NCBI GenBank assembly: GCA_040753215.1
Contig: JBFMEZ010000013.1
Span: 18,911 to 82,910, forward strand
DNA length: 64,000 nucleotides
DNA from: Candidatus Micrarchaeota archaeon
GTDB lineage: Archaea; Micrarchaeota; Micrarchaeia; Anstonellales; Bilamarchaeaceae
Direction of reading: 5' to 3'
Part shown: piece by piece, positions 1 through 64,000 of the stretch
Layout: each line of letters opens with the position of its first letter
Numbering within the stretch: position 1 is the stretch's first letter
The notes under the pieces: model-generated
Databases searched by the model: none
Told to the model about the DNA's origin: nothing
What the model saw: the letters and a program-made list of their open reading frames with translations, nothing else
Made by a program: the position numbers and the translations under genes

Positions 1-570
1 CTTCGCGTTCGGGGGTATTTCAAGAAGGAGCGAGGGCACGAACCCGAGCGTGCGCAGCCCTGCAAGCGAAAGAAAAGCTGCCCTCAGGTCCCCGGCCTGC
101 TTCGTGAGCTGGAAGAGCTGGGTTTCCGTGAATCTCTTGATTATCCCGTTTATCCACGCCCTGAAGTTCTGCTGCCCCTTTGCGAAAATGGCGCGCTCCG
201 CGGCGGGCTCCTTGTAGTCCCGCAGGACCTTCTCGGCCATCAGCGGGTTCATGAATATGAATTCGTAGAATTTCCTTATCGCGTCCCTCCTTTTCGCATA
301 ATTCTCGTCCTGCTCCAGCCCGTAGACCTCCTTGTTCAGCATTATCCCCTCTATCTGCTTTATTACTGAGGCGTATTCCACAAGGACGAAGGTCTTCTCC
401 TCGTCCAGCTCCACGATTATCTCCTCCTCGTAGCGGAGCGTCTTTATCGGCTCCTCAATCGTGGAGAGGTCCTTCAGGTGGAAGTTCAGGAATTCTGCGG
501 ATGCGAACTCAAAAGGGCACTTGGACATGTCCACTACGCCGCGGGTACCTTCGAGGACGATGTTGCACAT
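1..570 (-). CDS. N-terminal part of a protein running off the window; possibly the N-terminal extension of a DPANN type II/IV secretion ATPase
   Basis: Open frame from ATG at 570 to position 1 (MCNIVLEGTRGVVDMSKCPFEF...), not in the ORF track because it has no stop. The product is a recollection-level resemblance; no Walker motifs are visible in the window. Confidence 0.45.
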   Translation of the reverse strand, partial: MCNIVLEGTRGVVDMSKCPFEFASAEFLNFHLKDLSTIEEPIKTLRYEEEIIVELDEEKTFVLVEYASVIKQIEGIMLNKEVYGLEQDENYAKRRDAIRKFYEFIFMNPLMAEKVLRDYKEPAAERAIFAKGQQNFRAWINGIIKRFTETQLFQLTKQAGDLRAAFLSLAGLRTLGFVPSLLLEIPPNAK

Positions 571-622
571 GGCTCCACACTCGGAGATGCAGAATTAAAA
601 CCTTGCTGCTGATATTTTTACG

Positions 623-1708
623 ATGGGCGTAGAGGAGAAGATAAAGGCGATTGAGGAGGAGCTCCACAAAACGAAAAGGCACAAGGGCACGGAGCACCAC
701 ATAGGGCTTCTGCTGGCAAAGCTCGCGAGGCTGAAAAGGGAAAGGGTGGAGCGCGCGATAAAGAAATCCTCCCTGGGAGGGGGCGGCTTCGACATAAGGA
801 AGGAAGGGGACGCGACGGTTGTCATGGTGGGGTTCCCGAGCGTGGGCAAATCCACCCTCATCACGAAAATCACGAATGCGAAATCCAAGATCGCCGCCTA
901 CGAGTTCACCACGCTCGAATGCATACCCGGGATACTGGAATACGGGGGGGCGGGCATACAGATACTCGACCTTCCCGGGATAATCTCCGGGGCGCAGGCA
1001 GGGAAAGGCAAGGGCAGGGAAATACTTTCCGTGGCGCGCAAGGCGGACCTCATACTCATCCTCTTGGAGGCGAACAGCCCCCAGCACTACGGTGTGATTA
1101 GGAATGAGCTGCAGGAAGTGGGCATAAGGCTGGACGGCCACCCGCCGCGCATAAGCGTGAAGAAAGGCATAAAGGGAGGGATAAGGATACACTCCGCGGT
1201 CAAGCTCACGCATCTTACCCCGCAGGCGATAGTCTCCATCCTGAATGAGTACGGTTACCATAACGGGGACATAACATTCGGGGACGATTACACCGCTGGC
1301 GACCTGATTGACGTGCTGGAGGGGAACCGCGTCTATTGCAAGTCCCTGGTTGCCGTGAACAAGGTTGACCTTACGGGAGGAATACCGCCCGGCTTCCCGG
1401 TCGGGGCTGTCGGCATCTCCGCGGAGAAGGGCGAGGGAATAGAAGAAGTGAAGAAGGCGATTTACGATAAGCTCGGGTTCATGAGGATATATACCAAGCC
1501 CCGCACAGGGGAGGTGAAATGGGACGAGCCGATGATACTGCGGAATGGCGCCACGGTGGAGGACATGTGCAGGAAGCTGCCAAAGGGCTTCCTCAGGGAT
1601 TTCCGCTATGCGCTTGTATGGGGCAAGAGCGCGAAGTTCCAGGGGCAGAGGGTGGGGCAGGAGCATGCGCTCCAGGACGGGGATGTCGTGTTCATAGTAA
1701 AAAGGTAA
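623..1708 (+). CDS. drg: DRG/Rbg-family OBG GTPase with C-terminal TGS domain
   Basis: GFPSVGKST P-loop, YEFTT switch, DLPG, NKVD, and a TGS domain ending L.DGDVV. Confidence 0.95.
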   Translation: MGVEEKIKAIEEELHKTKRHKGTEHHIGLLLAKLARLKRERVERAIKKSSLGGGGFDIRKEGDATVVMVGFPSVGKSTLITKITNAKSKIAAYEFTTLECIPGILEYGGAGIQILDLPGIISGAQAGKGKGREILSVARKADLILILLEANSPQHYGVIRNELQEVGIRLDGHPPRISVKKGIKGGIRIHSAVKLTHLTPQAIVSILNEYGYHNGDITFGDDYTAGDLIDVLEGNRVYCKSLVAVNKVDLTGGIPPGFPVGAVGISAEKGEGIEEVKKAIYDKLGFMRIYTKPRTGEVKWDEPMILRNGATVEDMCRKLPKGFLRDFRYALVWGKSAKFQGQRVGQEHALQDGDVVFIVKR

Positions 1709-1712
1709 TGCA

Positions 1713-1979
1713 ATGCCTACGGAAAAGGAGATACAGCAGGTAATCGAATGGTGCGAGAAAAAGAAGAAGGAGCGCGGGCTGGTCGCATTCGTTGAGAGGA
1801 ACGAGCTGAGGGAAAAAATCGCATGGACCTACCGCTTCCCGCTCGTTGAAATAGACCGGCCCACGGATGCGGCGAACAAGAGCAGCCTGGTGTACGATTC
1901 CACGACCCGGACCCTCTTCCAGTATTACATGGGCGAATGGAGGAAGGTGGAGCCGGAAGTGCAGATCAAAATCAAATGA
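1713..1979 (+). CDS. hypothetical protein (88 aa)
   Basis: ORF 4 nt after the drg stop, same strand, protein-like composition. Confidence 0.7.
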   Translation: MPTEKEIQQVIEWCEKKKKERGLVAFVERNELREKIAWTYRFPLVEIDRPTDAANKSSLVYDSTTRTLFQYYMGEWRKVEPEVQIKIK

Positions 1980-2025
1980 ATGATATAAATAAAAACCCGA
2001 AGAAGGAAAACAAACCGGTGTTTGG

Positions 2026-2250
2026 ATGGTGCGGGAGCCCACTGAAAAGCTTGTGCGGGAAAGGTCTTATTCCGAGGTTTTCAGGGACATAGAGAGAAGG
2101 GTGGAGGAGAGGCACGGGGAGCTCACGGGCGTACCCCAGAGGAGGATAGCGGAAAAGCCCGAGGTGCAGGTGGACAGGAAGGCGCAGCAGCTCGCCGAGA
2201 AGCTAGCGGACGCCCTGGACAGGGGGGTGAAGGCGCTTGACAGGTGGTAG
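2026..2250 (+). CDS. hypothetical protein (74 aa)
   Basis: GTG-start charged helical ORF immediately upstream of the next ORF. Confidence 0.55.
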   Translation: MVREPTEKLVRERSYSEVFRDIERRVEERHGELTGVPQRRIAEKPEVQVDRKAQQLAEKLADALDRGVKALDRW

Positions 2251-2252
2251 GG

Positions 2253-2594
2253 ATGGGGGTATTCGAAGACGTTGATGAGGGTACGAAAAAGAGGATAGTG
2301 AAGGTCTGGGAGAAGATGGGCGAGAAGGACAGGGACTTCTTCGTGGACCAGGTCGCACTCGGGCTCAGCATCTGGGGGAGCGACGAGACCGGGAAATCCT
2401 TCATCGCGAAAATACTTGCGAAGATGATGGAGGACGGCTCGGAGAACCTCTCCGATTTCGGCCTATATGTGGAAAGCATCCTTGGGGAAGCGAACAAGCG
2501 GGAGGACAAGGTGAGGAAGGCCGGCCTGATAATAGACGATTACCGGCTCAGGAACGCCCTCTCTTCTGTCCCGCACAAGGAGATAGGGCTCTAG
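2253..2594 (+). CDS. hypothetical protein (113 aa)
   Basis: ATG 2 nt after the previous stop; typical codon usage. Confidence 0.7.
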   Translation: MGVFEDVDEGTKKRIVKVWEKMGEKDRDFFVDQVALGLSIWGSDETGKSFIAKILAKMMEDGSENLSDFGLYVESILGEANKREDKVRKAGLIIDDYRLRNALSSVPHKEIGL

Positions 2595-4195
2595 CCCTCC
2601 TTCTTTCTCTTCAAAGCCGCCTTGAGCAGCCCCACGAACAGCGGGGCGGGGGCTTCCAGCCTGCTCTTCAGCTCGGGATGCGCCTGCGTCCCCATCCCGA
2701 ACCCGTCCTTCCATTCGCACATCTCCACTATGTTGTTTCTGGGCGAAACGCCGGAAATCATGAGCCCCCCTTCCTCCAGCTTCCCCGCGTAATTCGGGTT
2801 AACCTCATACCTGTGCCTGTGCCTCTCGCTTATCTCCTTCTTCCCATACAGCTCGAATGCTTTCGTCCCCTCCTTCAGGATGCAGGGGTAAGCCCCCAGC
2901 CGCATGGTCGCCCCCTTCTCTATTATGCTCACCTGCTCCGGCAGTATGTCAATGACCGGGTGCGGCGTCTCCTTCTCTATCTCTGTTGAATTCGCCCCTT
3001 TCAGCCCGCACACGTTCCTCGCATACTCCACTACCATGAGCTGCATCCCCAGGCACAGCCCGAGGTAAGGAACTCCGTTCTCCCTGCAATATTGAATCGC
3101 CCTTATCTTGCCCTCCGTGCCCCTCTTCCCGAACCCCCCGGGCACGATTATCGCATCATGCTTTTCCAGCTCCTTTGTGCCCTTTTCCTCAATATCCGTG
3201 GATTCCACGAAATCCATTCTCACGTGCGCGTTCACCACCGCGCCGGAGTGCACCAGCGCCTCCCTGATGCTCACATACGCATCGCTCACCGAGGTGTACT
3301 TTCCCACCACCCCGACGCGCAGCTCCACGGTCGGCTTAAGTATCCTCCCAACCAGCCTGTCCCAGTCGCTCTCCTCCAGCGCTTCCTTGCGCAGCTCCAG
3401 CCTGTCCGCAAGCACTTCATACAGGTTCTGCTTCTCCAGCATCTCGGGCAGCTGGTAGACGGTCTGCACGAACGGGTCGTCAAGCACGTTTTCCATCGGC
3501 ACGTTGCAGTAGAGGCTTATCTTCTCCTTCGCATCCTTGCTGAGCGGCTCGTCGCCCCTGCATATGACTATCTCCGGCCTCACCCCCATGCTTTGTATCA
3601 GGCGGTTCGCGTGCTGGGTGGGCTTGGTCTTGAGCTCACCCCTCCCCAGCGTGGGGACGAAGGTGAGCTGCATGAAAAGCAGGTCCCTGCCCACTTCGTA
3701 TGCGAGCTGCCTCATCGCCTCTATGAAATACCCGTTTTCCAGGTCCCCTACTGTCCCGCCCACTTCAATAAGCACTATGTCCGCCTTCTCCTCCTCCCCG
3801 ATGCCCTTTACCCAGCCCTTTATCTCGTCCGTGAGGTGCGGGACGAACTGCACATCCCTACCGAGATAGTCCCCGCGCCTCTCTTTCTCTATAATCCTTT
3901 TGAACAGCTTGCCTCCGGTTATGCTGGATCTCCCCGTGAGGGACTGATTAAGGAACCTCTCGTAGGTCCCGAAGTCCATGTCCACTTCCGAGCCGTCATC
4001 AAGCACGAAAACCTCGCCGTGCCTGAACGGGTTCATCGTCCCGCAGTCCACGTTCAGGTATCCGTCAAATTTTATGGGCAGCACTTTATACCCGCGCTTC
4101 TTGAGCAGCCTTGCGATAGAAGAAGAGAGGATGCCTTTCCCGAGGCCGGACATTATCGAACCTAGGACAACAATATACTTCGACTTGTGTGCCAT
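2591..4195 (-). CDS. pyrG: CTP synthase
   Basis: SGLGKG, DGYLNVDCGTMNPFRHGEVFV, GLCLG glutaminase Cys, RHRHRYEVN, QAHPE. Confidence 0.98.
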   Translation of the reverse strand: MAHKSKYIVVLGSIMSGLGKGILSSSIARLLKKRGYKVLPIKFDGYLNVDCGTMNPFRHGEVFVLDDGSEVDMDFGTYERFLNQSLTGRSSITGGKLFKRIIEKERRGDYLGRDVQFVPHLTDEIKGWVKGIGEEEKADIVLIEVGGTVGDLENGYFIEAMRQLAYEVGRDLLFMQLTFVPTLGRGELKTKPTQHANRLIQSMGVRPEIVICRGDEPLSKDAKEKISLYCNVPMENVLDDPFVQTVYQLPEMLEKQNLYEVLADRLELRKEALEESDWDRLVGRILKPTVELRVGVVGKYTSVSDAYVSIREALVHSGAVVNAHVRMDFVESTDIEEKGTKELEKHDAIIVPGGFGKRGTEGKIRAIQYCRENGVPYLGLCLGMQLMVVEYARNVCGLKGANSTEIEKETPHPVIDILPEQVSIIEKGATMRLGAYPCILKEGTKAFELYGKKEISERHRHRYEVNPNYAGKLEEGGLMISGVSPRNNIVEMCEWKDGFGMGTQAHPELKSRLEAPAPLFVGLLKAALKRKKEG

Positions 4196-4243
4196 AGGTA
4201 TATGTATTATATTTTACCTTTTTAAATCATTTTCGGTTTTGCA

Positions 4244-4792
4244 ATGCTTCCTTCACTGAACGAAATAAAAAAGAGGCGCGTTTCGCTGGGGCTCACTCAG
4301 GGAAGGCTCGCGAAGCTCGCGGGAATCTCCCAGTCCCTGGTCGCGAAGATAGAGAGCGGCAAGGCGGACCCGTCCTACTCAAATGCGGGAAAGATTTTTG
4401 AGGCGCTGGATTCCCTGCATGCAAAAGAAGAGAAAAAGGCGGAGCAGATAATGGCCTCTCCGGTACTCTGCGCGAAGCCGTCTGAACAGGTCGGAAGGGC
4501 GCTTTCGCTCATGCGGGAGAAGGGGATTTCCCAGCTGCCCGTAGTTGATGGGGGCGTGGTCGTAGGAACGATTTCTGAGAATGCAATCCTCTCATTGCTG
4601 GAAAAGGGCTACAGGATGGAGGATGTGAGGAAGACGGCGGTAAGTTCGGTTATTGAGCCGTCGCTCCCGCAGGTCGGGAGGGGCACCCGCTATTCCGCCG
4701 TCATCTCCCTGCTGAAAGAAAACCCCGCAATCCTGGTAGTAGAAAAAGGGAAAATTTTAGGAATAATAACGAAGGCGGACCTCGTCCGCTAG
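4244..4792 (+). CDS. XRE-HTH plus CBS-pair transcriptional regulator
   Basis: LTQGRLAKLAGISQSLVAKIESG HTH followed by two CBS motifs (ISQLPVV, LGIITKAD). Confidence 0.9.
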   Translation: MLPSLNEIKKRRVSLGLTQGRLAKLAGISQSLVAKIESGKADPSYSNAGKIFEALDSLHAKEEKKAEQIMASPVLCAKPSEQVGRALSLMREKGISQLPVVDGGVVVGTISENAILSLLEKGYRMEDVRKTAVSSVIEPSLPQVGRGTRYSAVISLLKENPAILVVEKGKILGIITKADLVR

Positions 4793-5643
4793 AATGTCAC
4801 GAAGAGCTGGTTCCCGAAAACCAGCGCAAGGATTAATCCGATGAAAAGGAAAGGGAGGAAGGGAGGCAAATTCGCATAAATCCACACGGACTTCGTGCCG
4901 CTCTTCTTCAATGCCTCTATGTCTTTCGGGCCCAGCACGTTCCCTATGCCCATCTTCTTCATGTGCGCGTCCATCCTTTCTTTTACCAGCACGTCCTCCG
5001 GCTCCAAATCCTTCACGACCACCTGCTCCATCGCCGCCTCCATTATCGCATCCCTGTACACGAGGAATATTATTGAGGAGAGCAGGAGCACCGAGGCGAT
5101 TGCGAAATACGCCATGGAGAAGAAAGGGGCGTTGAAGAACATGTATGCGAAGAGCCCGTAGAGCAGGAAGAGGGAAAGGTAGATGTAATTCGGCTTCGCC
5201 TTGGTTTTCCTTTTTGAGAGTATTCCCGCAAAATAGAATATTGCGTACACCGCAAAAGCCGCGCCCCCGAAAATCAGCACCGAGAATATGAGCGGATAAT
5301 TGAACGGCACCATCAGGTAGGATGGGTGTATCGGCAGAAGCAGCACCAGCGCCGCGATTATGAAGACGTCCGCGCCCCCTATCTGCCCCAGCCGGTACAT
5401 CGCGAATCCCAGTGCAAAGAGAATAAATGCGAGCACCACCGCGTATATGAAAACATCATAGTCGAAGAACACCCCGTTGAAGAGGAATGCGACCGCCAAA
5501 AATGCATAGAGGAATTTCTCAGGCACGTTCCTGTTGTTGAACAAATCATAATAGGTCCCAATAGCCATCCCGAGGAGCGCAAGGAAAATCCTCGCGGTCT
5601 CCATGGGCATCACAATGGGAGAGAACAACAGTCTTTCGAGCAT
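4789..5643 (-). CDS. A24-family prepilin/preflagellin peptidase
   Basis: Multi-TM protein with YYD and GGAD aspartate motifs and C-terminal PPFLPFLFIGL. Confidence 0.85.
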   Translation of the reverse strand: MLERLLFSPIVMPMETARIFLALLGMAIGTYYDLFNNRNVPEKFLYAFLAVAFLFNGVFFDYDVFIYAVVLAFILFALGFAMYRLGQIGGADVFIIAALVLLLPIHPSYLMVPFNYPLIFSVLIFGGAAFAVYAIFYFAGILSKRKTKAKPNYIYLSLFLLYGLFAYMFFNAPFFSMAYFAIASVLLLSSIIFLVYRDAIMEAAMEQVVVKDLEPEDVLVKERMDAHMKKMGIGNVLGPKDIEALKKSGTKSVWIYANLPPFLPFLFIGLILALVFGNQLFVTF

Positions 5644-5674
5644 ACTCCCACTTCTTTGTCCCCCTTAAAATACT

Positions 5675-6766
5675 TTATCCCAGAACCAAATCCAGGAAAT
5701 CGTCCTCTATTTTCACTACTGCAAGCTTTTTGCAGAAGCACCCCTTTCCCAACAATGAAGAGAAAGACGGCTCCGTCCTCCCCTCGTCCCCGCTTATTAG
5801 CTCCTTTATGTACGTCCCCGCATCCGCGCGGATGTCTGCAACTATAAATTCCCCTTCCATCTCCGCCCGCACCGCTTCCGCGTGCCTCTCCCTGATTTTG
5901 TCCGCCCTCCTGTGCATCACCCGCACCGGAGTCTTCTGCTTCAAAATCCCGGAGAAGCCCCTTATTTTCTCCAAGTCCTTATCCGCAGCGCCTCCATTCA
6001 CCTCAATCCATGCCCTATACGTCTTCGGGAAATGGGAATCCGCAACAAGCTCCACATCCCCCCGCCCCACCCTGCGCAAACCCGAAACCTCCACTTCCCC
6101 GCCCGCCGCAATCTCCTTCCTTATACCCTCCAAATCCAGCTTCCTAATCTCAGGATTTGACAGTTCCAGCACAAATGGCCTCCCCGCCGTATTCACTACA
6201 TCCACATCCTCGCGCCCGGATGCGTGCATGCAGAAAGAACCCCTCGTCCGTTTCACAAAAGGTTCCCCGATAATCTCCTCCACCGAGCGGTACATCCTTC
6301 CCTCGCCATTGCATCTTTCGCACCCTCTTCCGAAGCATTTCTTGCAATCCCATTTAGTCTGGGAAAGCCCTTCCTTCAGTTTTTTATAACGGCCAAAGAA
6401 GAAGAGGGGCTCAGGTTCCCTCCTCGCCGTAAAGGAGCGGAAATCAAACATTATCCTTCCATCCCCGCCCGAAGGGTCATACTTCCTTCCAGAAATAGCC
6501 GCAACCCTTTCAGAAAAGAACCTGTTCGCATAAGTTTTGATGCTCTCTCCCGGAGAATAATCAAACGCCTTCTCTTCCGCAGCAAGCACTGCCCGCGGAA
6601 TAGTAGTGGATACGGAAAAGGAATCCCAGTCCCCTCCAACAAGGAGCCCCCCTTTCTCCGCAAGCTCGCCGAGCTTCGCTACCTTTCCACCGCAGATTGC
6701 GCATTCACCAATAGGAAAATCCTCCTTCTCAAACCTGGATGCGCACTCCTTGCAGAGTGAAATCAT
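5675..6766 (-). CDS. pus10: tRNA pseudouridine(54/55) synthase Pus10
   Basis: GRYKKL, HASGREDVDV catalytic Asp, GRPFVLE, QKTP.RV.HRRAD, AGTYIKELISGD.GRT.PS. Confidence 0.96.
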   Translation of the reverse strand: MISLCKECASRFEKEDFPIGECAICGGKVAKLGELAEKGGLLVGGDWDSFSVSTTIPRAVLAAEEKAFDYSPGESIKTYANRFFSERVAAISGRKYDPSGGDGRIMFDFRSFTARREPEPLFFFGRYKKLKEGLSQTKWDCKKCFGRGCERCNGEGRMYRSVEEIIGEPFVKRTRGSFCMHASGREDVDVVNTAGRPFVLELSNPEIRKLDLEGIRKEIAAGGEVEVSGLRRVGRGDVELVADSHFPKTYRAWIEVNGGAADKDLEKIRGFSGILKQKTPVRVMHRRADKIRERHAEAVRAEMEGEFIVADIRADAGTYIKELISGDEGRTEPSFSSLLGKGCFCKKLAVVKIEDDFLDLVLG

Positions 6767-7167
6767 TTCCGTACCTTCTTGAACTTGAACCCGTAGTGGA
6801 TGAGCCCCTCCGGGTCGTCGCTCTGTATCCTCCTGAAGGCCATCTCCACCTCGTCGCCTATCGCAACATCTTTTCCGAGCACATCCACGATTTCCGCGGT
6901 GCAGCGCGCCCCCTCAGCCAATTCCACAATCGCCATCACGTAGGGTATCTGGTCCTCAAAGCCGGCGGGAGGCGCATGGATTTCGGTGAACGAGAACACC
7001 CTTCCCCTTCCGGAGAACTGGTATGCCTCAACCTTGCCCTTCCTCCTGCATTTGGGGCACACGTGCCTTGCAGGGAAATAGTACCCGTTGCAGTTCTTGC
7101 ATGCAGTCCCTAGCAGCCTGTACCTGTCCGGGATTTTTCTCCACGTAAGCGGAATGGATTCCTTCAT
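6763..7167 (-). CDS. DUF35 Zn-ribbon/OB-fold protein (thiolase-HMGS scaffold)
   Basis: CxxC...CxxC followed by an OB-fold, YGFKF C-terminus, adjacent to the thiolase. Confidence 0.92.
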   Translation of the reverse strand: MKESIPLTWRKIPDRYRLLGTACKNCNGYYFPARHVCPKCRRKGKVEAYQFSGRGRVFSFTEIHAPPAGFEDQIPYVMAIVELAEGARCTAEIVDVLGKDVAIGDEVEMAFRRIQSDDPEGLIHYGFKFKKVRK

Positions 7168-8340
7168 CTAATTCACCCTCCGGTATACGTGCACAACAGC
7201 GGTGGCCCCGCTGCCCCCGACATTGTGGGACAATCCGATGTCCGCCCCGGAAACCTGCCTCTTTCCCGCCTCTCCCTGCAGCTGCCAGGCGATTTCCACC
7301 GCCTGCTTCACCCCGGTGGCGCCCACTGGGTGCCCCGCGGCCTTAAGCCCGCCGCTCGTATTCACCGCAACCTTGCCCCCAATCCGCGTCTCTCCATTAA
7401 GGGAGGCCTCCCCTCCCTTCCCCTTCGGGAAGAAGCCCAAATCCTCAACCGCCATCAGCTCCGCAATCGTGAAGCAGTCGTGCACCTCAGCAACCTTCAC
7501 CTGGGAGGGGGAAATGCCTGCCTGCCTGTACGCGGATTGCGCCGCAATCTGCGCCGCCTTAATCCCAGTTATGGAGCTCCTGTTGTGCAGGGTAATGGTG
7601 TCGCTCGCCTGCGCGCTCGCCGCAACCTCAATCGGGGTATCCGTATATTTCTTCGCATTCTCGAGTGGAGCGAGCACCACCGCCGCCGCCCCGTCCGTGA
7701 GCGGGGAGCAGTCCAGTATCTTAAGCGGGTCCGCAACCATCTTGGAATCCAGTACTTCCTGGATGGTAATCTCATTCTGGAACTGCGCGAGCGGGTTCAT
7801 GCTCCCGTGCTTGTGGTTTTTCACAGCAACCGAGGCGAGCATCTCCTCCGTGGCCCTGTAATCGTGCATGTACTTCCTCGCCATCATCGCATACAATCCG
7901 GGGAAAGTAGCCCCAAGGAAAAGCTCCCATTCCTGGTCCCCCGCGCCCCCGAGAATTTCGCTCACTTCCGCGGTGTCCAGGTCGGTCATCTTCTCCACCC
8001 CCCCCACGACCACCACGTCGTGCATCCCGGAAGCGACAGCCATTATCCCCTGGCGAAGTGCAAGGCTTCCGGATGCGCAAGCCCCCTCAACCCTTGTAAT
8101 CGGAATAGGATTCAGCCCCATGTAATCCGCAATCAGGGCCCCTGTGTGCTCCTGCCCGATAAGGCTCCCCGCAGCCATAGTCCCCACATAACCTGCGGAA
8201 ATCTCTGCACCGGACATGCCTGCGTCCTCCAGTGCCTTCACCCCTGCTTCCGTAACAAGGTCCCTGAAGCCGCGCTCCCAGTGCTCACCGAACTTCGTCA
8301 TTCCCACTCCTACAATCGCAACCTTCCTCATGAAAACCAC
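7168..8340 (-). CDS. acetyl-CoA acetyltransferase (archaeal thiolase)
   Basis: [34 protein letters not shown]. Confidence 0.96.
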
Positions 8341-9381
8341 TCACATGCCTTTGAATTTCCTCCTGTACTTCGCGTAGGCCGCGTAATCCAGGTATTCCTT
8401 CTGCTGTATGAAATGGGATGCGGGCTTCCCCCTCTCCCTGTTCCTTATGTTCTCCGTAACCCGGATGGAAAAAGCATCGCTTCCCGCCCCGCTCCCGAAC
8501 GAGGTCACGAAAATCCTGTCCCCCGCCTTCGCAACGTCAAGAACGTTCGCAAGCCCCAGCGGAGATGCCCCGGAATATGTATTCCCGATATAGGGGGTGA
8601 GCAATCCCTCCTCTATCTTCCCATTCGGGACCCCGAGCATCTTCGCAACCGCCCTCGGAAACTTCCCGTTCGGCTGGTGGAACACGAAATAGTCGTAATC
8701 CTCTACTTTAGCATTCATCTTCTTCATCAGCCCGAGCGATGCGCTCTTCACATGCCTGAAATAAGCCGGGGGGCCGGTGAACCTCCCCCCGTGCGATGGG
8801 TAGTCCGCCTTGTTCCTCCTCCAGAAATCCGGAGTGTCCGTGGTGAAGGAATAAGTATCCTCAATTATCGCGAGGGATTCCGCATCCTTGCCTATAATGT
8901 AGGCCGCGGCCCCGCACCCGGTGGAATATTCCAGCGCATCCCCGGGCCTTCCCTGGGAAGTATCCGAGCCGATTGCCATCCCATACTCAATCATCCCGGC
9001 TCCCACGAGCCCCATGCACATCTGCATCCCTGCAGTCCCTGCCTTGCACGCGAATTCCAGGTCCGCCGCAGTAAGTTCGGGGACAGCGCCGATGGCCTCC
9101 GCAACAATGGTTGCAGTGGGCTTCACCGCATAGGGGTGGGATTCGCTGCCCACATACAAAGCCCCCAGTTTCCTAGGGGAGATTCCCGCGCGCTGTACCG
9201 CAATCTTCGCCGCCTCGACCGCGAGGGTCGCCGCATCCTCATCATTGGAGGCGACCGCCTTCTCGTGTATCCCAAGCCCGTTCTTTATGCGGTCCGGGTC
9301 CTCGCCCCAGACCTTCGCAATCACTTCGCTCTTGATCCTGTATTTCGGCACATAAGCGCCATATCCGACAATTCCGACCAT
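8341..9381 (-). CDS. hydroxymethylglutaryl-CoA synthase
   Basis: [35 protein letters not shown]. Start moved to MVGIVGYG; the longer ORF start lies in a heptamer-repeat tract. Confidence 0.96.
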
Positions 9382-9388
9382 AGAATCA

Positions 9389-9435
9389 TTCCGTTTTCCG
9401 TTTTCGGTTTCCAGTTTCGCGTTTTGTTTCCGTTT
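9389..9435. repeat. degenerate heptamer tract GTTTCC(A/G), representative of at least 13 dispersed tracts
   Basis: TTCCGTTTTCCGTTTTCGGTTTCCAGTTTCG; others at 10342, 28298, 29680, 30554, 30777, 42539, 46974, 48632, 49528, 51977, 54921, 56823, 57340, 62597. Confidence 0.85.
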
Positions 9436-9631
9436 TTTGCTCTTCAGCCGGCTCATTCTTCACCGGAATCATCTGCAATTTTGAGAAAAAGAGCGGTTTC
9501 CCGTAAGCCTTCTGAGCTTCTGCCATAAGGACACATCTTATATCTTATTCAATCTCTCCAGAGAAAACGCGGAGGGGAGCACCCCTCCCCATTTTCTTCT
9601 ATCTTTCAGCCCCTCCCCCATCATCATTACC

Positions 9632-10321
9632 TCATATCTTGTTCAGTCGCTCTTTTATTTGGCTCACTTCCAGATTTGTAGCCACTAAGGGGATCTGCTC
9701 CCTCTCCGCAATCTTCACGGCCAGCTTGTCAACCTTTTTCTTGTCCAGCCCGTGCAAAATTACTGAAGAGGGCTTGGATGGGCTGAGCCGAATCACGACC
9801 ATCGGGCTCCTGCCCGTGGAAACACCGGTGAATATCATCGCCCTCTCATTCATGTTTCCGTATATTCCCGTAAAGAAGTTTGATGGCATCTCCAGTATTA
9901 CCTTAATAGAATCTATAAGGGTATACCCATAGAGCTTCTTCCCCTCAAGATGCTCCGCACCGCTGAGCACCTCCCCGTCAATCAGCTTCACGAAATCCCC
10001 AAGGTCCACGCTCCGGGCGAATTCGTGCACCTCAAAATACTCTTCAGTGGAGGATTTCCCCTCCGTAAGCTTCTGCGCAATGCCACCGCCCCGGGCCGCA
10101 TCCAGCTCAAGGAGCGCGTTCACAAACCTCTTTATGATTCCGGCTCCGGGAGATTTCCTCCTGTTGCTTTCGTAATCGCTAATGGTTGAAACGCTGATTT
10201 TCAGGTGCTTGGAAAGCTCTGCCTGCGTTATGCCGAATATCTCCCTCCACTTCTTCATCGTGGAGCCCGGGTCCTCGGACAGGCTTATCTCCCCGGCTAT
10301 CTTCAGCTTTAGTTTGTCCAT
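9632..10321 (-). CDS. XRE-family transcriptional regulator with DRTGG-like C-terminal domain (COG1709-like)
   Basis: AGEI.LS..PG.TMKKWREIFGITQ.EL...ISDYE; IFTGVSTGRSPMV. Confidence 0.88.
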   Translation of the reverse strand: MDKLKLKIAGEISLSEDPGSTMKKWREIFGITQAELSKHLKISVSTISDYESNRRKSPGAGIIKRFVNALLELDAARGGGIAQKLTEGKSSTEEYFEVHEFARSVDLGDFVKLIDGEVLSGAEHLEGKKLYGYTLIDSIKVILEMPSNFFTGIYGNMNERAMIFTGVSTGRSPMVVIRLSPSKPSSVILHGLDKKKVDKLAVKIAEREQIPLVATNLEVSQIKERLNKI

Positions 10322-10442
10322 CTAATCACGGTTTTCTGCCTGGGTTTCCAGTTTCCGGTTAACAGTTTCCAGAAGCTGAACAGCAGAATCCACAGTTAAT
10401 TCGTCCCAAACCCTATTAAAAGCTTCCTATCTGCCATATAGA

Positions 10443-10463
10443 TATACGTTAAAAGACGAAAAT
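10443..10463. repeat. 21-bp direct repeat, left copy (partner 11843-11863)
   Basis: TATACGTTAAAAGACGAAAAT vs TATACGTTGAAAGACGGAAAT, 19/21 identical. Confidence 0.8.
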
Positions 10464-11785
10464 TACAGATATGCGCCACGTTGTTTCCCAACCACTTCAG
10501 GATCCAGTCTTGCAAGCCACTCTTTATACTCCGCTTCCAGCCCTAGGCTGCGGACGGCCTCCATCTCGGCTTCAATCGCTTTCTCGTGGGATCTCGTCCG
10601 CCCCTCCACAAATTCGTGATAGGCGACTATTTGGCGTAAATTCTCAGGCACATCTTCAGAAATAGCAATTGCACGCTCATTCACCCTCCCATGGTTATCT
10701 AACACCTTCGCGGGGAGCAGGAAATATTTGAACCGATTTCCCATGACCTCCGTTTCAATCAGGCGCCCCTCGCAGGCGGCCATGAAATACCTGTATGTCA
10801 AAAGATGATTGAATATGACCATGTCATACATGCCTGGCTTGATACGTTCCTCAAGCAGCCTGCGCGATTCAGGAGTGAGAATCCCCACCAGCTTTTCCAT
10901 ATCCACCGCTGGTGCGATGTTAACAAAAGTGGATGCGAACCGCGGGTTTTTTCCGATGTGGCGGTTTATTGCCCGCGCTATGTGCCCGGTCGCATCCCAC
11001 AATTCATTCCCGTTTAATCTGCCGATCTGGTCCAGCACGGCTTTGGCTGCGCGCCCATCCCTCTCCCTCGCCAGCATCCCCAGCACCAGCGTGCCCGACT
11101 TTTCGGTAAAGCCGATGAAAAAGAGTGCCGTTTGCCACCTGATGCTGCTGTCAGCGTCGGAGAGGAGGGGTTTCAGCGTTTCCACAACCCTTTCTTTTTC
11201 CTGCGGGCATTTTCCGCAAAGGCCGCTTATCCCCGCAAGCACGTCATAAATGTACTCCCCGCCCTCTTCCAGTGCCCGCCCAAGCAGGAATCCAAGCAGT
11301 TCCGGCTTCCCTATATGGCCTAACTCCTGGTACGCCATGGACTTTGTTTTGCCGCTGGAGCCGCATGCTATGGCTGCAAACAGGTCTGTGATAGCCTCCC
11401 TTTCCCTTCCAACGTAACCCTCGAACTCAAGCATGCTGCGGAGTGTTGCGTCATCCGTTTTTTCCACAAAATCTGCCGCCACCACAATGTCGTCTTTCGT
11501 CATCCTGGGAGAATTCCCAAATACCGCTTCAATACTCTCAAGACTCCAGGTTGCGGCTTGTTTGGCCAATTCCTTGCAATTGTTTCTTTCGTCGTCCAGA
11601 ATGTGCACCTGCCTGAGGCAGGCCTCGCGGTCCATTCTAACGAGCTTCGGCATCTCCCTCTTCCCGCCGCCTTCCAATTCAGCTATGGGATTCTCCCCGC
11701 TGAATTTCTTTCGCCGGGGTTTTCCTGCGGGCTTGCCGCTATGTGCATGTGCAATTTCTTTAGGGCATCCGCTGGCATCTTTCAC
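10463..11785 (-). CDS. hypothetical protein with HEAT-like repeats and a C-terminal HE..E...H metal-binding-like motif
   Basis: LKPLLSDADSSIRWQTA HEAT-like unit; IVAYHEFVEGRTRSHEKAIEAE. Confidence 0.6.
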   Translation of the reverse strand: MKDASGCPKEIAHAHSGKPAGKPRRKKFSGENPIAELEGGGKREMPKLVRMDREACLRQVHILDDERNNCKELAKQAATWSLESIEAVFGNSPRMTKDDIVVAADFVEKTDDATLRSMLEFEGYVGREREAITDLFAAIACGSSGKTKSMAYQELGHIGKPELLGFLLGRALEEGGEYIYDVLAGISGLCGKCPQEKERVVETLKPLLSDADSSIRWQTALFFIGFTEKSGTLVLGMLARERDGRAAKAVLDQIGRLNGNELWDATGHIARAINRHIGKNPRFASTFVNIAPAVDMEKLVGILTPESRRLLEERIKPGMYDMVIFNHLLTYRYFMAACEGRLIETEVMGNRFKYFLLPAKVLDNHGRVNERAIAISEDVPENLRQIVAYHEFVEGRTRSHEKAIEAEMEAVRSLGLEAEYKEWLARLDPEVVGKQRGAYL

Positions 11786-11842
11786 ATTAGTATTATGGCG
11801 AGAGGGCTTTAAAAACCTTTATTTTACTCTGTTTATAACATT

Positions 11843-11863
11843 TATACGTTGAAAGACGGAAAT
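11843..11863. repeat. 21-bp direct repeat, right copy (partner 10443-10463)
   Basis: TATACGTTGAAAGACGGAAAT. Confidence 0.8.
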
Positions 11864-11957
11864 CAAAGCTACTCCGCCCCCTCATCTCAGACAATGCAAG
11901 CTCCGCCGCCGTTTCGTAATCAATGGGGTTGGGCGTGAGCGCGGCCATTTCGCCACG

Positions 11958-11981
11958 TTTGTTATCAAATATGATAACAAA
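11958..11981. promoter_or_regulatory. perfect 10-bp inverted repeat, probable AbiE operator
   Basis: TTTGTTATCA-AATA-TGATAACAAA about 65 bp upstream of the abiEii start; AbiEi antitoxins are known to bind promoter inverted repeats. Confidence 0.6.
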
Positions 11982-12045
11982 GCCCTCTTCGTCTTACAAT
12001 CAACCAAAATGATACTTTTTTATAACTTTGGTTAATCATATATTT

Positions 12046-12693
12046 ATGCAGATCCCACTAAGGAACCGCCTCAGGAAGAGGCTGCACACGGAAACAGCCA
12101 TGCTCCAGGACGAGGTGGCGGACATGGTCTATTCGATAGAGCCAAAAGCAGTCCTGCACGGAGGCACCGCAATCTGGCGCTGCTACGGCGGGAACAGGTT
12201 TTCAGAGGATTTGGACTTCTACTTCCCGCCGGAAAAGGATTTTGAAAAAAACCTTAGGGAAAAGGCTTCGGAGAGGGGCCTTTCCATCCCCAAGTACAAG
12301 ATGACGGAGAATGTAATCTTCGCAAAAATCTCGGGCGGAGAAACTGAAGTGAGGCTGGAGATAAACCTTTCCGCAAGAAAGAAGGGAATCCCGAAGCCCT
12401 ACGAGAGGCTGGACGGCTCATTTATGGATGTATTTACGCTTTCTCCGGAAGAGCTGATTCTTGAGAAGATAAGCGCGTATTCCGGAAGGAGGCTCATCCG
12501 CGACATATATGACATCTACCATCTGAGCAGGCTCATAACGGATGATTCGCTGGTGAAGAAAGAAATGCAGAAGTTCCTTAAGGAAATCCCGGCTCCGCTG
12601 GACGAGAAAACCCTCGCGGCTCTTCTCTACTCCGGGGCGGTGCCATCCTTCGCCCAGATGGGGGAGGCGCTCAATGCGAGGTTTTCAAAATGA
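12046..12693 (+). CDS. abiEii: AbiEii-family nucleotidyltransferase toxin (type IV TA)
   Basis: LHGGTAI..CYG.NRFSEDLDF; EK..A...R...RDIYDIY. Confidence 0.92.
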   Translation: MQIPLRNRLRKRLHTETAMLQDEVADMVYSIEPKAVLHGGTAIWRCYGGNRFSEDLDFYFPPEKDFEKNLREKASERGLSIPKYKMTENVIFAKISGGETEVRLEINLSARKKGIPKPYERLDGSFMDVFTLSPEELILEKISAYSGRRLIRDIYDIYHLSRLITDDSLVKKEMQKFLKEIPAPLDEKTLAALLYSGAVPSFAQMGEALNARFSK

Positions 12694-13343
12694 AGTATAT
12701 GGAGGATTTCCGGAGGCATTTCCGGGAGGCGCCCGCCTTCACCGCGAGGGATGCCCGCGTTTTCCTTTCCGGGAAAGGGATAAGCGGGGATTATCTCCGC
12801 ACCCTGCTCCGCAACCTCGTGAAAAAAGGCGAATTGAAGAGGATTTCCAAAGGGGCCTATACCTTTAGGGAGGAGGCGGCGGTTGCCGGCTTCGCGTTCC
12901 AGCCCTTCTATTACGGATTGGAGGAGGCCCTCACTTTGCGCAAGCTCTGGGAGCAGGAAACGAATCCGGTCATAATAACCCCCAGAAGGGTAAGAAGCGG
13001 GGTTAGGAGTTTCCTCGGCACCAACATAGTGGTGAGGAGGATAAGCAGGGGGATGTTCTTCGGCTTTTCCATGGTCAGGCATTACGGCATGTGGCTGCCG
13101 GTCTCGGACGTAGAGAAAACCCTGATAGATTTCTTCCATTTCAGGCAGCATCTTCCGAAGGAGGCGCTTGCGGAGATGAAAAAGCAGATAAGGAAGGATG
13201 TGCTGGAGGAGTATCTCAAAAGATGCCCGAAGCGCCTTGCCCTCAAGGTTAGGAATGCACTCAGCAAATCCCAGTGCGTATCTATTTATGGCTCTTTCCC
13301 CCCACCAGCTCGCTTTTCATCATCAGCGAGAAGGCGCCAGTGA
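12690..13343 (+). CDS. abiEi: AbiEi-like antitoxin / winged-helix regulator
   Basis: ATGA overlap with the toxin; wHTH ending LKRISKGAY; Y.GLE.AL; VSDVEKTLID. Confidence 0.85.
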   Translation: MKYMEDFRRHFREAPAFTARDARVFLSGKGISGDYLRTLLRNLVKKGELKRISKGAYTFREEAAVAGFAFQPFYYGLEEALTLRKLWEQETNPVIITPRRVRSGVRSFLGTNIVVRRISRGMFFGFSMVRHYGMWLPVSDVEKTLIDFFHFRQHLPKEALAEMKKQIRKDVLEEYLKRCPKRLALKVRNALSKSQCVSIYGSFPPPARFSSSARRRQ

Positions 13344-13866
13344 AATCCAACGGCTCCAGCATGAGCGCGGCCATTCCAAGCTGCCCCGCCGCCCTCTCAG
13401 CTCTGCCCCCTTCTTTGTTCTTCTTCGCCTCCCCAACGCAGAAATCCACGAGCCTCCTTACGATTCTTTCCTCCTCCGCCTGGTTGCACACCGCAGCCCA
13501 GTGGCAGGCATCCACAGCTTCAAAGGCCCTTCCCGCAAGCACGAAGTTCCTCGCCGCCCTCTCATAAAGTTCGGAGGCGAGTTCCCGGTCTGCGCCCCTC
13601 TGCTCATCCGCCGCGGAGGAGAACTCCCTTCCGGCTTCCAAATACTTCCCGGCCTCCTCGAGGCACACTCCCGCCCTATCTGGAGGGATGCCCGCATCCT
13701 TCGCATTTGAAAATCTCGCGAGATTGGCCAGCAGGCGGGTTCTTTCCGCGGGGCCGATTCCATCCACCAGGTCCCCGTCCCTGCGCGGAGCCCTTCCGAT
13801 TCGGAATATGCGCAGAACCCTTGCGCTCCCGCCGGCCCCTTCCATCACCCATGCCCCCTTCCGCAC
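13282..13866 (-). CDS. SNAP/TPR-like alpha-helical repeat protein
   Basis: CLEEAGKYLEAG...ASELYERAARNFVLAG...AVDACHWAAVC; last gene of a four-gene array. Confidence 0.6.
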   Translation of the reverse strand: MRKGAWVMEGAGGSARVLRIFRIGRAPRRDGDLVDGIGPAERTRLLANLARFSNAKDAGIPPDRAGVCLEEAGKYLEAGREFSSAADEQRGADRELASELYERAARNFVLAGRAFEAVDACHWAAVCNQAEEERIVRRLVDFCVGEAKKNKEGGRAERAAGQLGMAALMLEPLDFTGAFSLMMKSELVGGKSHK

Positions 13867-14330
13867 ATCGCAATCTTCCTCTCCACAATGCGCGGAACCC
13901 CGCCCATCCCCAGGGCAAGCTCGTACTGCTGCCTGGCAAGCTCCCGCACCTCAGCCTCGGGCACAGTCCCTCCCCGCGCCCCCTTGAATAGATGGTCCCC
14001 CGCGTCCTCGTGCATCCTTCCGGCCCTGCGCGCATCAATCCCTTCGCAGACAGAAGCGGCGAGGGAAAGAGCCTTTCCCGCGCCCACGAGGCAGTCAGCC
14101 CTCTCCCTCCCGGAGGATGCCTTTTGGGAGGCGGCGAGGTAAAACCCGAACGCCCTCTCCGCGGTGCGCGCGGCCGCCTGCGCATCGGTTCCCCTGAGCC
14201 TCATTGCGGAAACCATGAGTTCCCCGGCCAGCCCGGCAAGGCTTTTGGCTGGATAATCCTCCAGAGGCGCCCTCCTGCGCCTGGCCCTCCTGGAATGTCT
14301 TTCCCTTTCCAGAGCCCGCGCCTCAGCCAT
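13845..14330 (-). CDS. SNAP/TPR-like alpha-helical repeat protein
   Basis: AERAFGFYLAA, ADCLVGAGKAL, AGRMHEDAGDHL, ARQQYELAL. Confidence 0.6.
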   Translation of the reverse strand: MAEARALERERHSRRARRRRAPLEDYPAKSLAGLAGELMVSAMRLRGTDAQAAARTAERAFGFYLAASQKASSGRERADCLVGAGKALSLAASVCEGIDARRAGRMHEDAGDHLFKGARGGTVPEAEVRELARQQYELALGMGGVPRIVERKIAMCGRGHG

Positions 14331-14341
14331 TCAAAATCCTC

Positions 14342-15559
14342 TCATTCAAGCGTATGCCCCGCCCTCTCCGCCTCGGCTATCAGGCACCCCTTCTTGGCCC
14401 CCAATTCCAGCAGCCTGCCCGGCGCATGCTGCTGTGCAAGCCGGGTTGCTGCGGCGTATTCCGCCTTCGCCTCCTTGAAGTACCTTTCCACCTCGTCCTC
14501 GCGCTGGTTCTCTGCAGTGGTGTAAATGTCCCCTGCCCGTATGTGCAGATCAAGCGAGGCGGCGGGGTCCACCAGCTCCAGCAATTTCGCCGCGGCTGCG
14601 AACTCATTTGCCGCATGATGGTCAACGCCCCTATGCACGGCAAGCAGCTCACCAGCCTTGACCTTGAGCCTCGCTGCCTCAGCCGGCTCCCTTTCCGCAA
14701 TCGAATCCGCGGCCTTTGAGCACATGTCCGCTGCCCCATGCCCGTCCCCCGCCGCCTCATAGAGCGCCCTCGCCTTCAGATACAATGGATGCGCCAGCTC
14801 GGGGCGTATCTTACCCCTCAGTTCAGCAGCAAGGCGAGACACGTATGCCGCTTCTTTCGTTTCATTGCCGCCCTCAAGCACCCGGATCATTGACATGAAG
14901 CTCGCTACGGCCCCCTCAATCAGTTTCTCTGCCCTCGCAGGGTCGCATTCCGCCGCTCTGGCGAAGCAACCCATTGCGGAAGAAGCTTGTGACGACGCGG
15001 TCAGATACACACAACCGCTTTGTTCGTAAAGCCGGGAAGCCCTTTTCGCATCAATCCCCTTCAGCAGGTCCGCGGCAAGCTTGAGGGCCAGCGCCTTGCC
15101 GAGATGCTTGTTTTCTCCGTGGGCTTCTTTCGCAAATGTGATGAAGCGCTCAGCCGCGCTCCGTGCCATCCTCTCCTTCCCTTCCGGGCTGTTACGTATT
15201 GCGGACCCGAACGCGTGGAATGCCTCGTTCAGCATCCCGGCGCGGAGATAGTTGAGCGCTCCCCTCCATGCGAGCTTTCCTGCGATGGGTTTGTTATCCA
15301 TGCGGCCGCACAACAGCGTAGCGAACATCCCGCCCGCGCTGGCGTATTCGCCCTCCCTCTCATATCTCTCCGCAAGCCTGAACGCCGCCGCGAACTCGGC
15401 CGGCTCCGTTTTCTCGCGGAGTGGGGCGTCCCCGAAGAGCCTCGTGAAGGCCCTCTTAGCCATCTCATCCGCCCTCTGCCGCATCCTGTCCGCGGCGTCC
15501 AGAGTCCTCCTCGCGTTCCTTCCCTCGTCCGGCTTCCGTACCTTTCCAAGTCCAGTCAT
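14342..15559 (-). CDS. SNAP/TPR-like alpha-helical repeat protein (405 aa)
   Basis: Repeated ASRLYEQSGCVY, AMGCFARAAEC, LYLKARALYEAAG, AADMCSKAADS, AANEFAAAAKL. Confidence 0.7.
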   Translation of the reverse strand: MTGLGKVRKPDEGRNARRTLDAADRMRQRADEMAKRAFTRLFGDAPLREKTEPAEFAAAFRLAERYEREGEYASAGGMFATLLCGRMDNKPIAGKLAWRGALNYLRAGMLNEAFHAFGSAIRNSPEGKERMARSAAERFITFAKEAHGENKHLGKALALKLAADLLKGIDAKRASRLYEQSGCVYLTASSQASSAMGCFARAAECDPARAEKLIEGAVASFMSMIRVLEGGNETKEAAYVSRLAAELRGKIRPELAHPLYLKARALYEAAGDGHGAADMCSKAADSIAEREPAEAARLKVKAGELLAVHRGVDHHAANEFAAAAKLLELVDPAASLDLHIRAGDIYTTAENQREDEVERYFKEAKAEYAAATRLAQQHAPGRLLELGAKKGCLIAEAERAGHTLE

Positions 15560-15569
15560 TCAAATCCCC

Positions 15570-16343
15570 CTATCCATTCTCCGGAACCAGCCCACACATG
15601 CTCTCCGTGCTCCGCTCGCTCCACATAACCAGCCAGCCCACCCCGAACCTTTCAAGGCATCCTGGATTGGAGGATTCCAGGTTCTTAAGAACCTCGGGCT
15701 CAGGAAGGACTGGGAGCGGCATGAATCCCTCCATCCCCTGCCCCACAAGGTTCCCGTGTATCCTTCCGATGAATCCGATTATGGCGGCATCCCCAACCTG
15801 CCTCGGGCCGAGCCGGCAGTCCTTTATCACCCTGTCCGCCTGCTCAAAATCCTCACGCCTTATCAGCTCCGCAAGCGCGATGAAGCCGGCGCGCACGAAT
15901 TCCTTGGCGCTGATGCCGGCGGATGCGCGGTCTACGGCGGAATGCAGCTTCTCCCTTGCCGCTTCCGGAATATCCCTCAGGTCCTCCTCGCGGTGGGACA
16001 CCATCATGTTTGCGAGGAGCTCCACCCTCAGGCCGCTGGTTTCCGCCCCCTCCCTCTCCGCCTTCTCAAACCTTTCCGCGAGGGACGGCAGGTTGTATGG
16101 CGCGTCCATTTTCGGGATGTGCCTCCCCACCTCAAGCGCGCGGCGCACCCTCGCGTCCGCATGCAGCCACTCAAGGGCCGCGGTTGCCTTCCCCGCGTTA
16201 TCCCCGCGCCTCAGCGAAGCGAGCGCGTTGTCGCACAGCAGCTCCGCCCTGCTCAACGCATTTTCCGGCTGCCTGCGAATCGCGTCCGCCTGGCCCTCCT
16301 TCCACCTCACCACCGCACTCACAGTCCTATTTGCAGTTGCCAT
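15570..16343 (-). CDS. alpha-helical hypothetical protein
   Basis: Same strand as the array with 10-nt spacing; Ala/Leu/Glu/Arg-rich helical composition. Confidence 0.6.
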   Translation of the reverse strand: MATANRTVSAVVRWKEGQADAIRRQPENALSRAELLCDNALASLRRGDNAGKATAALEWLHADARVRRALEVGRHIPKMDAPYNLPSLAERFEKAEREGAETSGLRVELLANMMVSHREEDLRDIPEAAREKLHSAVDRASAGISAKEFVRAGFIALAELIRREDFEQADRVIKDCRLGPRQVGDAAIIGFIGRIHGNLVGQGMEGFMPLPVLPEPEVLKNLESSNPGCLERFGVGWLVMWSERSTESMCGLVPENG

Positions 16344-16552
16344 GTCAAATCCCCAGTTAATCATAATCCATAGGCACGATTCCATCTTCCTCGTCCCGCA
16401 TTTCGCGGTCTATGCCGTCTATTTTTCTCCCCAGCATCTCCGCCCTCGCCGGGTCGGTTTTCCTCACCAAATCCGCGGCAGCCCTGTGAAATCCCCGCAT
16501 TCTATTTGTGCAAAAAGTTTTATTAAACAGATTATGCGCGCTTGCACAACAA

Positions 16553-17110
16553 CTAGAAATCAGAAAAGAGGTCTATCTGGGGATATCCGAGGGAAGCCGG
16601 AATGCCCCGCACGCTCCCGTTGCCGAGGCCGTCTCTGAATTTAAGTATGGAATCCACAAGAAGCCCGTGCGCAAGTGCATAGCGGCTGGTGAGGAATTCC
16701 ATCTCCTCCGGCGAAACCTCCTCGGAAGTGAGCGCGGAATTGCACCTGCCCACGAACTCCTCCGCGACCTCCTGTGCGGTGCGGGCAATCTGTATGGCGC
16801 CCAGCGCACCCTCAAACGCCTGCCTGTCATAAAGGCGGGACACATCTACAGAGTGGCCGACCATCTTTTCCAGTATCTGGCTGAGCGCGTAGATGTAGTT
16901 CCTCATGTTTGCAATTGAGGAATCGGTCTGGTTGCGGTCAAGGATTATCAAGGGCACGGAAACCCCGCCCTGTGCAACGACTGTGGCGCGGCTGTCCATG
17001 GCCCCTCCGCACCCTATGGCACCTAGCGCAAGAAGCGTGGCTGCGCGCAGGAACTCCCTTCTGGAGGGCCTGCCCTCCGGGCCGCCTGCAGGCCTGGTTT
17101 CAGTTTTCAT
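16553..17110 (-). CDS. putative Tat-exported lipoprotein
   Basis: SRREFL twin-arginine motif, hydrophobic stretch, lipobox-like GAIG-C. Confidence 0.7.
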   Translation of the reverse strand: MKTETRPAGGPEGRPSRREFLRAATLLALGAIGCGGAMDSRATVVAQGGVSVPLIILDRNQTDSSIANMRNYIYALSQILEKMVGHSVDVSRLYDRQAFEGALGAIQIARTAQEVAEEFVGRCNSALTSEEVSPEEMEFLTSRYALAHGLLVDSILKFRDGLGNGSVRGIPASLGYPQIDLFSDF

Positions 17111-17415
17111 ACGCCCGCTTCCGGCCGTGGGAGCGCCTCAATTTTAAAGGGATTAAGGAGCGCATCAGCTTCCTGCGCGGTAACCCCGTACCTCGCAGCG
17201 TTCCTCACCGCGAAGGCGGTGCACCCGTCCTTCTTCGCCGCAATCAGCATCATGATGCCCGCCCTCCTCACGCATCCCCTCCGGCACCCCCTCTCCCCCG
17301 CGTAGTGCGCGCTCACTCTCGCATCCCTTCCCTTGAGCATGTTCGGGAACTTCCCGTTGCCTATCTCGCCAAGAGCTCTCATATTCATATAAATACCCTT
17401 ATTATAACATGCCAC
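17107..17415 (-). CDS. hypothetical protein
   Basis: ATGA-type 4-nt overlap with the downstream Tat lipoprotein gene. Confidence 0.4.
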   Translation of the reverse strand: MACYNKGIYMNMRALGEIGNGKFPNMLKGRDARVSAHYAGERGCRRGCVRRAGIMMLIAAKKDGCTAFAVRNAARYGVTAQEADALLNPFKIEALPRPEAGV

Positions 17416-17562
17416 AGACGGTTTTTAAACCTTCCTTTTGGCCGCATGCCGCTTCCAGGCCACATCCTCTGCACATGCCTATTCATGTGCGTTTATGCTT
17501 TAAATCCGCCCATCCCCCGCCTTTAATACGTTTTCGAAAGTAACACGCGCAGGTGGCATGGA

Positions 17563-17892
17563 ATGGCAAGAAGCCCGCTGCTGGCGCTGGTGATGGCGTT
17601 CATACCGCTGGTGAACCTGTACCTCATTTACAAATGGTGGGAGGAGCTCAAGGTTGCGACAAAGGCGGATTACGACCCGCTGATAAGGCTTATCCTGATC
17701 CTCATCCCCTTTGTGAACATCTACTACCTGTGGAAGCTGTTCGCGGACGTGGAGAAGGCATCCATGGCGAAAGGGAAGGGAGGGTTCGCGCTCGGGGCGA
17801 CCTGGATGTACGTGCTGTCGTTCATCCTGCTCGGCATACCTTTCCTCTACATGTTCTACAAGAACCAGGCGCTCCTGAATGCAATAGAGTGA
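17563..17892 (+). CDS. DUF4234-like small membrane protein
   Basis: IP.VN.Y..YKW repeated twice, three TM helices, .Q..LNA end. Confidence 0.7.
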   Translation: MARSPLLALVMAFIPLVNLYLIYKWWEELKVATKADYDPLIRLILILIPFVNIYYLWKLFADVEKASMAKGKGGFALGATWMYVLSFILLGIPFLYMFYKNQALLNAIE

Positions 17893-17943
17893 ATTTTTCT
17901 TTTTTCCATCATCTTTTTATATTCCCGAACCCCAATCCAACCC

Positions 17944-18849
17944 ATGGATGAAATAAAGGATTTCAATTTCCGGAAGGCGCCTAAGCTTTCCGAGCTCATA
18001 AATGCATACGGGAATGCGGGCTTCCAGGCAACCGAACTGCGCAAGGCAGTGGAACTCATGAAGAAGATGAGGAAGGAGAAGTGCACCGTATTCCTTGCAT
18101 TCACCGCGAATATGGCGGCCTCCGGGCTTAGGGGAATCTTCGCGCAGATGGTTAAAGAGGGATGGGCGGACGCAATCATCACTACGGGAGGTTCTCTCGA
18201 CCATGACATGATTAAGGCTTATGATTCGTATTTCCTCGGCTCTTTTTCCGCGGATGATGCGAAGCTGCACCAGGAGGGAGTGAACAGGATAGGGAACATT
18301 CTGGTTCCGAATGAGAGATACGAACTGCTGGAAGAGAAGCTGAAACCCGTATTTGAAGAAATGGCGAGGCGGTCGCCGGTTTCCCCCTCTGAATTCGCGA
18401 TGGAAATGGGAAGGCTGATAGAAGATGAGGGCTCATTCCTTATGCAGGCGTACAAGAGGAAAGTCCCGGTATTTTCTCCGGGCATAACCGATTCCGCAAT
18501 AGGATTGCAGGCCTATTTCGCAAAGCAGAAGCACAGGGAGTTTGCAATAGATGTGACGAAGGATACGAAGGGATTAGCGGACCTTGTTTTGAATGCGGAG
18601 AGGACCGCGGCGATAGTTCTTGGAGGAGGGATTTCAAAGCATCATACCATCGGCGTCAATTTGCTGCGGGGCGGATTGGACTATGCCCTCTACGTATCCA
18701 CTTCCGAATCTTATGATGGAAGCTTAAGCGGAGCACCCGCGTCCGAAGCGGTGAGCTGGGGAAAGATTTCCGAAGGAGGGAAGCACGTAACGGTGAGGGC
18801 GGACGCGACCCTGGCGTTCCCGCTCATCTGGTATGCGGCGAGGGAATAA
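17944..18849 (+). CDS. dys: deoxyhypusine synthase
   Basis: GFQAT.L, TANM.ASGLRG, NRIGN, GGGISKHH, DGSLSGA...EAVSWGK. Confidence 0.97.
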   Translation: MDEIKDFNFRKAPKLSELINAYGNAGFQATELRKAVELMKKMRKEKCTVFLAFTANMAASGLRGIFAQMVKEGWADAIITTGGSLDHDMIKAYDSYFLGSFSADDAKLHQEGVNRIGNILVPNERYELLEEKLKPVFEEMARRSPVSPSEFAMEMGRLIEDEGSFLMQAYKRKVPVFSPGITDSAIGLQAYFAKQKHREFAIDVTKDTKGLADLVLNAERTAAIVLGGGISKHHTIGVNLLRGGLDYALYVSTSESYDGSLSGAPASEAVSWGKISEGGKHVTVRADATLAFPLIWYAARE

Positions 18850-18890
18850 CAATATAACTTTTCCGAAAGATACTTCCGCGGGGGTTAGAG

Positions 18891-19400
18891 ATGTACGATG
18901 TGCTCGCAGCCGTGATTTCCGGTGGCGCAATAAAAGTCGTGGATTTCATAGAAGATGAGCGCGGCGGAAAGGGATTCATAAAGTGGATAATGGCGCTCAT
19001 CGCCGGGCTCGCGTACGCATACCTCCTTTCCTTCTCCGCGGCCTCTGGGCTTTTCCTCGCAATCATAGCCGCGCAGGTGTTCATGGCGAAGGTGGACAAG
19101 GTCTCCCACGGGCTCGCGGTCATGGTCGCGGTGGTGGCCTCGCTTTTCTTCGGCATAGGGATGATTGATCTCTGGTACCTGCTCGCATTCTTCATACTCG
19201 CATGCATAGACGAGATTCCGCTCACGGGGGATTTGGCCCAGCTTGGGGAATACCGCCTGTGGCTAAAGGGAGGCACGCTCTCCGTGGGTCTCATAACCGG
19301 CGCATGGACCTACTTCATTCTCCTGGTGGCATTCGACATGGCCTACCTGGCGGCTGCGCATTACATGGGAGAGAAAATACGCCCGATGCGCAGGAGATAA
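18891..19400 (+). CDS. multi-pass membrane protein
   Basis: About five TM helices; K..D...DE, KVD...H and D motifs. Confidence 0.75.
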   Translation: MYDVLAAVISGGAIKVVDFIEDERGGKGFIKWIMALIAGLAYAYLLSFSAASGLFLAIIAAQVFMAKVDKVSHGLAVMVAVVASLFFGIGMIDLWYLLAFFILACIDEIPLTGDLAQLGEYRLWLKGGTLSVGLITGAWTYFILLVAFDMAYLAAAHYMGEKIRPMRRR

Positions 19401-19466
19401 GCCGGCGCGCCGGTGTGCAAATAAGTTTATATTCCTTTTCTTCTACTATTCCGCACAGTGCGTCAG

Positions 19467-19841
19467 ATGGAATCGGCAGGTGCGACCGTAATCGTCAGGG
19501 AAGTGCGGAAAGCCCCCAGCGTGAGGCCTCCTGCACCTGTTTCCGCAGGCCGCGGGGACATGAGGACTCCCCCGAATCTCATCCGGGAGGTATTGGCGGA
19601 AGGGCAGAGGGCGCCACCGATACCAAAATCACGAAGGGAATTCGAGCTTAGGAAAATAAGGGAGATTGTCGCGAGGCTGAGCCCCACCCTGTCTGATGAT
19701 GAGAGGCAGGAGCTGGAAATCGCTGCGGGGAAGGCCGAACAGGCCGGAATCAGCCCCAAAACGGAGTTCATCGCGCACCTGCGTGGCCTTTTTCCTATGG
19801 TGCTGGAGGCCTACGCAAAGATTGAGACGCATGCAGCGTAG
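19467..19841 (+). CDS. hypothetical protein
   Basis: Pro/Arg-rich N-terminus with helical C-terminus. Confidence 0.55.
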   Translation: MESAGATVIVREVRKAPSVRPPAPVSAGRGDMRTPPNLIREVLAEGQRAPPIPKSRREFELRKIREIVARLSPTLSDDERQELEIAAGKAEQAGISPKTEFIAHLRGLFPMVLEAYAKIETHAA

Positions 19842-19883
19842 CCTGGTGCATTAATCTTACTTATTAGTAGCCGCGGAATATAT

Positions 19884-20249
19884 ATGCAAGGCGATTCAAT
19901 GGAATCAGCGTTATCGTTCACGGTCAGCGAGCGCCTTCGAGCACCCGCTAATCCTCCGGAAAGGAGAGGAATCCAGACCAGGCCCGAACTGGCGATGCCC
20001 CGGAAATCCCCCTCAACGAAAGAAGAGGCCAGGGCATGCCAGATTGCGCTGGTGAGGATGGTCGCCTCGGAACTGAAGAAGGATTCCCCCAGGCATATAG
20101 AAAGGGAGATAGAGATCGCGGAAGAGGCGGCCGTGTTCGTCAGGGGCGTATGGCCCAAGGCAGAGTTCCTTGCGCTCCTGAATGCGGAATTATTTTATAA
20201 GGCGCTCCTGCAGTTCGAAGTGCTGGAATCGATGAAGGCAGTGGCCTGA
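19884..20249 (+). CDS. hypothetical protein
   Basis: Same layout as the preceding ORF. Confidence 0.55.
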   Translation: MQGDSMESALSFTVSERLRAPANPPERRGIQTRPELAMPRKSPSTKEEARACQIALVRMVASELKKDSPRHIEREIEIAEEAAVFVRGVWPKAEFLALLNAELFYKALLQFEVLESMKAVA

Positions 20250-20298
20250 TTAGTGGAAGGGAACCCCACATAATATTATATTCCCTCCAGCGCAAAAT

Positions 20299-21246
20299 AT
20301 GCGCATGGAGTTCTCCTTTTCCTCCAGATACCCCTTCACTTCCGAAGCAAAGCAGAAGGTGGAGCAGTCCTCCCTCGAGCTGAACGACGGGATTATGGAG
20401 AGGGCGGTGCAGAGGGTGGTCTCAGCGCTGAGGGGGGAGAAAGGGAGTGCATACAGGCTCCACCCATCAGATGAATTGCTCGAGCTGGGCTCCTATGCGG
20501 CCGCCAGGATGATGCTCGCCTATCTGCGCAACCGCTTTTTGACCGGGAGGTTCGCGGTCGCGGAGGCGAAGCGCGCCTCCTCCTTCATGCGCTCGGATTC
20601 GGAGGAGAATCTGGGAAAACTGGGAGAAGAGCTGGGGATAAGGCCCACTGAATACGAGGGAAGGATGGTGCTCCCGGTCTCCCAGTATGTTTCCTTCTCC
20701 CCGAAATCCATAGACTACCGCCTCATTTTCCGCAATGTGAAAGGCGGGTTCGTTGAGGTGAAGAGGCCCGAGGTAATCCGGCTGATGGAGGAGGCGGTGA
20801 GGATGAGGATGGAAGTGCTGAAGCCCGCCCAGAACCCTCCGAAAATAATCCAGGAATATTCCAAAAAGCTCATGGCCCTCGTCCCGAAGGAGGCGGTGAT
20901 GAAGATGAGCTTCAGGGAAGGGGACAACCCGCCCTGCATAGAAAAATTGCTGGAGCAGGTTAAGGCGCACCAGAACCTCAACCACCAGGCGAGGTGGGCG
21001 CTCGCGGTCTATCTCCTCTCGAAGAACGTTTCCATGGAGAAGGTGCATTCCATCTTCTCAAACCTTCCCGATTATGACGAGAAGAAAACGAAATACCAGC
21101 TTGAGCACATAGTGAAGAGGGGGTATTCCATGCCCGCCTGCGCGACCCTCCTGAGCTACGGGATTTGCGTGGCGGACTGCAGGATAGGGACGCCATTGAA
21201 CTGGAAGGTGAAAGATTGGAAGAGAGGGAAAGGCGGTTCATCCTGA
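20299..21246 (+). CDS. priL: DNA primase large subunit
   Basis: RYPF, RFAVAEAKR, PPCI..LL, NLNH.AR, FS..PDYDE.KT.YQL.HI, PAC.TL...G.C...C Fe-S cysteines. Confidence 0.95.
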   Translation: MRMEFSFSSRYPFTSEAKQKVEQSSLELNDGIMERAVQRVVSALRGEKGSAYRLHPSDELLELGSYAAARMMLAYLRNRFLTGRFAVAEAKRASSFMRSDSEENLGKLGEELGIRPTEYEGRMVLPVSQYVSFSPKSIDYRLIFRNVKGGFVEVKRPEVIRLMEEAVRMRMEVLKPAQNPPKIIQEYSKKLMALVPKEAVMKMSFREGDNPPCIEKLLEQVKAHQNLNHQARWALAVYLLSKNVSMEKVHSIFSNLPDYDEKKTKYQLEHIVKRGYSMPACATLLSYGICVADCRIGTPLNWKVKDWKRGKGGSS

Positions 21247-22304
21247 GGCGCTTCTCGGAATACTACCGGAAGGCGGACATAGAAGTGCCCAGCGTGGAGC
21301 AGAGGGAGTTCGGCATAGGCGGCTTTGAGAAGAAGATAGAGTCCAGGCACATGGGCTTCGAGAGCAACGCGGCCCTGCAGAACTACCTCATAAAGGACAC
21401 CCCGCTCTACATCTCCCACTCAATCGCATACTACAGGTTCCCCAAAGCAACCCCGATGGAGAACAAGGGATGGAGCGGAGGGGACCTCGTATTCGACCTG
21501 GATGTGCACGGCGGTCTTTTCCTTTCCGGGGAAGAGATTGAAAAAGTGAAAGCCGACGCCGCGCGGCTCGTGGAGGACTTCCTGCTCGCGGATTTCGGGG
21601 TGGGCAGGGGGGGCATAAGGCTGGTTTTCTCGGGCAACCGCGGCTTCCACATACACGTGCGGGACGGGCCGTACAGGATGCTTGAGGGCGATGCGAGGAG
21701 GGAGATAAGCGATTACATAGCCGGCAAGGGGCTGGATTACAGGAGCTTCTTCTCATCTCCGGAAGAGGACAGGTGGAAGATTTACGGTCCGAAGGAAGGG
21801 GACTGGGGATACAGGGGGAGGTTTTACAGGATGGCGGTGAAGGCCCTGGAGGAAAATCCGGGGGCAATCCACAGGAGGCTGCTGAAGCCGGAGGAGGCCG
21901 CGCTGCTCAGGGAGGGGATGCGCACAGGCCTCTGGAGCAAGACTAGCATAAAGGACATTGTGGAGCGGATGGAGGCCGTGGCGAAGATGCTTCCTGTCCA
22001 GTGCATAGAGGTGGATACGGGCGTGACCATAGACACGAAGCGCCTCATCCGCGTCCCCAATACGCTGCACGGCTCAACCGGGCTGGTGGCGAAGGAACTG
22101 AAATCCCCGGATGGTTTCGAACCTTACAGGGATGCAACCGCATTCGGGCAAGAGCCAATCGGAGTAGAAGCGCTTCAGCCAATTCCGGCCCAGGAGTTCC
22201 TCAATTCTACGATGGAAAAGATGGGAAAAGGGGAAAAAAGGGAAGTCCCGCTTTCCTACGGGATGTACCTGCTCCTGAAAGGGGCGGTCACTCTCTCTTC
22301 GTGA
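21216..22304 (+). CDS. priS: DNA primase small subunit
   Basis: REFG, DLVFDLD, FSGNRGFH.H, D.GVT.D.KRLIRVP.TLHG.TG. TTG start at 21216 chosen because GAAGGTGA lies just upstream. Confidence 0.95.
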   Translation: MEERERRFILRRFSEYYRKADIEVPSVEQREFGIGGFEKKIESRHMGFESNAALQNYLIKDTPLYISHSIAYYRFPKATPMENKGWSGGDLVFDLDVHGGLFLSGEEIEKVKADAARLVEDFLLADFGVGRGGIRLVFSGNRGFHIHVRDGPYRMLEGDARREISDYIAGKGLDYRSFFSSPEEDRWKIYGPKEGDWGYRGRFYRMAVKALEENPGAIHRRLLKPEEAALLREGMRTGLWSKTSIKDIVERMEAVAKMLPVQCIEVDTGVTIDTKRLIRVPNTLHGSTGLVAKELKSPDGFEPYRDATAFGQEPIGVEALQPIPAQEFLNSTMEKMGKGEKREVPLSYGMYLLLKGAVTLSS

Positions 22305-22668
22305 TGCGGGGCGGCGCTATCGGAGGCGCAAGCCGCACTATTTTCGATGCCAGCACCCCCTCCACGCTCGCCACATAATTTATGGAATTGAGTAGCCCGA
22401 GCTTGTAGTCCTGCGGGAGGTCCTTCTTCTCCTTCCACATCTTCCTCGCCTCGTCCGCGGCCTTCTTCTCCGCGCGGTCGGTCACCTCGCCGTTTATCGT
22501 TATCTTCCCTATCTCGTCCAGGTAGTCCGCGGAGAACGCATACGAAACAACGACGTCCTCGCCCTTGCCCCCGACGTCCTTTATGTCGATCTGCACCCTC
22601 AGCCCCTTCCCGGGCCCGTCCTTCTCCCTCACGGCTTCAACCTTTGTTACCCTGGAGTTCACTATCAT
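22288..22668 (-). CDS. conserved archaeal protein of unknown function (SecB-like fold suspected)
   Basis: Beta-rich N-terminus, G.I.I.G.V, C-terminal L.PPI.PPRI typical of a widespread euryarchaeal/DPANN family. Confidence 0.65.
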   Translation of the reverse strand: MIVNSRVTKVEAVREKDGPGKGLRVQIDIKDVGGKGEDVVVSYAFSADYLDEIGKITINGEVTDRAEKKAADEARKMWKEKKDLPQDYKLGLLNSINYVASVEGVLASKIVRLAPPIAPPRITKRE

Positions 22669-22672
22669 ATCC

Positions 22673-24013
22673 TCACCCGCTCTGGTTTAACTGGTTAAGG
22701 CAATTGATGTATTCCGGAGTCTCCCTCCACGAGCAGCTTCCCTGCACGCACCCGCACGTGGTCTGCGCGTAGCATGCGTATTCGGGCCGGTATTCGCACG
22801 TGGTCACAATCCCCGGCGCTTCGGAGGCAGCCACGCAGAGCTGGGAGGAGCATCCGGCCCTCGCGCAGTCCGAATCCACGGTGCAGCCCGCGCTTATGTT
22901 CAGGGCGTCGCACTGCTGCCTCAGTGCCGCATCCAGTATGCGGCCGCAGAAGCTGCTGTCCTGCAGCGAATTCGCAAACTCCAGGTAGCACGCATCCTTC
23001 ATCTCCGCGCCCACATCATTGCAGACCGATGGGTCCCCCGCGCCCAGCCCCGCATTTATCAGGCAGAAATCCTTCTCGCTTCCCGCCTCGCTGCACAGCG
23101 CCGGGTTTTCCCATATTATCGCGGCTTCGGCAATGCACCTTTCCGTCTCGTTGCCCGCCAGGCAGGCGATGTAGCTCTCCGCAACCCTGCTTATCCCGGT
23201 GTAGAAATCCACGAGCTCGCTTTCATCCACGAATGCGGACGGCTTCTGCACGTCAAGCCCGCTTCCCCAGCTCCAGTCCAGCGTCCGTGTCTCCAGCCAC
23301 ACAGGCTCGCCCATGTCTGTGAATTCCACCCTCTTTTCAAGCATATCGTAGGTAACGGGGTCTATGCACATTGAATAGTTGTATTGCCTTGAGCGCAGGA
23401 GGAGCGGGTCGTTCACATCCATCCCTATCTCATTGAGCTGCGCGACCGTGAGCCGGGAGTAATCGATGCGGTATCCCACCTCCGTGCAGGCATGCCCGCC
23501 CACCGTCTTCTCTTCAGTTCCCGCATCAAATTCCATGCCGCCGTATTGCATGAGCTTCCTGTAGCGCTCGTCCTGCGCCCTCACGGCATCATCATCGAAA
23601 AGGAGGGCCCTCAGGGAGCTCGCGTACCCGACGAACCGGGAGGTGCCGTTAACCGGCGCGCACTTCTCCTCATCCATGTATTTTATGCACACTATTGTCC
23701 CGTTCCCCTCAAAATAGCCGGACCTTTCAGATATGAGGTCCTTCTTGTACACGTAGGAGAGGTCTCCCTTCCTGGAAGCGGTCACCTCCGCCCAGTAGCC
23801 GGAGCTCTGCGCCTCCCTGTAGGAGTATGTGTAGTCGCCTGCCCCCAGCGGCTTTTCCACGGCCTCCAGGAAAAGCTCCGCGGCTTCCGCGCCTTCCCCG
23901 CCTCCTTCAGGCGGCGCGGTGCCGCCAAGCGCGCCCGCGGCGATGTAAATCCCTGCGGCCACCAGCAGGACTACGATTATGGATATTGCCGGATAGAGGA
24001 TATTCTTGTCCAG
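22673..24013 (-). CDS. secreted Cys-rich surface protein with C-terminal eight-cysteine-cluster domain
   Basis: C-terminal CTVDSDCARAGCSSQLC...TTCEYRPEYACY...CGCVQGSCSW; P..C......DFC repeats; signal peptide is complete only if initiation is at CTG 24013. Confidence 0.8.
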   Translation of the reverse strand: MDKNILYPAISIIVVLLVAAGIYIAAGALGGTAPPEGGGEGAEAAELFLEAVEKPLGAGDYTYSYREAQSSGYWAEVTASRKGDLSYVYKKDLISERSGYFEGNGTIVCIKYMDEEKCAPVNGTSRFVGYASSLRALLFDDDAVRAQDERYRKLMQYGGMEFDAGTEEKTVGGHACTEVGYRIDYSRLTVAQLNEIGMDVNDPLLLRSRQYNYSMCIDPVTYDMLEKRVEFTDMGEPVWLETRTLDWSWGSGLDVQKPSAFVDESELVDFYTGISRVAESYIACLAGNETERCIAEAAIIWENPALCSEAGSEKDFCLINAGLGAGDPSVCNDVGAEMKDACYLEFANSLQDSSFCGRILDAALRQQCDALNISAGCTVDSDCARAGCSSQLCVAASEAPGIVTTCEYRPEYACYAQTTCGCVQGSCSWRETPEYINCLNQLNQSG

Positions 24014-24017
24014 AAAA

Positions 24018-25172
24018 TCACCGTCCAGAAAGTATCTTGATTATATCAGAGTCTTTTAATACGTATTCTTTTCCCACGCGCCTTCCCGTGCGGGCGTCTA
24101 TCGCGCCTATGAATTTCTTCGCAAGGTCTGTGTGCACCCTCTCTGCAAGGCCCAGGGCGGTGCTTCCCTCTTCCATAAGGTGCACGTTCGGGAGGAGGTT
24201 CCCCTTCCTGTCCTCCCATTTGCTTTCGTCCTCCACCGGGTAGGCGGCAATCTGGCGCAGCCCCCAGAACACCAGCTCCTCCAGCGCATGCTGCACCCCC
24301 GTCCCCCCGTTGGAAGAAATGTAATCCTTAATCTTGCGCAGCGCCTCCTCCTGCTCCCTGCTCGCCTTCAGAATCCTGAAGTCCGAATCCCCGGGCCAGT
24401 ACTCTATGCTTCCCGCCTTCGCAGCTTTGCGTAGCACAAGCTCATAAAGCGCAGAGCACGGAACCACCTTCTTACCATGCAGTTCCTTCTGCAGCGCCTT
24501 CAGGTCCGCTCCGGAATCCATCTTGTTCGCGGCAACCACCATCGGCTTCTTTTCCAGCATTTTTTTCGCGAAGGAGAGCCGCTCCGCCTCGCCCCACTCA
24601 ATCCTCTCAATGGGCAAGCCCAGCTCCTTTGCAATCCTCTCCGCCTGCGGAAGCGTGACCTTCAAACCAGTGAGCACCTCCGCAAGCTCCGCAATCCCCC
24701 TTCCCTTCACTTTTTTCCAGTTCTTTTCAATTATCCCGAATATCCACTGCTCCAGCTCCAGTTGCAAAAACCGGACTTCGTCCGCGGGGTCCGCGCCCTG
24801 CGTGGGATTGCCCTCCAAATCGCTCCTGCCGCTCCCGTCCACCACCTGTATGAATCCGTCCGCGGTCCGAAGGTCGTCCAGGAATTGCAATCCCAGCCCG
24901 CGGCCCTTGTGCGCCTCAGGCACAAGCCCGGCAACGTCCAATAATTTTACGGGCACATACCGCGTCCCATTTTCACATACAGAATCCTGCGGGTTGCATT
25001 TCCTGCCCTTCTCGGAATGCGGGCATTTCTTCCGCACGTGCCCAACGCCCGTGTTCGGCTCAAGAGTGGTGAAAGGATATGGTGCTATTTTCGCATCAAC
25101 AAGGGTAAGGGAAGAGAAGAAGGTGCTCTTTCCGGAATTGGGCTTGCCCACTATGCCTATGAGAAGGGACAT
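24018..25172 (-). CDS. ychF: YchF/Obg-family ATPase (archaeal YGR210-like)
   Basis: GKPNSGKSTFF, YPFTTLEPN.G, DVAGLVP.AH.GRGLG.QFLDDLR, NKMD, TGS domain. Confidence 0.94.
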   Translation of the reverse strand: MSLLIGIVGKPNSGKSTFFSSLTLVDAKIAPYPFTTLEPNTGVGHVRKKCPHSEKGRKCNPQDSVCENGTRYVPVKLLDVAGLVPEAHKGRGLGLQFLDDLRTADGFIQVVDGSGRSDLEGNPTQGADPADEVRFLQLELEQWIFGIIEKNWKKVKGRGIAELAEVLTGLKVTLPQAERIAKELGLPIERIEWGEAERLSFAKKMLEKKPMVVAANKMDSGADLKALQKELHGKKVVPCSALYELVLRKAAKAGSIEYWPGDSDFRILKASREQEEALRKIKDYISSNGGTGVQHALEELVFWGLRQIAAYPVEDESKWEDRKGNLLPNVHLMEEGSTALGLAERVHTDLAKKFIGAIDARTGRRVGKEYVLKDSDIIKILSGR

Positions 25173-25196
25173 GAGCAGGATTTGGATGGAAAAGCT

Positions 25197-26096
25197 TTAA
25201 TTAGGCGAATCCGCACTTTCACAGCCTTTCTTCTCTTCAAGCCCGACTATCCCGGCGATCGCTTCCAGCAACCTGTCCGAATCGCTCCCCGCACTGCGCA
25301 GCCTGGCAAGCGAATCAGCCTCCGTAAATCTCCTTATGAGCGCGGAGGCGATCTGCCCATCGCTCTCATCCCTCACAGCCAGCCCAAGGTAGTGGTCAAG
25401 GGAAACAACCGCCTGCGGGCAGCATCCGGCGAGCACCCTGCACGCATCCACATACTCGCTTAGCAGCGCAAGCCTCTCACAGTGCTCTGCGAAGCTTGTC
25501 CCGCCAATCCTGAAAACCCCATGGAAGAATGAATTCGGTCCCCACCCGTCATTCGCCGCCCTTGCAAGCACCCTTGCGGTATGCGCCACATCCCTGCGCC
25601 TGCCCAGCTCCGCGCCCATTATCACATCCGCGAACCCGAACTCCTCCATGGCGCACACCCTCATGAACTCGAATCCGGAAAGCATGCTGCCGTCCCTGAA
25701 TCCCTGCACATGCCAGGGATTTCTTGCGATCCTGCGGGCCGTTTCGCTAGCGTGGAAGAATGCATCCTCGCTGCGGGTGTTTACCAGGATGCAGACCACG
25801 AATGATGCGACCCTGTGCGGCTCCATCCCGGCAAAGCCGCCGAGAAGCCGGCGCACCTCCCTCTCCGCCCTCGCCTCCGCATCCATCGCCTGGAAGAGTA
25901 GCTTACCCATCCCCTCGCCGAGCCTTCCCCTTTCCGCGAATATCTCCACGGGAAGGGCCGGATGGAATTCGGCGCGCATCGCCTTTTCCACAAGCGGGTC
26001 CCTGCTGCCGAACATCTCCCTTGCGATTGCCACGAGCGCCTGCTTCAGGTGGCCGGGGCCCAGGTGTTCGTGGAATGCGGGGTTTCTTGTGGTCAT
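25197..26096 (-). CDS. hypothetical protein (299 aa)
   Basis: Long ORF filling the space between ychF and the 5S rRNA; no recognisable motif. Confidence 0.65.
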   Translation of the reverse strand: MTTRNPAFHEHLGPGHLKQALVAIAREMFGSRDPLVEKAMRAEFHPALPVEIFAERGRLGEGMGKLLFQAMDAEARAEREVRRLLGGFAGMEPHRVASFVVCILVNTRSEDAFFHASETARRIARNPWHVQGFRDGSMLSGFEFMRVCAMEEFGFADVIMGAELGRRRDVAHTARVLARAANDGWGPNSFFHGVFRIGGTSFAEHCERLALLSEYVDACRVLAGCCPQAVVSLDHYLGLAVRDESDGQIASALIRRFTEADSLARLRSAGSDSDRLLEAIAGIVGLEEKKGCESADSPN

Positions 26097-26122
26097 AGTA
26101 GATTACTAATGTATGAGTATAT

Positions 26123-26130
26123 TTTATAAA
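26123..26130 (+). promoter_or_regulatory. archaeal TATA box of the 5S rRNA gene
   Basis: TTTATAAA about 24-31 nt upstream of the 5S 5' end. Confidence 0.7.
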
Positions 26131-26153
26131 CCCTTTTCAGCTATCAATAATTT

Positions 26154-26267
<114 letters not shown>

Positions 26268-26507
26268 TCCTTTTTACACCGTAAAGCTCGCCATAGCTCG
26301 CTTTACTCTGCCGTTGGGTTGCCCTCGCTCACTCCTCGTTCGCTCGGGCGCAAAAAGGAGACCAAAAACCTCCAACCATGTGATTTCACTACTTAGTCAG
26401 TTGTGGCTTACATGGATGGGACTATAGACCGATGTTTGCGAACCGGTGAACAAAAACCTCAAACCGTCCGCCGACACATTTATAATTTTCTCTCTATAAA
26501 TCTGCGC

Positions 26508-27302
26508 ATGGCACTTGAAGAATTGTTCGGGGTGTGCATAATCCCGGTTCTGGTTTTGGCGGGCATTGTTCTTTTGATTTCGGTGAGGATAATATTTGAA
26601 TACCAGAGGGGAATCCTCTTCAGGCTGGGGAAGTTCAGCGGGGTTGTGGAGCCCGGCCTTCGAATTATATTCCCAATCATAGACACCCTCCGCGTGGTGG
26701 ACGTCCGCATAAAGACCGTGGACATCCCGAAGCAGGAAGTGATGACCAGGGACAACGTGCCGGTGAGCGTCAATGCGGTGGTTTATTTCCGCATAGAGAG
26801 CCCGGAGAAGGCTGTGCTGCAGATAGAGGACTTCACCTATGCGGTTGCGCAGTACGGGCAGACCGCGCTCAGGGACGTAATAGGCAACAAAGAGCTGGAC
26901 TTCGTGCTCACGGAAAGGGACAGGATTGCAGATGAGATAAAGGCAATAGTGGACAAGGAAACCGGGAACTGGGGAGTGGACATAACAGCAATCAAGATAC
27001 AGGATATCGAGCTTCCGGCGGACATGAAGAGGGCAATGGCCAGGCAGGCGGAGGCCGAGAGGGAGCGGAGGGCGACGATAATCATGAGCGAGGGGGAGAA
27101 GGTCGCGGCAGATAACCTCTCCGAGGCGGCCAGGAAGCTTGGCGCGGCGCCCGGCGCGCTCCACCTGCGCACCCTCCAGACTGTTTCCGATGTATCTGCG
27201 GACCAGAGCAATACCATTGTGGTGGCGCTTCCCATAGAAGTTCTGGAAGCGATAAAGGGCTTCGCCCTGAAGAAGGCCCCTAAAGAGGAGAAGAAGGCAT
27301 AA
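26508..27302 (+). CDS. SPFH/band-7 (stomatin-like) membrane protein
   Basis: EYQRG..FRLG, PGL....P.ID, T.DNV.V.V.AV, QTALR..IG, M.RAMA.QAEAERERRA, LRTLQT. Confidence 0.96.
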   Translation: MALEELFGVCIIPVLVLAGIVLLISVRIIFEYQRGILFRLGKFSGVVEPGLRIIFPIIDTLRVVDVRIKTVDIPKQEVMTRDNVPVSVNAVVYFRIESPEKAVLQIEDFTYAVAQYGQTALRDVIGNKELDFVLTERDRIADEIKAIVDKETGNWGVDITAIKIQDIELPADMKRAMARQAEAERERRATIIMSEGEKVAADNLSEAARKLGAAPGALHLRTLQTVSDVSADQSNTIVVALPIEVLEAIKGFALKKAPKEEKKA

Positions 27303-27303
27303 G

Positions 27304-28167
27304 CTACCTAATTTCTCTTGCCATCTTCCAGTAATGGTAGTTTATCGGAAGCGTGATAGTGAGCTTTATGCTTATGTATGCAACCAGGACTGCAAACAGA
27401 TAAACGGTTCCGGCTGCAATCAGCACGATATTCAGTGCCGCATTGCCTGCCGCAAGCGCAATCCATATGCCTGCAAGGAGCGGCACAAGGATTAGTATCG
27501 CTGCGGGAATGAGCAGAACCAACTGCACTATTGTTGAGAATATCCCCCCGATTATGTGGAAGAGGAATGTCTCCAGCAGGGTTCTTTTCACTATCCCGGC
27601 GGAGTTTTCTATGCTCCGTACCACTGCTGCCCTTGCAACCACAAGCTCGAAAAGCGCAAACTGCAGGACAAATCCGATAACGAACAAAGCCGCGTAATAG
27701 TAGAACTGGGAAGCGAGGCTGAGCGCTATGGAGGCCAAGACATTTCCGCTTGTCTCCCCAAGGACCCTTGCAACCAACGAAGGGAGAAAGACAAAAATCC
27801 CGATTATAAGCCAGAGGATTGTTGTATATGCTGCAACCGGAAGGAGGTTTTTTCCGAAATCGCCCAGCACTTCGTGCCTTGCCCCGGAAATCTCTTCATC
27901 GATAATATTGTAGGACACGCTTGATGCGGCGGCTGAAACCAGCACGAACACCAGCATCGCAAAGGCTCCGGCAGCAACGGCTGCGATGGGTTCCCCTGCC
28001 CCGGCTCCCGCGGTTATGACAAGGAATCCTGCGATTACGGAAACCGCAACAAAAGCGAATGCAAGCGCATTCACCTTCAGGAATTCCCTTAAGATTCCTT
28101 TCCAGTGCGCTCCGGTGAGAGAGAATCCCCTCCTGAATGCTTCTGTTATCATGTTCAGGTTCGCCAT
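27304..28167 (-). CDS. multi-pass membrane protein
   Basis: Five to six TM helices; SI..S..IVK motif typical of DUF7544/glycerophosphodiesterase-membrane-like proteins. Confidence 0.75.
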   Translation of the reverse strand: MANLNMITEAFRRGFSLTGAHWKGILREFLKVNALAFAFVAVSVIAGFLVITAGAGAGEPIAAVAAGAFAMLVFVLVSAAASSVSYNIIDEEISGARHEVLGDFGKNLLPVAAYTTILWLIIGIFVFLPSLVARVLGETSGNVLASIALSLASQFYYYAALFVIGFVLQFALFELVVARAAVVRSIENSAGIVKRTLLETFLFHIIGGIFSTIVQLVLLIPAAILILVPLLAGIWIALAAGNAALNIVLIAAGTVYLFAVLVAYISIKLTITLPINYHYWKMAREIR

Positions 28168-28218
28168 AGGCCCGTTTCCGAATTTCCAATTAAAAATCTA
28201 TACGCACAATCTTTTCCC

Positions 28219-29088
28219 ATGCACATCCTTTTCTCCTCCAAAAACCCTGCAAGCAACAATATTGCGCAGAGGCTCATGGAGATGGGCTTCAGCGAAGTTT
28301 CCGGTTCTCCGTATCCAGCTTCCAGAACGGGAAACTCAAACCGTGAAGCCCTGGGAAACCAGGGAAACGAAAGGGCGGCTTCACGGTTTGACAGGGAACA
28401 GGAAACCGGATACTGGGCTTGGAAAGGCCACAGGATGCTGGACACAAAGGTCGGGCTTATCCTTGATGTGCCCACGGATTGGGATGCGGATTGGCTTTTG
28501 GTGCTCTCCACGCACAGAAGCGAGAAGAAATTCCCCGCATTTACTGTGCACATTCCGGGCAACTGGGACAAGGCGGAGATGGGAGGCGAGCCCCGCACCC
28601 TCAACATTGCGTATGCGAGCAGGATGAAGGATTTGCTTCTTGCGCTTAGGGAGAAGAATACTCTGGGGTGGAATGTGAACCAAGAGGTCGACCATCATGG
28701 CCCCACCTGTAAACTTCCGATAATATTCATAGAAATAGGGAGTTCGGAGGAGGAATGGGTGAACCCTAAGGCGGCGGAAATAGTTGCGGAAGCGGTGATA
28801 GATTCCATAAATGAGAAGAAGCTCTATCCATCCTATGTTGGAGCGGGAGGGGGGCATTATGCGCCCTTCTTCACGAAATTGATGCTGGAATCCGAGGATG
28901 CGTTCGGGCACATAATTCCAAAATACCAGGCGGCGAACATCGGTGCGGATACGCTGAAGCAAGCGAAGGAGAAGAATGTGGAGAGGGTGGATACGCTGGT
29001 TTATGAAAACAAATCCTTCAGGGCAGGCGAGCGGGACAGGTTGTTTTCGATAGCGAAAGAGATTGGGCTGGAAGTTGAGATTCGCTAG
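28219..29088 (+). CDS. dtdA: archaeal D-aminoacyl-tRNA deacylase carrying an in-frame repeat insertion
   Basis: S..NPAS.NI, LSTHRS...P.FTVH.PGN, EVDHHGPT, F.EIGS.EEEW, GGGHYAP.F, GHI.PKY. Confidence 0.93.
   Translation: MHILFSSKNPASNNIAQRLMEMGFSEVSGSPYPASRTGNSNREALGNQGNERAASRFDREQETGYWAWKGHRMLDTKVGLILDVPTDWDADWLLVLSTHRSEKKFPAFTVHIPGNWDKAEMGGEPRTLNIAYASRMKDLLLALREKNTLGWNVNQEVDHHGPTCKLPIIFIEIGSSEEEWVNPKAAEIVAEAVIDSINEKKLYPSYVGAGGGHYAPFFTKLMLESEDAFGHIIPKYQAANIGADTLKQAKEKNVERVDTLVYENKSFRAGERDRLFSIAKEIGLEVEIR
28336..28391. repeat. palindromic element, subfamily A copy 1 (intragenic, in frame)
   Basis: TCAAACCGTGAAGCC-26 nt-GGCTTCACGGTTTGA, perfect 15-bp inverted repeat. Confidence 0.9.
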
Positions 29089-29642
29089 CCGAGTCCTGCC
29101 TTTATCTTTTCCAGAAGCATTTCGAATTTCGTATAGCCTGCCTTTTCGTTGAAATGCCCCGCGCTCTTTACAAGAATGATTTCCGTGCCCAGGTTCTTCG
29201 CCAGCTCTTCCGCCTTTTCCAGGGGAACGTATGGGTCGTTATCAGAGTGGAAAACATAGAACTTTTTGCAGTTGTCCCTTATCGCCTTCCAATCGAACTT
29301 TTTTTCAACGAATGTGGTCATTATCTCAGCAAACTCATTTTCGGGAAGAGAACAAAATCCAGCAACAAAGAATGCGGCTTTTGCAGGCTTTCTCTCCAGC
29401 ACGCTGAGCAGGAACGGAACCCCCAGACTATGCCCCACAACTATGGAATTCCCATCGATGTATTTCTCATAGTCCTGAAAAACCTTCAGCCATCTTTCCA
29501 GCGTCTGGTTTTCCGGCGTGGGAAATTTCGGAACAAATACTCTGCAGCCCAGCTTTTCAAGTTCGGATTTCAGCCACGGAAACCAGTTCTCACCCGGGTA
29601 GCCGTAAGCCCCGTGGATTATGAATATGTTGCTCTTTGCCAT
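29085..29642 (-). CDS. YdeN/RBBP9-family alpha/beta hydrolase
   Basis: IHGAYG....NWFPWL, GHSLG, HSDNDPYVP, AGHFN. Confidence 0.93.
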   Translation of the reverse strand: MAKSNIFIIHGAYGYPGENWFPWLKSELEKLGCRVFVPKFPTPENQTLERWLKVFQDYEKYIDGNSIVVGHSLGVPFLLSVLERKPAKAAFFVAGFCSLPENEFAEIMTTFVEKKFDWKAIRDNCKKFYVFHSDNDPYVPLEKAEELAKNLGTEIILVKSAGHFNEKAGYTKFEMLLEKIKAGLG

Positions 29643-29695
29643 CGGCTGGTGTTTGCACCCAACCTATAAAAACCAGCATCCCGGGAACCGGAAAC

Positions 29696-29752
29696 TCAAA
29701 CCGTGAAGCCCTGAGAAAAAGAGGGAAACGAATGGGCGGCTTCACGGTTTAA
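29696..29752. repeat. palindromic element, subfamily A copy 2 (intergenic)
   Basis: TCAAACCGTGAAGCC...GGCTTCACGGTTTAA flanked by GGGAACCGGAAAC and CCGAAAACTGAAA. Confidence 0.9.
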
Positions 29753-29766
29753 CCGAAAACTGAAAA

Positions 29767-29872
29767 TAGCCCCGACCGGATTCGAACCGGTGTCCGAAGG
29801 TCCAGAGCCTTCTTTCAGGACCGGGGTGGCTCGCGCCGCCCGGGTTATCCTTGACCACTAGACGACGGGGCT
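29767..29872 (-). tRNA. tRNA-Gln(CTG) with a 33-nt intron at about position 25/26
   Basis: AGCCCCG/CGGGGCT acceptor stem, GAAGG-CTCTGGA-CCTTC anticodon arm, ACCGG-TTCGAAT-CCGGT T-arm; 106 nt = 73 + 33. Confidence 0.92.
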
Positions 29873-29880
29873 AGCGTTAC

Positions 29881-30450
29881 TTAAAGCGTTAAAACCTTTC
29901 TTAAATCTAACTCTCCGGGCTTCACAATCACAGTCTTCACTTCCGCGCTCTCCCCCGCACCTCTGTCCCAAAAACTGTCCCCTATGAATACCACATCCTC
30001 CCTCCCAAACCCAAGCTCATCCATCAGGCTGAAAATCATATCCGGGTGCGGCTTCGCTTTTTGCACGACGTTCCTTCCTCTTATCGCATCCACCTCAAAC
30101 CCGGCCTTCTCCGCAATCCCCTGTATCAAAGGCACATTATTGTTAGAAGCAATCCCAACCTTGTGCCCGCGCTTCTTAAGCTCCTTCAGGATCTCCCTCG
30201 CCTGTGCGTAGATGAGATATTCGGAATTATCCAGGCATTCCTTTTCATATTTCCAGAAAATCCCGTCCACAACCTTCTTCCTTCCCAGTGTATCGGAAAC
30301 CTGGTTTGCGAGAAGGGCGATGTGGGTTTTGGGGTCCAGCTCTAGCCCTTCCTTCAGCCCGTATTCCAGCACTTCCTGCTTCACCACGTCCCAGTCTATC
30401 CACAGGTGGGCAAGCGTATCATCCAGGTCGAAAATGAATAGCTTTGGCAT
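29881..30450 (-). CDS. HAD-superfamily hydrolase
   Basis: FDLDDTL, ASNN, KPHPD, IGDS..D. Start moved to MPKLF because the ORF-track extension overlaps tRNA-Cys. Confidence 0.92.
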   Translation of the reverse strand: MPKLFIFDLDDTLAHLWIDWDVVKQEVLEYGLKEGLELDPKTHIALLANQVSDTLGRKKVVDGIFWKYEKECLDNSEYLIYAQAREILKELKKRGHKVGIASNNNVPLIQGIAEKAGFEVDAIRGRNVVQKAKPHPDMIFSLMDELGFGREDVVFIGDSFWDRGAGESAEVKTVIVKPGELDLRKVLTL

Positions 30451-30451
30451 T

Positions 30452-30550
30452 AGCCAGGGGAGGGAATCGAACCCCCCTATGCCGGTTTCTTCTGTGGGAT
30501 TTCTCCCCCTGGAGCTGCAGCCGGCCACATAGCCTATCTGTCACCCTGGC
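30452..30550 (-). tRNA. tRNA-Cys(GCA) with a 28-nt intron at 37/38
   Basis: GCCAGGG/CCCTGGC acceptor, U discriminator, GCCGG-CTGCAG[intron]A-CCGGC, TTCGATT T-loop. Confidence 0.92.
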
Positions 30551-30652
30551 AGGCCAGTTTCCGGTTTCCAGTTCCCGGTTTCCAGAATCTGGCCTGGCAA
30601 TACTCTGGTGGGATTAAGGTATTAAAAAGCTACGCCGCTATTTTACCCTGCT

Positions 30653-30758
30653 GGGCCCATAGCTCAGGCTGGTTAGAGCGACGGTCTTATATGGCCTGCT
30701 CTAATACAACAGGTTCTAAGACAGCCGTAGGTCTGGAGTTCAAATCTCCATGGGCCCA
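30653..30758 (+). tRNA. tRNA-Ile(TAT) with a 31-nt intron at 37/38
   Basis: GGGCCCA/TGGGCCC acceptor, ACGGT-CTTATA[intron]A-GCCGT, BHB central helix CTTA/TAAG, TATTAAAA box about 25-33 nt upstream. Confidence 0.93.
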
Positions 30759-31172
30759 ATCTCATTAATTTTGTTGCCGGTTTCCGGTTTCCCGTTTCCG
30801 GAAACTACGTCTGCAAAATTAGGTTTTTCTATTTCCTTTTTTGGCTTGTTTTTGGGGGGTTTCAAATATCTTGGGTTTTGGGCCCTACGGTTTTTGAAAT
30901 CCATATGTTTTTCACCTCATTTCTTGATATTTTTTCTTGATGTTTTTATACTTTTAGGGAGCATGTTTCCGATTAACACGCTCCGCTAGGCACGCCTGTT
31001 GCACGAGACGCGTCAGGCAACGGCCGAAAAAGCCTAGCGCGGAGCCGGTTTCACCTTATAACGTTCTGTATCGCTTCGCGATAACTGGCAGAAACCAGCG
31101 GGTTTCCGCCATCCGGTTCCTTGCTTTGGGGCTTATTTCAGCCTCAATCCATTCCAATTTCAAATTTCCTAG

Positions 31173-31610
31173 CTAATCATCGTCATCACCCCCACTTATC
31201 GCGTGTTTGAGCTTGCAAAGCATCGAACGGACACGCACTAGGCAAGACATGAAATTGAGATGCTCCCTCTGCGGGATGATTTTCAGGGAATTGCACAAGT
31301 CGAGCCAATATTCGGTTTCGTTGGCTTCGCCTATGCAGGTAACCAGCTTCTGGTTCTGTGCCTTCTTGGAATCAATCGCTCCCATCTCCGCCAGGTTCGC
31401 GCAGATGGAAGACGCGGAGGCAAGGAGCTGCTCCTTCGCCCTCCTGCTCATCTGCTTGTCTTCCATAAACTCAAAAATATCTTTTGACAGGCGGAAAGCC
31501 TCCTCATAAACCTTCAAATTCTTGAAGTTCTGCATAACCTCACCATTTTCCGACTTCGCGGCTCTGCTCGTAGAGCGCCCATTTCCTTTCATCAACCTCA
31601 ATTTTCCCAT
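31173..31610 (-). CDS. four-helix-bundle protein (TIGR02436 / IVS-protein-like family)
   Basis: FKNLKVYEEAF.LS, EQL...ASSICANLAE, ..GEANET.YWLDLC. Confidence 0.9.
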   Translation of the reverse strand: MGKLRLMKGNGRSTSRAAKSENGEVMQNFKNLKVYEEAFRLSKDIFEFMEDKQMSRRAKEQLLASASSICANLAEMGAIDSKKAQNQKLVTCIGEANETEYWLDLCNSLKIIPQREHLNFMSCLVRVRSMLCKLKHAISGGDDDD

Positions 31611-31662
31611 TTTCTTCCATGTTTTTCACCACTTCCCTTCCCCGGCTTCTCCTTTCGGGGAA

Positions 31663-31943
31663 GTTTTAGAGCGAGCTTCACTCCGAAGCCCGCGGTTTGA
31701 CGTTTTACGGGCTGAAAGGAGTGAAGCGAGCAAAACTTTCCCACGTCGCAGAAGCAGAGGTCGCTCGTTCGGTGTGAGCGATTATTCGTTTAGGCGAAGC
31801 CGACCTCGGAGCGAAGGCGAAAATGCACATTAATGGTTTCGGTCATTAGACCGAACCCGAAGGGCTCGACCATTAAGTGCTTTTCGCCGAAGCGGAGAGG
31901 GAAACGATTAATGCGAGCACGCCGGAAGGCGAGAACGAGCGAC
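31663..31943. other. highly structured non-coding region (nested inverted repeats; possible ncRNA or MITE/REP-like element)
   Basis: GCTTCACTCC/GGAGTGAAGC (31675-31727); GTCGCTCGTTC/GAACGAGCGAC (31760-31943) enclosing GGCGAAAA..GCAC..TTAATGGT/ACCATTAAGTGCTTTTCGCC and TTCGGTC/GACCGAA. Confidence 0.75.
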
Positions 31944-33124
31944 TATATCACTGAAAGACCGCCAACAATTCTCTTGGTTAAGTCCGATATCCGAGAAAAT
32001 TCCTTATCAACTATCTGCCCGATGGCTTCCCTAATCGAATTAAAGCATTTTCTGCCCGTGCTTAATGAAATTGTTGCATTTGCAGGCATGTCAATAGGAT
32101 GCCCAATTCTTGAAAGCAAATAAACATCTACATTTTCTACAAATGGGAATTCTCTTACAACCCTTTCAGCGATTTCAAATGCAAGAACCGAGTAGATTTT
32201 TCCAGTATGGCTTACCGGATTTTTGCCAGCAGTCGCTTCTAATGTCATCGGCCTGAAAGGAGTAATCAATCCGTTTGCACGGTTCCCTCTCCCGACCGAG
32301 CCATCGTCACCCATCTCCGCACTCGTACCGCTCAAAGTCAGGTATATTGAACCGGCTTCTTCATTATCCGCATTGTTTACCTTTACTCTTACATTTCCGA
32401 TTTCTCTGGTTTCGGCAAAATCTATCACCTCGCGCTCTATGGTCTTTTTGGCTTCTATGTATTCATCCATATTCGTTATATGCCTGGAAACAATCGCAAT
32501 TGCAATAGTAAGCTCTATCCCATCACCGTTTCGCAATCCCATTACCTTTACATCCTCGCCCGCCCAAGGGTATCTCGCCTTAAACTGTTCCGCGTTCAGA
32601 TATTTCTCAACTTCCAATACCAGTTTTTCGAGCCTGCTTAGTGGTGCATAGCCAACCCCAAAACTCGTATCATTGGCTAGTGGAATGCCCGGTCTTCCTG
32701 ACATCTCATCCCACTTCGGCCAGATCTCAGTGATGGTGGATTGTATCGCTACGCCCTTGGAAAGGTCCAGATGCCTTACGCTCCTTCTGATGTGCTCTTC
32801 GGTTGCTTCTCTTGCGATTTCTTCCACAGGAACGCCCCCAAATGCCCTCCCGCTTAATACTATCCGAATTGGTTTCGTAAACCGCCCGCCCCCGAATTCC
32901 ACTTCCGTTGCACCGCCACATACCAGCCCCTTATCCACATTATGATGCCTTACCCTGCTGAATTTGTTGATGTATGCTTCACTTAGGCGACGGCTTACGT
33001 TTTCCATTATGCCGTCTATCAGCGTATCTGGATGGCCGATGCCCTTCCGCTCGACCATTTCAACAGGTCGCTTATGTATCGTTGTCCCGCTGTTCCTTTC
33101 AACAATTATACTTCTCACGTGCAT
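31943..33124 (-). CDS. mat: archaeal-type S-adenosylmethionine synthetase
   Basis: EMVERKGIGHPDT, HHNVDK, P.ANDTSFGVG, GEDVKVMG.R, YLT..GTSAE.GDDG.VGRGNR, AGKNPV.H.GKIY. Confidence 0.96.
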   Translation of the reverse strand: MHVRSIIVERNSGTTIHKRPVEMVERKGIGHPDTLIDGIMENVSRRLSEAYINKFSRVRHHNVDKGLVCGGATEVEFGGGRFTKPIRIVLSGRAFGGVPVEEIAREATEEHIRRSVRHLDLSKGVAIQSTITEIWPKWDEMSGRPGIPLANDTSFGVGYAPLSRLEKLVLEVEKYLNAEQFKARYPWAGEDVKVMGLRNGDGIELTIAIAIVSRHITNMDEYIEAKKTIEREVIDFAETREIGNVRVKVNNADNEEAGSIYLTLSGTSAEMGDDGSVGRGNRANGLITPFRPMTLEATAGKNPVSHTGKIYSVLAFEIAERVVREFPFVENVDVYLLSRIGHPIDMPANATISLSTGRKCFNSIREAIGQIVDKEFSRISDLTKRIVGGLSVI

Positions 33125-34134
33125 CCCTCTTCCCGGAAAGGCTCATGGATGACCATGAAGCCTCGGTTAGTGCCAAAGTAAACATTGCAGCGCATTGTGG
33201 CGTCGCCCAATTCCATCGTACGATGAAGCATCCCCCTTTCTATGCGCTCAAAATGCACATACGAACCGGTATGAAATCCTTCATTTTCTATATAGAAATT
33301 CACAACGACATTGCAGCCCTTATCAAGCAGCTGTTGCACAGCATCCGAAGCTTTCCCTGGGCATGGCCTTCCCATGCAGAAATCGCAGTAGCAGAGTTCG
33401 GCATCATCCGGTTTTCGTGTGGCGCAAGCCAAATCGCTTTGCAGATATACTGCCGTTTCAGGAGCCGCCCCATAGATTCTCTCAATTAGTTTTAGCCATG
33501 CAGCCAGTCTTTTTGTGTATTCCAATACAAGGCCAGCGTTTGGTTTGCTAATGTCCGTAGAATCGACCGAAGCTTCATTATCTGGGCAAATCGAGACTAC
33601 TGATTGGATGCCTCTCCTCTCGGCTACGCCCGCCAAAGTAAGCCCGATGCTTGCCATGGCATTCAGGATTCGCTGATGGTAGAGTGCAAGGTCAAGCCTG
33701 CGAATGCCCGACTCCCTAGTTCCTTCGAAGCCGAGGGCAATGCGTCCTTCATGCTCGCTCAACTGTTGCCCATTTTTCCTTTTTTCTATCACGTCCTTAT
33801 ATTTTGAAGCATACTTCCTGAGGCCTGTGGCTATTGCTACCGAAGGATTCCCAATCTGTACCCCAAGTTTTGAGCCGGCGGGAACACGCCTTAGGAGCGG
33901 CTCGAAATCCGTTTCGACCTTCACCTGCAATGGACTCTTGAATTCTACCCCAACTGGATTGCCATGCTGCACAAATGCGGCAGTAAACAGGCAGGCAAGC
34001 ATCCTTTCTGGGTTTTTTTCTTCTACCGGCTCCTGTTTGCTGAAATAAAAGGCTTTGATCCTGCCTCTCTCGCACAATTCCCTTGCCTTATGCATCGCTT
34101 GCATCATTAACACCCCGAAGCACTCCATTCTCAT
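33115..34134 (-). CDS. hypothetical protein (possible degenerate PRTase-like alpha/beta fold)
   Basis: Operon position between the PLP enzyme and mat; VSICPDNE and AVQQLLDKGCNVV only weakly PRTase-like. Confidence 0.6.
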   Translation of the reverse strand: MRMECFGVLMMQAMHKARELCERGRIKAFYFSKQEPVEEKNPERMLACLFTAAFVQHGNPVGVEFKSPLQVKVETDFEPLLRRVPAGSKLGVQIGNPSVAIATGLRKYASKYKDVIEKRKNGQQLSEHEGRIALGFEGTRESGIRRLDLALYHQRILNAMASIGLTLAGVAERRGIQSVVSICPDNEASVDSTDISKPNAGLVLEYTKRLAAWLKLIERIYGAAPETAVYLQSDLACATRKPDDAELCYCDFCMGRPCPGKASDAVQQLLDKGCNVVVNFYIENEGFHTGSYVHFERIERGMLHRTMELGDATMRCNVYFGTNRGFMVIHEPFREEGCT

Positions 34135-35086
34135 CGAAATAGATTCCAGAGCCGCTGTTTACCACCAGCACAGATTTATCCGATGGAATGGCGGTCTTCC
34201 TTGCAGCGGCGAATGCCACAGCAGCACTTGGCTCCGCCTTTATGCCCACTTTCTTCAGCGCAAGATATGCTGGCATGATTTCGTCTTCTTCAACTACAAC
34301 CACTTCGCCGAATTCAGGGAGAGTCCTCACTATTCTCTCAAACAATTCGGACCAAGGCGTGACCAGCTTTTCTGCAATTGAGCAGGCACCTGGAGCCGTA
34401 TCACCAGCGAATATGTTGGCCCCCACGGTCGCTGCGAACAGCCGCGGCAGATTTTCTCCGGCTCTGTGCAGTTCATCAAGAAGATATAGCAGAGAATTTA
34501 CCGCCTCTCCCCCGCCCAGAGGCATGAAAATGGCATCTGGTTTTTCAGCAACAACCTCTTCTGCAAGGTGCATATAGCTAAATGCATAATTCTCGGCATC
34601 TATGCAATCCCTTTTGTCGTCCTTTATCCCGGTTTTTGCTGCTTCTAAAATTTCCTGCCGTGTGAAAATCTTTTTTTGCAATGGCAATCTTACAAGAACA
34701 GAATGCCTTTCAAGCACTTTCTGTATCCTAAGGTCCAGCTCTTCGTCTATTATGCTTACCGCAAGGACGCCATCTTCCCTGGCAACTTCGTTGATTTGGT
34801 TGTACTCATCCGCCACATTCCCAAGGCTGTGGCCTGCGGTAGTGTAGACTATAGAGTATAGAGCAGGGTTTCTCGCCCCAAAATCATTCACCAGCCTTGC
34901 ACTGCGGTAGTCCTTGAATGTGCCCGAAGAAAAACCGCCCGAGGTCCGAACCGCACTGCAATCTTTTATCAGCAGGTTATTTTTTCCGCAGAATTCTTCC
35001 ACACTAGGGTTTCTAAGAACTGGCGCAGGAACTATAACGACTCCTTTTCTCTCCATACGTTTGCTCATCATATCATCAATTATCAC
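34088..35086 (-). CDS. PLP-dependent fold-type II enzyme (threonine synthase/cysteine synthase-like)
   Basis: SGTFKDY Schiff-base Lys motif, TTAGHSL, PLGGGE phosphate loop, EPSAAVAFAA, VNSGSG. Confidence 0.85.
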   Translation of the reverse strand: MIIDDMMSKRMERKGVVIVPAPVLRNPSVEEFCGKNNLLIKDCSAVRTSGGFSSGTFKDYRSARLVNDFGARNPALYSIVYTTAGHSLGNVADEYNQINEVAREDGVLAVSIIDEELDLRIQKVLERHSVLVRLPLQKKIFTRQEILEAAKTGIKDDKRDCIDAENYAFSYMHLAEEVVAEKPDAIFMPLGGGEAVNSLLYLLDELHRAGENLPRLFAATVGANIFAGDTAPGACSIAEKLVTPWSELFERIVRTLPEFGEVVVVEEDEIMPAYLALKKVGIKAEPSAAVAFAAARKTAIPSDKSVLVVNSGSGIYFDENGVLRGVNDASDA

Positions 35087-35167
35087 AAACGATTAATATA
35101 AAATCTACCATCAATTTTTCTGACAAAAATGGTTAATAATTTAAATTATTACATCTATGTCCTAATA

Positions 35168-36157
35168 ATGCCTTACAAGATTGATAACATAGACCGACGA
35201 ATCCTCTTTGAGCTCGACAAGAATTGCCGGATAAGCGACAACCAGATTGCTAAGCTTGTTGGCAGGAGCAGGGAGTCTGTCGGCTATAGAATCAAACAGC
35301 TTCAAAAGAAAGGCATACTGCAAGGTTTTCTTACGTCCATAAACCCCAGCAAATATGGCTACATGTTCTTCAAGCTGTATTTTCAGCTTGCAAACATCCC
35401 GAAGGAACGTGAGCGGTTTTTCGAGTATATGAAGAAATTGCCTGGCCTATACTGGATAGGGATTAATGATGGTGTCTGGGACACCCATGCAACCCTGTAT
35501 GCCAAGAATGTAAAGGAATTTTATAAGATAAAAAATCAGATTTATTCGGAGTTCAAGGATTTGATAATCAAGCGGGATACCGGAGTTTTGGTTAATGTAA
35601 GGCAGTACAAGAAAAAATACCTCATAGAAGATGGGAGCAAAATACCGGATTATGATTCTTGTGTCATGTTTTCAGATGATATTGTTCCTAACGAAATTGA
35701 CGAGCTTGACAGAAAAATCCTCAATATACTGCTGAACAATGCCAGGATTCCACTTGTGGATCTGGCCAAACAAACCAAATCTACGGTTGATGTAGTCCGA
35801 AACAGGATGAAGAAGTTGCAGGAAAAGGGAATAATCCTGCAATACAGAATTGCAGTGGACCATTCAAAACTCGGTTATGAATTTTTCAAGGCTTTTCTGT
35901 ACTTTAACAACCTTAGCGAAGAAGACGAGCAAAGATTGTTCGAATATGCAAAGGGGCATCCGAGCATCATATATCTCATAAGGCAGGTTTCAAGCTGGGA
36001 TGTTGAGCTGGAGATGGTTTGTAAGAGCTACGAAGATTTCACTTCCATCATGAACGATATTCGAAAAAGATTCGCAACCTCTTTGAGAAACTATGAATCT
36101 GTCTTTATGAAGGAGGATATCTGGGTGTTTGGCGAGAAGGATATTTTTGAAAAATAA
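35168..36157 (+). CDS. tandem-duplicated Lrp/AsnC-family regulator
   Basis: Two units, IDNIDRRIL.EL..NCR and IDELDRKIL..L..NAR, each with HTH and RAM domain. Confidence 0.92.
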   Translation: MPYKIDNIDRRILFELDKNCRISDNQIAKLVGRSRESVGYRIKQLQKKGILQGFLTSINPSKYGYMFFKLYFQLANIPKERERFFEYMKKLPGLYWIGINDGVWDTHATLYAKNVKEFYKIKNQIYSEFKDLIIKRDTGVLVNVRQYKKKYLIEDGSKIPDYDSCVMFSDDIVPNEIDELDRKILNILLNNARIPLVDLAKQTKSTVDVVRNRMKKLQEKGIILQYRIAVDHSKLGYEFFKAFLYFNNLSEEDEQRLFEYAKGHPSIIYLIRQVSSWDVELEMVCKSYEDFTSIMNDIRKRFATSLRNYESVFMKEDIWVFGEKDIFEK

Positions 36158-36160
36158 AAT

Positions 36161-36189
36161 GAGCGCCGGAAGGCGAGAACGAGCGACTA
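36161..36189. repeat. partial copy of the 3' end of the 31760-31943 structured element
   Basis: GAGCGCCGGAAGGCGAGAACGAGCGACTA matches about 31915-31945 except for a 2-nt gap. Confidence 0.85.
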
Positions 36190-36221
36190 CAATCGGTTTG
36201 ACAGAACAATCAGAAAAGTAG

Positions 36222-36878
36222 CTATGGAACAGCTGGGTCAATCAAATTCTTCTGTTCAGGTGTGCCGAGATACTCCTGTTTTGCCTCGTTATCAAATTCC
36301 GGCCTTATCATTTTTGCACGGAGCTGAGCAGAAAGGGAGAGTTCCCTTTCGGGCTTTATCACTAAGCCCTCCATGGCGGAGTTTCTTCCTGTGATTGGAT
36401 CCACTGCGTATGCTGATGTAATAGACATCAGAGGAGAAAGCTCGGACGCGTCACGGAAATTTCCTGATGCAACTATTGGCACCGGGAAGAAATCTGCCGG
36501 AACCGTGTCCGGTACGCACAACAGCCCTTTGCGTATATCGGATGATAGATGCATTCTGCCTTCCGAATCAAGGAAAACCTCTTTTTCCATGTCAAAAATG
36601 TCAAAAACCGCATATCTGCCCGGGATTCTATAAAAAACTGAACGCATCACGAGCAAATCTTCTGCAAAGACAAGGTATCTGCACCCTGCAAGGAATGCGC
36701 GCGGCTCTCCGTCCATCTTTTCTTCCACAACTACTTTCCTTGCGAAAAGTGCGCGAAGCTGTTCCGGAGTCAGGTGGTTTTTTGTCAGCGGCATCCCATC
36801 TGCAGCGATTCTCCTTGGCTTGAAATACCGCACCTGCGGGAACCTATGGTCGCATAAAATGCCGTTGTCGTTATACAT
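36222..36878 (-). CDS. RNA ligase family (Rnl2-like adenylation domain)
   Basis: Motif I EEKMDG, FAE, FDIFD, motif IV EGLVIK, motif V RAKMIRPEF. Confidence 0.88.
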   Translation of the reverse strand: MYNDNGILCDHRFPQVRYFKPRRIAADGMPLTKNHLTPEQLRALFARKVVVEEKMDGEPRAFLAGCRYLVFAEDLLVMRSVFYRIPGRYAVFDIFDMEKEVFLDSEGRMHLSSDIRKGLLCVPDTVPADFFPVPIVASGNFRDASELSPLMSITSAYAVDPITGRNSAMEGLVIKPERELSLSAQLRAKMIRPEFDNEAKQEYLGTPEQKNLIDPAVP

Positions 36879-36888
36879 CGCAATCCCT

Positions 36889-37830
36889 TCATAGTTCTGG
36901 CAGCGAAAGAGTGGGCTCTTCCTTGCTTACACGCTTGGCTGCAGGATAGTAGCGTCTTATGGCCTCCAGAACCATCTTTGTCTGGACAATGCGCTCCCTT
37001 AACTCTTCTTCAGTAGGCAGATGGTTCTGGTCCTGTTGGGAAACCGGACCGCATTTCAGATAGACTGGAGAAGCAATCCTGATAAACTCCGGAACCTCGT
37101 ATGTTCTTATGAAACCTCCTGCCACAAGCGCAGTATCTGTGAATATATCTATCGGACAATCAATTGCAGCCCTTATCGCGCCAAGCATTGGCAGTTCCAG
37201 GTCAGGGACTGGGTTTATTGTATCTGCCCCATTTTGTGCGTATACCGCACAAGAAGCTGGATTGGAGCAGCCACAATGAACCGAGAGCTTGAAGATTGTG
37301 CTAGGAGGGAGTTCTCCATCTTTTCTCATGCGGTTCAGGACATGCAGCAGTCCTTCATCATAAACAAGGATGCCCCTTACTCCCAGCCCGATGACCCTTT
37401 TCACGTCTTCTACGGCCCTTACGAGATTTTCCATTCCCCTAAGCCTATACCCTATTCTTGAGCCGTTGGGCGTTTTTGCGAAGGCGCTGGTGTCATAAAG
37501 AGCCCTCGGGCCAACGGACATCACGAGGCCGATCCTGTTTTCCCTGCACAGCTTTGCCATTTCTAAGATTTCCTTGTCCGTAAGCCGGAATATTCCTCTG
37601 CACTCATCAAACCTGTCCGCAGAAATGCCCTGCTCACCGAGCAATCGGAATGCCCTCTTCATAATCCTGAGATTGTTCATGCTGGAAAGTTCTATCCCAT
37701 ACTGCCCGCCCCTGGAAAATGCCTTCCTGGAAGGGGGCAGCCCGTAAAGGTCGGAAGGCGGCAGGCCCAATTTCCGCAGGTATCGCCGGGTATCCCTGCC
37801 CACCAGAAGTGCAACAGAACTCTTCGTCAT
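36889..37830 (-). CDS. U32-peptidase-like TIM-barrel protein of unknown function
   Basis: LP.S.K.F..G.QY.IE, L.D.EI.EM, VGPRA.YD, RG...L..AVEDVKR...LGVRGILV.DEGLL, NPAS, PVYLK.G. Confidence 0.8.
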   Translation of the reverse strand: MTKSSVALLVGRDTRRYLRKLGLPPSDLYGLPPSRKAFSRGGQYGIELSSMNNLRIMKRAFRLLGEQGISADRFDECRGIFRLTDKEILEMAKLCRENRIGLVMSVGPRALYDTSAFAKTPNGSRIGYRLRGMENLVRAVEDVKRVIGLGVRGILVYDEGLLHVLNRMRKDGELPPSTIFKLSVHCGCSNPASCAVYAQNGADTINPVPDLELPMLGAIRAAIDCPIDIFTDTALVAGGFIRTYEVPEFIRIASPVYLKCGPVSQQDQNHLPTEEELRERIVQTKMVLEAIRRYYPAAKRVSKEEPTLSLPEL

Positions 37831-39329
37831 CTCGCCACCATCCCGATTCTTTCCCTGTTAAATTTTCCCTTCAGGAAATATTTCGCAAAGATGCGGAAAT
37901 AGAACGCGTCCTCCTTCGTCCGTATTGAGAATTCAGGATACGCAGACCTTATATCTGAAAACTCTCCATCCGAAAGCCTGCTGACCAATTTCGCATATTC
38001 ATCCTGCTCAAATTCCCTTCTCCTGCCTGCACCGACCGGAAAGGGGCACTTCTCCCTGCCTATAACGAACTCCGGGACTTCACTCCTGAATGCTTCCCTC
38101 AAAATCCATTTCGTAGTGTTGTTGTGCACTTTCAGAGAAGGGGGCAAGCCCATGGCATACTCAACCAGCTCTTTATCCAAAAATGGAACCCTCACCTCGA
38201 CCCCGTGCGCCATGGACATCCTGTCCACCCTCTGCAGCTGCGTCCTATGGAGAAGGCGCAGATATTCCATCAGCCTGGCCTGCAACTCAGCTTCGCTCCG
38301 GATTTGCCTGAACTCAGAATAGCCTCCAAATATCTCATCCGCACCTTCTCCAGAGAGGGCGACCTTTATCCCGCAATCGTGGACCATCTTTGCAAGATAA
38401 TAAGATAATCCAAGCGTATTGACCTGGTTTGGCTCAAAGGTTTCACCAAAATAGATGAACATTTCAAGCTCTTTTTCAACATCAATCATCTTCGGATCAA
38501 ATACCTTCAACTCAACCCCGAAATATTCCGCAACTCTCCTTGCATATGACAAATCTTCTGAGCCATTCCCGCCAACGCAGAAAGCCGTAACATCCTGATG
38601 GCATTCCAGTGCGTATTTCAATACAAGCGTGCTGTCAACCCCTCCGCTAACCAAAACCGCAACAGGCAGGTCGATCTGAACCCTTTTTCTGACCGCTTCG
38701 CGGAAAAGGGTCCTGAGCCGCTTTTTGATTTCCCCAGGCTCTTCCGGAGGCTTGCTGCCTTGCATCCGGAAATACCTGTGTATTTTCCCATCGAGAAAGC
38801 AGGCGCCTGGCTCCAGAACCTTTATCTCTTCTGCATTGAGATGCGCCAGCGCCTTCATCTCAGAGGCAAAAGCCATGCAGCCATCCATTTCAGCGTAGTG
38901 GAACGGCTTTATCCCGAACGGGTCCCTTGCCGCAAGGATTACATCTTTCCTGGAGTCGTAGATGATGAAGGCAAACTGCCCATCCAGCTTCTGAAGCAGA
39001 TCCGGCCCCCATTCTTCATATCCATGCACCAGCACTTCAGTATCCGAGTCGGTCCTGAATCCATGGTTCCCCAGCAAGCTTCTAAGCTCTCCATGATTGT
39101 AGATTTCCCCGTTGAAAACAACGAAAATAGAATTGTCTTCATTCGGCATTGGCTGCCTCGCGTTTTCCCTATCCACTATCGCAAGCCTATGGGCGCCCAG
39201 AAGGCAATTCTTCAGCATCCTGCACTCATTCTTCTTATCGCCCCTGTGCTCCATCGCGCCCAGCATGCTGGCTAGCAGCTCTCTCTTTTGCATTGCTTTA
39301 TGGCCACATACTGCAGCTATCCCGCACAT
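37827..39329 (-). CDS. asnB: asparagine synthetase B-like glutamine amidotransferase
   Basis: MCGI Ntn Cys, HRG.D, RLAIVD, FNGEIYN, SDTEV, RD.FGIKP, SGGVDS, GEGADE.FGGY, E.RVPFLD. Confidence 0.95.
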   Translation of the reverse strand: MCGIAAVCGHKAMQKRELLASMLGAMEHRGDKKNECRMLKNCLLGAHRLAIVDRENARQPMPNEDNSIFVVFNGEIYNHGELRSLLGNHGFRTDSDTEVLVHGYEEWGPDLLQKLDGQFAFIIYDSRKDVILAARDPFGIKPFHYAEMDGCMAFASEMKALAHLNAEEIKVLEPGACFLDGKIHRYFRMQGSKPPEEPGEIKKRLRTLFREAVRKRVQIDLPVAVLVSGGVDSTLVLKYALECHQDVTAFCVGGNGSEDLSYARRVAEYFGVELKVFDPKMIDVEKELEMFIYFGETFEPNQVNTLGLSYYLAKMVHDCGIKVALSGEGADEIFGGYSEFRQIRSEAELQARLMEYLRLLHRTQLQRVDRMSMAHGVEVRVPFLDKELVEYAMGLPPSLKVHNNTTKWILREAFRSEVPEFVIGREKCPFPVGAGRRREFEQDEYAKLVSRLSDGEFSDIRSAYPEFSIRTKEDAFYFRIFAKYFLKGKFNRERIGMVAR

Positions 39330-39430
39330 TTTACCACTATTAATAAACATCCAGAGCTTATTTTATGCTTTATCCTCCCAAAAGAGACTATTAAGCAAAC
39401 AATTAAATACCCGGAAAGGGAAAACAAACC

Positions 39431-40159
39431 ATGGACATTTCGATAATGGAAGACCTCGGGCTTACGCAGGCGGAAATCAAGGTGTATATGGCACTACTGG
39501 AGCTTGGAAGCACGACCGCAGGAAAGGTGGTGGAGCGCTCAGGGCTCCAGAACTCGGTCGTGCACAGGGCACTGAACTCCCTTATAGAAAGGGGGCTGAT
39601 AAATTACATACTCGAAGGAAGAAGGAGGACCTACCAGGCCACTGACCCAAAGAACTTCTTCAATTTCATAGAAGACAAGAAGAAGAGGTTTGAGCAGGTA
39701 CTGCCCGAATTGAAAAAGAAACAGCAGCTGGCAGGGAAAAAGGAAGTTGCGACCGTATATAAGGGGCCGAGGGGGCTAAAGGAGGTCTACAATACGATAA
39801 TCGGCAGCAAGGCGAAAGAATACCTCACTTTTGGGGGAGGGAAGCCATGCGAGGATTTGCTTGGGACTGCGTGGTGGCTGAACATGCATAAGAGAAGGGT
39901 TGCGAACGGGCTTCCCGCCCGGCAGATTTACGATGAGACGGTGAGGGAAATAGGAAAGGAGGTAAATAAGATGCCGTTGTCCGAAGTGCGCTTTGTTTCC
40001 AAGGAATTCGCGCAGCTGCAGGAAACGGTAATCGCAGGGGATTACGTGGCGATTAATGTGTTCACCGAGAGCCCCTATGGCTTCCTTATAAGGGACAGGA
40101 TAGTGGCAGATGGGTACAGGAAGCATTTTGAGCTTCTTTGGAAGCTGGCAAAGAAATAA
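39431..40159 (+). CDS. TrmB-family transcriptional regulator
   Basis: LGLT.AEIKVY.ALLELG, VHRAL..L.E.GL, YQA.DP, G..GLKEV, F..LW. Confidence 0.9.
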   Translation: MDISIMEDLGLTQAEIKVYMALLELGSTTAGKVVERSGLQNSVVHRALNSLIERGLINYILEGRRRTYQATDPKNFFNFIEDKKKRFEQVLPELKKKQQLAGKKEVATVYKGPRGLKEVYNTIIGSKAKEYLTFGGGKPCEDLLGTAWWLNMHKRRVANGLPARQIYDETVREIGKEVNKMPLSEVRFVSKEFAQLQETVIAGDYVAINVFTESPYGFLIRDRIVADGYRKHFELLWKLAKK

Positions 40160-40162
40160 AAC

Positions 40163-40181
40163 GAGCACGCCGGAAGGCGAG
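40163..40181. repeat. third partial copy of the structured-element 3' end
   Basis: GAGCACGCCGGAAGGCGAG, identical to the 3' part of the 31760-31943 element, 3 nt after the TrmB stop. Confidence 0.8.
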
Positions 40182-40258
40182 GAAAAAGTTTGGAAACTTT
40201 GTCCGCTACTGGAAATCCCGGATTCCCGATTCAAGAATGAGAGACTATATCCTATCCT

Positions 40259-40284
40259 CATTAGTGAGAGAGTTCTCACTAATG
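40259..40284. terminator. perfect hairpin between convergent units
   Basis: CATTAGTGAGA-GAGT-TCTCACTAATG. Confidence 0.45.
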
Positions 40285-40492
40285 TTAGTCCCGGACTTCA
40301 TATGCAATTAGATTATCAAATTCCCGGTTTCTGCAGTAAGGCAGGGATGCGGCCAGATCTATTGCTTCTTCCTTCGAACCCGCTTCCACCCTACCGATAA
40401 CGACCGCATCTTCGGTTTCCCCGAACGCCATTCTTCATCAGAAATTCGGTTCTGACCGATTTTCCAACTTCCAATACTATGTAGTTTGCCAT
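40285..40492 (-). pseudogene. possible small ORF broken by a single-base frameshift
   Basis: MANYIVLEVGKSVRTEF in one frame continues as ..AFGETEDAVVIGRVEAGSKEEAIDLAASLPY... in the +1 frame; 208 nt = 69 codons + 1. Confidence 0.3.
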
Positions 40493-40501
40493 GCGAACAC
40501 C

Positions 40502-40630
40502 TCAACCCGCCCGCTTCGGTCCGCGCCTTTCCAATTTTTCCATCCAGGCATTTATGTACAAGAGCGAGGCTTCTTCCCAGTCCGCGAACTCAGCTTTCAT
40601 TTCTCGGATTTCTTTTTTTGAAGGTTTCAT
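40502..40630 (-). CDS. 42-aa small protein coupled to the AlbA_2 ATPase gene
   Basis: ATGA overlap with the upstream stop; MKPSKKEIREMKAEFADWEEASLLYINAWMEKLERRGPKRAG. Confidence 0.45.
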   Translation of the reverse strand: MKPSKKEIREMKAEFADWEEASLLYINAWMEKLERRGPKRAG

Positions 40631-41973
40631 TTCCCGACCACCTTCCAATACCCTCCCTTATCCGGCCCGAAGTGCCTTATTTTGCCCGCCTTCTTAAGCC
40701 TTTCAAGGTGGTATTTCACTCCATCTTCGGTGATTCCAATTATCCCGGCAAGCTCTTTGCGCGAAACCATCGGATTATTACTAATCGCCTCAAGGATTTT
40801 CTGGGTAGTTTTCTGGGTAGTTTTCTGGGTAGTTTCTGGGTGGCGCATCGAAGGCTTATGGGCCTTTGGCCTGAAGAATACAACCCTGAAACCAGTCTTC
40901 ATTTTCTTGAATTCCACTTTTACTCCATTTGCCTTGCACTCGTCATAAATCCTCTTCAGGCCGGAACCCCATCTCTCAATATCCTTGCTGCGGAAAAGCG
41001 CTTCTGCAATGAGAGGATTGCGTGGAATGGATGGCTCATTCCTGAATATGTAGTCCTCGGGCTCAAGATTTTCAGGAAACGTGCCCGGGTTGTCTATTTC
41101 TATGCGGTCTTTGTATATCGCGATATAATTGCTCTGCGGAGAGCTATAATCCCTATGGCATAGGGAATTCACTATGGCTTCACGAAGCGCATCCAGGGGT
41201 ATCTCCGGTATCTCTTCGCGCTCAAGCTTTCCGAATTTTACCCTCCAGGTGATATTCTTTTTGACGTACTCCGCCGAATCCTTCAGCAATCCAAACAAAC
41301 TCTGCCCCTCAAACTGCTGGATATCCAAGAAAGTGAGCTTCTCAACACCTGCAAAAACCGCCGCCTGCACTTTAACGGGGTTCTTGGAGGAAAAAAGGAC
41401 CTGCGCAGCCCGCAATACCCTTCCGTTTCTCATCAGCCCCAGCTTTCCAAGCGTGGCTTCCACGCTTTGGAAGCCAAAATCAATCCTTCCCGCTTCGTTT
41501 GCCTTTTTTACGAACTCCCTGGCGAGCCGGGAATCAATATCCTTAATGCTGCAATCCGACAATTGATTATCCCACTGCATCTTGTCCTTGTTCTTGTAAA
41601 GGATAAGTTTCTCCAGCTCTGAAGCGCTTACCTGGCGGTCCTCGTCGCCAACGCGCATATACGCCCTGCCAAATGCGAAATAAGGGCGAGCATCCCCGGA
41701 AAACGAAACGTAGATGCACTCAGAACCATCTATTTTCACCTTTTTTATTTCTGGGTATATCTTGGGTTCAATATTGTCTGAAATAAACTGCGAAACATCG
41801 CGGAGCGTCTTCTCATTAACCAGTTGCCCAACAACCTCCCCATCATTCTTTATTCCGAAATAAAGCTCACCGGCGCCATGCTTGTTCAGGATGGAAACTA
41901 TGGATATGGCTGCCTCCTTCAGTTCCGATGTGGACCTCTTCAACTCAAGAACCTCGTTCTCCCTAAACTTCAT
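40627..41973 (-). CDS. AlbA_2 (Schlafen-like) + HATPase_c_4 + C-terminal HTH protein
   Basis: E.E..ELKRS, N..GG.LYFG..NDG..VG, ALREA.VN...HRDY, I..NPG, RNP.IA, IERWGSG..RI; TTQK x3 linker. Confidence 0.92.
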   Translation of the reverse strand: MKFRENEVLELKRSTSELKEAAISIVSILNKHGAGELYFGIKNDGEVVGQLVNEKTLRDVSQFISDNIEPKIYPEIKKVKIDGSECIYVSFSGDARPYFAFGRAYMRVGDEDRQVSASELEKLILYKNKDKMQWDNQLSDCSIKDIDSRLAREFVKKANEAGRIDFGFQSVEATLGKLGLMRNGRVLRAAQVLFSSKNPVKVQAAVFAGVEKLTFLDIQQFEGQSLFGLLKDSAEYVKKNITWRVKFGKLEREEIPEIPLDALREAIVNSLCHRDYSSPQSNYIAIYKDRIEIDNPGTFPENLEPEDYIFRNEPSIPRNPLIAEALFRSKDIERWGSGLKRIYDECKANGVKVEFKKMKTGFRVVFFRPKAHKPSMRHPETTQKTTQKTTQKILEAISNNPMVSRKELAGIIGITEDGVKYHLERLKKAGKIRHFGPDKGGYWKVVGK

Positions 41974-42090
41974 ATTCCGGCCCTCCAGAAACTGCCGTGC
42001 AGCTTCTTTTATTCCATCGTTTAAAAAGGTTCTTGGGGTTCTTTTCCGTTATCAATTAAACCCCAGACTTCAGTTTGCCTTAATAGCAAA

Positions 42091-42112
42091 TGATAACATT
42101 TTTTTGTTATCA
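42091..42112. promoter_or_regulatory. 8-bp inverted repeat upstream of the AlbA_2 gene
   Basis: TGATAACA-TTTTTT-TGTTATCA. Confidence 0.45.
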
Positions 42113-42127
42113 ATTGTTATATATCGG

Positions 42128-42540
42128 TCAAATCCCCTCCTGCATCTTCCTCACCTTCTCCAGCAGTTCATCATTATTCGCCCTCTCAATGCTCTCATAA
42201 AGCTCGTTCTTTGCAGTATGCACGTAAATCATCGTAGTCTGCAAGTTCGTATGCCGTGCAAACTTTGAGGCCAGAGCCACATTCCCCCCATTCTTCCTGC
42301 AGAAATTAGTAATCGCATAATGCCGAAGGCTATGGGTGCTCAACCTATACAGCGTCTTAGGACTTTCCCCAACGCTGTACCCGTAAACCTCATCCAGCTT
42401 GGCCTTCTTCACGTATTTCATGAAAAATTTCCTTGCGGTCTGGGAGGTGATGTATGGCTTTGTCTTGTCTGTCTTCGTCCCCTCCTCAAGGGAGAAGAAG
42501 AGGCTGCCTTGCCGAAAGGGATTGCGCTCTGCTGCAATCC
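42128..42540 (-). pseudogene. tyrosine recombinase/integrase C-terminal fragment
   Basis: HSLRHYAIT box II, ARHTNLQTTMIY catalytic His/Tyr; box I Arg region missing; 5' side ends in a heptamer tract. Confidence 0.85.
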
Positions 42541-42584
42541 GGAAACTCGAAACCAGGCACGGGAAACCCGTTCTTTCCGGCATT

Positions 42585-43205
42585 CTATTCTTTTTCCGGC
42601 GCAACAATCCTTTTTGCTAGGAAGAGAATTCTCAGCACGACCTCCAGCCCCATGAGCATGAGGAAAAACGGAAGCGCATCCCCTATGAGCTCCGCCATCT
42701 CCGCCAGCCGCTGCTCTATTATAAGCGGGGAGAATGTGGTCGGGGATGCGAGGAAAACCGCAAAAAGCGCTATGGGCACGGTTTTCGCCACATCAACCGC
42801 GATGTCCTCGTCCAAGTACGAGCAGATTCTTGTGGCTGCGACAAGCGATATCGAGATGAACATCATATCCGCAATGGAGGCGGTCTTGGATATGAAATAG
42901 AGGAATATGGTAAGCACGACGAACCAGACGAAAACCGCGAGAGGAAAGACAATCACGTACTCCAGCCCGAACTTCACCCTCTCCAGGACCTGCGGCACGA
43001 AGCCCTTGCCGACCTTCTTCCAGTCTATCTCGAATATGTTTCTCCTTGAGAAGGTTTTCCAGAATGTCCCGATGACGAGCGCATAGATGGTTATGGTGAG
43101 CACCATCATGGCCACGTTCGCCGTGCCCGCACCCAGCTGCGCCTGCAGCTGCGAGTAGAAGTTCCCGGCCGCTTCCGCCGCAACAAGAGTAAGGCTCTCT
43201 GCCAT
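42585..43205 (-). CDS. membrane protein of unknown function
   Basis: Four to five TM helices; ..RI.SY..ED.A.D.AK..P motif. Confidence 0.75.
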   Translation of the reverse strand: MAESLTLVAAEAAGNFYSQLQAQLGAGTANVAMMVLTITIYALVIGTFWKTFSRRNIFEIDWKKVGKGFVPQVLERVKFGLEYVIVFPLAVFVWFVVLTIFLYFISKTASIADMMFISISLVAATRICSYLDEDIAVDVAKTVPIALFAVFLASPTTFSPLIIEQRLAEMAELIGDALPFFLMLMGLEVVLRILFLAKRIVAPEKE

Positions 43206-43271
43206 GCGCCTGATAATCAGAAAAAGGTTAAATCGTTTGCCATTGTAACCATGGTTACATTACAATTCATT

Positions 43272-44580
43272 GTGAACTACCACCGGTCAAAGACCGGTGG
43301 CTTCCTGCTTCATAGAAGATACTTGCCCATTATGTTTATAATGGGTAGAGGTCTCCTCTCTGCAGGCGTTACTTCCCACAGTTCCTGCGGTAGCCATTTT
43401 TGCCAAACGGCCAGCTTGCTCGGTCGACCGTTTGGCAAACCTGAGTATGTTTATTGCTGCATTGAGGTCGCGGTGCATGGATGCGCCGCATGCGCATTTA
43501 TGCCATCTCTCTGCAAGCGATTTCTTCTGCACCAAACCGCAGCTGCTGCACGTCTGTGTTGTATGGGCAGGCTCAACCAGCACAACTTCGCAACCAGCAC
43601 TCTCAGCCTTGTATGCGAGCATGCTGCTAAATTCCGCCCAGCTGCAGTCCAGTACGGATTTTGCAAGGAATCCTTTTGCCAATCCTTTTGTATTCAGGTT
43701 TTCCATTGCAATGAAAGAATATTTTTCCACCAGCTTCCTGCTTGTTTTATGAAGGAAGTCCCTTCTTCGGTTCGCCAACTTTTCATAAGCCGATGCAACC
43801 TTCAGCCTTGCCTTTCTTCTGTTTTTGCTTCCCTTCTTTTTCCCGGAAAGGAAACGCTGCGCACTCTCCAGTTTTTCTTCGGCATTTTTCAGGTGCCGCG
43901 GGTTTTCCAGCATCGTTCCATCGCTGAGGCATGCGAAGTTCTCAATTCCAAGGTCGATTCCAACAGGCGGGCCGTCTTTCTTGGGAACCCGCTTCTCTTC
44001 TATTTCTGAAGTGAAAATGGCAAACCATTTCCCTGAAGGCATCCTCTTTATCGTGAGGGTCTTTATTTTTCCTGCAATTTCCCTGTGCTTTTCGATTTGG
44101 ATTTTGCCTATTCCCGAAAGTTCAAGCTTTTCATCCAGTACGAAGCCAAACTGTGGATATGTAAATGATTTCATCCTTTCCATGGTTTTGAACCTCGGGA
44201 AGCCTGCCTTCATGCCTGCTTTCCTTTTGAGCATCATGCCCCTCAGGCATTTTACGAGCCTGTCTGCAACGTTCTGCGCAACCTGGGAGAATAATGGTGT
44301 TCCTTTTGTCTGCAAATAGAGCTGCTGGCGCGTTGGAAATTTTCCTGTTTCCTTATAATATTTTTTTGTGTATTCTAGAAGGGAATTCCACAGCTCTTTG
44401 CACTCATGGAGGCATTCGCCCATTTGCTTTTCCTGGGACCTGGATGTGTAGAGCCGGAATTTCCATGCCCTTGTTCGCATATGCGACTCTGGCGCACGGC
44501 GGTTTATAAGGATTTCCCGGGTGTGATTCCAGTAATCGTTTATGGAGATTTTTGCATCCACCGGTCGCAGACCGGTGGAA
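43272..44580 (-). mobile_element. non-autonomous IS200/IS605-family (IS1341-like) element
   Basis: Related subterminal hairpins CCACCGGTC-N3-GACCGGTGG at 43280-43300 and 44558-44578; right end ...GGTAGTTCAC; tnpB only. Confidence 0.9.
43287..44480 (-). CDS. tnpB: TnpB RNA-guided endonuclease
   Basis: KFRLY, LWN..L, GFPRFK, RuvC-I VGIDLG, RuvC-II IAMENL, TTQTCS.CG...HKC.CG, RuvC-III HRDLNAAINIL. Confidence 0.96.
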   Translation of the reverse strand: MRTRAWKFRLYTSRSQEKQMGECLHECKELWNSLLEYTKKYYKETGKFPTRQQLYLQTKGTPLFSQVAQNVADRLVKCLRGMMLKRKAGMKAGFPRFKTMERMKSFTYPQFGFVLDEKLELSGIGKIQIEKHREIAGKIKTLTIKRMPSGKWFAIFTSEIEEKRVPKKDGPPVGIDLGIENFACLSDGTMLENPRHLKNAEEKLESAQRFLSGKKKGSKNRRKARLKVASAYEKLANRRRDFLHKTSRKLVEKYSFIAMENLNTKGLAKGFLAKSVLDCSWAEFSSMLAYKAESAGCEVVLVEPAHTTQTCSSCGLVQKKSLAERWHKCACGASMHRDLNAAINILRFAKRSTEQAGRLAKMATAGTVGSNACREETSTHYKHNGQVSSMKQEATGL

Positions 44581-44615
44581 TTAAGGCTTTAAACCTTCCT
44601 TCAGAAACAGGAGCC

Positions 44616-45335
44616 ATGGACGAATTAGGCGTAAACCGCAACCTCCCTGTCCTGCGCCTGAACCGCGTGAGCACCGGAATCTCGCAGTTCGACATAATGC
44701 TGGACGGGGGCTACAAGAACCCCGCCACGGTAGCCATCCTGGGCCCGACAGGCCCGGAGAGGAGGGTGTTCGCCTTCCATTTCGTATCCGCGGGCATACA
44801 GGCAGGCGACAAAATCCTTTACATAACCACCGACCGGACCCCGGATGAGCTGGAAAAGCTCGCAGGCGAATTCGGGATCAGCATAAAATCCGACCTTGTG
44901 AAATACCTGGACTGCTATTCGCTGACCGTATCAACGCAGGCCCCTGCCGTGCCGAGGCCCAACATTGTCCAGATAAGCAGCCCCTCCGCCCTCAACGAAC
45001 TCTCCCTCGCAATAAACGAGGCGCTCGAGCAGATGCAGGCGAAAAGGCTGCGCGTGGTCTTCCACTCCTTCTCCACGCTCGGTGTGCACTCCCAGCAGGA
45101 TTCCCTGTTCAAGTTCCTCTCCCTGGTCGACGGCCGCCTGAAGAACGCTAATGCCACCACCCTCCTGCTTGTTGATGAGGGCATGCATGATGAGAAATTC
45201 CTCACAATACTCAGGCATGCGGTTGATGAGGAGTTCAGGATAAGGGTTTCCGAAGGCGCGAAGGTGGTCTCCAGCCCCGAGCTGCCCCTGGAGGTGCCCA
45301 TAAGGGTGGGGCCCCTCGGCGTGGAGGTGGACTGA
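44616..45335 (+). CDS. RAD55/KaiC-family ATPase domain protein with degenerate Walker A
   Basis: STGISQFD.ML.GG, GPTGPERR in place of GxxGxGKT, LYITT. Confidence 0.85.
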   Translation: MDELGVNRNLPVLRLNRVSTGISQFDIMLDGGYKNPATVAILGPTGPERRVFAFHFVSAGIQAGDKILYITTDRTPDELEKLAGEFGISIKSDLVKYLDCYSLTVSTQAPAVPRPNIVQISSPSALNELSLAINEALEQMQAKRLRVVFHSFSTLGVHSQQDSLFKFLSLVDGRLKNANATTLLLVDEGMHDEKFLTILRHAVDEEFRIRVSEGAKVVSSPELPLEVPIRVGPLGVEVD

Positions 45336-45643
45336 TGTTCGAAGTCCTTGAGAAGCTCAAGAACCAGGGCATAATGGCGGCGATAATAAGGCGGGACGGG
45401 GTGGTGCAGGCATCCAACTTCAACCTCCCCGACGGAGTGGAGAGCATGGCCTCCTTCGGCTTCAACATAGGGGATGCGCTCCTCCGCGAAGTGAAGGATG
45501 AAGCATCAGAGCTCATAATCACCGCAGGCGCGAAGAACATCATCCTGCACGGCATGGAGGGCGACAACATCCTTTTTGCAGTGATTACAAGCAAGGAGCA
45601 GTACGAATTCTACAAGTCCGCAGTCGAGCCGCAGAGAGGGTGA
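45335..45643 (+). CDS. roadblock/LC7-domain protein
   Basis: GI.AAIIRRDG.V..SN.P; ELII.AG..NII; 1-nt overlap with the KaiC-like gene. Confidence 0.75.
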   Translation: MFEVLEKLKNQGIMAAIIRRDGVVQASNFNLPDGVESMASFGFNIGDALLREVKDEASELIITAGAKNIILHGMEGDNILFAVITSKEQYEFYKSAVEPQRG

Positions 45644-45647
45644 GCCG

Positions 45648-46973
45648 GTGGACATAGACCCAGTGCGCAATTCCCTCTCAACGAAATCCTTCTTCTGCGA
45701 TTTCCGCCACCTCCGCATCTCTAGCCACACCGTGGGAATAAAGGACGGGGAGGCGGAGTGCAGGGAAGGCGTTGAGGAGGGAATTGCCGTGCGCGCATTC
45801 ATAAACGGCTCCTGGGGCTTCGCCTCCGGCCCTCTATCCGATTTCCACTCCCTCCTCTCCAGGGCCGAAAGGCTCGCTTCCTCCGGAAAGGGCAATTCCA
45901 TTTACCCTCCGCGCGAATCCGAGCTTTCCCATCCCGGAAAGGCCCCCCGTTTCCATCCTTCGGGCGCAGAGGACCTCATCTCCACAGGCAATGCTCTCTA
46001 CTCCGAGATGGAAAATGAAAAAATCCGCAACAGGCAGGTGCGCCTCTCCGAGCTCCTCACCCGCCGTATATACGCAAATTCCGCAGGCGCGCTAATGGAG
46101 GACGAATCCCTCCTCCTCTACTCCCGCTTCTCCTGCATAGGGAAGGAAGGGACCGTAACGCAGGAAGGCCGCCACACATGGGGCTCGCGCGAAAAATGGG
46201 ACGAAGAATCCCTCTTCTCCTCCGCAAGGGAATCCAAAAGAAAATGCCTCGATTCCCTCTCGGCTCTCCCACCCCCTTCCGGCACCTTCACAGCAATCCT
46301 GGACAACGAGATGGCGGGCGTGTTCGCGCACGAGGCGGTGGGCCACGCATGCGAAGGGGATGCAATAATGGAGCACTCATCAATTCTCGAAGGGAAGAAA
46401 GGGATGAAGATAGGCTCCGAACTCATAAGCATATGGGACTCTCCTGAAACAGAAGGCGCATTCGGCTCCTACTCTTTCGATGATGAGGGAATGCCCGGAA
46501 AGGCAGTGAACCTCATCCACCAAGGCACCCTCTCCGCCTTCCTCCATTCCGCGGAGAGCGCCCACTCGCTCGGCGAGCAGCCGAACGGCCACGCGCGCGC
46601 AGAGGATTTCAGCGTCCCCCCCATCGTCCGCATGAGCAACACCTATATAGAGCGCGGAGACCATAAGGTGGAGGAGCTCCTTGATGTGGATGAAGGGATT
46701 TATGTAAAGGGGATGAACGGGGGAAGCGTGGACACGATCACCGGCCAGTTCATGTTCCGCGCGGAGGAGGCATTCCTCATCCACAGGGGCGTCCTCGGGG
46801 ACCGCATCCGCGACCTCTCGGTCACAGGTACAATAACCGGCACCCTGAAGGAGGTGGATGCGGTCGGCAGCGACTTCCGGCTGAAGCCCGGCTTCTGCGG
46901 GAAGAACGGCCAGACAATGAACGTGAGCGACGGCGGCCCCCACATCCGCGTGCGCTCTATGAAGGTTGGCTGA
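45648..46973 (+). CDS. tldD: TldD/PmbA-family metalloprotease
   Basis: G.AVRA...G.WGFA, GVFAHEAVGHACEGD, GSY.FDDEG, RM.NTY, C.KNGQ...VSDGGPH. Confidence 0.93.
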   Translation: MDIDPVRNSLSTKSFFCDFRHLRISSHTVGIKDGEAECREGVEEGIAVRAFINGSWGFASGPLSDFHSLLSRAERLASSGKGNSIYPPRESELSHPGKAPRFHPSGAEDLISTGNALYSEMENEKIRNRQVRLSELLTRRIYANSAGALMEDESLLLYSRFSCIGKEGTVTQEGRHTWGSREKWDEESLFSSARESKRKCLDSLSALPPPSGTFTAILDNEMAGVFAHEAVGHACEGDAIMEHSSILEGKKGMKIGSELISIWDSPETEGAFGSYSFDDEGMPGKAVNLIHQGTLSAFLHSAESAHSLGEQPNGHARAEDFSVPPIVRMSNTYIERGDHKVEELLDVDEGIYVKGMNGGSVDTITGQFMFRAEEAFLIHRGVLGDRIRDLSVTGTITGTLKEVDAVGSDFRLKPGFCGKNGQTMNVSDGGPHIRVRSMKVG

Positions 46974-47023
46974 CCTTCCAGTTCCCAGTTGCCCGTTCCC
47001 GGTTTCCCGTTTTCAGCATCTGG

Positions 47024-47761
47024 CTAGCGCCATTTTATTGCTTCGGGCAATTTTTCCGCCAAATCCGATGCGCAATAAGCATACCCCTTCTCCCTGAAAA
47101 GCAGCTCCCCCGCCCTCTTGTTCGCACGCGATGCCGCAACCGCGGCCTCCATCGCATCGTTCTTTGCATACAGCGCGCAGAGGAGCCCCGCAAGAACGTC
47201 CCCGGTCCCGCCCTTGGTCATGCCGGCATTCCCGCCCTTCACCAGCACAGTCTCCTTCCCGTCCGAAACCATGTCCACCCTTCCTTTCTTCAATATTGTG
47301 CAGCCCCACTTCCCGGCCATCGCGCGCACGTGCTCCGGGCTCCCGCCCACTCCAAACAGTTTCCTGAACTCCCCCTCATGCGGCGTAATGAGGCAGCCTT
47401 TCAGTTCCTTCGGCTCTGCTTTCCTGAGCGCATCCCCATCCAGAATTGTTTTCGCATACTTCCTTCCCAGCTTCCCCAAATCCAGGTGCGCATCCCCCAG
47501 CCCCGGCCCGGCAAGGGCGCAGTCCGCCTCCGGGTACTCCTCAACCACAATCACTTCCGGAATCCCGGATACAGCAAACATCAGCTTCTCATCTTTCTCC
47601 CCGGGCATGAAATACACAAGGTCCGCGAACCTCCTCGCGCCGAGGATGCAGAAAACGGCGGCCCCGTGGTATCTCCTGCTTCCCGCAACAACCAGAACCT
47701 TCCCGTTCTCCCCCTTGTGCGAACCCTCCGGCGGCTTATGCAAAGAGAGAATCCCCTTCAT
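47024..47761 (-). CDS. nnrD: ADP-dependent NAD(P)H-hydrate dehydratase (YjeF C-terminal domain)
   Basis: SHKG.NG.V.V..GS..Y.GA, GPGLG, LDGDAL, ITPH.GEF, GGTGDVLAG. Confidence 0.93.
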   Translation of the reverse strand: MKGILSLHKPPEGSHKGENGKVLVVAGSRRYHGAAVFCILGARRFADLVYFMPGEKDEKLMFAVSGIPEVIVVEEYPEADCALAGPGLGDAHLDLGKLGRKYAKTILDGDALRKAEPKELKGCLITPHEGEFRKLFGVGGSPEHVRAMAGKWGCTILKKGRVDMVSDGKETVLVKGGNAGMTKGGTGDVLAGLLCALYAKNDAMEAAVAASRANKRAGELLFREKGYAYCASDLAEKLPEAIKWR

Positions 47762-47798
47762 GCGAACAATTAAAATCCGCACCAATAAAACCCTTTCC

Positions 47799-48584
47799 AT
47801 GTTCGACTGGAAGGGCTTCTTTCTCAAGTCGGCGGGGGCGGCCCTCTTCGGCGTCTCCTTACTCGCCCTCTTCCTCTCCATCCTCGGCTTCCTGCTCCCG
47901 GGCATCCAGGATTCCGTCCTCCAGAGGGCCAACGATGAATACGCCCCCCGCATGGTCCCCATCCTCCTCGCGCACGAGCCGCAGCTCAGCACCCTGACCT
48001 ACGACAACACCGCCTCCTACTGCGCGGCGAAGCCCCCGGGCGTGACGATGGAATTCGGGGGCATAACGGACGAATACGTGTGCTCCCTCATCTCCAACAA
48101 TTATGTGGGCAACACGGAAGAGCTCCGGCTCCGCCTCGCCCGGACCCTCATCTCCAACAAGGTCGATGAGATGCTCGCTTCTTACGGCCTCCAGCTCGCC
48201 GGCCTTTACTCCCGCCTTCCCATCCTTCTCGCGCTATTCCTGCTGCCCCTCTTCCTCTCCTTCGCCCTCCTGTATTTCGGCTCCAGGAACCTGATCGAGC
48301 TCGCTTTCGTGCTCTCCTTCCTCGCCGCCCTCTTCTCATTCCTTCTCCTCCTGCTCTCCGCGCTCTCCTTCTTCCTTCTCCCATCCCTCATGGTGGGCAC
48401 GGCAAAGGAGAGGGCTGCCACCCAGCTGGAGATAGACCTCATCACAATAAGCCAGGACCTCGTCTCGGAAACGGTGGGCGAGCTCTTCCTCCCGCCGATA
48501 GTTGTTTTCGGTTTCCTGTCTTCGGTTTCCAGCCTCTTCGCCGTGGTCTTTTACTACTATCTCGCCAAACTGAAGGGTTCCTAG
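47799..48584 (+). CDS. membrane protein of unknown function
   Basis: N-terminal TM, soluble loop with two Cys, three C-terminal TMs; true start MFDWKG inside the long track ORF. Confidence 0.75.
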   Translation: MFDWKGFFLKSAGAALFGVSLLALFLSILGFLLPGIQDSVLQRANDEYAPRMVPILLAHEPQLSTLTYDNTASYCAAKPPGVTMEFGGITDEYVCSLISNNYVGNTEELRLRLARTLISNKVDEMLASYGLQLAGLYSRLPILLALFLLPLFLSFALLYFGSRNLIELAFVLSFLAALFSFLLLLLSALSFFLLPSLMVGTAKERAATQLEIDLITISQDLVSETVGELFLPPIVVFGFLSSVSSLFAVVFYYYLAKLKGS

Positions 48585-48752
48585 AAAACTCTCTTCCCTA
48601 GAGAAAACGCGGGGAGGGCGCTCCCCCTATTCAGTTTACTGTTTCCGGTTTCCAGTTTCCGGAACCCTAAACGGGAAACCGGGAACTCTCTGACCCCCTC
48701 CCACTTCGCTCAGCAATGCTTTGCACGCACTCCTTACGCTATGTCTTCAAAA

Positions 48753-49526
48753 CTAGAAAACCCGTTTTCCTATTTCTTTGGATAGAAATTCCGCCTCTTT
48801 TATTGCAGCGCTCTCCGGGCTTCCCCCTCTTTTCTCATGCGCAAAAGCAATTGAAGATGAAGAATTCACCCTGTGAATGAGCGGATTCCCCTTCAGCGCC
48901 TTCAGCACGTCGAAACCCCCGCCCTGCGCACCAATCCCGGGCACAAGGATGGGCACATCCTTCCCCACAAGCTTCACAATCCCCGGAAGCGCATCGCTCG
49001 TCGCCCCCACCACAAGCCCCGCGCCCATCTTCGCCGCCTTGGCACAAACCCTCTCATACACCCTCTCCTTCCCGCATTTCAGCTCCTCAAAATCCTTTGC
49101 CCCCGGATTGCTGGTCCTCCCAAGTACATACGCGACCTTCCCCCCCCTTATGAACGGGGCGATGGAATCCTCCCCCATATATGGCGCAACCGTCACCGCG
49201 TCCGCGCCCCAGAAATCGTACGCCTCCCTCGCATACGCCTCGCTGCTCTTCCCTATGTCCCCCCGTTTTGCATCCAGAATAACAAATGTTTTCTCCCGGT
49301 ACCTGTCCATAATCTGCTTGAGCGCATGCAGCCCCTCAAACCCGAGCGCCCCAAAATACGCATAGTTCGGCTTTATGGCAGAAATCAGATTCTCCTCCAG
49401 AAGCATGTCCGTTATACCGGAATAATACCCGACAATATCCTCCATCGGCTTAGGGTCTATGCCGAAGCACAAAATCGAGCCTGCCTCCACTGCCGCCTTC
49501 TCAAGCTTTCTTAGCGCCATACTCAT
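48753..49526 (-). CDS. pyrF: orotidine-5'-phosphate decarboxylase
   Basis: LCFGIDP, KPNYA.F, ILDAKRGDIG, TSNPGA, LVPGIGAQGG, NSSSSI. Confidence 0.95.
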   Translation of the reverse strand: MSMALRKLEKAAVEAGSILCFGIDPKPMEDIVGYYSGITDMLLEENLISAIKPNYAYFGALGFEGLHALKQIMDRYREKTFVILDAKRGDIGKSSEAYAREAYDFWGADAVTVAPYMGEDSIAPFIRGGKVAYVLGRTSNPGAKDFEELKCGKERVYERVCAKAAKMGAGLVVGATSDALPGIVKLVGKDVPILVPGIGAQGGGFDVLKALKGNPLIHRVNSSSSIAFAHEKRGGSPESAAIKEAEFLSKEIGKRVF

Positions 49527-49559
49527 CCCGTTTTCAGTCCCCAGTTTCCCGTTTCCTGC

Positions 49560-50201
49560 CTACTTTTCCGCCCCATACTCCCTTCTGTATTCCAAAAACC
49601 TCCTATAAATCCCCTCGCTGACTTGCTTCCCGCGCAATTCCTCAAATATTTCCGAGGTGCTCGCAACCGCCTTCACCGGCACGCCCGCCCTCTCCTCAAA
49701 TTCCTTTGCAGCAGGGCCGCCGCCCTCGCCCTTCTCCTCCCTGTCCACAGCCACAACAACGGCTTTCAATCTAACCCCTATGCCCTTCAATAAATCCACA
49801 TTCTCATACTTCGTCCCGCCAGTAGTGAAAACATCATCCACCAGCACAACGCTCTCTCCGGGCGCTGGCAAATGCCCCACGAATACCCCCCTGTCCCCGT
49901 GCGCCTTCTCCTCCTTCCTGTTGAACAGCCAATACACCCTCTTCCCTTTTTTTGAGAGCGCAATCGCAACGCCCACCGCGAGCGGAATCCCCTTGTACGC
50001 GGGCCCGTACACTACGTCGCACCCGCCAATCCCTTCTATCTTTTCCGCAAGGAACCCGCACAACTCCAAAAATTCCTTCCCTTCGCAGATGATTCCCGTG
50101 TTCACGAAATAAGGGCTCTTCCTCCCGCTTTTCAGGGTGAAGTCCCCAAACTTCAGCGCCCCGGTTTTCACCAGGAACTTCCCGATGCTTTTCTCCGCCA
50201 T
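49560..50201 (-). CDS. pyrE: orotate phosphoribosyltransferase
   Basis: FGDFTLKSGRKSPYF, GPAYKGIP, RKEEK.HG, LVDDVFTTG. Confidence 0.96.
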   Translation of the reverse strand: MAEKSIGKFLVKTGALKFGDFTLKSGRKSPYFVNTGIICEGKEFLELCGFLAEKIEGIGGCDVVYGPAYKGIPLAVGVAIALSKKGKRVYWLFNRKEEKAHGDRGVFVGHLPAPGESVVLVDDVFTTGGTKYENVDLLKGIGVRLKAVVVAVDREEKGEGGGPAAKEFEERAGVPVKAVASTSEIFEELRGKQVSEGIYRRFLEYRREYGAEK

Positions 50202-50205
50202 CCTT

Positions 50206-50964
50206 TTACCTCTTGCTCCCCTCACGCACCGCCCTCACAAATTCCTTTACCGCCTCCACCCCTCCCTTCTTCTCAAACGCGGTCCCGACCTGTATGATGT
50301 CCGCTCCTGCCTTCACGACATCCCTCGCTTCCTGCGGAGTCCTAACCCCCCCGCCAACTATGTACGGAACCTCAATCACCGAAGAGACCGCCTTCACCAT
50401 CTCCAGGGGAATATGCCCCTCCGCAGGAGCGCTACCCGCATCCGTAAGCACGAACCTGAAGCCCATGTACTGCGCAGCAAGCGCATAGGCGGCCGCAATC
50501 TTTGGCTTCGCCCTGGGCACAAGCTGCACATCCCCCACATAACCCACCGTTCCTCCCGGCTCCACCACCACGTACCCAACGGGCAGCGGCTCCACCTTAT
50601 ACTTCTTTACCATCTCCGCGGCGAGCATCTGCGCCCTAGTAATCCAGTACGGATTATTTGAGTTCAATAAACTCATGAAATAGACCGCGTCCGCATATTT
50701 CGTCACTGTTCCGATATTTCCCGGGAACAATACCACCGGCACATCCACGCTCTCCTTCACCCTCCTGGTTACGTTGTCCAGCATCTCCCCCTGCACGCCG
50801 GTGCTGCCGCCTATGAGCACCACGTCCGCCCCTCCCTCATCCATGCTCTTTGCGGTCTTCACCGCATCATCAATGGAAGGGTAGTCCAGCGGGTCCACCA
50901 GTGAAAAGAGCAGTGCGCCCCTGCGCTCCAGCCCATCGAGTATGTATTTCTCAGTCTTTCCCAT
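50206..50964 (-). CDS. geranylgeranylglyceryl phosphate synthase
   Basis: L.DP, D.V.IGGS.G, PVVLFPG, ADAV.FMSLLNS.NPYWI, Y.V...G.TVG.V, DAGS, VGGG.R. Confidence 0.94.
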   Translation of the reverse strand: MGKTEKYILDGLERRGALLFSLVDPLDYPSIDDAVKTAKSMDEGGADVVLIGGSTGVQGEMLDNVTRRVKESVDVPVVLFPGNIGTVTKYADAVYFMSLLNSNNPYWITRAQMLAAEMVKKYKVEPLPVGYVVVEPGGTVGYVGDVQLVPRAKPKIAAAYALAAQYMGFRFVLTDAGSAPAEGHIPLEMVKAVSSVIEVPYIVGGGVRTPQEARDVVKAGADIIQVGTAFEKKGGVEAVKEFVRAVREGSKR

Positions 50965-51025
50965 GCGAATTCCCCCTAATTAGTCCGGATTTCTCTTTTT
51001 TAAACCCTACTTTCCAAACTTCACC

Positions 51026-51541
51026 ATGGAGGAGGCAACCCACATCATAATGACCGGCGGAACGATCGATTCTTATTACGACGCCCGAACCGACACCGCA
51101 GTTCCCCGCAGTGAATCCGTAATCCCGGGCTACTTCCGGAACATGAGACTATATGGCAAAATAGATTTTACACAGGTGTGCATGAAGGACAGCCGCCAGC
51201 TCACTTCAAAGGACAGGTCAAAGATTCTCAGGGCCATCGAGAAAAGCAAGAGCAGGAAAATAATCGTCACCCATGGCACATACACAATGCCCGATACTGC
51301 TCGCTTTCTCGAAAAGAAGCTGAAGAGGCGCGACCAGGCAATCATACTCACCGGCTCGATGATTCCGATGGACGGATTCGTTTTCTCTGACGGCCCCTTC
51401 AACCTCGGCTTCGCGCTTTCGCAAGTCCGTATGCTGAAACCCGGAGTCTATGTATGCATGAACGGCCGCATCTTCGCGCCGGAGGATGTAATAAAAAGCC
51501 TTTACGAGGGCCGCTTCTCCTCAATACTTGGGGAGAAATAG
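51026..51541 (+). CDS. short asparaginase-domain protein
   Basis: TGGTIDS, KDS, HGT.TM, LTGSMIP, D..FNLG; C-terminal domain absent. Confidence 0.9.
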   Translation: MEEATHIIMTGGTIDSYYDARTDTAVPRSESVIPGYFRNMRLYGKIDFTQVCMKDSRQLTSKDRSKILRAIEKSKSRKIIVTHGTYTMPDTARFLEKKLKRRDQAIILTGSMIPMDGFVFSDGPFNLGFALSQVRMLKPGVYVCMNGRIFAPEDVIKSLYEGRFSSILGEK

Positions 51542-51567
51542 TTGATTAACAAAAGGAAGACAACCAG

Positions 51568-51651
51568 ATGACCAAAGACGATATCGGAGACCTCAAGGAT
51601 GCGATAAAAGAGTACAAGAAAGGCAGGGCTGTTTCCCTGAAGGGGATCTGA
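51568..51651 (+). CDS. 27-aa micro-ORF resembling an antitoxin C-terminal fragment
   Basis: MTKDDIGDLKDAIKEYKKGRAVSLKGI fills the intergenic gap. Confidence 0.3.
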   Translation: MTKDDIGDLKDAIKEYKKGRAVSLKGI

Positions 51652-51656
51652 CCAAC

Positions 51657-52589
51657 CTAACCTTTCCTTATCTTATACTCCTTCGTGATCTCCTTTATTC
51701 CCTCTTCCAATCTCCTTGGCTTAAACCCCAATTCCCTCCTCGCCCTCTCCCATCCGAACGCCCTGTCCCCGCCCAGTATCGCAACATGTTCTCTCGTAAG
51801 TTTCGGCTTCTTCCCGAAAAGCGCCCCCAGCTCCCGCACCCTTCCAATAAGGTTCGCCATCCAGAAAGACATGTGTTTTTTCGGGGGTGCAACCCCAAGC
51901 TCCCTGCACGCAATTCCATAAATCTCCTCCTGCGTTTTGCTCTCCCCGCAAACCACATAAGTCCCCTGCCCCGCGTCAGTTTCCAGTTTCCGGCTTCCAG
52001 TCTCCCCTCCCCCCGCGGCTGCCGCGATAGCCCGCGCCGCATCCTCCACATGCACGAAGGGAACCCTGTTCTTCCCGTCCCCTATAATGAACATCTTCCC
52101 TTTTTCCAGCATCCCCAGAATATAGAAATAATCCCCAAACTCCGGCCCATAGATGGTCCCAATCCTCAAAATCACGTGCCTCCCCTTCTTCCGCACAATC
52201 TCCTCCGCCTCCAGCTTGCTCCGCGAATAGGCCGAATCCGGGTGCGTGGGCGTCGCCTCATCAGCCGGAATCTCCTTCAATTTCTTCCCATATACAGAAA
52301 TGGAGCTCGCCAGCACGATCTTGCATCTCTCCGGAGAATTCTCAACAATCCTTCTCGTGAGCTCCACATTAGTTTTCCTCATCTCCCCCTCGTCCCAAAA
52401 TCGCATGGAGCCGGCAATATGAATAATACAGTCCGCATCCTTCAAAATCCTGCGCAAGCTCTCCGCCGAGAAGTCCGTAACAACCTCTCCCTTAAGCCCT
52501 TTTGCATTCCGGACCAGGGGCACCGCATCCACGAACCTGAGCACGTGCCTGCCCAATCTTCCAGAGGCGCCTGTAATGTAGATTTTCAC
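51657..52589 (-). CDS. NAD-dependent epimerase/dehydratase with a short repeat-derived insertion
   Basis: ITGASGRLG, H.AG, ASSISVYG, YSRSK, R...IYGP, FVHVED.A. Confidence 0.92.
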   Translation of the reverse strand: MKIYITGASGRLGRHVLRFVDAVPLVRNAKGLKGEVVTDFSAESLRRILKDADCIIHIAGSMRFWDEGEMRKTNVELTRRIVENSPERCKIVLASSISVYGKKLKEIPADEATPTHPDSAYSRSKLEAEEIVRKKGRHVILRIGTIYGPEFGDYFYILGMLEKGKMFIIGDGKNRVPFVHVEDAARAIAAAAGGGETGSRKLETDAGQGTYVVCGESKTQEEIYGIACRELGVAPPKKHMSFWMANLIGRVRELGALFGKKPKLTREHVAILGGDRAFGWERARRELGFKPRRLEEGIKEITKEYKIRKG

Positions 52590-52644
52590 GGAAAATACTC
52601 CCCCTCCGATATTTATATAAATACTCATAACACATAATATTACT

Positions 52645-54303
52645 ATGGGCGACACGTGCGGCCCCCAGCCGAATGGCTTCTCCCCGGTGTGCACCAGGGC
52701 CCGCCAGCTTGCGGAGCGCACCCTTAGCGGGCTCAGGGCAAGCGAGAGGAGGAAGCGCCACGGCCTTCTGGTCGCAGAAGGCGTGGACGGTTATTTCCAG
52801 AAATTATCCCCGAGGGTAGAGCACGGCCCGCTCATGAACCGCCTGGTTGCATCCACAACACTATTAGCCCAAATCCACCAGCTCACCCTCTACGGAAGGG
52901 ACCGGGGCGAGCTGAGCGAGTTCATGGGCGCGCTGGAGCGCGGAATTCCCACAATCCCGGGTTTTGGGGCGGACATGGGGCTGCCTCCGGCCATTTTTTG
53001 CGGAGACCTCCAGAGATACATAGAGCAGTACAGGACTGTTTTTTCACACAGCTACATCCTAAGCGAAGACTCAAAGATGCTTGATTTCGTACGCCTCATA
53101 AAGGCAGGGGGCCTGGAGCTCCCGCCCCTCCTCGTGGTGATGGCGGATTTCGCGCTTCCCCTCGAAAAGGCGGTTGAAGGGCTTCCAAAAGGCGAAACCG
53201 TTTCCGAGGGCAGGAGGAAGCTCTGGTCCGACAAGATAAGGGAAGTCGTCTTCCCACTCGCCGACCTGATAGGGTGGCAGGACGCCGCAAACAGCATGAG
53301 GCACAACGCGGTCCTCTGGAACCCGGACCTCAGCTACAAGCTGGAGGCAAAGGAAAGATGGCTGAGGGAGAACGCGGCTGCGCTGAGCGCAGCCGGAGCG
53401 CTGCTCCAGGAGATTTCAGACAGGGCAACCAGAAAAATCCTCGGTGAAGTGGATGGTAAACCGCCCCGGGTGCAATACGAAAAAGACGGCCCCATGACCA
53501 AGACCGGCGCCGCCATAGTCATAAAGGAGGACGAGAAGCCCGGCAAGCCCGTGATGGACCTCGTACGCACGCGCTACATCTTCCAGTGCGACGGGATGGC
53601 GGCAGAGGGCCGGGAAGGGACAAATGTACAGGACCTGGGTTACGAAGTGCTTGGCTCCTTCAGGTCTTCCGGCGCATTCAGCGGCCTTAAGATACAGGAC
53701 AACTACCGGAAGCCCAAGAGGAGCGGCTACAGGGCAATCCACATCACCGGCTTCCTCCTGAACGGCTTCGGCATACCAGTGGAGGTAATACTGATAGACG
53801 AGGATAGCTACAAAAACGCCGCCTGCGGAAGGTGCAACCGCGCGCTGTACAAAGGTTACAATGGAAGGGCCAACCCCGAAGATGTGGAGAAGTTCGAGGC
53901 GGTTGACAGGCTTCTGGAGCCAATCCTCGATGCGGCGCTCGCATTGTCCAAAATGCCAGCCCGCGCGCAGCAGGCTTCGCCAGCAACGCGCGAAGATACG
54001 GTCGCATACACAGTATATAATTCCGGGGAAAGCCAGCCGTGCGACGTTAAGCCGGGCAGCACTGTCCTTGATGTGATGGTCAGATATTACTTGCGCACAG
54101 GGCAGCCTATCCGCAACGCCGAGGTTTACGAGGGCCCTAGCGAGGATGGCAGGAGGCTCGGCATTTATGAGAAGTGCCCGCCAGAAATAACAATAAAGCC
54201 ACTGGGTGAGTTCAGCTACGGGACGATACTGCAGGTGTACAGGAATCCCCGCGTGAACGGCGACACCAAGAGAGCGCTCCGCGAATTCTGCAACGGAAAA
54301 TAA
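52645..54303 (+). CDS. divergent long RelA/SpoT-like protein (degenerate HD region, synthetase-like nucleotidyltransferase, TGS-like tail)
   Basis: REVVFPLADLIGW, DLVRTRYI, DNYRKPKRSGYRAIH, IPVEV, KPGSTVLDV. Confidence 0.75.
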   Translation: MGDTCGPQPNGFSPVCTRARQLAERTLSGLRASERRKRHGLLVAEGVDGYFQKLSPRVEHGPLMNRLVASTTLLAQIHQLTLYGRDRGELSEFMGALERGIPTIPGFGADMGLPPAIFCGDLQRYIEQYRTVFSHSYILSEDSKMLDFVRLIKAGGLELPPLLVVMADFALPLEKAVEGLPKGETVSEGRRKLWSDKIREVVFPLADLIGWQDAANSMRHNAVLWNPDLSYKLEAKERWLRENAAALSAAGALLQEISDRATRKILGEVDGKPPRVQYEKDGPMTKTGAAIVIKEDEKPGKPVMDLVRTRYIFQCDGMAAEGREGTNVQDLGYEVLGSFRSSGAFSGLKIQDNYRKPKRSGYRAIHITGFLLNGFGIPVEVILIDEDSYKNAACGRCNRALYKGYNGRANPEDVEKFEAVDRLLEPILDAALALSKMPARAQQASPATREDTVAYTVYNSGESQPCDVKPGSTVLDVMVRYYLRTGQPIRNAEVYEGPSEDGRRLGIYEKCPPEITIKPLGEFSYGTILQVYRNPRVNGDTKRALREFCNGK

Positions 54304-54416
54304 TCAGCCGAAAATTATCGCGCTCTCTCTAGTCCTTATTTTCTGCGGCCGCACATAAGCTATTCTTTCCTTCACTCCAAGAGGAAGGGGGCGTCCCCCC
54401 CTTCTCTCCAGGGTAC

Positions 54417-55556
54417 TCATAACCCCCCATCAAATAGTATAGCACTTTCCCTGGTCCTTATCTTCTGCGACCTCACATCCGCAATCCTTTCCTTCACCGC
54501 GGCAATCCTTCCAGAAAATCCTATTCTCTCCCCAATCCGAATAAGGATCTCATCCACTGGTATATGCCTCCCCCCCAGCACCGAATTCCCCACAACCATG
54601 CATCCGCACGGCGCAATCCTTTTCAAATTCCGCAGCACCCTCTCCATGTCCGCAAAATACGTCCCCGCGATGGGGATATCCAGATAATCATCCGCCTCCG
54701 GAGGCGCATCCCCAAACGATTCCCCGGTTATGAAGCCCCTCACTTCTTTCGCCCGCATTATTTTCGTACTATCTTTTTCCATGGTCAATAGGCTCAGCTC
54801 CAGCCCATAAACTTTGGAATAATCTATATAGTTCAGGTAGGGCGGCGAGGTCACGAACGCATCCGCCTTCCAATCCTCGAACTCCCGCGCATCTTCCAAT
54901 TTTAATTCCGGCTCCACAGTCAGTTTCCTGTTCCCCGTTTCCGGTTTCCTTTCTCTCTCCCGCAAATCCGCAACCATCCTCTTCACTTTCCGTTTAAACG
55001 CATCCTTAACCGGCATGGCGCTTTTCGAGGGCTCCTCCCGCAAGACCCCCCCATCCTTTATGAAAAATCCCACCTGCGGCAAAATAGATAGCAGCGCAAG
55101 CAAAAACAGCCCGCCCACCCCCTCATTCTCAATTTCCTCAATGCTTTCCCTCAAATGTCGTATATCGTTATAGTTCCTCTTCCCGAAAAACCGCGAAGGA
55201 TGGAACAGCTCAAACTGCCATATCCACCCCGGCTCTTTCCGTTCCTTAAACATCCCTTTCAATTCCCTCTCCGCCTCCTCCGCGTCCTTTTCCGAATAGT
55301 CCGCGCATTTCGTTTTCGTCACAAACAGCGCGAGGGGCGAAACATCTATCCCAATCCCCTTCATCCCGTGCTCCTTCGCATAGAGCATAGTAGTCCCGAT
55401 TCCGCAGAAAGGGTCGAACACTGTCCCGCCCTTCACTCCAAGCTCGCCCAATGCCCACTCCACCAATTGCGGAGAGTATGCCTCCTTGTAATAGAACCAG
55501 TTGTGCACGGGAATATCCTTCGCAGGCTCGAAGGTGAAATAGTCCCCTATTTCCAT
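54417..55556 (-). CDS. orphan DNA amino-methyltransferase (N4-C/N6-A)
   Basis: H.W..YKEAYSP.LV, VFDPFCGIGTT motif I, VTSPPY motif IV, VVGNS. Confidence 0.88.
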   Translation of the reverse strand: MEIGDYFTFEPAKDIPVHNWFYYKEAYSPQLVEWALGELGVKGGTVFDPFCGIGTTMLYAKEHGMKGIGIDVSPLALFVTKTKCADYSEKDAEEAERELKGMFKERKEPGWIWQFELFHPSRFFGKRNYNDIRHLRESIEEIENEGVGGLFLLALLSILPQVGFFIKDGGVLREEPSKSAMPVKDAFKRKVKRMVADLRERERKPETGNRKLTVEPELKLEDAREFEDWKADAFVTSPPYLNYIDYSKVYGLELSLLTMEKDSTKIMRAKEVRGFITGESFGDAPPEADDYLDIPIAGTYFADMERVLRNLKRIAPCGCMVVGNSVLGGRHIPVDEILIRIGERIGFSGRIAAVKERIADVRSQKIRTRESAILFDGGL

Positions 55557-55606
55557 GCTTCCCATTCCCCATCATGATTTTAAACGCTTTCCCACGAAAG
55601 AGAATA

Positions 55607-56821
55607 ATGGAAGGCGTGCAAAGAACACTCTTCGCATCCGCGGCACAGGATATAGCAAGAGAAATGGCAGGCAGGAGACTTAGTGCGCAGGGCAGAATGC
55701 ATTCCTCCGCCCGCCCCATGCTTTTCAGGAGGCTCAGGAAGTATTCCCATCCTATTTATGGCCGCACGAGTTCCGGCCATCCTATACTCACCTTCCCATT
55801 GGACGTGCTCAACGTGGATGCGCGCGACCCCGCGAACGTCAGGATGTTCTTCAGGAGGGAGGAGAGGCTCCCGGCTGATTTCAGGGCCGGTCAGCCGGTC
55901 CCCCGCAGGCACGTTATGCACGTTTCAGATATTTTCCATGCGGTCCGCCAGCTCGCGCACGTTGCCGAAACCCACCGGCAGGAGCGGGGAAAAACCAATT
56001 CCGCGCTCGAGCTCGTGGAGCAGATAAACGCGAAGCTCATGGTGTTCGCGCAGAATGCAAGGGGCACGGAGGCGGCGAAGGCGGCCAACCGGGAGATGGA
56101 GGCGATGCCCGAGATGAGGGCCCTTGCCTCGGCATACAAGCACATGGCCCTTGAGCAGCTCCAGAAGGCGCTCCGCCTTCTTGGGGAAGCGGAGAACAGC
56201 CCAAGGGCGAACCTGAAGCTCGGGGCCGCGTGCGCCTGTCTGGTCTCATTCCGCGCGCGCATGGGCGAATGGCGCGTGAGGCAGACCTTCAACATAGACG
56301 CTTACGACGAGCTGCGCGAGGCCTCCCTGCGCCTGCGCAGGGATAAGTACGTGCAGGGCCTCCTTGAATATTATGTTGAGATGCTCTCGGGCCCGAGGGC
56401 TTTCCAGGCCGCAAAGGCGGCTGTGGAGAACCACATACTTTCAGGCAAGCTCAGGGATTTCCATGGCTCAATACCAAAAGGCAGGGAATGGAGGAATGAA
56501 GCGCGCAGGCTCCTCTGCGCAATCGGCCTGTCCCTCCCGCAGGAATCCGCCACGCGGAAGCTGCTCAGGGGCGCATACAGGCTTGCAGGGGAGGGCACCA
56601 AGGAGGAATTCGAGGAGAGGATGGGAGCTATCACCAGGCCCCTTCTCGTGCGCGACCTTCCTTACGCCGCGGACGAGCTTGAGAGGTCCAGCGAGCCCTA
56701 CCGCATCCCAGTGATAGAAAAAATACGGTCCGGGTTCGCGGCAGTAGAGAAGAACACTCCCGCGGATGCGGTCCCGCTTTTCCAGGAAGCAGCCGAAATC
56801 CTCAGGAGGCCGGACCAGTAG
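55607..56821 (+). CDS. alpha-helical hypothetical protein
   Basis: Long ORF with TTTAAA box about 25-30 nt upstream; no known motif. Confidence 0.65.
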   Translation: MEGVQRTLFASAAQDIAREMAGRRLSAQGRMHSSARPMLFRRLRKYSHPIYGRTSSGHPILTFPLDVLNVDARDPANVRMFFRREERLPADFRAGQPVPRRHVMHVSDIFHAVRQLAHVAETHRQERGKTNSALELVEQINAKLMVFAQNARGTEAAKAANREMEAMPEMRALASAYKHMALEQLQKALRLLGEAENSPRANLKLGAACACLVSFRARMGEWRVRQTFNIDAYDELREASLRLRRDKYVQGLLEYYVEMLSGPRAFQAAKAAVENHILSGKLRDFHGSIPKGREWRNEARRLLCAIGLSLPQESATRKLLRGAYRLAGEGTKEEFEERMGAITRPLLVRDLPYAADELERSSEPYRIPVIEKIRSGFAAVEKNTPADAVPLFQEAAEILRRPDQ

Positions 56822-56871
56822 TCGGTTTCCCGTTTCCCGCTTCCAGTTACCCGTATTCGGTTGCCGTTCCA

Positions 56872-57258
56872 CTATCCTTTCTCCGCGCCTTCCTTGGATA
56901 ATTCGTCCGCCCTCCCGTTCTCCTCCCGCGGAATCCACTCAAAATGAAGCGTCATCCCTTCTCCCGCCTTCCATATCTTTCCCATCAGTTCTCGAAGATG
57001 CGGCGCCTTCACCCTGAACTCGCCTTTCAGCTGGCTCACCAGCAGTTTCGAGTCGCTGCGCACGGAAAGCCCCTTAGCCCCAAGCTTCCCCGCCTCCTCC
57101 ACCGCAATCAGCACCGCCTTGTACTCCGCCTCATTATTCGTCCCAAACCCAAGATGCCTGCTTATCTCCTTCACCACTTTCCCTTCATGCACGAGCACAA
57201 TGCCCGCGCCCATCCTCCCCGGGTTCCCGAGGCAGCATCCGTCCGTATAAGCAATCAT
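56872..57258 (-). CDS. rnhA: ribonuclease HI
   Basis: YTDG...GNPG..GAG, TNNEAEY.A, SDS.L.V.Q..G.F.VK, WIPRE.N..AD.L. Confidence 0.95.
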   Translation of the reverse strand: MIAYTDGCCLGNPGRMGAGIVLVHEGKVVKEISRHLGFGTNNEAEYKAVLIAVEEAGKLGAKGLSVRSDSKLLVSQLKGEFRVKAPHLRELMGKIWKAGEGMTLHFEWIPREENGRADELSKEGAEKG

Positions 57259-57283
57259 AGGATACACCGTTTCCGGTTCCATG

Positions 57284-57339
57284 TCAAACCGTGAAGCCAC
57301 GGGAAACCAAGGGAACGATTGGGCAGCTTCATGGTTTGA
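57284..57339. repeat. palindromic element, subfamily A copy 3 (between divergent genes)
   Basis: TCAAACCGTGAAGCC...AGCTTCATGGTTTGA followed by GTTTCCCGTTTCCAG. Confidence 0.88.
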
Positions 57340-57395
57340 GTTTCCCGTTTCCAGCAAACATAGGGATTTTATCCCTTCTCTTAATAACCCTACCC

Positions 57396-57875
57396 ATGGC
57401 AGTGCTGCAAAAGATACACACATCCGGAAGGATGATGTACGCAAAGGCAGTCCTCATAGCCCTCATCGCGGCATTCGCGTGGGCGCAGATAGAGAAATTC
57501 CTCAGGCTGAATTACGCTGTCGTGTACCCGGCAATCGCCGCCTTCGCAATACTTATAATTATTGTCGCGTTCGTGCGCTCCAGGCTCCAGTCCCTGGAGA
57601 TAACCGACGAGGGGGTGACCTCCCGCCTCGGCATCATAAACGTGAAGACGCAGTTCATCCCGTACAGCAAGATTGATTCGGTCAATGTGTCCCGCACGGT
57701 TTTCGACCGCATATTCATGCTCGGCACCCTCCGCATAGACACGCTCGCCAGCATAGGGACCGAAACCGTGATGAGCGGCATCCCCTCCAGAAACCTGGAG
57801 GAGGCGCTGAAGGCGATACAGTCAAGGATACACCCGGGTGGCCGCAGTGAAGGAGTCCCTCCTTATAGAAGATGA
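57396..57875 (+). CDS. bPH_2 (bacterial PH) domain membrane protein
   Basis: Two TMs then LEITDEGV....GII......IPYSKID.VNVSR..FDRIF.LGTL.I.T. Confidence 0.88.
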   Translation: MAVLQKIHTSGRMMYAKAVLIALIAAFAWAQIEKFLRLNYAVVYPAIAAFAILIIIVAFVRSRLQSLEITDEGVTSRLGIINVKTQFIPYSKIDSVNVSRTVFDRIFMLGTLRIDTLASIGTETVMSGIPSRNLEEALKAIQSRIHPGGRSEGVPPYRR

Positions 57876-58302
57876 AAAAAAAGCGCGCCGCCTCATCCTC
57901 CTCGGAGCGATGGAGGAAGATGGAAAGGTCCGCCTCCCTTATCTGGAGGCCGCATATTTCGCGGAGAAAGGGGAGATAGAGGGAGGTGCAGAGGAATTCA
58001 TCACCCTTGCGCAGAAATCCGACCCGCTCGCCCCGGAAAAATATTTAGTTCTAAAGCAGCTCCGCGATTCCGGCTACATTGTGCGCACAGGCGAATCAGC
58101 GGATTTCCTCCGCGTATATAAAAAAGGGATAAGGGTGGGCGAGGACCGCACTGCCTACCTCCTCCGCGTATTGAGAAAGGGCGAATCCCCGGACCTGCAC
58201 GCGGATTTGAGGCTCGCCGGAAAGATGCGCAAGGAACTAGTTTATGCTTTTGTGGGAGAAAAAATAGAGTTCATAAAAGTCATGCGTGTGAATTTCGAGT
58301 AA
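57838..58302 (+). CDS. single-unit tRNA-splicing-endonuclease-like protein lacking the catalytic motifs (beta/structural-type)
   Basis: L.YLEAAYF.EKG, YLV.K.LRD.GY.VR, DF.RVY, YAFV; lacks G.KFG and the His/Lys motifs. Confidence 0.75.
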   Translation: MAAVKESLLIEDEKKARRLILLGAMEEDGKVRLPYLEAAYFAEKGEIEGGAEEFITLAQKSDPLAPEKYLVLKQLRDSGYIVRTGESADFLRVYKKGIRVGEDRTAYLLRVLRKGESPDLHADLRLAGKMRKELVYAFVGEKIEFIKVMRVNFE

Positions 58303-58343
58303 TTCCCAATGCTTTCTATATAAAAACATTTCTGGACAAAATA

Positions 58344-59801
58344 TTGCATATGCGGAAGCTCCAGAGGAACGATATTCCTGCCGGACAAGCGGATGCTAGA
58401 CCTGTCTCACCAGGGCCCGGAAGGGAATGGCCGAGATGGAAGAAGATTGCCGTGGTTGCTGTTTCTGTTGTGCCGCTTATGGCCAGTTCCTGCAAAAAAA
58501 TTATGGAAGCACTTGAAAATCGACAAAATGCCGAACCCACACCAATATCCGGGTCTATAGGAAATTGTTTTAACTATCCTACAGCAGCCCCAGAATCAAG
58601 ATACCGCATAATTACGAAGCTGGACGACTTCTTGATTGGTACAGACCGCGCAGCCCGCTTTCAGGCTGCGAACTGCCTCGTAGATATTTCTGAGGGAGGC
58701 CGGTTAAGAGACAACGTTGTTGAGGCGTTGCAGGAATTCTATGCGGCCATGGAGCCTGCATCAAGAAGCGGACTGGTCGATGCGCTTGAGAAATCCGGCG
58801 ATCTCCTTCGCCTGGCCATCATAGCTGGCAGCAATGGAACAGAACCCCAACTGAGGGACCGGATAGTTGGCATATTTGAAACCAAGCTGCACGAAGGTGT
58901 GAAGCTAGCCCCGACTATACTAGAACTACTCAGCCGAATTGCGATGAGCGGACAGGCAGAGCCGCAATTAAGGGGAAGGATAGTAAACATGTTGAGGAAT
59001 ATCTTGGAAAACAGCGACCCTCCCGCCCAAAGAGAGCTTGTCACCATGCTTACTGAAATTGCCAAGTACGATTATACCGAATCCCAGGTAAAAGATGGCA
59101 TAATTGATACATTAAAAAAGGCAAATGCATTCTCAGAGCTTGCGGTCATCGCAATCGATGAGGGAGCACTGCGGCTGCGGGAAATAGCCGGCTGGCTTGC
59201 GGGCAGGGCAGGCGAATCCTGTGCCGAAGGCGTGACTTTTTGTGAGCGGGCTATTTCAGCGCTTGTTTTTATTGCTACACACGAGGAGACGCCGCCGCAA
59301 TTGAAAGAAAGCATTCTTACCACTCTTAGGAGAAACAGGGCGTTCTCCAGCCTTGCCGATGTTGCCACAGATAAGAATACCGAACCCTATCTGAGAAGGG
59401 AAATACTGAAAATGTTTGGCGAAGCTTTGGACGATAAGAATGAAGGCGTGCCCCAGGCTGCCATAGATGCTGCGGCAGGCCTGCCTGTGTCCCAGAGGCT
59501 GGTTGATGTTCTGGAGGCGGCTTCTGCCCATCGGTTGAAGGATGTTCGCCTGAAAGCGATGAAAATCCTTTATCTTTTTGCGTGCGACGATGAAATAAGC
59601 CTGCAGATGAGAACAAGGATAGTTGGCATCGCAACAAGGGCTTTGAGGGATGCAGACAGGGACATCCGGGAAAAGGCCCTGGAAGTGCTCGAAGGAAGTC
59701 TATCCGCTGATGACCTGGATACCTCATTAAGAGAAAGGATACTGGGAATTCTGGAGAGCGAGAGCCAGGTTTCCCGCCGGGTTATTGGCAGAAACTGGTG
59801 A
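58344..59801 (+). CDS. HEAT-repeat putative lipoprotein
   Basis: KKIAVVAVSVVPLMASS-C signal and lipobox; repeated EPQLR.RIV, LKDVRLKA, DRDIREKAL. Confidence 0.75.
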   Translation: MHMRKLQRNDIPAGQADARPVSPGPGREWPRWKKIAVVAVSVVPLMASSCKKIMEALENRQNAEPTPISGSIGNCFNYPTAAPESRYRIITKLDDFLIGTDRAARFQAANCLVDISEGGRLRDNVVEALQEFYAAMEPASRSGLVDALEKSGDLLRLAIIAGSNGTEPQLRDRIVGIFETKLHEGVKLAPTILELLSRIAMSGQAEPQLRGRIVNMLRNILENSDPPAQRELVTMLTEIAKYDYTESQVKDGIIDTLKKANAFSELAVIAIDEGALRLREIAGWLAGRAGESCAEGVTFCERAISALVFIATHEETPPQLKESILTTLRRNRAFSSLADVATDKNTEPYLRREILKMFGEALDDKNEGVPQAAIDAAAGLPVSQRLVDVLEAASAHRLKDVRLKAMKILYLFACDDEISLQMRTRIVGIATRALRDADRDIREKALEVLEGSLSADDLDTSLRERILGILESESQVSRRVIGRNW

Positions 59802-59808
59802 TTCCGGG

Positions 59809-60189
59809 TTATAGCCTGTTTTCAGTATATTCATTGTATATCTTCTCCACCGCCCTCGCGTCTATTTTCTTCCCGGAGCACACATGCGGCACCAGCCCCC
59901 CGGAAAATCTTTTCGGAATGTGCAGCAACTCATGAATAAGCACCTTCTTCTTCCTCTCTTCCGGAAGCGGGTCGAAGTTCTCGCTCAGCACTTCTATCAC
60001 ATAAAAAGGGTTTATCTCCAGCGCCTCCCTCCATATCGCGGGCAGGCTCCAAATCCTCGCATAAGCATTCGCCCTCGCCCCGAAGCTCCTCATGCATATT
60101 ATGCGCGGGGAAATAACGTGCCTCAAACTTGTGCGCGCCAGTATCTCATCCAGCATCACCTGCACATCCGGCGCCTTCTCGCTTTTCAT
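59809..60189 (-). CDS. putative metallopeptidase (phage-metallopeptidase-like)
   Basis: RIIC.RS.G..A.AYARIW.LP, YVIEVLSE.F, LIHELLHIP HExxH. Confidence 0.85.
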   Translation of the reverse strand: MKSEKAPDVQVMLDEILARTSLRHVISPRIICMRSFGARANAYARIWSLPAIWREALEINPFYVIEVLSENFDPLPEERKKKVLIHELLHIPKRFSGGLVPHVCSGKKIDARAVEKIYNEYTENRL

Positions 60190-60287
60190 GCCTGCCCTTC
60201 GCAAAAAGAATTTATAATGCATGCAAGCAGGCCCGGCGCCCGAAGCATTTAAAAGTTATGCATACAAAGCATACTTGTGTGATAAGT

Positions 60288-60536
60288 ATGACAAGTGAGA
60301 TAAATGTGACTTTTCGTAATGTCGATAGGGATGTTCTGCAGGATTTCAGGGCAGAGGCGGTAAGGGAAAACAGAACATTCGGGCAGGCGCTGGCCGAAGC
60401 CCTTCTTCTATGGCTGCAGCACAGAAGGATGGCCCGCAAAAAGAAAATGAAGCTCTCTGCTTCGAAACCTCTCGACTTCGGCCCCGGCACGGAGCGGCTG
60501 AGCGAAAGGGCAGACGAGATTCTTTACGGCCGGTGA
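60288..60536 (+). CDS. vapB: VapB-like antitoxin (RHH-type)
   Basis: VTFRNVD......FRA.A......GQAL.EAL; DFG.GTE.LSE..DEILYG; overlaps the PIN gene. Confidence 0.8.
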   Translation: MTSEINVTFRNVDRDVLQDFRAEAVRENRTFGQALAEALLLWLQHRRMARKKKMKLSASKPLDFGPGTERLSERADEILYGR

Positions 60537-60934
60537 TTGGCATCTCCGTGCTCCTGGACACCTCTTTTCTGGTTGCCTATTATGACAAAAGGGACCAGAA
60601 CCATCCAGCTGCAGTCCGGCTGGTCGGAGAGCTCGAAACAGGGAAGTTTGGCAGGCTCATAATTTCAGAGTATGTTTTTGACGAACTGATGACAATCCTG
60701 AAAAAATTTGTGGGAAAAGCAAAGGCTGCTGAAAAGGGCAGGGACATCCTGAACTCGCTTGATTTCCTCCAGGCGGATTCCAAAGTGTTCCAGCTTGGCT
60801 GGGAGCTTTTCAAAAAATCCGAGGGATTGAGTTTCACCGACTGCTATCTGGTCGCTGCGATGAAACACTACAACATTGAGTATCTGGCTACCTTTGATTC
60901 CGGATTTCATGGCATTGTGAAGGTTTTGCGGTAG
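60533..60934 (+). CDS. vapC: VapC PIN-domain toxin
   Basis: LLDTSFLVA, D.NH, V.DE..T, LSFTDC, ATFD.GF. Confidence 0.92.
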   Translation: MIGISVLLDTSFLVAYYDKRDQNHPAAVRLVGELETGKFGRLIISEYVFDELMTILKKFVGKAKAAEKGRDILNSLDFLQADSKVFQLGWELFKKSEGLSFTDCYLVAAMKHYNIEYLATFDSGFHGIVKVLR

Positions 60935-61013
60935 AATCGCACCACAATTCCGGATCCGCTTTTTATGCATCTCTTGCGAAAAGCCTTTATAATATCTCCG
61001 AAGAAATGCCTCC

Positions 61014-62159
61014 GTGAAACTCGTCTTTGATGGAAAAGAAATATATGCAGAAGACGCGGAGAACGTAAGCTCCCTGGCAAAAGGGTTCTTCGGGAAGATA
61101 AAAGGAGGAAAGGTTTTCCTCTCCCCGGGGGAGGCCCTTTACCTTATGGACAACCGCAACGCGGAGTGCGCAAGCCCGGGCGGAAGACCCATCCGATTCA
61201 ATTCCCTTGCCTCCTCCTTTTCCAAATCGCCCAAGCTCCTCGCCCGCTACCTGGTTTTGAAGGACTGGAGGGAGCGCGGCCTCATCGCCCGCGATGCAAA
61301 GGAAATACTGGGAAAATTCAGCCGCTCCGCAGCGGTAAGCTATCCGAGCTCGCCCTTCCCTCTTCCCCCCGTCTCACTCAGCGGCGTCTTCTTCCCTGAG
61401 GATATGCTCACAACAATAGATTCCCCCGAAGGGAAAAAACTCTATGAGGAAGGATGGTTCGGCCAGTTCGGCACATACAAGGCGGCTCACAAGGGAAAAA
61501 TCACAAAGCTGGACGCATTCGAAACCCTTTATCTCCTAAAGAAAGGCATCCTCGCAGTCCCGGATTCCAGTTTCAAGAAAATACTCTCCCATGCTGAAAG
61601 GCGAATCCATTTCTTCCAGGAGATGTATGAAGTATATGAAGACTGGAGGGAGAAGGGCTTCGTGGTAAAGACCGGGTTCAAGTTCGGCTCCCATTTCCGC
61701 ATATATTTCCCAGGCGCCTCGCCGGTGAAGGGCGGGGAATGGGCCCACTCAAAGCACGTCCTCCATGTATTTCCGAGGAAGAGCAAGCTCCTCATCTCCG
61801 AGTGGTCCCGCGCAATACGCCTCGCCCATTCCGTGAAGAAGACGTTCATACTCGCGGTTCCCGGAAAGAAAGCAAAGCCCATCCGGATCTGCGACTTCGC
61901 CCTCTACCACAGGAAGGGCGCGGAATGCGAAACCCCCAAATCCGGAGAGCCGTCCTTCCTCGCCCTCGCCCTCACCGAGGACGAATACCTGGGGGGGATA
62001 GAGTTCGCCCAGGCCCTGGAGGAGTGCGCGGAGCGCGGCCTCGAGCTGGTAATCGCAATCGCGGACCGCGAAACCTCCGTAACGTATTACTTAATAAAGA
62101 AAGTAAATCTTCCCGGAAGCAGATTCGACTATTTCGAAATCCGGTGGCTCAACCCCTAG
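61014..62159 (+). CDS. endA: tRNA-intron endonuclease, three-unit epsilon-like architecture
   Basis: 381 aa; non-catalytic unit (LSPGEALYL, YLV.KDWRERG), catalytic unit (VKTGFKFGSHFRIY, HSKH, AHSVKK), terminal beta-like unit (IAIADRETSVTYY). Confidence 0.92.
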   Translation: MKLVFDGKEIYAEDAENVSSLAKGFFGKIKGGKVFLSPGEALYLMDNRNAECASPGGRPIRFNSLASSFSKSPKLLARYLVLKDWRERGLIARDAKEILGKFSRSAAVSYPSSPFPLPPVSLSGVFFPEDMLTTIDSPEGKKLYEEGWFGQFGTYKAAHKGKITKLDAFETLYLLKKGILAVPDSSFKKILSHAERRIHFFQEMYEVYEDWREKGFVVKTGFKFGSHFRIYFPGASPVKGGEWAHSKHVLHVFPRKSKLLISEWSRAIRLAHSVKKTFILAVPGKKAKPIRICDFALYHRKGAECETPKSGEPSFLALALTEDEYLGGIEFAQALEECAERGLELVIAIADRETSVTYYLIKKVNLPGSRFDYFEIRWLNP

Positions 62160-62202
62160 CTTTTTAAATCTTTTAACCATATAGAAGCACGCAGGTGTTC
62201 AA

Positions 62203-62466
62203 ATGGCAAAGTACAGCTTGGCGAGGCAGCTTACTGGAAAGAAAGTAATCACGAATGAAGGCGAGGAATTCGGCAAGCTCGTTGATGTAAACATAAACGA
62301 GATTACCGGGAAGATCGAGGAGCTCGTCGTGGACCCGAGCCCGGACAAGGCGAACCTCGAGGGCCTCAAGGATGAGGAGGGCTTCATACTCTGCCCCTAC
62401 GATTCCGTCCTCGCGGTGGGCGACTTCATCATCGTCGAGAAGAGGTCTCTCGGCGGCCAATCCTGA
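62203..62466 (+). CDS. PRC-barrel domain protein
   Basis: L.GKKVIT.EG...GKL.D..INE.TG.I..L.V, PY..V.AVGD.IIV. Confidence 0.92.
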   Translation: MAKYSLARQLTGKKVITNEGEEFGKLVDVNINEITGKIEELVVDPSPDKANLEGLKDEEGFILCPYDSVLAVGDFIIVEKRSLGGQS

Positions 62467-62542
62467 GTTTTTTATTCATCTCCGCTTCTCCCCGCTGATT
62501 TTCCATTCCCGGCGCAAGCAGCAGTCAGTTTTCAGTATCCGG

Positions 62543-62596
62543 TCAAACCAAACCCCCGCTTTCGCGCCTCATTTTGGCTCTGGAGGTTTGGTTTGA
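62543..62596. repeat. palindromic element, subfamily B copy 1 (supplies the stop codon of the HD gene)
   Basis: TCAAACCAAACC...GGTTTGGTTTGA perfect 12-bp IR, then GTTCCCGGTTTCCGGAAAC. Confidence 0.85.
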
Positions 62597-63120
62597 GTTC
62601 CCGGTTTCCGGAAACTTGGCCTGCGCACCCGGCATCTATCTAAAAATTCCCTGGAAATTTTTATTCTTGGATTTCCAACCCGTTTCCCTTCTTTTGTGTA
62701 GAATTTGGCTTTGTTTATGTTTCGGAGCATTATCCTGAGTGTCTCTTCAGTCGTCTGTTTTCTTTCCTTCCCTGCCTGCAATGCCTTCCGGATTCCGAAT
62801 TTCCCGACCGCCTCAAGGAGATTCGCATCGCTCACCAGTTTTTCTTCTACCGATTCCGGCTTTGTGGTATGGCGATACAATGCCCGTAGATAGGATTTGG
62901 GGAATCCCATGCGCAGGATTTGCTGTTTATGTTTCTGCACGTAACCCTTCAGCCCATGGAAATAAATCAGAAACCATAGCTTGCCATCATCGATTCTGGA
63001 GTAGCCTTTCCTCAGCCTTGCGACCTTTGCCCTTATCCGTAGGATATGGCTGAAATTATGCATGCTGTCCTTTTTCCTGTAAAGCGGCTCTACGAACCTT
63101 ATGATTTCCTTTGTCCGCAT
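62569..63120 (-). CDS. HD-domain-like protein
   Basis: HNFSHILR, YFHGL, DANLLEAVG.FGI.K. Confidence 0.75.
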   Translation of the reverse strand: MRTKEIIRFVEPLYRKKDSMHNFSHILRIRAKVARLRKGYSRIDDGKLWFLIYFHGLKGYVQKHKQQILRMGFPKSYLRALYRHTTKPESVEEKLVSDANLLEAVGKFGIRKALQAGKERKQTTEETLRIMLRNINKAKFYTKEGKRVGNPRIKISREFLDRCRVRRPSFRKPGTQTKPPEPK

Positions 63121-63121
63121 G

Positions 63122-63478
63122 CTATTTGCCTTCCGCCTTTTCAAGCTCAGAAAGCATTTTGCTTATCTGTGGCTTTACCCTGAGTATTTCTTCGGTGGCA
63201 ACCTTCCAGACAATCTGCTCGTCAATCCCGAAATACTCGTGGATGAGCTTATCGCGCATCCCCGCCATCTTCTTCCATGGAACATCCGGGTATTGCTTCT
63301 GCAAGGATGCGGGAACTTTCTTTGACGCTTCGCCTATTATCTCAAGGCTGCGCACGACAGCATTTATTGTTTTCCTGTCGTCCATGAAACCAGCCAGGGA
63401 TAAGCGAGAAGTGAAGTTTTCTATGTCCTTTATCGACTCAAGAATGTCCTGCAGGTAATCCAGGTATTCCCTCTTCAT
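63122..63478 (-). CDS. hepT: HEPN (DUF86) RNase toxin
   Basis: AVVRSLEIIGEA, PW..M.GMRDKLIHEYFG Rx4-6H motif. Confidence 0.93.
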   Translation of the reverse strand: MKREYLDYLQDILESIKDIENFTSRLSLAGFMDDRKTINAVVRSLEIIGEASKKVPASLQKQYPDVPWKKMAGMRDKLIHEYFGIDEQIVWKVATEEILRVKPQISKMLSELEKAEGK

Positions 63479-63768
63479 ATGTAAACCGCCTCCTGCAGTA
63501 TGTGGCGGCCTATGCGGGGCTTCAGCGCCCTCTTTGAAACGAGGTCCACTTCAACTCCGACCAGCTTCTCGAGGTATTCCTCAAGGTCCATGAAATGAAA
63601 AAGCCCAACCGGCTCGCGGAATTCCACCAGCACGTCCAGGTCGCTCTTTTTCTTCTGCTTCCCCCGGACATAGGACCCGAATAGCCCAAGGGACTTGACC
63701 TTGAAGCGGTCCTGCATCTCTTTCTTGTGGCCGGAGAGTATCCGCACAAACTCTTCGAGTTTTTTCAA
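63475..63768 (-). CDS. mntA: minimal nucleotidyltransferase (MNT) antitoxin
   Basis: LFGSYVRG.Q...SDLDVLVEF, VDLV...ALKP; TTG start with GGTGA upstream. Confidence 0.93.
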   Translation of the reverse strand: MKKLEEFVRILSGHKKEMQDRFKVKSLGLFGSYVRGKQKKKSDLDVLVEFREPVGLFHFMDLEEYLEKLVGVEVDLVSKRALKPRIGRHILQEAVYI

Positions 63769-63816
63769 TTCCTTCACCAGTAGGAGTATCCGGCTGCTTA
63801 TGTGAACTACCACCGG

Positions 63817-63999
63817 TCAAAGACCGGTGGCTTCCTGCTTCGTAGAAGATACTTGCCCATTATGTTTATAATAGGTAGAGGCCTCCTCTTGACAGGCATA
63901 ACTAAACCGAACCTCCGCTCTTTCCGTCCCACTTCTGCTCTGGAGGTTCGGTTTACTTCCCGCAGTTCCTGCGGTAGCTCTTCTCAGCATATTTATCGC
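63817..63999 (-). CDS. tnpB: C-terminus of a second TnpB (partial)
   Basis: AINMLRRATAGTAGS[KPNLQSRSGTERAEVRFS]YACQEEASTYYKHNGQVSSTKQEATGL*. Confidence 0.88.
   Translation of the reverse strand, partial: AINMLRRATAGTAGSKPNLQSRSGTERAEVRFSYACQEEASTYYKHNGQVSSTKQEATGL
63903..63955. repeat. palindromic element, subfamily B copy 2 (in-frame insertion in tnpB)
   Basis: TAAACCGAACCTCC...GGAGGTTCGGTTTA perfect 14-bp IR; absent from tnpB copy 1. Confidence 0.9.
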
Positions 64000-64000
64000 C

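Follow-up and report, generated by a model that had tools for sequence, protein, structure and literature searches.

Scattered through a 64-kb stretch of the ~1 Mb genome of a Micrarchaeota (DPANN) archaeon (the whole stretch analysed, 64,000 nucleotides, is called the window here) are short tracts built on the heptamer GTTTCCN. What are these tracts, and how did they come to occupy so many unrelated positions? They are an archaeal member of the known dispersed heptanucleotide repeat class (STRR / long-SSR). Beyond this assignment, and with somewhat less than even confidence, we read them as short arrays, (GTTTCCN)n, usually of four units (~28 bp), that make up a dispersed heptanucleotide family specific to the lineage and behave much like REP-type selfish or near-neutral DNA.

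Distribution and unit structure of the arrays

Every tract position listed in the initial annotation was found to carry in-register GTTTCCN-like heptads. The window contains 15 independent loci of such heptads, and Markov shuffles contain ~0. The features are as follows (U, unit).

9393–9436, +: ~6 heptads (GTTTTCC GTTTTCG GTTTCCA GTTTCGC ...), the C-terminal tail of a small conserved − strand ORF, upstream of HMG-CoA synthase, whose start (9381) is 12 nt away
10344–10370, +: 4 units within a 63-nt window-specific insertion
28297–28335, +: left heptad flank of A1, 4 + orientation units, then GGGAAAC
28336–28391, +: palindrome A1
28392–28413, −: right heptad flank of A1, reading GTTTCC on the − strand
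29680–29767, −: palindrome A2 (29696–29752) embedded in a − orientation array
30557–30583, +: 4 units between two divergent tRNA genes
30773–30805, +: 4 units ending in the palindromic junction GTTTCC/GGAAAC, 15 nt after tRNA-Ile
42534–42570, −: 4 units in opposite orientation, at the right end of an 11.8-kb segment
46974–47014, +: 6 units in the spacer of convergent genes for a PmbA/TldD-family peptidase (+) and an NAD(P)HX dehydratase (−)
48634–48686, +: 4 units and an inverted partner (48669–48686), together a hairpin (z = −3.0)
49530–49556, +: 4 units filling the space from a phosphoribosyltransferase stop to a pyrF-like (OMP decarboxylase family) start, both genes −
51979–52005, +: 4 units in a 36-nt in-frame insertion, NAD-dependent epimerase gene (51657–52721, −)
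54923–54949, +: 4 units in a ~24-nt in-frame insertion, linker of a DNA methylase gene (54417–55565, −)
56825–56865, +: 6 units between a convergent + strand gene (stop 56821) and an RNase H gene (−)
57269–57353, +: composite of U U G, palindrome A3 (57284–57339) and U U
62528–62615, +: composite of U U G, palindrome B1 (62543–62596) and U U GAAAC

Arrays were scored in a scan that required at least four units, no more than two mismatches per unit and a mean of no more than one. At this threshold the + strand gave 12 arrays and the − strand none, and Markov simulations of order 1, 3 and 5 yielded 0 to 0.02 arrays. A tract frequency no higher than that of a codon- and GC-matched shuffle had been named beforehand as a refuting result; the measured frequency lies far above the Markov simulations. 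In the window, GTTTCC ranks first among all 4096 hexamer cores at period 7. One interval that emerged from our own scan and was absent from the earlier list (48504–48530) was set aside as a coding look-alike, with no indel relative to the relatives.

By final classification 11 of the 15 loci are intergenic, in a window that is ~90% coding; the associated P = 3 × 10^-10 belongs to a count of 12/15, made before the 9393 array was reassigned to the small ORF. GTTTCC reads on the + strand at 13/15 loci (binomial P = 0.007), as the initial annotation had noted for most tracts. The direction of the unit goes with the chromosome strand and is independent of gene direction.

Within the unit, G1, T2, T3 and C6 are nearly invariant and N7 is free; position 5 is variable (37/45), and G1, T2 and T3 are better conserved. 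Nine runs comprise two units, none three, seven four and one five. With a peak at four and none at three, this distribution is not geometric, and together with the heterogeneity of the units it bears out the earlier impression that the tracts are unlike a slippage microsatellite. A phase-variable microsatellite was rejected on these grounds and because empty orthologous sites hold no unit. The arrays are also not mutual copies: the best pair matches at 24/28 positions, a value equalled by shuffled units in 100% of trials. Descent of the arrays as MITE/REP-like copies of a master sequence was therefore rejected. Degeneracy shows no polarity along the arrays. The palindromic junction GTTTCCGGAAAC occurs exactly at two places (30794 and 62604), with a near-copy, GTTTCCGGAAC, at 48655.

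Arrays are inserted DNA, mostly absent from orthologous sites of close relatives

Syntenic relatives with 86–92% amino-acid identity (designated by L numbers) are without most of the tracts, so that genes which abut or overlap there are separated by tracts here; across ~100 kb of syntenic DNA the close relatives are nearly array-free. At the 46974 site, two stop codons abut in L001 and L003, a short unrelated spacer is present in L002 and L006, and L005 carries a 5-unit array. At the 49530 junction the genes overlap in L001, L003 and L006 and are 2 nt apart in L002; L004 and L005 have homologous arrays, to which the rare unit GTCCCC is common. The 56825 site holds two units in L004 and none in L001, L002 and L006, and the 48634 array lies within a window-specific ~170-nt spacer of convergent genes. 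The 10344 insertion separates the ATG (10321) of an HTH_3 gene from its TATA/TSS region; in L521, L522, L523 and L526, which lack it, the ATG directly adjoins the promoter region. Next to tRNA genes, an intron-containing tRNA (− strand) has the A2 array between its 3′ end and its T5 terminator, which in L002 comes directly after the tRNA, and the 30557 array accounts for an insertion of 34 nt with respect to L002.

Three of the tracts were inserted into coding sequence in frame. The epimerase insertion encodes ...GETGSRKLETD... and is missing in L001, L002, L004 and L006, and the methylase insertion encodes ...PETGNRKLT.... A1 with its heptad flanks (28297–28413, 117 nt) is inserted in a D-aminoacyl-tRNA deacylase gene (28219–29088, +), where L002 has KGEE only.

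At most testable sites, no unit was found at the orthologous position in relatives. These tracts are thus insertions and not expansions of a pre-existing unit; simple expansion had been named as an outcome that would refute the original interpretation. In this presence or absence at orthologous sites the arrays resemble MITE/REP-like elements. In this very compact genome they persist only in places that tolerate them: gene junctions, tRNA flanks and hydrophilic protein loops, the last always in frame.

The initial annotation had also placed tracts at both ends of a tRNA-Ile island and at the truncation point of an integrase. The island is an 11.8-kb segment adjoining tRNA-Ile that is missing in L002. 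The 30773–30805 array forms its left end and the 42534–42570 array its right end, just upstream of a C-terminal integrase fragment. A direct repeat, TCCGGAAACT, is common to the two ends (30797–30806 and the 42534–42570 array).

Several insertions are bracketed by imperfect target duplications. Imperfect direct repeats of 7, 9, 11 and ~24 nt were found at four insertions, with no fixed length and no TIRs: the 46974 insert is bracketed by TGGCTGA / TGGCTAG and the 49530 insert by GCGCCATACTC / GCCCCATACTC, one flanking duplication matches at 10/11 positions (null ~1%), and the ~24-nt duplication surrounds a neighbouring hairpin insertion. These repeats are compatible with staggered breaks as the sites of insertion; survivorship at junctions where genes overlap would account for them just as well.

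A burst of array insertions may have occurred recently in the window's lineage. Not every tract is recent, since the 9393 array is old and common to relatives: it is not window-specific and is retained in L521, L522 and L523, whose counterparts have 5–7 degenerate units. Recurrent occupation of the same junctions could represent independent insertion, not maintenance.

Palindromic elements sit inside the arrays at one unit phase

Among the ideas put forward initially was that the tracts serve as landing pads for palindromes. The flanks of A1, A2, A3 and B1 all consist of heptads, and 4/4 palindromes lie inside arrays at one unit phase, U U G / hairpin / U U, after ...CCNG; for A2 this order holds when read on the − strand. 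The arrangement, whose chance probability is ~5 × 10^-9, bears out the idea that the arrays act as landing pads. The A and B elements are 54–57 nt long, with arms that are identical or differ by 1–2 nt. In A1, 15-bp arms, TCAAACCGTGAAGCC / GGCTTCACGGTTTGA, enclose a 26-nt loop that contains GGGAAAC units (z = −5.5). The A3 composite occupies the divergent spacer of the RNase H gene (−) and a bPH_2-domain gene (+), and all of its ~90 nt are missing from L001, L002, L004 and L006. The hairpins are ~90% alike, whereas their flanking units resemble each other only as much as units taken at random. In their near-identical copies, the absence of A1 and A3 from relatives and their specific target, the palindromes are MITE-like. 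The A and B elements integrate into the heptad arrays.

Rickettsia palindromic elements (RPE) are reportedly small selfish palindromes that sit in frame in protein genes and are translated (Ogata et al. 2000). They are 100–150 bp long, bacterial and not known to be associated with heptamer arrays. A1 in the deacylase gene is a comparable case; the A and B elements are shorter and lie in heptamer arrays. The small dispersed repeats (SDR) of Nostoc are reported to be hairpin-forming mobile elements of 21–27 nt, some of them in conserved sequences (Elhai et al. 2008). The Nostoc genome that harbours them is rich in heptamer arrays, which matches the situation here, with very small hairpin elements in a heptamer-array genome, except that the A and B elements are larger. 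The window's only IS200/IS605-type element, a TnpB IS (~43261–44587), is unrelated to the arrays, with hairpins of another kind and a different target.

Maintenance, strand polarity and alternative explanations

Arrays change through gain and loss of units, yet they keep one consensus while neutral sites are saturated. Identity to relatives at four-fold sites is only 0.46–0.59, near saturation, and the orthologous arrays of the window, L004 and L005 nevertheless keep the consensus and the rare unit GTCCCC. The unit GTTTCCN is also present in the distant L018 and L024 (55–57% identity in the pyrF-like protein), and a variant, GTTTCGG, in L021 and L025. Conservation in shared arrays, with the recurrence of the unit in distant Micrarchaeota, points to a conserved trans-acting factor. 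Such a factor, perhaps a DNA-binding protein or a nicking or recombining enzyme, would recognise the heptad and might keep arrays homogeneous or regenerate them. The window proteins offer no candidate for this factor or enzyme, no transposase-like gene shows linkage to the arrays, and a Pfam scan of the window proteins detected no cognate transposase or RAYT. In public data, permuted control heptamers are as common as GTTTCCN (53, 78 and at least 120 viral loci vs. 61), which marks GTTTCCN as lineage-specific, not universal; metagenome matches to GTTTCCN arrays come from unrelated organisms.

The process may have a strand polarity. A replication-type GC3 skew is present (r = −0.117, CI −0.174 to −0.058), with replication direction taken from composition alone and the strand bias from only 15 loci in one 64-kb window. 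On this basis GTTTCC would lie on the lagging-strand-like strand, as for elements that act on single-stranded DNA at replication forks.

The arrays might instead be operators or architectural sites, kept by selection. Bound along about four heptads at gene boundaries, a conserved DNA-binding protein of Micrarchaeota would provide insulation, repression or chromosome organisation; it could be of the ribbon-helix-helix or winged-helix kind, with one heptad per subunit, as in the omega repressor. The operators of that repressor on pSM19035, (WATCACW)n, are contiguous 7-bp units in direct or inverted order, each bound by one protein dimer, and form plasmid promoter and centromere sites of 7–10 units. 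They show that a protein can read heptad arrays, and the likeness is one of anatomy alone; GTTTCCN arrays are not tied to promoters. Position-specific conservation within the unit, with a free seventh base, would suit bound sites, as would the retention of about four units at orthologous sites despite unit turnover, the recurring consensus in distant Micrarchaeota, the location at gene boundaries and tRNA flanks, and the repeated palindromic junction. Most sites are empty in close relatives with the same genes, however, so no site-specific function is needed; arrays also lie inside coding loops, they stand at variable distances (3–28 nt) from start codons and at no set spacing from TATA boxes, and a gene-independent strand bias is unexpected for operators. 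We consider this explanation unlikely, though some cellular function of the arrays is conceivable.

The main idea of the initial annotation, templated or pseudo-templated synthesis de novo at nicks or breaks, appears improbable. The enzyme would be an RT carrying a fixed RNA template, or else a polymerase of the AEP primase-polymerase or end-joining type that copies existing arrays with slippage. Synthesis of this kind accords with heterogeneous units in arrays that are independent assemblies and not copies, with clean boundaries at empty sites, with strand polarity and with flanking duplications of variable length, as staggered breaks predict. It does not predict a mode at exactly four units or the lack of degeneracy polarity, and at least two of the arrays are long-standing, maintained ones and no fresh additions. 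Moreover, the window encodes no RT, TdT-like or PrimPol gene, only the housekeeping PriS and an MNT/HepT toxin-antitoxin nucleotidyltransferase, and with no RT domain there, telomerase-like addition finds no enzyme in the window. An RVT_3 match at 56872–57444 was rejected as an RT, being an RNase H fold.

A role in RNA is more doubtful still. GGAAACN in 5′ leaders and intercistronic spacers and GUUUCCN in 3′ trailers might bind a protein or tune translation or stability, as has been proposed for the TAACTGA repeats of Beggiatoaceae (PMC4679880). Several arrays do lie 3–28 nt upstream of − strand start codons, others lie in the 3′ trailers of two tRNAs ahead of oligo-T terminators, and the 10344 insertion gives a leader, with a Shine-Dalgarno-like GTGAT before the ATG, to a probably leaderless mRNA. 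The sense strand is inconsistent, however, with GGAAAC downstream of − genes and GUUUCC downstream of + genes; four arrays lie between convergent genes, and relatives have the same genes without arrays.

Ordinary microsatellites, arising by local slippage (with a polymerase footprint favouring heptamers, as Mrazek proposed) and decaying by point mutation, are very improbable and were already disfavoured: unit number does differ among orthologous arrays (4 vs. 5–7), no long SSR class is more over-represented in prokaryotes than heptamers (as cited by PMC4692102 and PMC4679880) and viral contigs contain arrays of any heptamer at about equal frequency, but slippage leaves unexplained one unit at 15 unrelated sites, empty sites without a proto-unit, non-geometric run lengths and a consensus kept at saturated neutral divergence.

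Relation to known heptamer and REP repeats

Class membership rests on a head-to-tail 7-nt unit (TRF period 7 or 14 at all sites, and the in-register scan), on one unit at many dispersed loci far above chance (15 in 64 kb), on mostly intergenic placement (11/15 loci in the ~10% non-coding DNA) and on a lineage-specific unit. The heptamer repeats of cyanobacteria, Xanthomonas and Beggiatoa, which are themselves still unexplained, now have an archaeal counterpart.

REP and BIME-REPIN sequences, with their RAYT transposase, are short extragenic repeats at gene ends that some relatives have and others lack; a cognate protein maintains their consensus, and they are targets of other mobile elements (e.g. 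PMC3116915). The GTTTCCN arrays share the gene-end location, the presence/absence pattern and the role as mobile-element targets, and their strand bias is expected of a single-stranded-DNA mechanism. They differ in that REPs are palindromic and not tandem heptads, and neither a RAYT nor a Y1 transposase was found in the window.

Cyanobacterial STRR are short tandemly repeated repetitive heptamers (Mazel et al. 1990), and Nostoc PCC 7120 has GGGGAYT repeats (Rehm et al. 2015, PMC4692102). Tandem 7-nt units at many dispersed, mostly intergenic loci, a lineage-specific unit and some inverted pairs are common to these and to the arrays described here, which differ in their unit, their archaeal ~1 Mb host and their shortness (~4 units) and degeneracy; empty orthologous sites and in-frame coding insertions extend the evidence in Micrarchaeota. 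STRR1–3 proper (CCCCAGT, TTGGTCA and CAACAGT, of heterocystous cyanobacteria) were rejected on unit and host.

Xanthomonas GGGAATC repeats occupy ~185 loci per genome as heterogeneous heptads, mostly four units long, in intergenic DNA and as inverted pairs between convergent genes, at sites that are common to species and vary in length and sequence (Rehm et al. 2015, PMC4692102). Heterogeneous units, a mode of four, inverted pairs and intergenic position recur here. In contrast to the G3 runs of GGGAATC, for which G-quadruplexes were proposed, the unit here has GG only and its G/C pair is not the best conserved; the G-quadruplex-forming type (at least three G per unit, at least four units) was rejected.

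Marine Beggiatoaceae carry 169 sets of 2–6 direct TAACTGA copies, mostly just upstream of start codons and in a few cases inside ORFs, with a patchy phylogenetic distribution; related heptamers are not repeated (MacGregor 2015, PMC4679880). Short heptamer sets, some inside ORFs, are a feature of both families. TAACTGA is consistent in position and orientation relative to the downstream gene, whereas the orientation of GTTTCCN tracks the chromosome strand instead.

Abundance, unit structure and orientation of the heptad arrays

The initial annotation had described degenerate 7-bp tracts throughout the window, and inspection of the sequence for period-7 repeats found an in-register array of GTTTCCN-like heptads at every one of them (arrays are named here by their start positions). 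The window has a G+C content of 53.7%, with C in excess of G on the + strand. A scan was run for at least 4 consecutive units, allowing up to 2 mismatches in any 6-nt core and no more than 1 on average; it recovered 12 arrays, all of them with GTTTCC on the + strand. Simulated sequences of Markov order 1, 3 and 5 contained 0, 0 and 0.02 such arrays, respectively, placing the observed frequency well above chance. When all 4096 hexamer cores in the window were ranked by period-7 recurrence, GTTTCC came first. A candidate at 48504 was rejected as a coding look-alike, as it shows no indel relative to the relatives.

On the + strand, with no more than 1 mismatch per unit, run lengths were distributed as nine arrays of 2 units (5 expected by chance), none of 3, seven of 4 and one of 5; the mode is four units, with no geometric decay. 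A logo of 45 units showed strong preferences at G1 (44/45), T2 (42), T3 (42), T4 (35), C5 (37) and C6 (43), and a free seventh base at which T is seldom found. G-quadruplex or structure-driven arrays were rejected on the basis of this logo, and the absence of structure in solo arrays, as at 49530 and 46974 (folding z ~0), also counts against them. The arrays are not copies of each other: a 28-nt master element spread by copy-and-paste was rejected by a unit-shuffle test, in which the best array pair, identical at 24/28 positions, did not exceed arrays assembled from shuffled units.

The window is ~90% coding, and in the final classification 11 of 15 array loci are non-coding and 4 lie in coding sequence; the P value for this bias (3e-10) was computed on 12/15, before array 9393 was reassigned to a small ORF. 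The earlier impression that most tracts read GTTTCC on the + strand held for 13 of 15 loci (P = 0.007), irrespective of the direction of flanking genes, the only departures being 42534 and the array around palindrome A2. Part of the third-codon-position skew does not depend on gene direction (+ strand GC3 component r = −0.117, CI −0.174 to −0.058; AT3 component +0.109), which gives the + strand a lagging-strand appearance. Judging from this composition, and with no replication origin seen in the window, array orientation may follow replication. GTTTCCA resembles the archaeal origin-recognition-box core, TTCCA...TGGAA (PMC1904270), but this is a lead only: the dyad and G-rich extension are absent. 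The scanned window proteins included no orc1/cdc6 product.

Orthologous sites and the age of the arrays

A pyrF-like protein (OMP decarboxylase family) assigns the window to the Micrarchaeota (DPANN archaea) and led to six MAG contigs that share 86-90% amino-acid identity and synteny with it; seven further syntenic loci (90-92% identity) were found via HMG-CoA synthase relatives. At 49530, the phosphoribosyltransferase and pyrF-like genes overlap in relatives L001, L003 and L006 and are 2 nt apart in L002, and the gap between them is occupied by a 4-unit array in the window. Relatives L004 and L005 also carry 4-unit arrays here, with a different unit order and with the rare unit GTCCCC in common with the window. 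The convergent stop codons flanking 46974 adjoin in L001 and L003, and are separated by 6 units in the window and 5 in L005. Array 10344 belongs to a 63-nt insertion, missing in four relatives, that separates the TATA/TSS region from the ATG of an HTH gene, and 30557 to a 34-nt insertion, relative to L002, that separates two tRNA genes. Within coding sequence, an epimerase gene has a 36-nt in-frame insertion at 51979 (product ...GETGSRKLETD...), and a methylase linker has one of ~24 nt at 54923 (...PETGNRKLT...). Array 9393 is not window-specific, as 5-7 degenerate units are also present in three relatives' loci (L521-L523); it encodes the lysine- and glutamate-rich C-terminal tail of a small conserved ORF at 9382-9520 (−), ~46 aa, which lies directly upstream of an HMG-CoA synthase / thiolase / DUF35-like operon.

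Direct repeats or duplications border several insertions:
49530: GCGCCATACTC / GCCCCATACTC, 10/11 match, null ~1%
46974: TGGCTGA / TGGCTAG, imperfect
10344: GTGGATTCT / GTGATTAG, imperfect
~9533-9655, neighbouring hairpin insertion: ~24-nt duplication of the HTH gene 3' end

These repeats are imperfect and their length is not constant; they are therefore less compatible with a classical transposase than with staggered breaks, or with survivorship at points where signals are common to two genes.

Between the window and L001-L006, the pyrF-like gene retains just 46-59% identity at four-fold degenerate sites, so that neutral DNA is nearly saturated over this distance. Window units nevertheless deviate from the consensus at only ~10% of positions, and arrays common to the window and its relatives still match it. 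The arrays are therefore either young or actively kept, and the rare unit shared at 49530, together with conservation of the 9393 array, shows that the set includes at least some old, maintained arrays. GTTTCCN arrays also occur in the distant Micrarchaeota L018 and L024 (55-57% pyrF-like protein identity), where they likewise flank a tRNA and lie within the nnr gene, and two further relatives, L021 and L025, use a one-base variant unit, GTTTCGG. The ~100 kb of syntenic DNA from close relatives is almost without arrays, which points to a burst of insertions in the lineage of the window.

Arrays within nnr, which encodes NAD(P)HX dehydratase, occupy the same position in L018 (13058-13077, 3 units) and L021 (9380-9740, 8-9 units), directly after a conserved ...IADGR motif. 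In the window, the NAD(P)HX dehydratase gene (47024-47992, −) is opposed by an antisense 488-aa ORF without a Pfam match (47118-48584, +). Of this ORF, apparently only the 3' portion, from ~48000 onwards, is a genuine gene, conserved and encoding a small membrane protein.

Palindromes and larger DNA within arrays

The window contains four small palindromic hairpin elements:
28336-28391: A1
29696-29752: A2
57284-57339: A3
62543-62596: B1, arms TCAAACCAAACC... / ...GGTTTGGTTTGA

A1-A3 have in common 15-bp arms (TCAAACCGTGAAGCC / GGCTTCACGGTTTGA) and a 26-nt loop with GGGAAAC units. The proposal that the tracts are landing pads for these palindromes was borne out: all four hairpins lie in array DNA, which makes up 0.84% of the window (chance ~5e-9), each arranged as U U G / hairpin / U U, where U is a heptad unit and A1 and A2 are read on the − strand. 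The arms show almost no divergence, in contrast to the flanking units, which differ as much as any two units do; the hairpins are therefore younger than the arrays, and the arrays are their targets. The A3 composite is missing entirely in four relatives; A1 and its flanks form a 117-nt in-frame insertion in a D-aminoacyl-tRNA deacylase gene; and A2 separates a tRNA from its oligo-T terminator. A and B had no Rfam match and no copies in L001-L030, and the A arm gave only single, chance-level matches in viral contigs. A third small repeated hairpin, AGAGAAAACGCGGrGGGrAGsrCsCCTCCCC, occurs at ~9560-9597 and 48597-48632, in both cases in a window-specific insertion adjoining a heptad array; read on the − strand it resembles an intrinsic terminator. 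The copy at ~9560-9597 is the one bracketed by the ~24-nt duplication of the HTH gene 3' end listed above.

As first noted, tracts also mark both ends of the tRNA-Ile island and the truncation point of an integrase. Arrays 30773 and 42534 bound an 11.8-kb segment (30806-42537) of lower GC (0.44-0.50) that is not present in L002, and have TCCGGAAACT in common; the segment ends at a C-terminal integrase fragment (42128-42607). If it were excised, two 4-unit arrays in inverted orientation would remain. These features suggest, without proving, that an array was also the landing site of larger DNA. An SSV-type split integrase was rejected, as the joined segment ends give no continuous reading frame.

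The segment encodes SAM synthetase, asparagine synthase, AsnC- and TrmB-type regulators, an RNA ligase and a Schlafen/AlbA_2 ATPase. Within the Schlafen/AlbA_2-HATPase gene (40627-41973) is a nearly perfect 12-nt tandem repeat (40797-40841, TTTTCTGGGTAG x 3.8, 97% match). The adjoining tRNA pair is inverted relative to L002. Two tRNA-like genes at ~30452-30552 (−) and ~29763-29873 (−), 79-92% identical to L002, received no ARAGORN or Rfam call and are probably intron-bearing; tRNA-Ile (30653-30758) also has an intron. tRNA-splicing endonuclease genes are found at 57838-58302 and, of the three-unit type, 61014-62159.

Comparable repeats, candidate factors and interpretation

We know of no established mechanism for the dispersed heptamers of Xanthomonas/Nostoc, Beggiatoaceae or other bacteria, which have been known for 35 years (since 1990). 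The statements of Mrazek et al. 2007 quoted in PMC4679880 and PMC4692102 describe heptamers as the most over-represented long SSR class and suggest a polymerase-footprint effect on slippage. The Xanthomonas GGGAATC and Nostoc GGGGAYT families comprise ~185 heterogeneous intergenic loci, mostly of four units and some in inverted pairs, with sites common across species and sequence and length varying (PMC4692102); Beggiatoaceae carry 169 TAACTGA repeat sets, mainly upstream of start codons (PMC4679880). The arrays described here are a new archaeal member of this known, unexplained class. Full-text searches returned no literature reports of dispersed heptamers in DPANN archaea or of the GTTTCCN unit.

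In databases, GTTTCCN x3 matched >120 stretches in metagenomes and 61 in viral sequences, frequently arranged in inverted pairs of four units. GTTTCCN was rejected as a universal motif, since its carriers are unrelated to the window's organism and three permuted control heptamers were as frequent (53, at least 120 and 78 viral matches). Heptamer arrays are thus general in microbial DNA, and the GTTTCCN unit is lineage-specific. Six such unrelated contigs of GC 0.5-0.7 (L061 at 8480-8900, L036, L052, L084, L139 and L205) carry inverted pairs of four AGTTTCC units, the peak run length, around short spacers beside gene starts; two other heptamers, CAAGATA and TTGTTTC, form arrays in L061 as well.

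Taken together, the age, maintenance, non-copy and distribution results speak for recognition of the heptad by a conserved trans-acting factor, and against local slippage. We tentatively favour, at close to even chances, a reading of the arrays as inserted, factor-recognised heptads on which small palindromes land and whose behaviour resembles that of REP-type selfish or near-neutral DNA. That they are operator arrays is rather unlikely. Templated synthesis at breaks, raised in the initial annotation, is a long shot; the RT, TdT-like or primase-polymerase gene sought alongside it did not materialise, as Pfam searches of nearly all ORFs in the window returned none beyond PriS. RNA-level elements are very improbable, and plain slippage is scarcely credible.

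A bolder and quite doubtful reading is that a dedicated, strand-polar Micrarchaeota system writes or maintains ~four-unit GTTTCCN arrays at nicks or junctions of one replication strand, the arrays being programmed docking sites for hairpins and larger integrating DNA. Candidate enzymes would include, as examples, an AEP-type primase-polymerase or an HUH-type nuclease-ligase. If true, it would give mechanistic access, for the first time, to the generation of dispersed heptamer repeats. The host genome is ~1 Mb, and its many sequenced relatives, with and without arrays, make phylogenetic profiling for a trans-acting factor practical, as empty orthologous sites do for dating insertions. The window shows that short repeats can channel the landing of other mobile DNA, and it illustrates the gain of spacers by a streamlined genome, with overlapping genes uncoupled, a probably leaderless mRNA given a leader and proteins given in-frame loops.

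Other genes identified by Pfam include:
21165-22304: PriS
~43261-44587 (−): TnpB-only IS, IS200/IS605-type (OrfB_IS605 and Cas12f-like TNB domain)
56872-57444: RNase H
63122-63813 (−): MNT/HepT toxin-antitoxin pair

The TnpB element, which L002 and L005 lack at the orthologous position, is inserted exactly beside palindrome TGTAACCATGGTTACA and has subterminal hairpins CCACCGGTC...GACCGGTGG; a link between it and the arrays was rejected, as its site and hairpins are unrelated to the heptads and to A/B. Further toxin-antitoxin-type genes encode an AbiEii nucleotidyltransferase toxin (12028-12693, +) and a PIN-domain protein (60410-60934, +).

Follow-up and report, generated by a model that had tools for sequence, protein, structure and literature searches.

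Rickettsia palindromic elements (RPEs) are palindromic repeats that lie between genes and, in frame, within conserved protein genes, where they add a tolerated peptide segment; no dedicated transposase is known for them (PMC2229807, PMC10969869). They are bacterial repeats of 105–146 bp, tagged with CGTC at one of their ends (PMC3733652, PMC2229807). REP sequences, 20–40 bp in length and tagged with GTAG or CGTC, lie mostly outside genes, usually reach hundreds of copies, and flank a RAYT gene (PMC3733652). MITEs (we compared Correia/NEMIS, RUP, ERIC, and the Sulfolobus and haloarchaeal MITEs) resemble the elements described below in having terminal inverted repeats, in being non-autonomous, in lying both between and within genes, and in the possibility of in-frame fusions (PMC2229807, PMC10969869). 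They differ in being usually 100–400 bp long and in having both a defined target-site duplication and a parent insertion sequence whose inverted repeats they share. An archaeal family of palindromic repeats (cited in PMC2229807) reportedly also occurs inside ORFs and is an earlier precedent; it belongs to another lineage, has another sequence, and is not known to be linked to heptamer tracts.

We analyzed a stretch of 64 kb (the window) in which a sequence-only reading had named five palindromes, and all five hairpins were found: A1 (28336–28391, plus strand, 56 nt; covariance-model score 68.6 bits), in frame in the D-aminoacyl-tRNA deacylase (DtdA) gene; A2 (29696–29752, plus strand, 57 nt; 73.3 bits), between a tRNA gene and a Ser_hydrolase gene; A3 (57284–57339, plus strand, 56 nt; 62.4 bits), in the divergent spacer between RNase H and bPH_2 genes; B1 (62543–62596, minus strand, 54 nt; 53.4 bits), at the end of an ORF at 62569–63144; and B2 (63903–63955, minus strand, 53 nt), inside the second of two tnpB copies. 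We read them, with a probability of roughly 0.6, as two subfamilies of a small, lineage-specific, non-autonomous palindromic insertion element that targets heptamer tracts. The family has not been described before, but its kind is already known from the RPE-, REP-, and MITE-like selfish mini-elements.

Each copy consists of two 15-nt terminal inverted arms (A1: TCAAACCGTGAAGCC and GGCTTCACGGTTTGA, plus strand; B1: TCAAACCAAACCTCC and GGGGGTTTGGTTTGA, minus strand) around 24–27 nt of GGAAACN heptamer sequence, and all five hairpins have stems of 13–15 bp with 24–27 nt between the arms. All five copies have the outer 7 nt of the arms in common, T(C)AAACC and GGTTT(G)A, and the inner 8 nt are specific to subfamily A or B, with complementarity kept. 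The copies diverge from one another by 11–24%, and three of them are sense and two antisense to transcription. Both same-subfamily pairs, A1/A2 and B1/B2, are direct repeats spaced by exactly 1360 nt.

Perfect 12-bp stems with loops of 15–35 nt occur at five places in the window (11 overlapping hits), whereas 100 Markov-1 simulations gave 0.12 hits on average; four of these places are family copies (A1, A2, B1, and B2), the fifth is a palindrome within tnpB copy 1, and A3, which has no perfect 12-bp stem, was missed by this check. When the whole window was searched, with filters disabled, using a covariance model of the five copies, only those five were returned (53–73 bits), the runner-up scoring 13.9 bits, and a diverged sixth copy proposed at 26372–26419 was thus rejected. 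Fold z-scores range from −3.5 to −6.2 for RNA and DNA, and the single-stranded DNA folds of the copies are stable (−11.6 to −18.8 kcal/mol). Across the copies 96% of arm cells are paired, both sides have changed in 7 of 15 arm pairs between A and B, and one more A-U/G-C swap sets B1 apart from B2; none of 500 shuffles reached either the observed covariation score or the observed paired percentage. The arms are conserved and the loops variable, as had been claimed, with 1–3 differences per 30 nt (3–10%) in subfamily A arms vs 19–30% divergence in the loops. That the loops are a variable part of the element holds only as regards the variation: they are themselves heptamer-tract sequence, as similar to generic tracts (mean 0.67–0.76) as to one another, which leaves the 15-nt arm pair as the family-specific part. 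A C-to-T change in A3 does still pair as G-U, but A3 carries an additional C-A mismatch, the wobble pair of B1 falls on the opposite strand, and wobbles thus occur on both strands overall and are uninformative on RNA vs DNA.

Loci lacking the insert were found for A1, A3, and B2, and two copies, A1 and B2, lie in frame inside genes, as claimed. The inserts that they make are multiples of 3 (57 nt and 54 nt, respectively) free of stop codons, so that the host frame stays open with 18–19 residues added in a loop or tail. The A1 host gene (DtdA, PF04414; 28219–29088, plus strand) encodes 289 aa vs ∼255 aa in homologues, and the 57 nt gained in frame account for 19 aa inside a 34-aa insert. At the A1 site two relatives (L001 and L002) have a heptamer tract of 36–39 nt alone with no hairpin, and L003, L004, and the other close homologues aligned have neither tract nor hairpin; in the alignment with the tract-only relatives, the hairpin is bordered exactly by ..GGAAAC on one side and GCGGAACAGGAAACCGGAT on the other. 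In the AlphaFold model, DtdA residues 33–62 (the insert) form an unstructured loop and the remaining fold is confident; the enzyme is predicted to be well folded and the A1 insert a disordered loop in it.

The gene that hosts B2 is tnpB copy 2, represented in the window by its 3′ end (63817–64000, minus strand; the full protein, P0241, has 400 aa, is intact, and extends past the window), and tnpB copy 1 offers a paralogous empty site in its own 3′ end and right end (43271–43373, minus strand; 92% identity over 103 nt). GTTACT followed directly by TCCCACAGTTCCTGCGG in copy 1 corresponds in copy 2 to ATAACT, 51 nt, and ACTTCCCGCAGTTCCTGCGG, and B2 with one extra base makes up the 54-nt in-frame insert (18 aa). 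The left flank of B2 is heptamer-like and its right flank, GTTATGCC, is not. B1, located between convergent genes, provides the final nine codons and the TGA of a hypothetical 191-aa ORF (62569–63144, minus strand), in agreement with the claim that one copy supplies a stop codon; the C-terminal tail (ending in RKPGTQTKPPEPK) derives from heptamers plus B1 and overshoots the ends of homologues by 10–20 aa. In relatives, the PRC gene of this region directly adjoins RNase HII.

The other two copies are intergenic. A2 is separated by 14 nt from the 3′ end of an intron-bearing tRNA gene (29767–29872, minus strand; 42.6 bits), and the Ser_hydrolase start codon follows 54 nt downstream of A2. A3 separates RNase H on the minus strand from the bPH_2 gene on the plus strand, within an inserted block of ∼93 nt (57269–57361) that consists of GTTTCCGGTTCCATG, A3, and GTTTCCCGTTTCCAGCAAACAT; an alignment of four relatives (L128, L129, L131, and L132) shows the whole block to be missing from them, with no tract there either. 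The internal heptamers of A3 are oriented opposite to its flanking heptamers, and its flanks match the reverse complement of the A1 flanks at 93–96% for 10–15 nt beyond the arms. Judged by sequence comparison, the copies reached their present sites by insertion and are not conserved structures.

All five copies share the junction GGRAA(C/G) followed by T(C)AAACC...GGTTT(G)A: the left flanks are gggaaac, cggaaac, gggaaac, cgggaac, and cgggaag, every element begins with T(C)AAACC, and the insertion point directly follows GGRAA(C/G), lying for four of the five copies where two units of a pre-existing heptamer tract meet. The claim that GGAAACN tracts hold four of the five copies is therefore borne out. 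Upstream of A1, within DtdA, the tract (28292–28335) has GTTTCC-type units and then GGGAAAC abutting the element; downstream (28392–28418, plus strand) it reads CAGGGAAC AGGAAAC CGGATAC and is kept in the hairpin-less tract of L001 and L002. The tract abutting B1 (62597–62615) reads GTTCCCG GTTTCCG GAAAC. No consistent target duplication is evident from the two or three informative empty sites, and the pattern is ambiguous, with ACT on both sides of B2 and a lone C around the other copies; relative to L001 and L002, A1 represents a net gain of 57 nt, though the palindrome has 56 nt. The heptamer tracts are themselves lineage-specific insertions, found in spacers, in frame in genes, and beside tRNA genes, which they flank at orthologous places in one relative. 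Nearly all of them lie on one chromosomal strand across >50 kb, regardless of the direction of the neighboring gene.

No copy was found in the loci of nine relatives (∼107 kb in total; about 80–86% protein identity), and there was no match in Rfam, phage or plasmid records, JGI metagenomes, or IMG/VR, so that the proposed lineage specificity stands as far as these loci and metagenome collections go. At the gathering threshold, Rfam returned only 5S rRNA and one tRNA over the whole window, and at E ≤ 1 over 29500–30900, which includes A2, no match overlaps the hairpin. Homologues are labeled Micrarchaeota, Anstonellales, or '(I)ainarchaeum', in keeping with the DPANN host that had been proposed; Micrarchaeota in particular is a plausible assignment. 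The description of the element as still active is unsupported: with only five copies seen in the 64-kb window, 11–24% apart, neither abundance nor recent activity is established. Among about 60 window ORFs compared with Pfam, there is neither a transposase with matching ends nor a RAYT (Y1/HUH transposase) gene; mobile elements are represented among these ORFs by tnpB and a 159-aa integrase fragment alone. The two tnpB copies belong to IS200/IS605-type elements, which indicates that a single-strand transposition system was once present in the lineage.

The likeness to RPEs drawn in the sequence-only reading is apt: the present elements are palindromic, occur between genes and in frame within them, leave the host ORF open (DtdA and TnpB copy 2) with a tolerated peptide segment, and have no known dedicated transposase. 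They differ from RPEs in being 53–57 bp long, archaeal, untagged, and without sequence similarity to them, and in a register-specific insertion in heptamer tracts that is not reported for RPEs. With REPs and REPINs they share short hairpins whose structure and short foot are kept while the stem varies between families, the apparent absence of a target duplication, occasional intragenic copies, and probably movement as single-stranded DNA. They are set apart from these by their length of 53–57 nt, by an intragenic position in two of five copies, by their number (five in 64 kb), by a long heptamer-filled loop, and by the lack of a RAYT within the window; none of the five copies has GTAG, CTAC, CGTC, or GACG at its ends or adjoining them. 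Terminal inverted repeats of the MITE type are present (arms of 13–15 bp, 96% paired), and the window holds no parent insertion sequence with the same inverted repeats, the tnpB ends being unrelated; the duplication typical of MITEs is absent or ambiguous here. Insertion 3′ of a short specific target (here GGRAAC) with no evident duplication recalls IS200/IS605 and PATE-type elements, but the ends of the resident tnpB insertion sequence, 9-bp stems (CCACCGGTC..GACCGGTGG) with 3-nt loops, are unlike the A and B arms, and one symmetric hairpin would have to serve both ends. The archaeal bulge-helix-bulge intron was also considered and rejected, the two 3-nt bulges split by a 4-bp helix being missing in the predicted structures.

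If the copies are insertion elements, an enzyme encoded elsewhere would move them in trans, recognizing the AAACC foot along with the structure (hairpin or inverted arms) and taking the GGAAAC heptamer as its target. Such an enzyme might be a single-strand transposase of the HUH/Y1 type, known from REP/RAYT and IS200/IS605; alternatively, it might be a transposase binding to heptamers inside the element as well as in the target tract. Copies once inserted would be passive thereafter, and transcripts may gain a stable hairpin from the intergenic ones, for example, in a new RNase H 5′ leader or 3′ of the tRNA.

The same copies could have spread with no transposase, had a hairpin arisen once in a heptamer tract and been distributed by ectopic gene conversion or recombination through heptamer homology. 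This would account for the four copies within tracts in the same register, for A1 and A3 flanks that are 93–96% alike for 10–15 nt past the arms, for the absence of a clear target duplication, for loops made of tract sequence, and for neighboring pairs (A1/A2 and B1/B2) that are each of one subfamily. The similar flanks of the four tract-borne copies, explicable by recombination as well, speak against transposition. We nevertheless consider gene conversion fairly unlikely: B2 lies in tnpB with a heptamer-like left flank only, its right flank (GTTATGCC) being unlike; the A3 site is tract-free in relatives, so a recipient tract would need to have come first; A3 is inverted with respect to its flanks; and flank homology of 10–20 nt is short for conversion. 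A broader reading takes hairpins and GGAAACN tracts together as products of a single undescribed, sequence-specific process of DNA writing or insertion in this DPANN lineage. It draws on the lineage-specific, one-strand tracts and on hairpins that carry heptamers, keep a fixed register, and form pairs 1360 nt apart, and we think it unlikely; if true, with a replication-coupled single-strand mechanism and an enzyme of its own, it would amount to a new mobile micro-element system and not another REP/MITE family.

Selection on functional RNA or DNA hairpins (terminators, processing or stability signals, or protein-binding cruciforms), not selfish spread, would fit stems kept by changes on both sides, the positions of A2 (14 nt 3′ of a tRNA), B1 (between convergent genes), and A3 (in a promoter spacer), and tracts beside tRNA genes at the orthologous positions of a relative. 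Two copies are in frame in coding sequence, though, where no such signal is needed, close relatives with the same genes have empty sites, orientation to transcription is mixed (three sense, two antisense), Rfam gives no match, and wobble pairs occur on both strands, all of which makes retained function very unlikely. Integron attC sites are imperfect palindromes of similar size, with core sites RYYYAAC and GTTRRRY, and attC-like recombination sites bounding mobile gene cassettes would explain the direct-repeat pairs exactly 1360 nt apart and the lack in relatives of the genes at the edges of A2 and B1 (Ser_hydrolase; the hypothetical ORF plus HepT/MNT). Against this highly improbable origin, A1 and B2 are inside genes, the A1–A2 interval starts partway through a conserved housekeeping gene, neither the right end (GTTTGAC) nor the left end (CTCAAAC) fits its core site (GTTRRRY and RYYYAAC, respectively), and there is no adjacent integron integrase, the sole candidate being the 159-aa integrase fragment 20 kb off. 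It is hardly credible that the intragenic copies are cut from mRNA as intron-like sequence by a broad-specificity splicing endonuclease of the lineage: the window does encode two EndA paralogues, one of the 381-aa three-unit type, and three intron-bearing tRNAs, but the helices are uninterrupted, with no 3-nt bulges, their purine-rich flanks are unable to pair with each other, no bulge-helix-bulge motif can form, and both inserts are stop-free multiples of 3, as expected if translated.

For the preferred reading, a palindromic insertion element, the fixed register in heptamer tracts is a concrete target motif, and the two arm variants, co-changed on both sides, are a natural specificity test; both would aid the search for the mobilizing enzyme. 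Should the family be a handful of old copies, it would be an ordinary relic of modest interest. In characterized TnpB elements the 3′ end of tnpB encodes the guide-RNA scaffold, and the B2 insert in that end is a natural experiment on the insertion tolerance of both the guide RNA and the protein tail. DPANN archaea have very small genomes, usually called streamlined; a selfish element that writes peptides into a housekeeping enzyme and a TnpB nuclease would mean that such small genomes carry and tolerate mobile micro-elements.

Five hairpins are present at the places where the sequence-only reading had put them, three of subfamily A (A1, 28336-28391; A2, 29696-29752; A3, 57284-57339) and two of subfamily B (B1, 62543-62596; B2, 63903-63955), each with arms of 13-15 bp enclosing 24-27 nt. 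We searched the window for perfect 12-bp stems with loops of 15-35 nt and obtained 11 overlapping matches (mean of 100 Markov-1 simulations: 0.12), all from five places, namely A1, A2, B1, B2, and a palindrome within the first copy of tnpB; A3 has no perfect 12-bp stem. The hairpins fold much more stably than shuffled sequences, as RNA and as single-stranded DNA alike. A covariance model, trained on the five copies and run across the whole window with filters off, recovered these five only (53-73 bits), the runner-up scoring 13.9 bits. The sixth copy suspected at 26372-26419 is rejected: its arms are not visible by eye, and the covariance model gives no match there.

The arms of subfamily A are TCAAACCGTGAAGCC and those of subfamily B TCAAACC(A/G)AACCTCC; the outer 7 bp are common to both, and the inner stem differs at nearly all positions with complementarity kept. 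Across the arm alignment, 96% of cells are paired and 7 of 15 pairs are altered on both sides; the covariation score was reached by none of 500 shuffles, and it collapses in slid controls. Wobbles are found on both strands, which rules out taking a G-U pair as a sign of RNA-level function. That arms are conserved and loops variable, as had been proposed, holds for subfamily A in the counts (1-3 of 30 arm positions differ; loops are 19-30% different), but the variability of the loops is that of low-complexity tract sequence: the A loops match the ordinary heptamer tracts of the window (runs of GGAAACN, or GTTTCCN on the other strand) at a mean of 0.67-0.76 and a maximum of 0.88, and match each other at 0.74-0.85. 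The loops are GGAAACN heptamer sequence, matching the tracts as well as they match one another, so that the family-specific part is the pair of 15-nt arms. Loops of A and B are 46-63% identical in opposite orientation vs. 28-32% in the same orientation, which makes B the relative of A in reverse orientation.

A1 lies in the gene for D-aminoacyl-tRNA deacylase (DtdA, PF04414), whose product has 289 aa in the window and ~255 aa in the nearest homologues. Inserts of 12-13 aa occupy the A1 position in two homologous proteins (P0002 and P0003), and the DNA encoding these proteins (L002 and L001) has a heptamer tract without a hairpin (..GGGAAAC(T/C)G(G/A)AAAC, then GCGGAACAGGAAACCGGATGCTGG); the window reads ..GGGAAAC, the 56-nt hairpin, and CAGGGAACAGGAAACCGGATACTGG, and the DtdA site in two further relatives' loci (L003 and L004) has neither tract nor hairpin. 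In an AlphaFold model of DtdA (pTM 0.83), residues 33-62 are predicted to form an unstructured loop between two strands, the remaining fold being confident. B2 lies in the second copy of tnpB, where a 103-nt direct repeat, 92% identical, pairs the tnpB 3′ end at 43271-43373 with 63801-63903; the repeat alignment picks up again directly past the hairpin (copy 1: GTTACT, then TCCCACAGTTCCTGCGG; copy 2: ATAACT, 51 nt, then ACTTCCCGCAGTTCCTGCGG), and the protein of copy 2 (P0241, 400 aa, extending past the window end) has KPNLQSRSGTERAEVRFS where that of copy 1 has nothing. Two copies thus lie in frame inside genes, as the sequence-only reading had it, A1 with a net insertion of 57 nt in DtdA and B2 adding a segment to an intact TnpB. 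At the A3 site, four relatives, L128, L129, L131, and L132 (of which L132 is closest, with 86% EndA identity), have a 46-nt spacer between the RNase H and bPH_2 genes; the hairpin and the heptamers on either side of it, a block of 93 nt, are missing there altogether. Comparison with these empty sites shows that the copies at A1, A3, and B2 arrived by insertion. Around B1, relatives have a PRC-barrel gene directly followed by RNase HII; past B1, the window has instead a hypothetical ORF, a HepT/MNT pair, and tnpB copy 2. One copy had been said to supply a stop codon, and B1 does so: the hypothetical ORF takes its final nine codons and its TGA from the hairpin, and its tail extends 10-20 aa further than its homologues do.

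Oriented by their flanks, all five junctions read GGRAA(C/G), then T(C)AAACC ... GGTTT(G)A, then C/G.., and the insertion point lies between two heptamer units in four of the five, in agreement with the earlier placement of four copies in tracts. No fixed target duplication is evident at the five junctions, B2 being flanked by ACT and the others by a single C. The heptamers inside A3 are oriented opposite to those flanking it, and its flanks match the A1 flanks in reverse complement (93-96%); this would agree with elements that can insert either way round, or with an inversion brought about by recombination between the arms.

Tracts of 3-6 heptamer units number 12 in the window (9393-9412, 10331-10370, 30557-30583, 30780-30805, 46981-47014, 48504-48530, 48641-48686, 49530-49556, 51979-51991, 54923-54949, 56825-56837, and 62597-62615) vs. 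three in 831 kb of unrelated bacterial loci. They lie in intergenic spacers, beside tRNA genes, or in frame within genes (an N6/N4 methylase; DtdA of relatives). Nearly all tracts, and 12 of 12 in the main tract repeat family, have the same orientation, on the plus strand, irrespective of gene strand. The locus of the nearest relative, L003, has tracts at orthologous places (3258-3284, 3471-3497, and 6701-6727), flanking tRNA-Ile on both sides and following pmbA/tldD; among more distant relatives, none was found in L004 or in L128-L131. In the methylase gene, the tract adds ~21 nt in frame (ERKPETGNRKLTV vs. KDGR--GK). The tracts are thus older and more widely spread than the hairpins, behave like insertions in their own right, and are the target that the hairpins prefer.

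The tract just 5′ of the tRNA gene at 30452-30550 is flanked by a direct repeat, CCTGGCA (30544-30550 and 30593-30599). The repeat is also the first 7 nt of that tRNA, and it may represent a target duplication of 7 bp; this bracket was not seen at the orthologous L003 tract. In IMG/VR, arrays of (GTTTCCN)4-8 that are cleaner than the archaeal tracts, and in part arranged as inverted pairs, were present on 13 contigs (e.g., L144, 8611-8669; L135, 4373-4420); the two checked belong to tailed phages and encode terminase and portal proteins. The 13 contigs hold no hairpin of the A/B family and offer no link to this archaeal lineage.

No hairpin copy was found in nine loci of relatives (~107 kb in total, ~80-86% protein identity). 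The strict subfamily A pattern found no copy in JGI metagenome contigs (seven matches are unrelated, with other loops and flanks and no heptamers), the A and B patterns had zero matches in IMG/VR, BLASTN with A1 plus flanks returned nothing from phage and plasmid records, and no Rfam family matched the hairpins. The concatenated open frames of the five hairpins matched, among 5.8 billion proteins, only TnpB copy 2 of the window (E = 8.6), a weak negative given marginal sensitivity for 18-aa matches. The proposal that the family is lineage-specific is supported by these searches, though not exhaustively; the genome collection adds little, evidence there being swamped by chance matches, since a loose degenerate two-arm pattern returned at least 116 unrelated hairpins, the titles among the matches listed being all bacterial. 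The labels on host-gene homologues are Micrarchaeota, Anstonellales, and ‘(I)ainarchaeum’.

Several neighbouring features deserve record. The spacer between DtdA and a HAD hydrolase gene, which is a hot spot of gene turnover, holds a LAGLIDADG endonuclease gene in two relatives (L003, 1850-2392; L004, 10838-11509), nothing in L001, and a Ser_hydrolase gene, A2, and an intron-bearing tRNA in the window (29085-29872). Three tRNA genes (29767-29872 and 30452-30550, minus strand; 30653-30758, plus strand) are ~100 nt long and so contain introns; two of them were found by the Rfam tRNA model only and missed by ARAGORN. Splicing-endonuclease paralogues are encoded at 57838-58302 (154 aa) and 61014-62159 (381 aa, three-unit type). 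Between tRNA-Ile and the gene for a conserved 206-aa membrane protein, which are ~150 nt apart in L003, lies an ~11.7-kb block (~30800-42600) of lower G+C (0.44-0.50) with genes for SAM synthetase, asparagine synthase, RNA ligase, AsnC/TrmB regulators, and a Schlafen/AlbA_2 ATPase, ending in a 159-aa integrase fragment (42128-42607); it is probably an element integrated at the tRNA. Toxin-antitoxin-type genes lie within 12028-13343, 60410-60934, and 63122-63813 (an AbiEii/AbiEi pair, a small ORF followed by a PIN-domain protein, and the HepT/MNT pair, which is within an accessory block delimited by B1 and tnpB copy 2).

Mobile-element genes in the window are limited to two tnpB copies of IS200/IS605 type and the integrase fragment. 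Both tnpB copies belong to a tnpB-only element on the minus strand (43271-44600; 63801 to beyond 64000), encode OrfB_IS605 and a Cas12f-like TNB domain in proteins 78% identical, and are unaccompanied by any tnpA in the window; copy 1 is missing from the orthologous spacer of L003. This element ends in a different hairpin, CCACCGGTC(TGC/TTT)GACCGGTGG, which rules out that the A and B hairpins are the ends of the resident IS200/IS605 element. A 42-nt palindrome in copy 1 (43398-43439; perfect 12-bp stem TTTGCCAAACGG/CCGTTTGGCAAA) accounts for 14 aa, FAKRSTEQAGRLAK, missing from copy 2, and so gives the tnpB tail another palindromic indel that keeps the frame, beside B2; at 10 bits with the covariance model it is excluded from the A/B family. 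The start-to-start distance is exactly 1360 nt both from A1 to A2 (28336/29696) and from B1 to B2 (62543/63903), a coincidence with an estimated chance of roughly 0.4% among ten pairwise distances, and this had suggested ends of a cargo-bearing element; the two intervals share no sequence, hold unrelated genes, and have no transposase between the hairpins, and the idea was dropped.

Ectopic gene conversion between heptamer tracts would account for the similarity of the flanks, but neither B2 nor the tract-less A3 site of relatives fits it. With a selected RNA or DNA signal, the positions of A2 and B1 agree but the intragenic copies and empty orthologous sites do not. Anatomy led us to reject attC-like cassette sites, bulge-helix-bulge introns, and a CRISPR repeat. 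Insertion, a fixed register, two-sided change in the arms, and tolerance in frame are established by the data, and we favour a trans-acting enzyme that would mobilise the hairpins by recognising both their foot and the motif GGAAAC. A Y1/HUH single-strand transposase is one candidate, suggested by the absence of duplication, an insertion point 3′ to a short motif, structure kept over sequence, and the same stem from either strand; another would be a heptamer-binding transposase, with the internal heptamers as binding sites and external tracts as attractive targets.

Functionally, the closest known systems are the Rickettsia palindromic elements, which are in-frame palindromes within conserved genes (PMC2229807, PMC10969869), and REP/REPIN hairpins (PMC3733652). 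Defining features of these systems are missing from the five hairpins, which differ in length, have no GTAG/CGTC tag, show no evident target duplication of fixed size, and have, within the window, neither a RAYT gene nor a parent insertion sequence; no sequence match to them was found in the collections searched. We therefore class them as miniature palindromic insertion elements, carried by a DPANN archaeon, with heptamer tracts as their target.

Follow-up and report, generated by a model that had tools for sequence, protein, structure and literature searches.

The D-aminoacyl-tRNA deacylase of the archaeal type (DTD2) encoded in the analyzed stretch of 64,000 nucleotides (the window) probably contains a translated and tolerated loop, which originates from a dispersed repeat specific to the lineage of this Micrarchaeota-like DPANN archaeon. 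The segment in question is an in-frame insert of 39 codons near the N-terminus. It is missing from most close relatives, it is composed of the same heptamers and hairpin that are scattered through the window, and the protein around it retains the fold and the conserved residues of its family.

The DTD2 gene and protein

The gene occupies positions 28219-29088 of the plus strand and encodes 289 amino acids plus a stop codon, with a start, MHILFSS, common to its homologs. The protein matches PF04414 with an E-value of 1.3e-60 (residues 89-286 against positions 4-204/205 of the Pfam profile) and PDB entry 2gfq with an E-value of 1e-44; PDB entry 1yqe is likewise matched by sequence, and Foldseek aligns the DTD2 fold with both structures at TM-scores of 0.81-0.84. 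The original prediction of an intact frame with preserved DTD2 motifs is confirmed, as the 289-residue open reading frame contains THRS, HHGPT, EIGS and GGGHYA. All invariant columns of a 97-sequence alignment are present (H99, H111, E156, D158, H159, H160, E172, H213, H231 and K235), and the invariant and nearly invariant residues of the family are kept on either side of the insert. Comparison with four relatives gives dN/dS values of 0.08-0.11.

A catalytic His has been reported for DTD2 (PMC10942605). The PF04414 catalytic domain begins at residue 89, and the insert lies outside of it. In sequence the insert is also far upstream of the HHGPT motif, which we take to provide the catalytic His.

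The AlphaFold model has an overall pLDDT of 90.9, while residues ~31-60 of the protein, placed between the strands 25-27 and 65-68, have a pLDDT of 47-54. The insert is modeled as a disordered hairpin loop with the DTD2 fold retained. Low pLDDT values mark it as a loop joining two strands, at a site whose length varies across the family. The profile scan returned PF04414 alone and a segment of 39 residues is too short for an intein. Neither the DTD2 protein of the window nor the other window proteins looked up exactly had a match in the protein collection, and the insert thus rests on one assembly.

Anatomy of the insert

The insert is made of the following parts, all on the plus strand:

28297-28413 (+): whole repeat-derived in-frame insert, 117 nt or 39 codons, net gain of 34 aa relative to the closest homologs
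28297-28328 (+): left heptamer unit, (GTTTCCN)x4 followed by GAAC, degenerate, encoding VSGSPYPASRT
28329-28336 (+): heptamer adjoining the palindrome, GGGAAACT, with a junction found also in the copies at 29683-29766 and 57269-57352 (in the latter as the reverse complement)
28337-28390 (+): 54-nt palindrome with 14-nt arms, CAAACCGTGAAGCC and GGCTTCACGGTTTG, and a 26-nt loop
28391-28413 (+): right GGAAAC-type tract, ACAGGGAACAGGAAACCGGATAC, encoding DREQETGY and found also in relatives L001 and L002, whose inserts consist of the tract alone

The translation of 28297-28413 in the DTD2 frame is VSGSPYPASRTGNSNREALGNQGNERAASRFDREQETGY, identical to the 39 residues listed earlier; TGNSNREALGNQGNER is an example of a peptide from the insert. 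The insertion had been sized at 30-39 aa, and 39 residues are indeed encoded by the repeat, with a net gain of 34 aa as about five ancestral residues are replaced. The insert had further been described as a heptamer tract, a palindrome and an inverted tract. All of these parts are present, but GGAAAC is the orientation on either side of the palindrome, and the inverted GTTTCC orientation is restricted to the far-left unit.

This far-left unit reads GTTTCCG GTTCTCC GTATCCA GCTTCCA GAAC and has the layout of the intergenic tracts, having lost the consensus Phe and Val codons. The arms of the palindrome (28337-28350 and 28377-28390) extend to 15 nt of 100% complementarity when a flanking T/A pair is included, and the loop between them (28351-28376, 26 nt) itself carries GGGAAAC motifs. 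As RNA, the whole insert folds with -59.4 kcal/mol (z -4.3). The encoded loop is hydrophilic (GRAVY -1.44); a search of its peptide against 5.8 billion proteins was without result, and no plasmid matched the insert by BLAST.

Comparison with DTD2 homologs

Alignment with homologs fixed the boundaries of the insert. The closest homologs, 81-85% identical and 253-255 residues long, have 7 residues between two conserved anchors, where the protein of the window has 41, and read GFSEKGESGWEW at the loop. The case that the original prediction named as refuting, close homologs with a loop of similar length but without the DNA repeat, is not seen: the loop measures 5-8 aa in 89 of 96 homologs and does not exceed 20 aa in any of them.

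Two relatives, L001 and L002, contain an intermediate form. Their DTD2 genes have inserts of 12-13 aa (+39 nt in L001 and +36 nt in L002), which consist of the tract only, lack the hairpin and have both junctions as in the window. The two junctions, AGCGAA followed by GTTTCCGG on one side and the end of GGAACAGGAAACCGGAT on the other, recur in DRR490231 and SRR7615342, which were assembled independently from other samples. Seven of the eight shared tract codons are identical against a gene background of 0.57-0.59, a difference that is not significant (p 0.07-0.10), and conservation of the heptamers at synonymous sites was for this reason dropped as evidence. The presence and absence of tracts among the relatives fits no single tree, which makes the order of events uncertain.

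The repeat family in the window

The repeat family comprises short tandem tracts, (GTTTCCN)3-5, which frequently end with GGAAAC in inverted orientation, and a 54-nt hairpin, which in all three of its copies is set within heptamers. The sequence GTTTCCNGTTTCC with at most one mismatch occurs 32 times in the window against 0.51 expected, an over-representation of ~60-fold. The palindrome arm with at most three mismatches has 7 matches against 1.9 expected; six of these pair up into exactly three palindromes, and one, at 15027, is stray. About 14 tract loci were recognized, 11 intergenic and 3 intragenic; those outside the DTD2 gene, together with the other two palindromes, are:

9388-9440 (+): intergenic tract immediately upstream of a minus-strand HMG-CoA-synthase-like gene, whose true start is MVGIVGYG
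10339-10374 (+): intergenic tract between two minus-strand genes
29683-29766 (+): second heptamer-flanked palindrome, intergenic, adjoining the 3' end of the intron-containing tRNA gene 29767-29872 (-)
30552-30587 (+): tract between divergent tRNA genes, adjoining the 5' end of tRNA 30452-30550 (-)
30768-30806 (+): tract ending in GTTTCCGGAAAC, 10 nt past the 3' end of tRNA-Ile, also in relative L003
46983-47018 (+): tract between convergent TldD and carbohydrate-kinase genes, an insertion of ~36 nt relative to the 14-nt spacer of relative L160, present in L003
48629-48690 (no strand assigned): inverted pair of tracts between convergent genes, within ~160 nt missing in L160
49525-49560 (+): tract between two minus-strand genes, an insertion of ~28 nt relative to the 2-nt spacer of L160
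51974-52009 (+): tract in the epimerase gene (51657-52589, -), a 36-nt in-frame insertion encoding GGGETGSRKLET
54918-54953 (+): tract in the methylase-like gene (54417-55565, -), net +15 nt (+5 aa), encoding RKPETGNRKLT
56820-56855 (+): tract between convergent genes (a 415-aa open reading frame and RNase HI), whose orthologs overlap in L160
57269-57352 (+): third heptamer-flanked palindrome, separating the divergent genes of RNase HI (start 57258, -) and a bPH_2 protein (start 57396)
62590-62620 (+): short tract GTTCCCGGTTTCCGGAAAC

The loop and flanks of the DTD2 palindrome differ from those of the other two copies, and at 57269-57352 the flanks are inverted relative to the loop as compared with the DTD2 copy. 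The stand-alone tracts are nearly all oriented the same way on one DNA strand, whatever the direction of transcription (26 plus against 6 minus), and several adjoin tRNA genes. Three stretches were considered as coding tracts or insertions and set aside: the tract at 9388-9440 precedes the true start of its gene and is non-coding; at 48499-48534 the encoded PPIVVFGFLSSVSS is conserved in the L003 ortholog and represents native coding sequence; and a tract-like match at 26957 in a Band_7 gene is presumably native coding sequence as well.

L160 is tract-free over 21 kb, and at seven of the tract or element loci of the window it has spacers of 2-47 nt or genes that overlap. By this alignment, the seven copies are clean insertions into very short spacers or genes. 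The palindrome at 57269-57352, for example, is a clean insertion of ~84 nt relative to a 47-nt spacer, and the L160 orthologs of the genes around 49525-49560 have PRTase and OMP-decarboxylase domains. The +12 aa of the epimerase, located by DNA alignment with L160 and by alignment with PDB entry 3wj7, are missing in 17 homologs of up to 83% identity. The +5 aa of the methylase-like protein are seen against the 84%-identical L160 ortholog, and more distant homologs were compared as well. Intergenic tracts of the window also have syntenic counterparts in L003, although dS between the two exceeds 1; the tract at 30552-30587 is among those present in L003, while the orthologous site is empty in L096 and L001.

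The composition of the tracts has consequences for coding. A GGAAACN tract can contain a stop codon in none of its six frames, and it encodes the identical periodic peptide of seven residues, G-N-x-K-x-E-T, in any frame; tract peptides in the GGAAAC sense have a GRAVY of -2.3. Within genes, the sense strand of every tract carries GGAAAC, the mutated left arm in DTD2 being the exception.

Search for the repeat elsewhere and for a mobilizing system

The palindrome was found nowhere beyond the window in the GTDB species genomes, the JGI metagenome contigs or a peptide search. Scanning the GTDB species genomes for the palindrome arms returned only chance palindromes in unrelated bacteria, and a tighter pattern against the JGI metagenome contigs returned seven unrelated hairpins, none with heptamer flanks. 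A scan of IMG/VR for (GTTTCCN)3 yielded 61 contigs with similar arrays. These do not provide a link to the lineage, as the G+C content of those tabulated is scattered between 0.33 and 0.66 and the one context inspected looks bacterial-phage-like. An Rfam scan of 28000-31200 with E-values up to 1 identified tRNAs only, with no match on the element.

Alignments of empty and filled sites show no consistent target-site duplication of the type expected for a MITE; the ends vary, and no clear terminal inverted repeats of the element were found. An IS605-family TnpB element at 43290-44561 is the only insertion sequence seen in the window. It was rejected as a parent, since its end hairpins, CCACCGGTC and GACCGGTGG, are unrelated to the palindrome, and none of the 24 window open reading frames scanned is a TnpA/RAYT gene. 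As neither a transposase nor a target-site duplication was found, nor any clear terminal inverted repeats, the element is not demonstrated to be mobile, and the term "selfish DNA" of the original prediction stays a conjecture.

Proposed origin of the loop

We infer that the insert is translated and neutral, and that it probably arose stepwise. The repeat DNA would have entered a naturally variable β-hairpin loop in the N-terminal region of DTD2. In the first step, a GGAAAC tract would have been inserted into a purine-rich run of loop codons, a state that would survive in the two relatives with inserts of 12-13 aa. In the lineage of the window, the far-left heptamer would then have gained three units (+21 nt) and a heptamer-flanked hairpin would have entered the tract. 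The gene would be read straight through the insert to give a disordered, hydrophilic, predicted surface loop of 34 aa, leaving the enzyme unharmed. The earlier suggestion of a new loop tolerated by the enzyme and made from repeat DNA is well supported by the absence of the insert from close homologs, the intact fold and disordered insert of the model, the dN/dS of ~0.1 and the in-frame insertions in two more genes.

Since the tracts are free of stop codons in six frames and give the same peptide in any frame, the sole requirement would be a tract length that is a multiple of three, and tolerance thus appears to be partly inherent in the repeat sequence itself. Slippage combined with ectopic recombination between tracts is a candidate mode of spread, as is a strand-specific single-strand transposition supplied in trans. 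A bolder reading, which is possible though rather doubtful, sees in the tract, whether or not a hairpin is nested in it, an element that actively proliferates in a reduced DPANN genome and inserts strand-specifically. Being stop-free and giving one flexible peptide in every frame, it would serve as a general "loop cassette" that repeatedly remodels protein surfaces. Such a cassette would be the archaeal counterpart of the Rickettsia palindromic elements (RPE), minisatellite-like and possibly replication-coupled, with no classical transposon. If this were true, the whole genome should have dozens of genes with such loops.

Alternative explanations

Archaeal mRNA introns exist, as in cbf5 of Crenarchaeota, and removal of the insert at the RNA level, raised in the original prediction, would leave a protein with the ancestral short loop. 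The insert could be cut from the mRNA as a bulge-helix-bulge (BHB) intron by the splicing endonuclease or by another form of excision, and its stable fold as a long hairpin speaks for this, as do the multi-domain splicing endonuclease encoded at 61014-62159 and the three nearby tRNA genes, all of which seem to contain introns judging by their lengths of 99-106 nt. The endonuclease resembles the three-unit type, which is reportedly tied to relaxed BHB specificity in ARMAN archaea. However, a scan of 28240-28470 for the canonical motif (3-nt bulge, 4-bp helix, 3-nt bulge) found none flanking the insert and only one weak match, against a background of ~3 per 230 nt, and this match, of 137 nt, would break the frame and delete conserved residues. 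The inserts of DTD2 in the window, of L001 (+39 nt) and L002 (+36 nt), of the epimerase (+36 nt) and of the methylase-like gene (+15 nt) are all multiples of three and stop-free, neither of which a spliced element needs to be, and the tract-only forms have no hairpin at all. Excision is very improbable. An artefact of metagenome assembly, in which the contig was wrongly joined at a repeat to form a chimera, would account for a segment built from repeats found elsewhere on the same contig and for the absence of the exact protein from the protein collection. But the same gene continues in the same frame on both flanks, both junctions recur in the DRR490231 and SRR7615342 assemblies, and the loop and flanks differ from the other two copies, which argues that no duplicate was pasted in; this origin is hardly credible.

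It is also unlikely, if less remote, that the element is kept for a function of its own, either as a new interaction of DTD2 or as a cis-element made of the DNA or RNA hairpin and heptamer array, which would bind protein or act as a regulatory structure and lie in coding sequence by coincidence. The syntenic intergenic tracts shared with L003 despite dS > 1, the co-orientation of the tracts, their position next to several tRNA genes and the regulatory role proposed for the dispersed heptamer repeats of Xanthomonas and Nostoc (PMC4692102) are in line with such a function. On the other hand, the identity of the shared tract codons is not significantly above the background, decay has taken the left arm away from the consensus, disorder is predicted for the peptide, for which no homolog was found, and most close relatives manage without the insert. 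A large insertion near the N-terminus of a small enzyme could instead have disrupted it and left DTD2 to decay, but the full-length frame is open, the invariant and nearly invariant residues persist on both sides, dN/dS is low and the fold is confidently predicted by AlphaFold, so that inactivation is scarcely to be expected. The translated and tolerated loop of repeat origin is the preferred explanation.

Significance

The window presents, in a small-genome archaeon, a process of the kind first described in Rickettsia, where conserved genes take up non-coding repeat DNA in-frame, which would thereby become part of the proteins. It offers a clean natural example of loop origin, as the forms with no insert, with the tract only and with the tract and hairpin all survive, and the tract-free relative L160 supplies empty sites for comparison. 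The repeat is coding-neutral by its own sequence, for it never introduces a stop codon. Such repeats can mislead gene calling in metagenome-assembled DPANN genomes, and the DTD2 of the window is missing from the protein collection.

Comparison with known systems

MITEs, REP/BIME and IS200/IS605-derived palindrome-associated elements are, like the repeat described here, small non-coding multicopy DNAs containing hairpins. Insertion in IS200/IS605 biology is single-stranded and coupled to replication, and the orientation bias of the window tracts would fit such a process. In contrast to MITE-type elements, neither a target-site duplication nor defined terminal inverted repeats were found for the repeat. 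BHB introns of the cbf5 type resemble the DTD2 insert in adding a structured stretch to the coding sequence of an archaeal gene, within a genome rich in tRNA introns that also encodes a multi-domain splicing endonuclease. The insert differs from them in having no boundary BHB motif in the canonical search, in being in-frame and stop-free, and in its hairpin-free variants in relatives.

Dispersed heptameric tandem repeats are known from Xanthomonas (GGGAATC) and Nostoc (GGGGA(T/C)T) (PMC4692102), which also cites heptanucleotide repeats of Calothrix. As in Xanthomonas and Nostoc, the window tracts are tandem 7-nt units in short (~3-8 units there), scattered and mainly intergenic arrays, mostly near gene ends, with some inverted pairs and a minority within genes. 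The window unit is GTTTCCN, whose G-rich strand has GG runs only and is a poor G-quadruplex former, and the tracts are strongly co-oriented, whereas the Xanthomonas heptamers are split about equally between strands. In-frame coding use of the heptamers is seen in the window and is not emphasized for the Xanthomonas and Nostoc repeats.

The closest parallel in behavior appears to be the RPE (Ogata et al. 2000 and 2002, summarized in PMC10969869). These are multicopy hairpin-forming repeats of ~100-150 nt, which are found both between genes and in-frame within unrelated housekeeping genes, add a peptide compatible with the protein fold and reside in a reduced-genome, host-dependent microbe. The window contains a hairpin-forming repeat in several copies (three palindromes, z -4.3, ~14 tract loci) and in-frame insertions missing in the orthologs of DTD2, the epimerase and the methylase-like gene. 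Its host comes from another domain of life than Rickettsia, and no sequence relationship to the RPE is claimed. An RPE is one long palindrome with a conserved peptide, while the coding part of the window repeat consists largely of 7-nt units in a tandem minisatellite, in which a small hairpin is nested; three copies of this hairpin were seen, and the tract-only insertions outnumber those containing the hairpin. By this analogy, the DTD2 insert would work like an RPE rather than be filed as a member of that family, and it can be viewed as an interesting case of a phenomenon that has a precedent in Rickettsia.

The insert in DTD2

The gene of the archaeal-type D-aminoacyl-tRNA deacylase (DTD2) carries a segment of 39 codons (net +34 aa), which is organized as follows:

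28219–29088, plus strand: DTD2 gene, 289 aa, PF04414
28297–28328: left inverted GTTTCC-type unit, GTTTCCG GTTCTCC GTATCCA GCTTCCA GAAC
28329–28336: GGGAAACT
28337–28390: palindrome with perfect 14-nt arms CAAACCGTGAAGCC and GGCTTCACGGTTTG and a 26-nt loop between them
28391–28413: ACAGGGAACAGGAAACCGGATAC

The protein matches the D-aminoacyl-tRNA deacylase family PF04414 over residues 89–286 (E 1.3e-60) and two solved DTD2-type structures, 2gfq and 1yqe; its top database relatives are from uncultured Micrarchaeota/DPANN archaea. The insert of the original prediction is confirmed: 28297–28413 lies in the DTD2 frame and its translation gives exactly the 39 residues proposed. The composition of heptamers and a palindrome also holds, but the inverted tract had been placed on the right, whereas the inverted GTTTCC-type unit is at the far left and the hairpin is nested within GGAAAC-type heptamers. 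The protein is missing from the protein collection, in which the epimerase of the same contig is present (P0121, contig 133,198 nt), and the repeat insert may have led the original gene caller to miss or split the DTD2 gene. None of the public sequencing runs within reach of the search contained the sequence.

When aligned with 17 relatives, the window protein has GFSE, the 39 residues and WAW where its nearest relatives (81–85% identical, 253–255 aa) show GFSEKGESGWEW. Homologues do not share a loop of similar length, as the segment enclosed by the conserved F24 and W66 is 41 residues long in the window and 5–8 residues in 89 of 96 homologues (maximum 20). By these comparisons the segment 28297–28413 is an insertion. 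Two relatives, each from its own independent assembly (loci L001 and L002), have a 12–13-aa insert VSG(K/T)..GRETGNAEQETGC, made of heptamers only, without the hairpin, at the same junctions (left, AGCGAA joined to GTTTCCGG; right, GGAACAGGAAACCGGAT). Relative to L002, the window has +21 nt (three extra left heptamers), −5 nt, and the hairpin replacing GGAAACGC (+50 nt), a sum of +66 nt that keeps the frame. In two more distant DTD2 homologues (P0089 and P0095) this loop holds a different, unrelated segment of 20 aa (VKKE..LG..MET); the loop has thus accepted insertions more than once.

Tract insertions in other genes

Judging from the alignments, the tract insertion in DTD2 is not unique, since it is accompanied by two others:

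51657–52589, minus strand: epimerase gene, 36-nt tract insertion encoding GGGETGSRKLET
54417–55565, minus strand: methylase-like gene, +15 nt at the tract

None of 17 homologues, with identities of up to 83%, has the epimerase insertion, nor does L160, a relative (1.03-Mb contig) with an 84% identical methylase orthologue and synteny to window 45–62 kb; comparison with PDB 3wj7 leaves a 10-aa gap at the insertion. The methylase-like tract reads RKPETGNRKLT versus DKEAGRGK in L160, and more distant homologues agree.

Exhaustive enumeration showed that (GGAAACN)n is stop-free in all six frames for any N, and its peptide has an identical 7-residue periodicity whichever frame is read. The tract peptide is hydrophilic with GGAAAC as sense (GRAVY −2.3) and hydrophobic with GTTTCC as sense (+0.7). 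Within genes, the sense strand of every tract carries GGAAAC except at the DTD2 left arm, which reads VSGSPYPASRT versus the consensus VSGFQFPVSRT, the consensus Phe and Val codons being lost. Such a pattern would be expected if inserts were translated and filtered by selection. An argument that heptamers in coding sequence are conserved as nucleotides failed against a proper background.

State of the protein and fate of the insert

The AlphaFold2 model of DTD2, from a 97-sequence alignment, has a pLDDT of 90.9 and a pTM of 0.87 and superposes with 2gfq and 1yqe at TM 0.81–0.84. The pLDDT is 47–54 over residues ~31–60, between strands 25–27 and 65–68, and the insert is outside the Pfam catalytic domain. 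Every invariant residue is retained, including the HHGPT histidines, in agreement with the originally noted preservation of the motifs; a DTD2 histidine has served as a catalytic mutant (PMC10942605). Pairwise dN/dS is 0.08–0.11 against four relatives, with dS >1, so that the gene, read in one frame, evolves under purifying selection before and after the insert.

A tolerated loop derived from repeat DNA, one of the two alternatives originally offered, is supported by homologues without the insert, the kept fold, the low dN/dS and the other genes affected. That this DNA is “selfish” and the insert “translated” is what we infer. The other alternative, removal at the RNA level, is unlikely. As RNA the insert forms an extended hairpin (−59.4 kcal/mol, z −4.3), the genome encodes a multi-domain splicing endonuclease and tRNA gene lengths imply introns, but a scan for the canonical bulge-helix-bulge motif yielded one weak out-of-frame candidate, not above background. 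Moreover, all five insertion variants are stop-free with lengths in multiples of three, and tract-only variants have no hairpin.

The tRNA splicing endonuclease (61014–62159, 381 aa) has in its Pfam match two stretches of the N-terminal domain plus a single catalytic domain, and it resembles the three-unit enzyme associated with ARMAN/Micrarchaeota. The relatives L160 and the P0124 contig have a second endonuclease gene, a short one, close by. The tRNA genes, 99–106 nt long, are:

29767–29872, minus strand: tRNA gene
30452–30550, minus strand: tRNA gene
30653–30758, plus strand: tRNA gene

ARAGORN detected one of the three, as did Rfam at its gathering threshold, the other two appearing only in an E-value scan. 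Of the six tRNA ends, three directly adjoin repeat elements.

The repeat family and its distribution

The window contains exactly three palindrome copies (28337–28390, 29697–29751 and 57285–57338), each flanked by heptamers. The stems and flanks of the copy at 57269–57352 fit the DTD2 copy only as the reverse complement while the loop orientation is unchanged, so the loop is flipped relative to the flanks. The hairpin was not found elsewhere in GTDB species genomes, JGI metagenome contigs, plasmids or, as the insert peptide, 5.8 billion proteins.

With at most one mismatch, GTTTCCNGTTTCC has 32 matches in the window (0.51 expected), 26 on the plus and 6 on the minus strand. All catalogued bona fide stand-alone tracts have GTTTCC on the plus strand; where GGAAAC is on plus, the match belongs to a hairpin flank (DTD2 and 29683) or to the inverted pair at 48660, apart from a weak one at 42541 and one at 26957 that we regard as native coding sequence. 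The entire window has a negative GC skew, which makes tract co-orientation inseparable from general strand asymmetry.

Another small repeat family, with the core CGCCGGAAGGCGAG(A/G)A, occurs at 31899–31945, 36149–36189 and 40147–40184; one copy pair is 100% identical over 26 nt, and all copies are in the low-GC stretch. GTTTCCN/GGAAACN arrays also occur in 61 IMG/VR viral contigs (L099–L159; for example L153:8611–8669, L151:7470–7517 and L128:4374–4400). Some of these arrays form inverted pairs, there are several to a contig, and the G+C of the contigs is 0.33 to 0.66 among those tabulated.

The heptamer tract is absent from L160 over 21 kb syntenic to the window; its spacers are 2, 11, 14 and 47 nt, or the genes overlap, while the same junctions in the window carry a tract or hairpin element. 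Between the divergent tRNA genes, a tract occurs in the window and L003 but not in L096 or L001; in DTD2, the window shares the tract with L001 and L002 but not with L003 or L096. These five genomes are roughly equidistant (76–82% nucleotide identity), so the patchy tracts require repeated gain, loss or exchange. Alignments of empty and filled sites showed no target-site duplication or defined ends. The empty alleles at the three intragenic sites all have purine-rich GAA/GGA runs, which hint at microhomology.

Between convergent genes at 48585–48752, ~160 nt missing in L160 comprise an inverted tract pair and a G/C-rich short hairpin, GGGGAGGGCGCTCCCCC. In the region 29085–29880, L003, L096 and L097 have a LAGLIDADG_3 gene between DTD2 and a HAD hydrolase; at that position the window has a Ser_hydrolase gene together with a hairpin element and a tRNA gene.

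The stretch ~28000–44000 has a G+C of 0.48 versus 0.53–0.57 elsewhere in the window, and is possibly an integrated island. It includes:

40630–41973, minus strand: Schlafen/AlbA_2-HATPase-wHTH protein
42131–42607, minus strand: phage-integrase fragment
43251–44600 (gene 43290–44561), minus strand: IS200/IS605-family element, TnpB only (OrfB_IS605 and Cas12f1-like TNB domain)

A second right-end copy of the TnpB element (103 nt, 92% identical) runs from 63801 past the window edge (63801–64000). As a source of spread the resident element was rejected, its end hairpins, CCACCGGTC(AAA/GCA)GACCGGTGG, being different.

Comparison with known systems

A limited literature search, which is weak evidence of absence, found no description of such elements in Micrarchaeota. 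The repeat does not qualify as a MITE with respect to terminal repeats, target duplication or parent element. The tracts are similar to heptamer repeats that lie dispersed in Xanthomonas and Nostoc (PMC4692102), but have another unit and a strong strand bias. Rickettsia palindromic elements (RPE), as presented in PMC10969869 after Ogata 2000 and 2002, are multicopy hairpin repeats found in frame within housekeeping genes of a reduced-genome organism. RPE appear to share no homology with the archaeal repeat and differ in architecture, but are the nearest functional parallel to the repeat inserted in DTD2.
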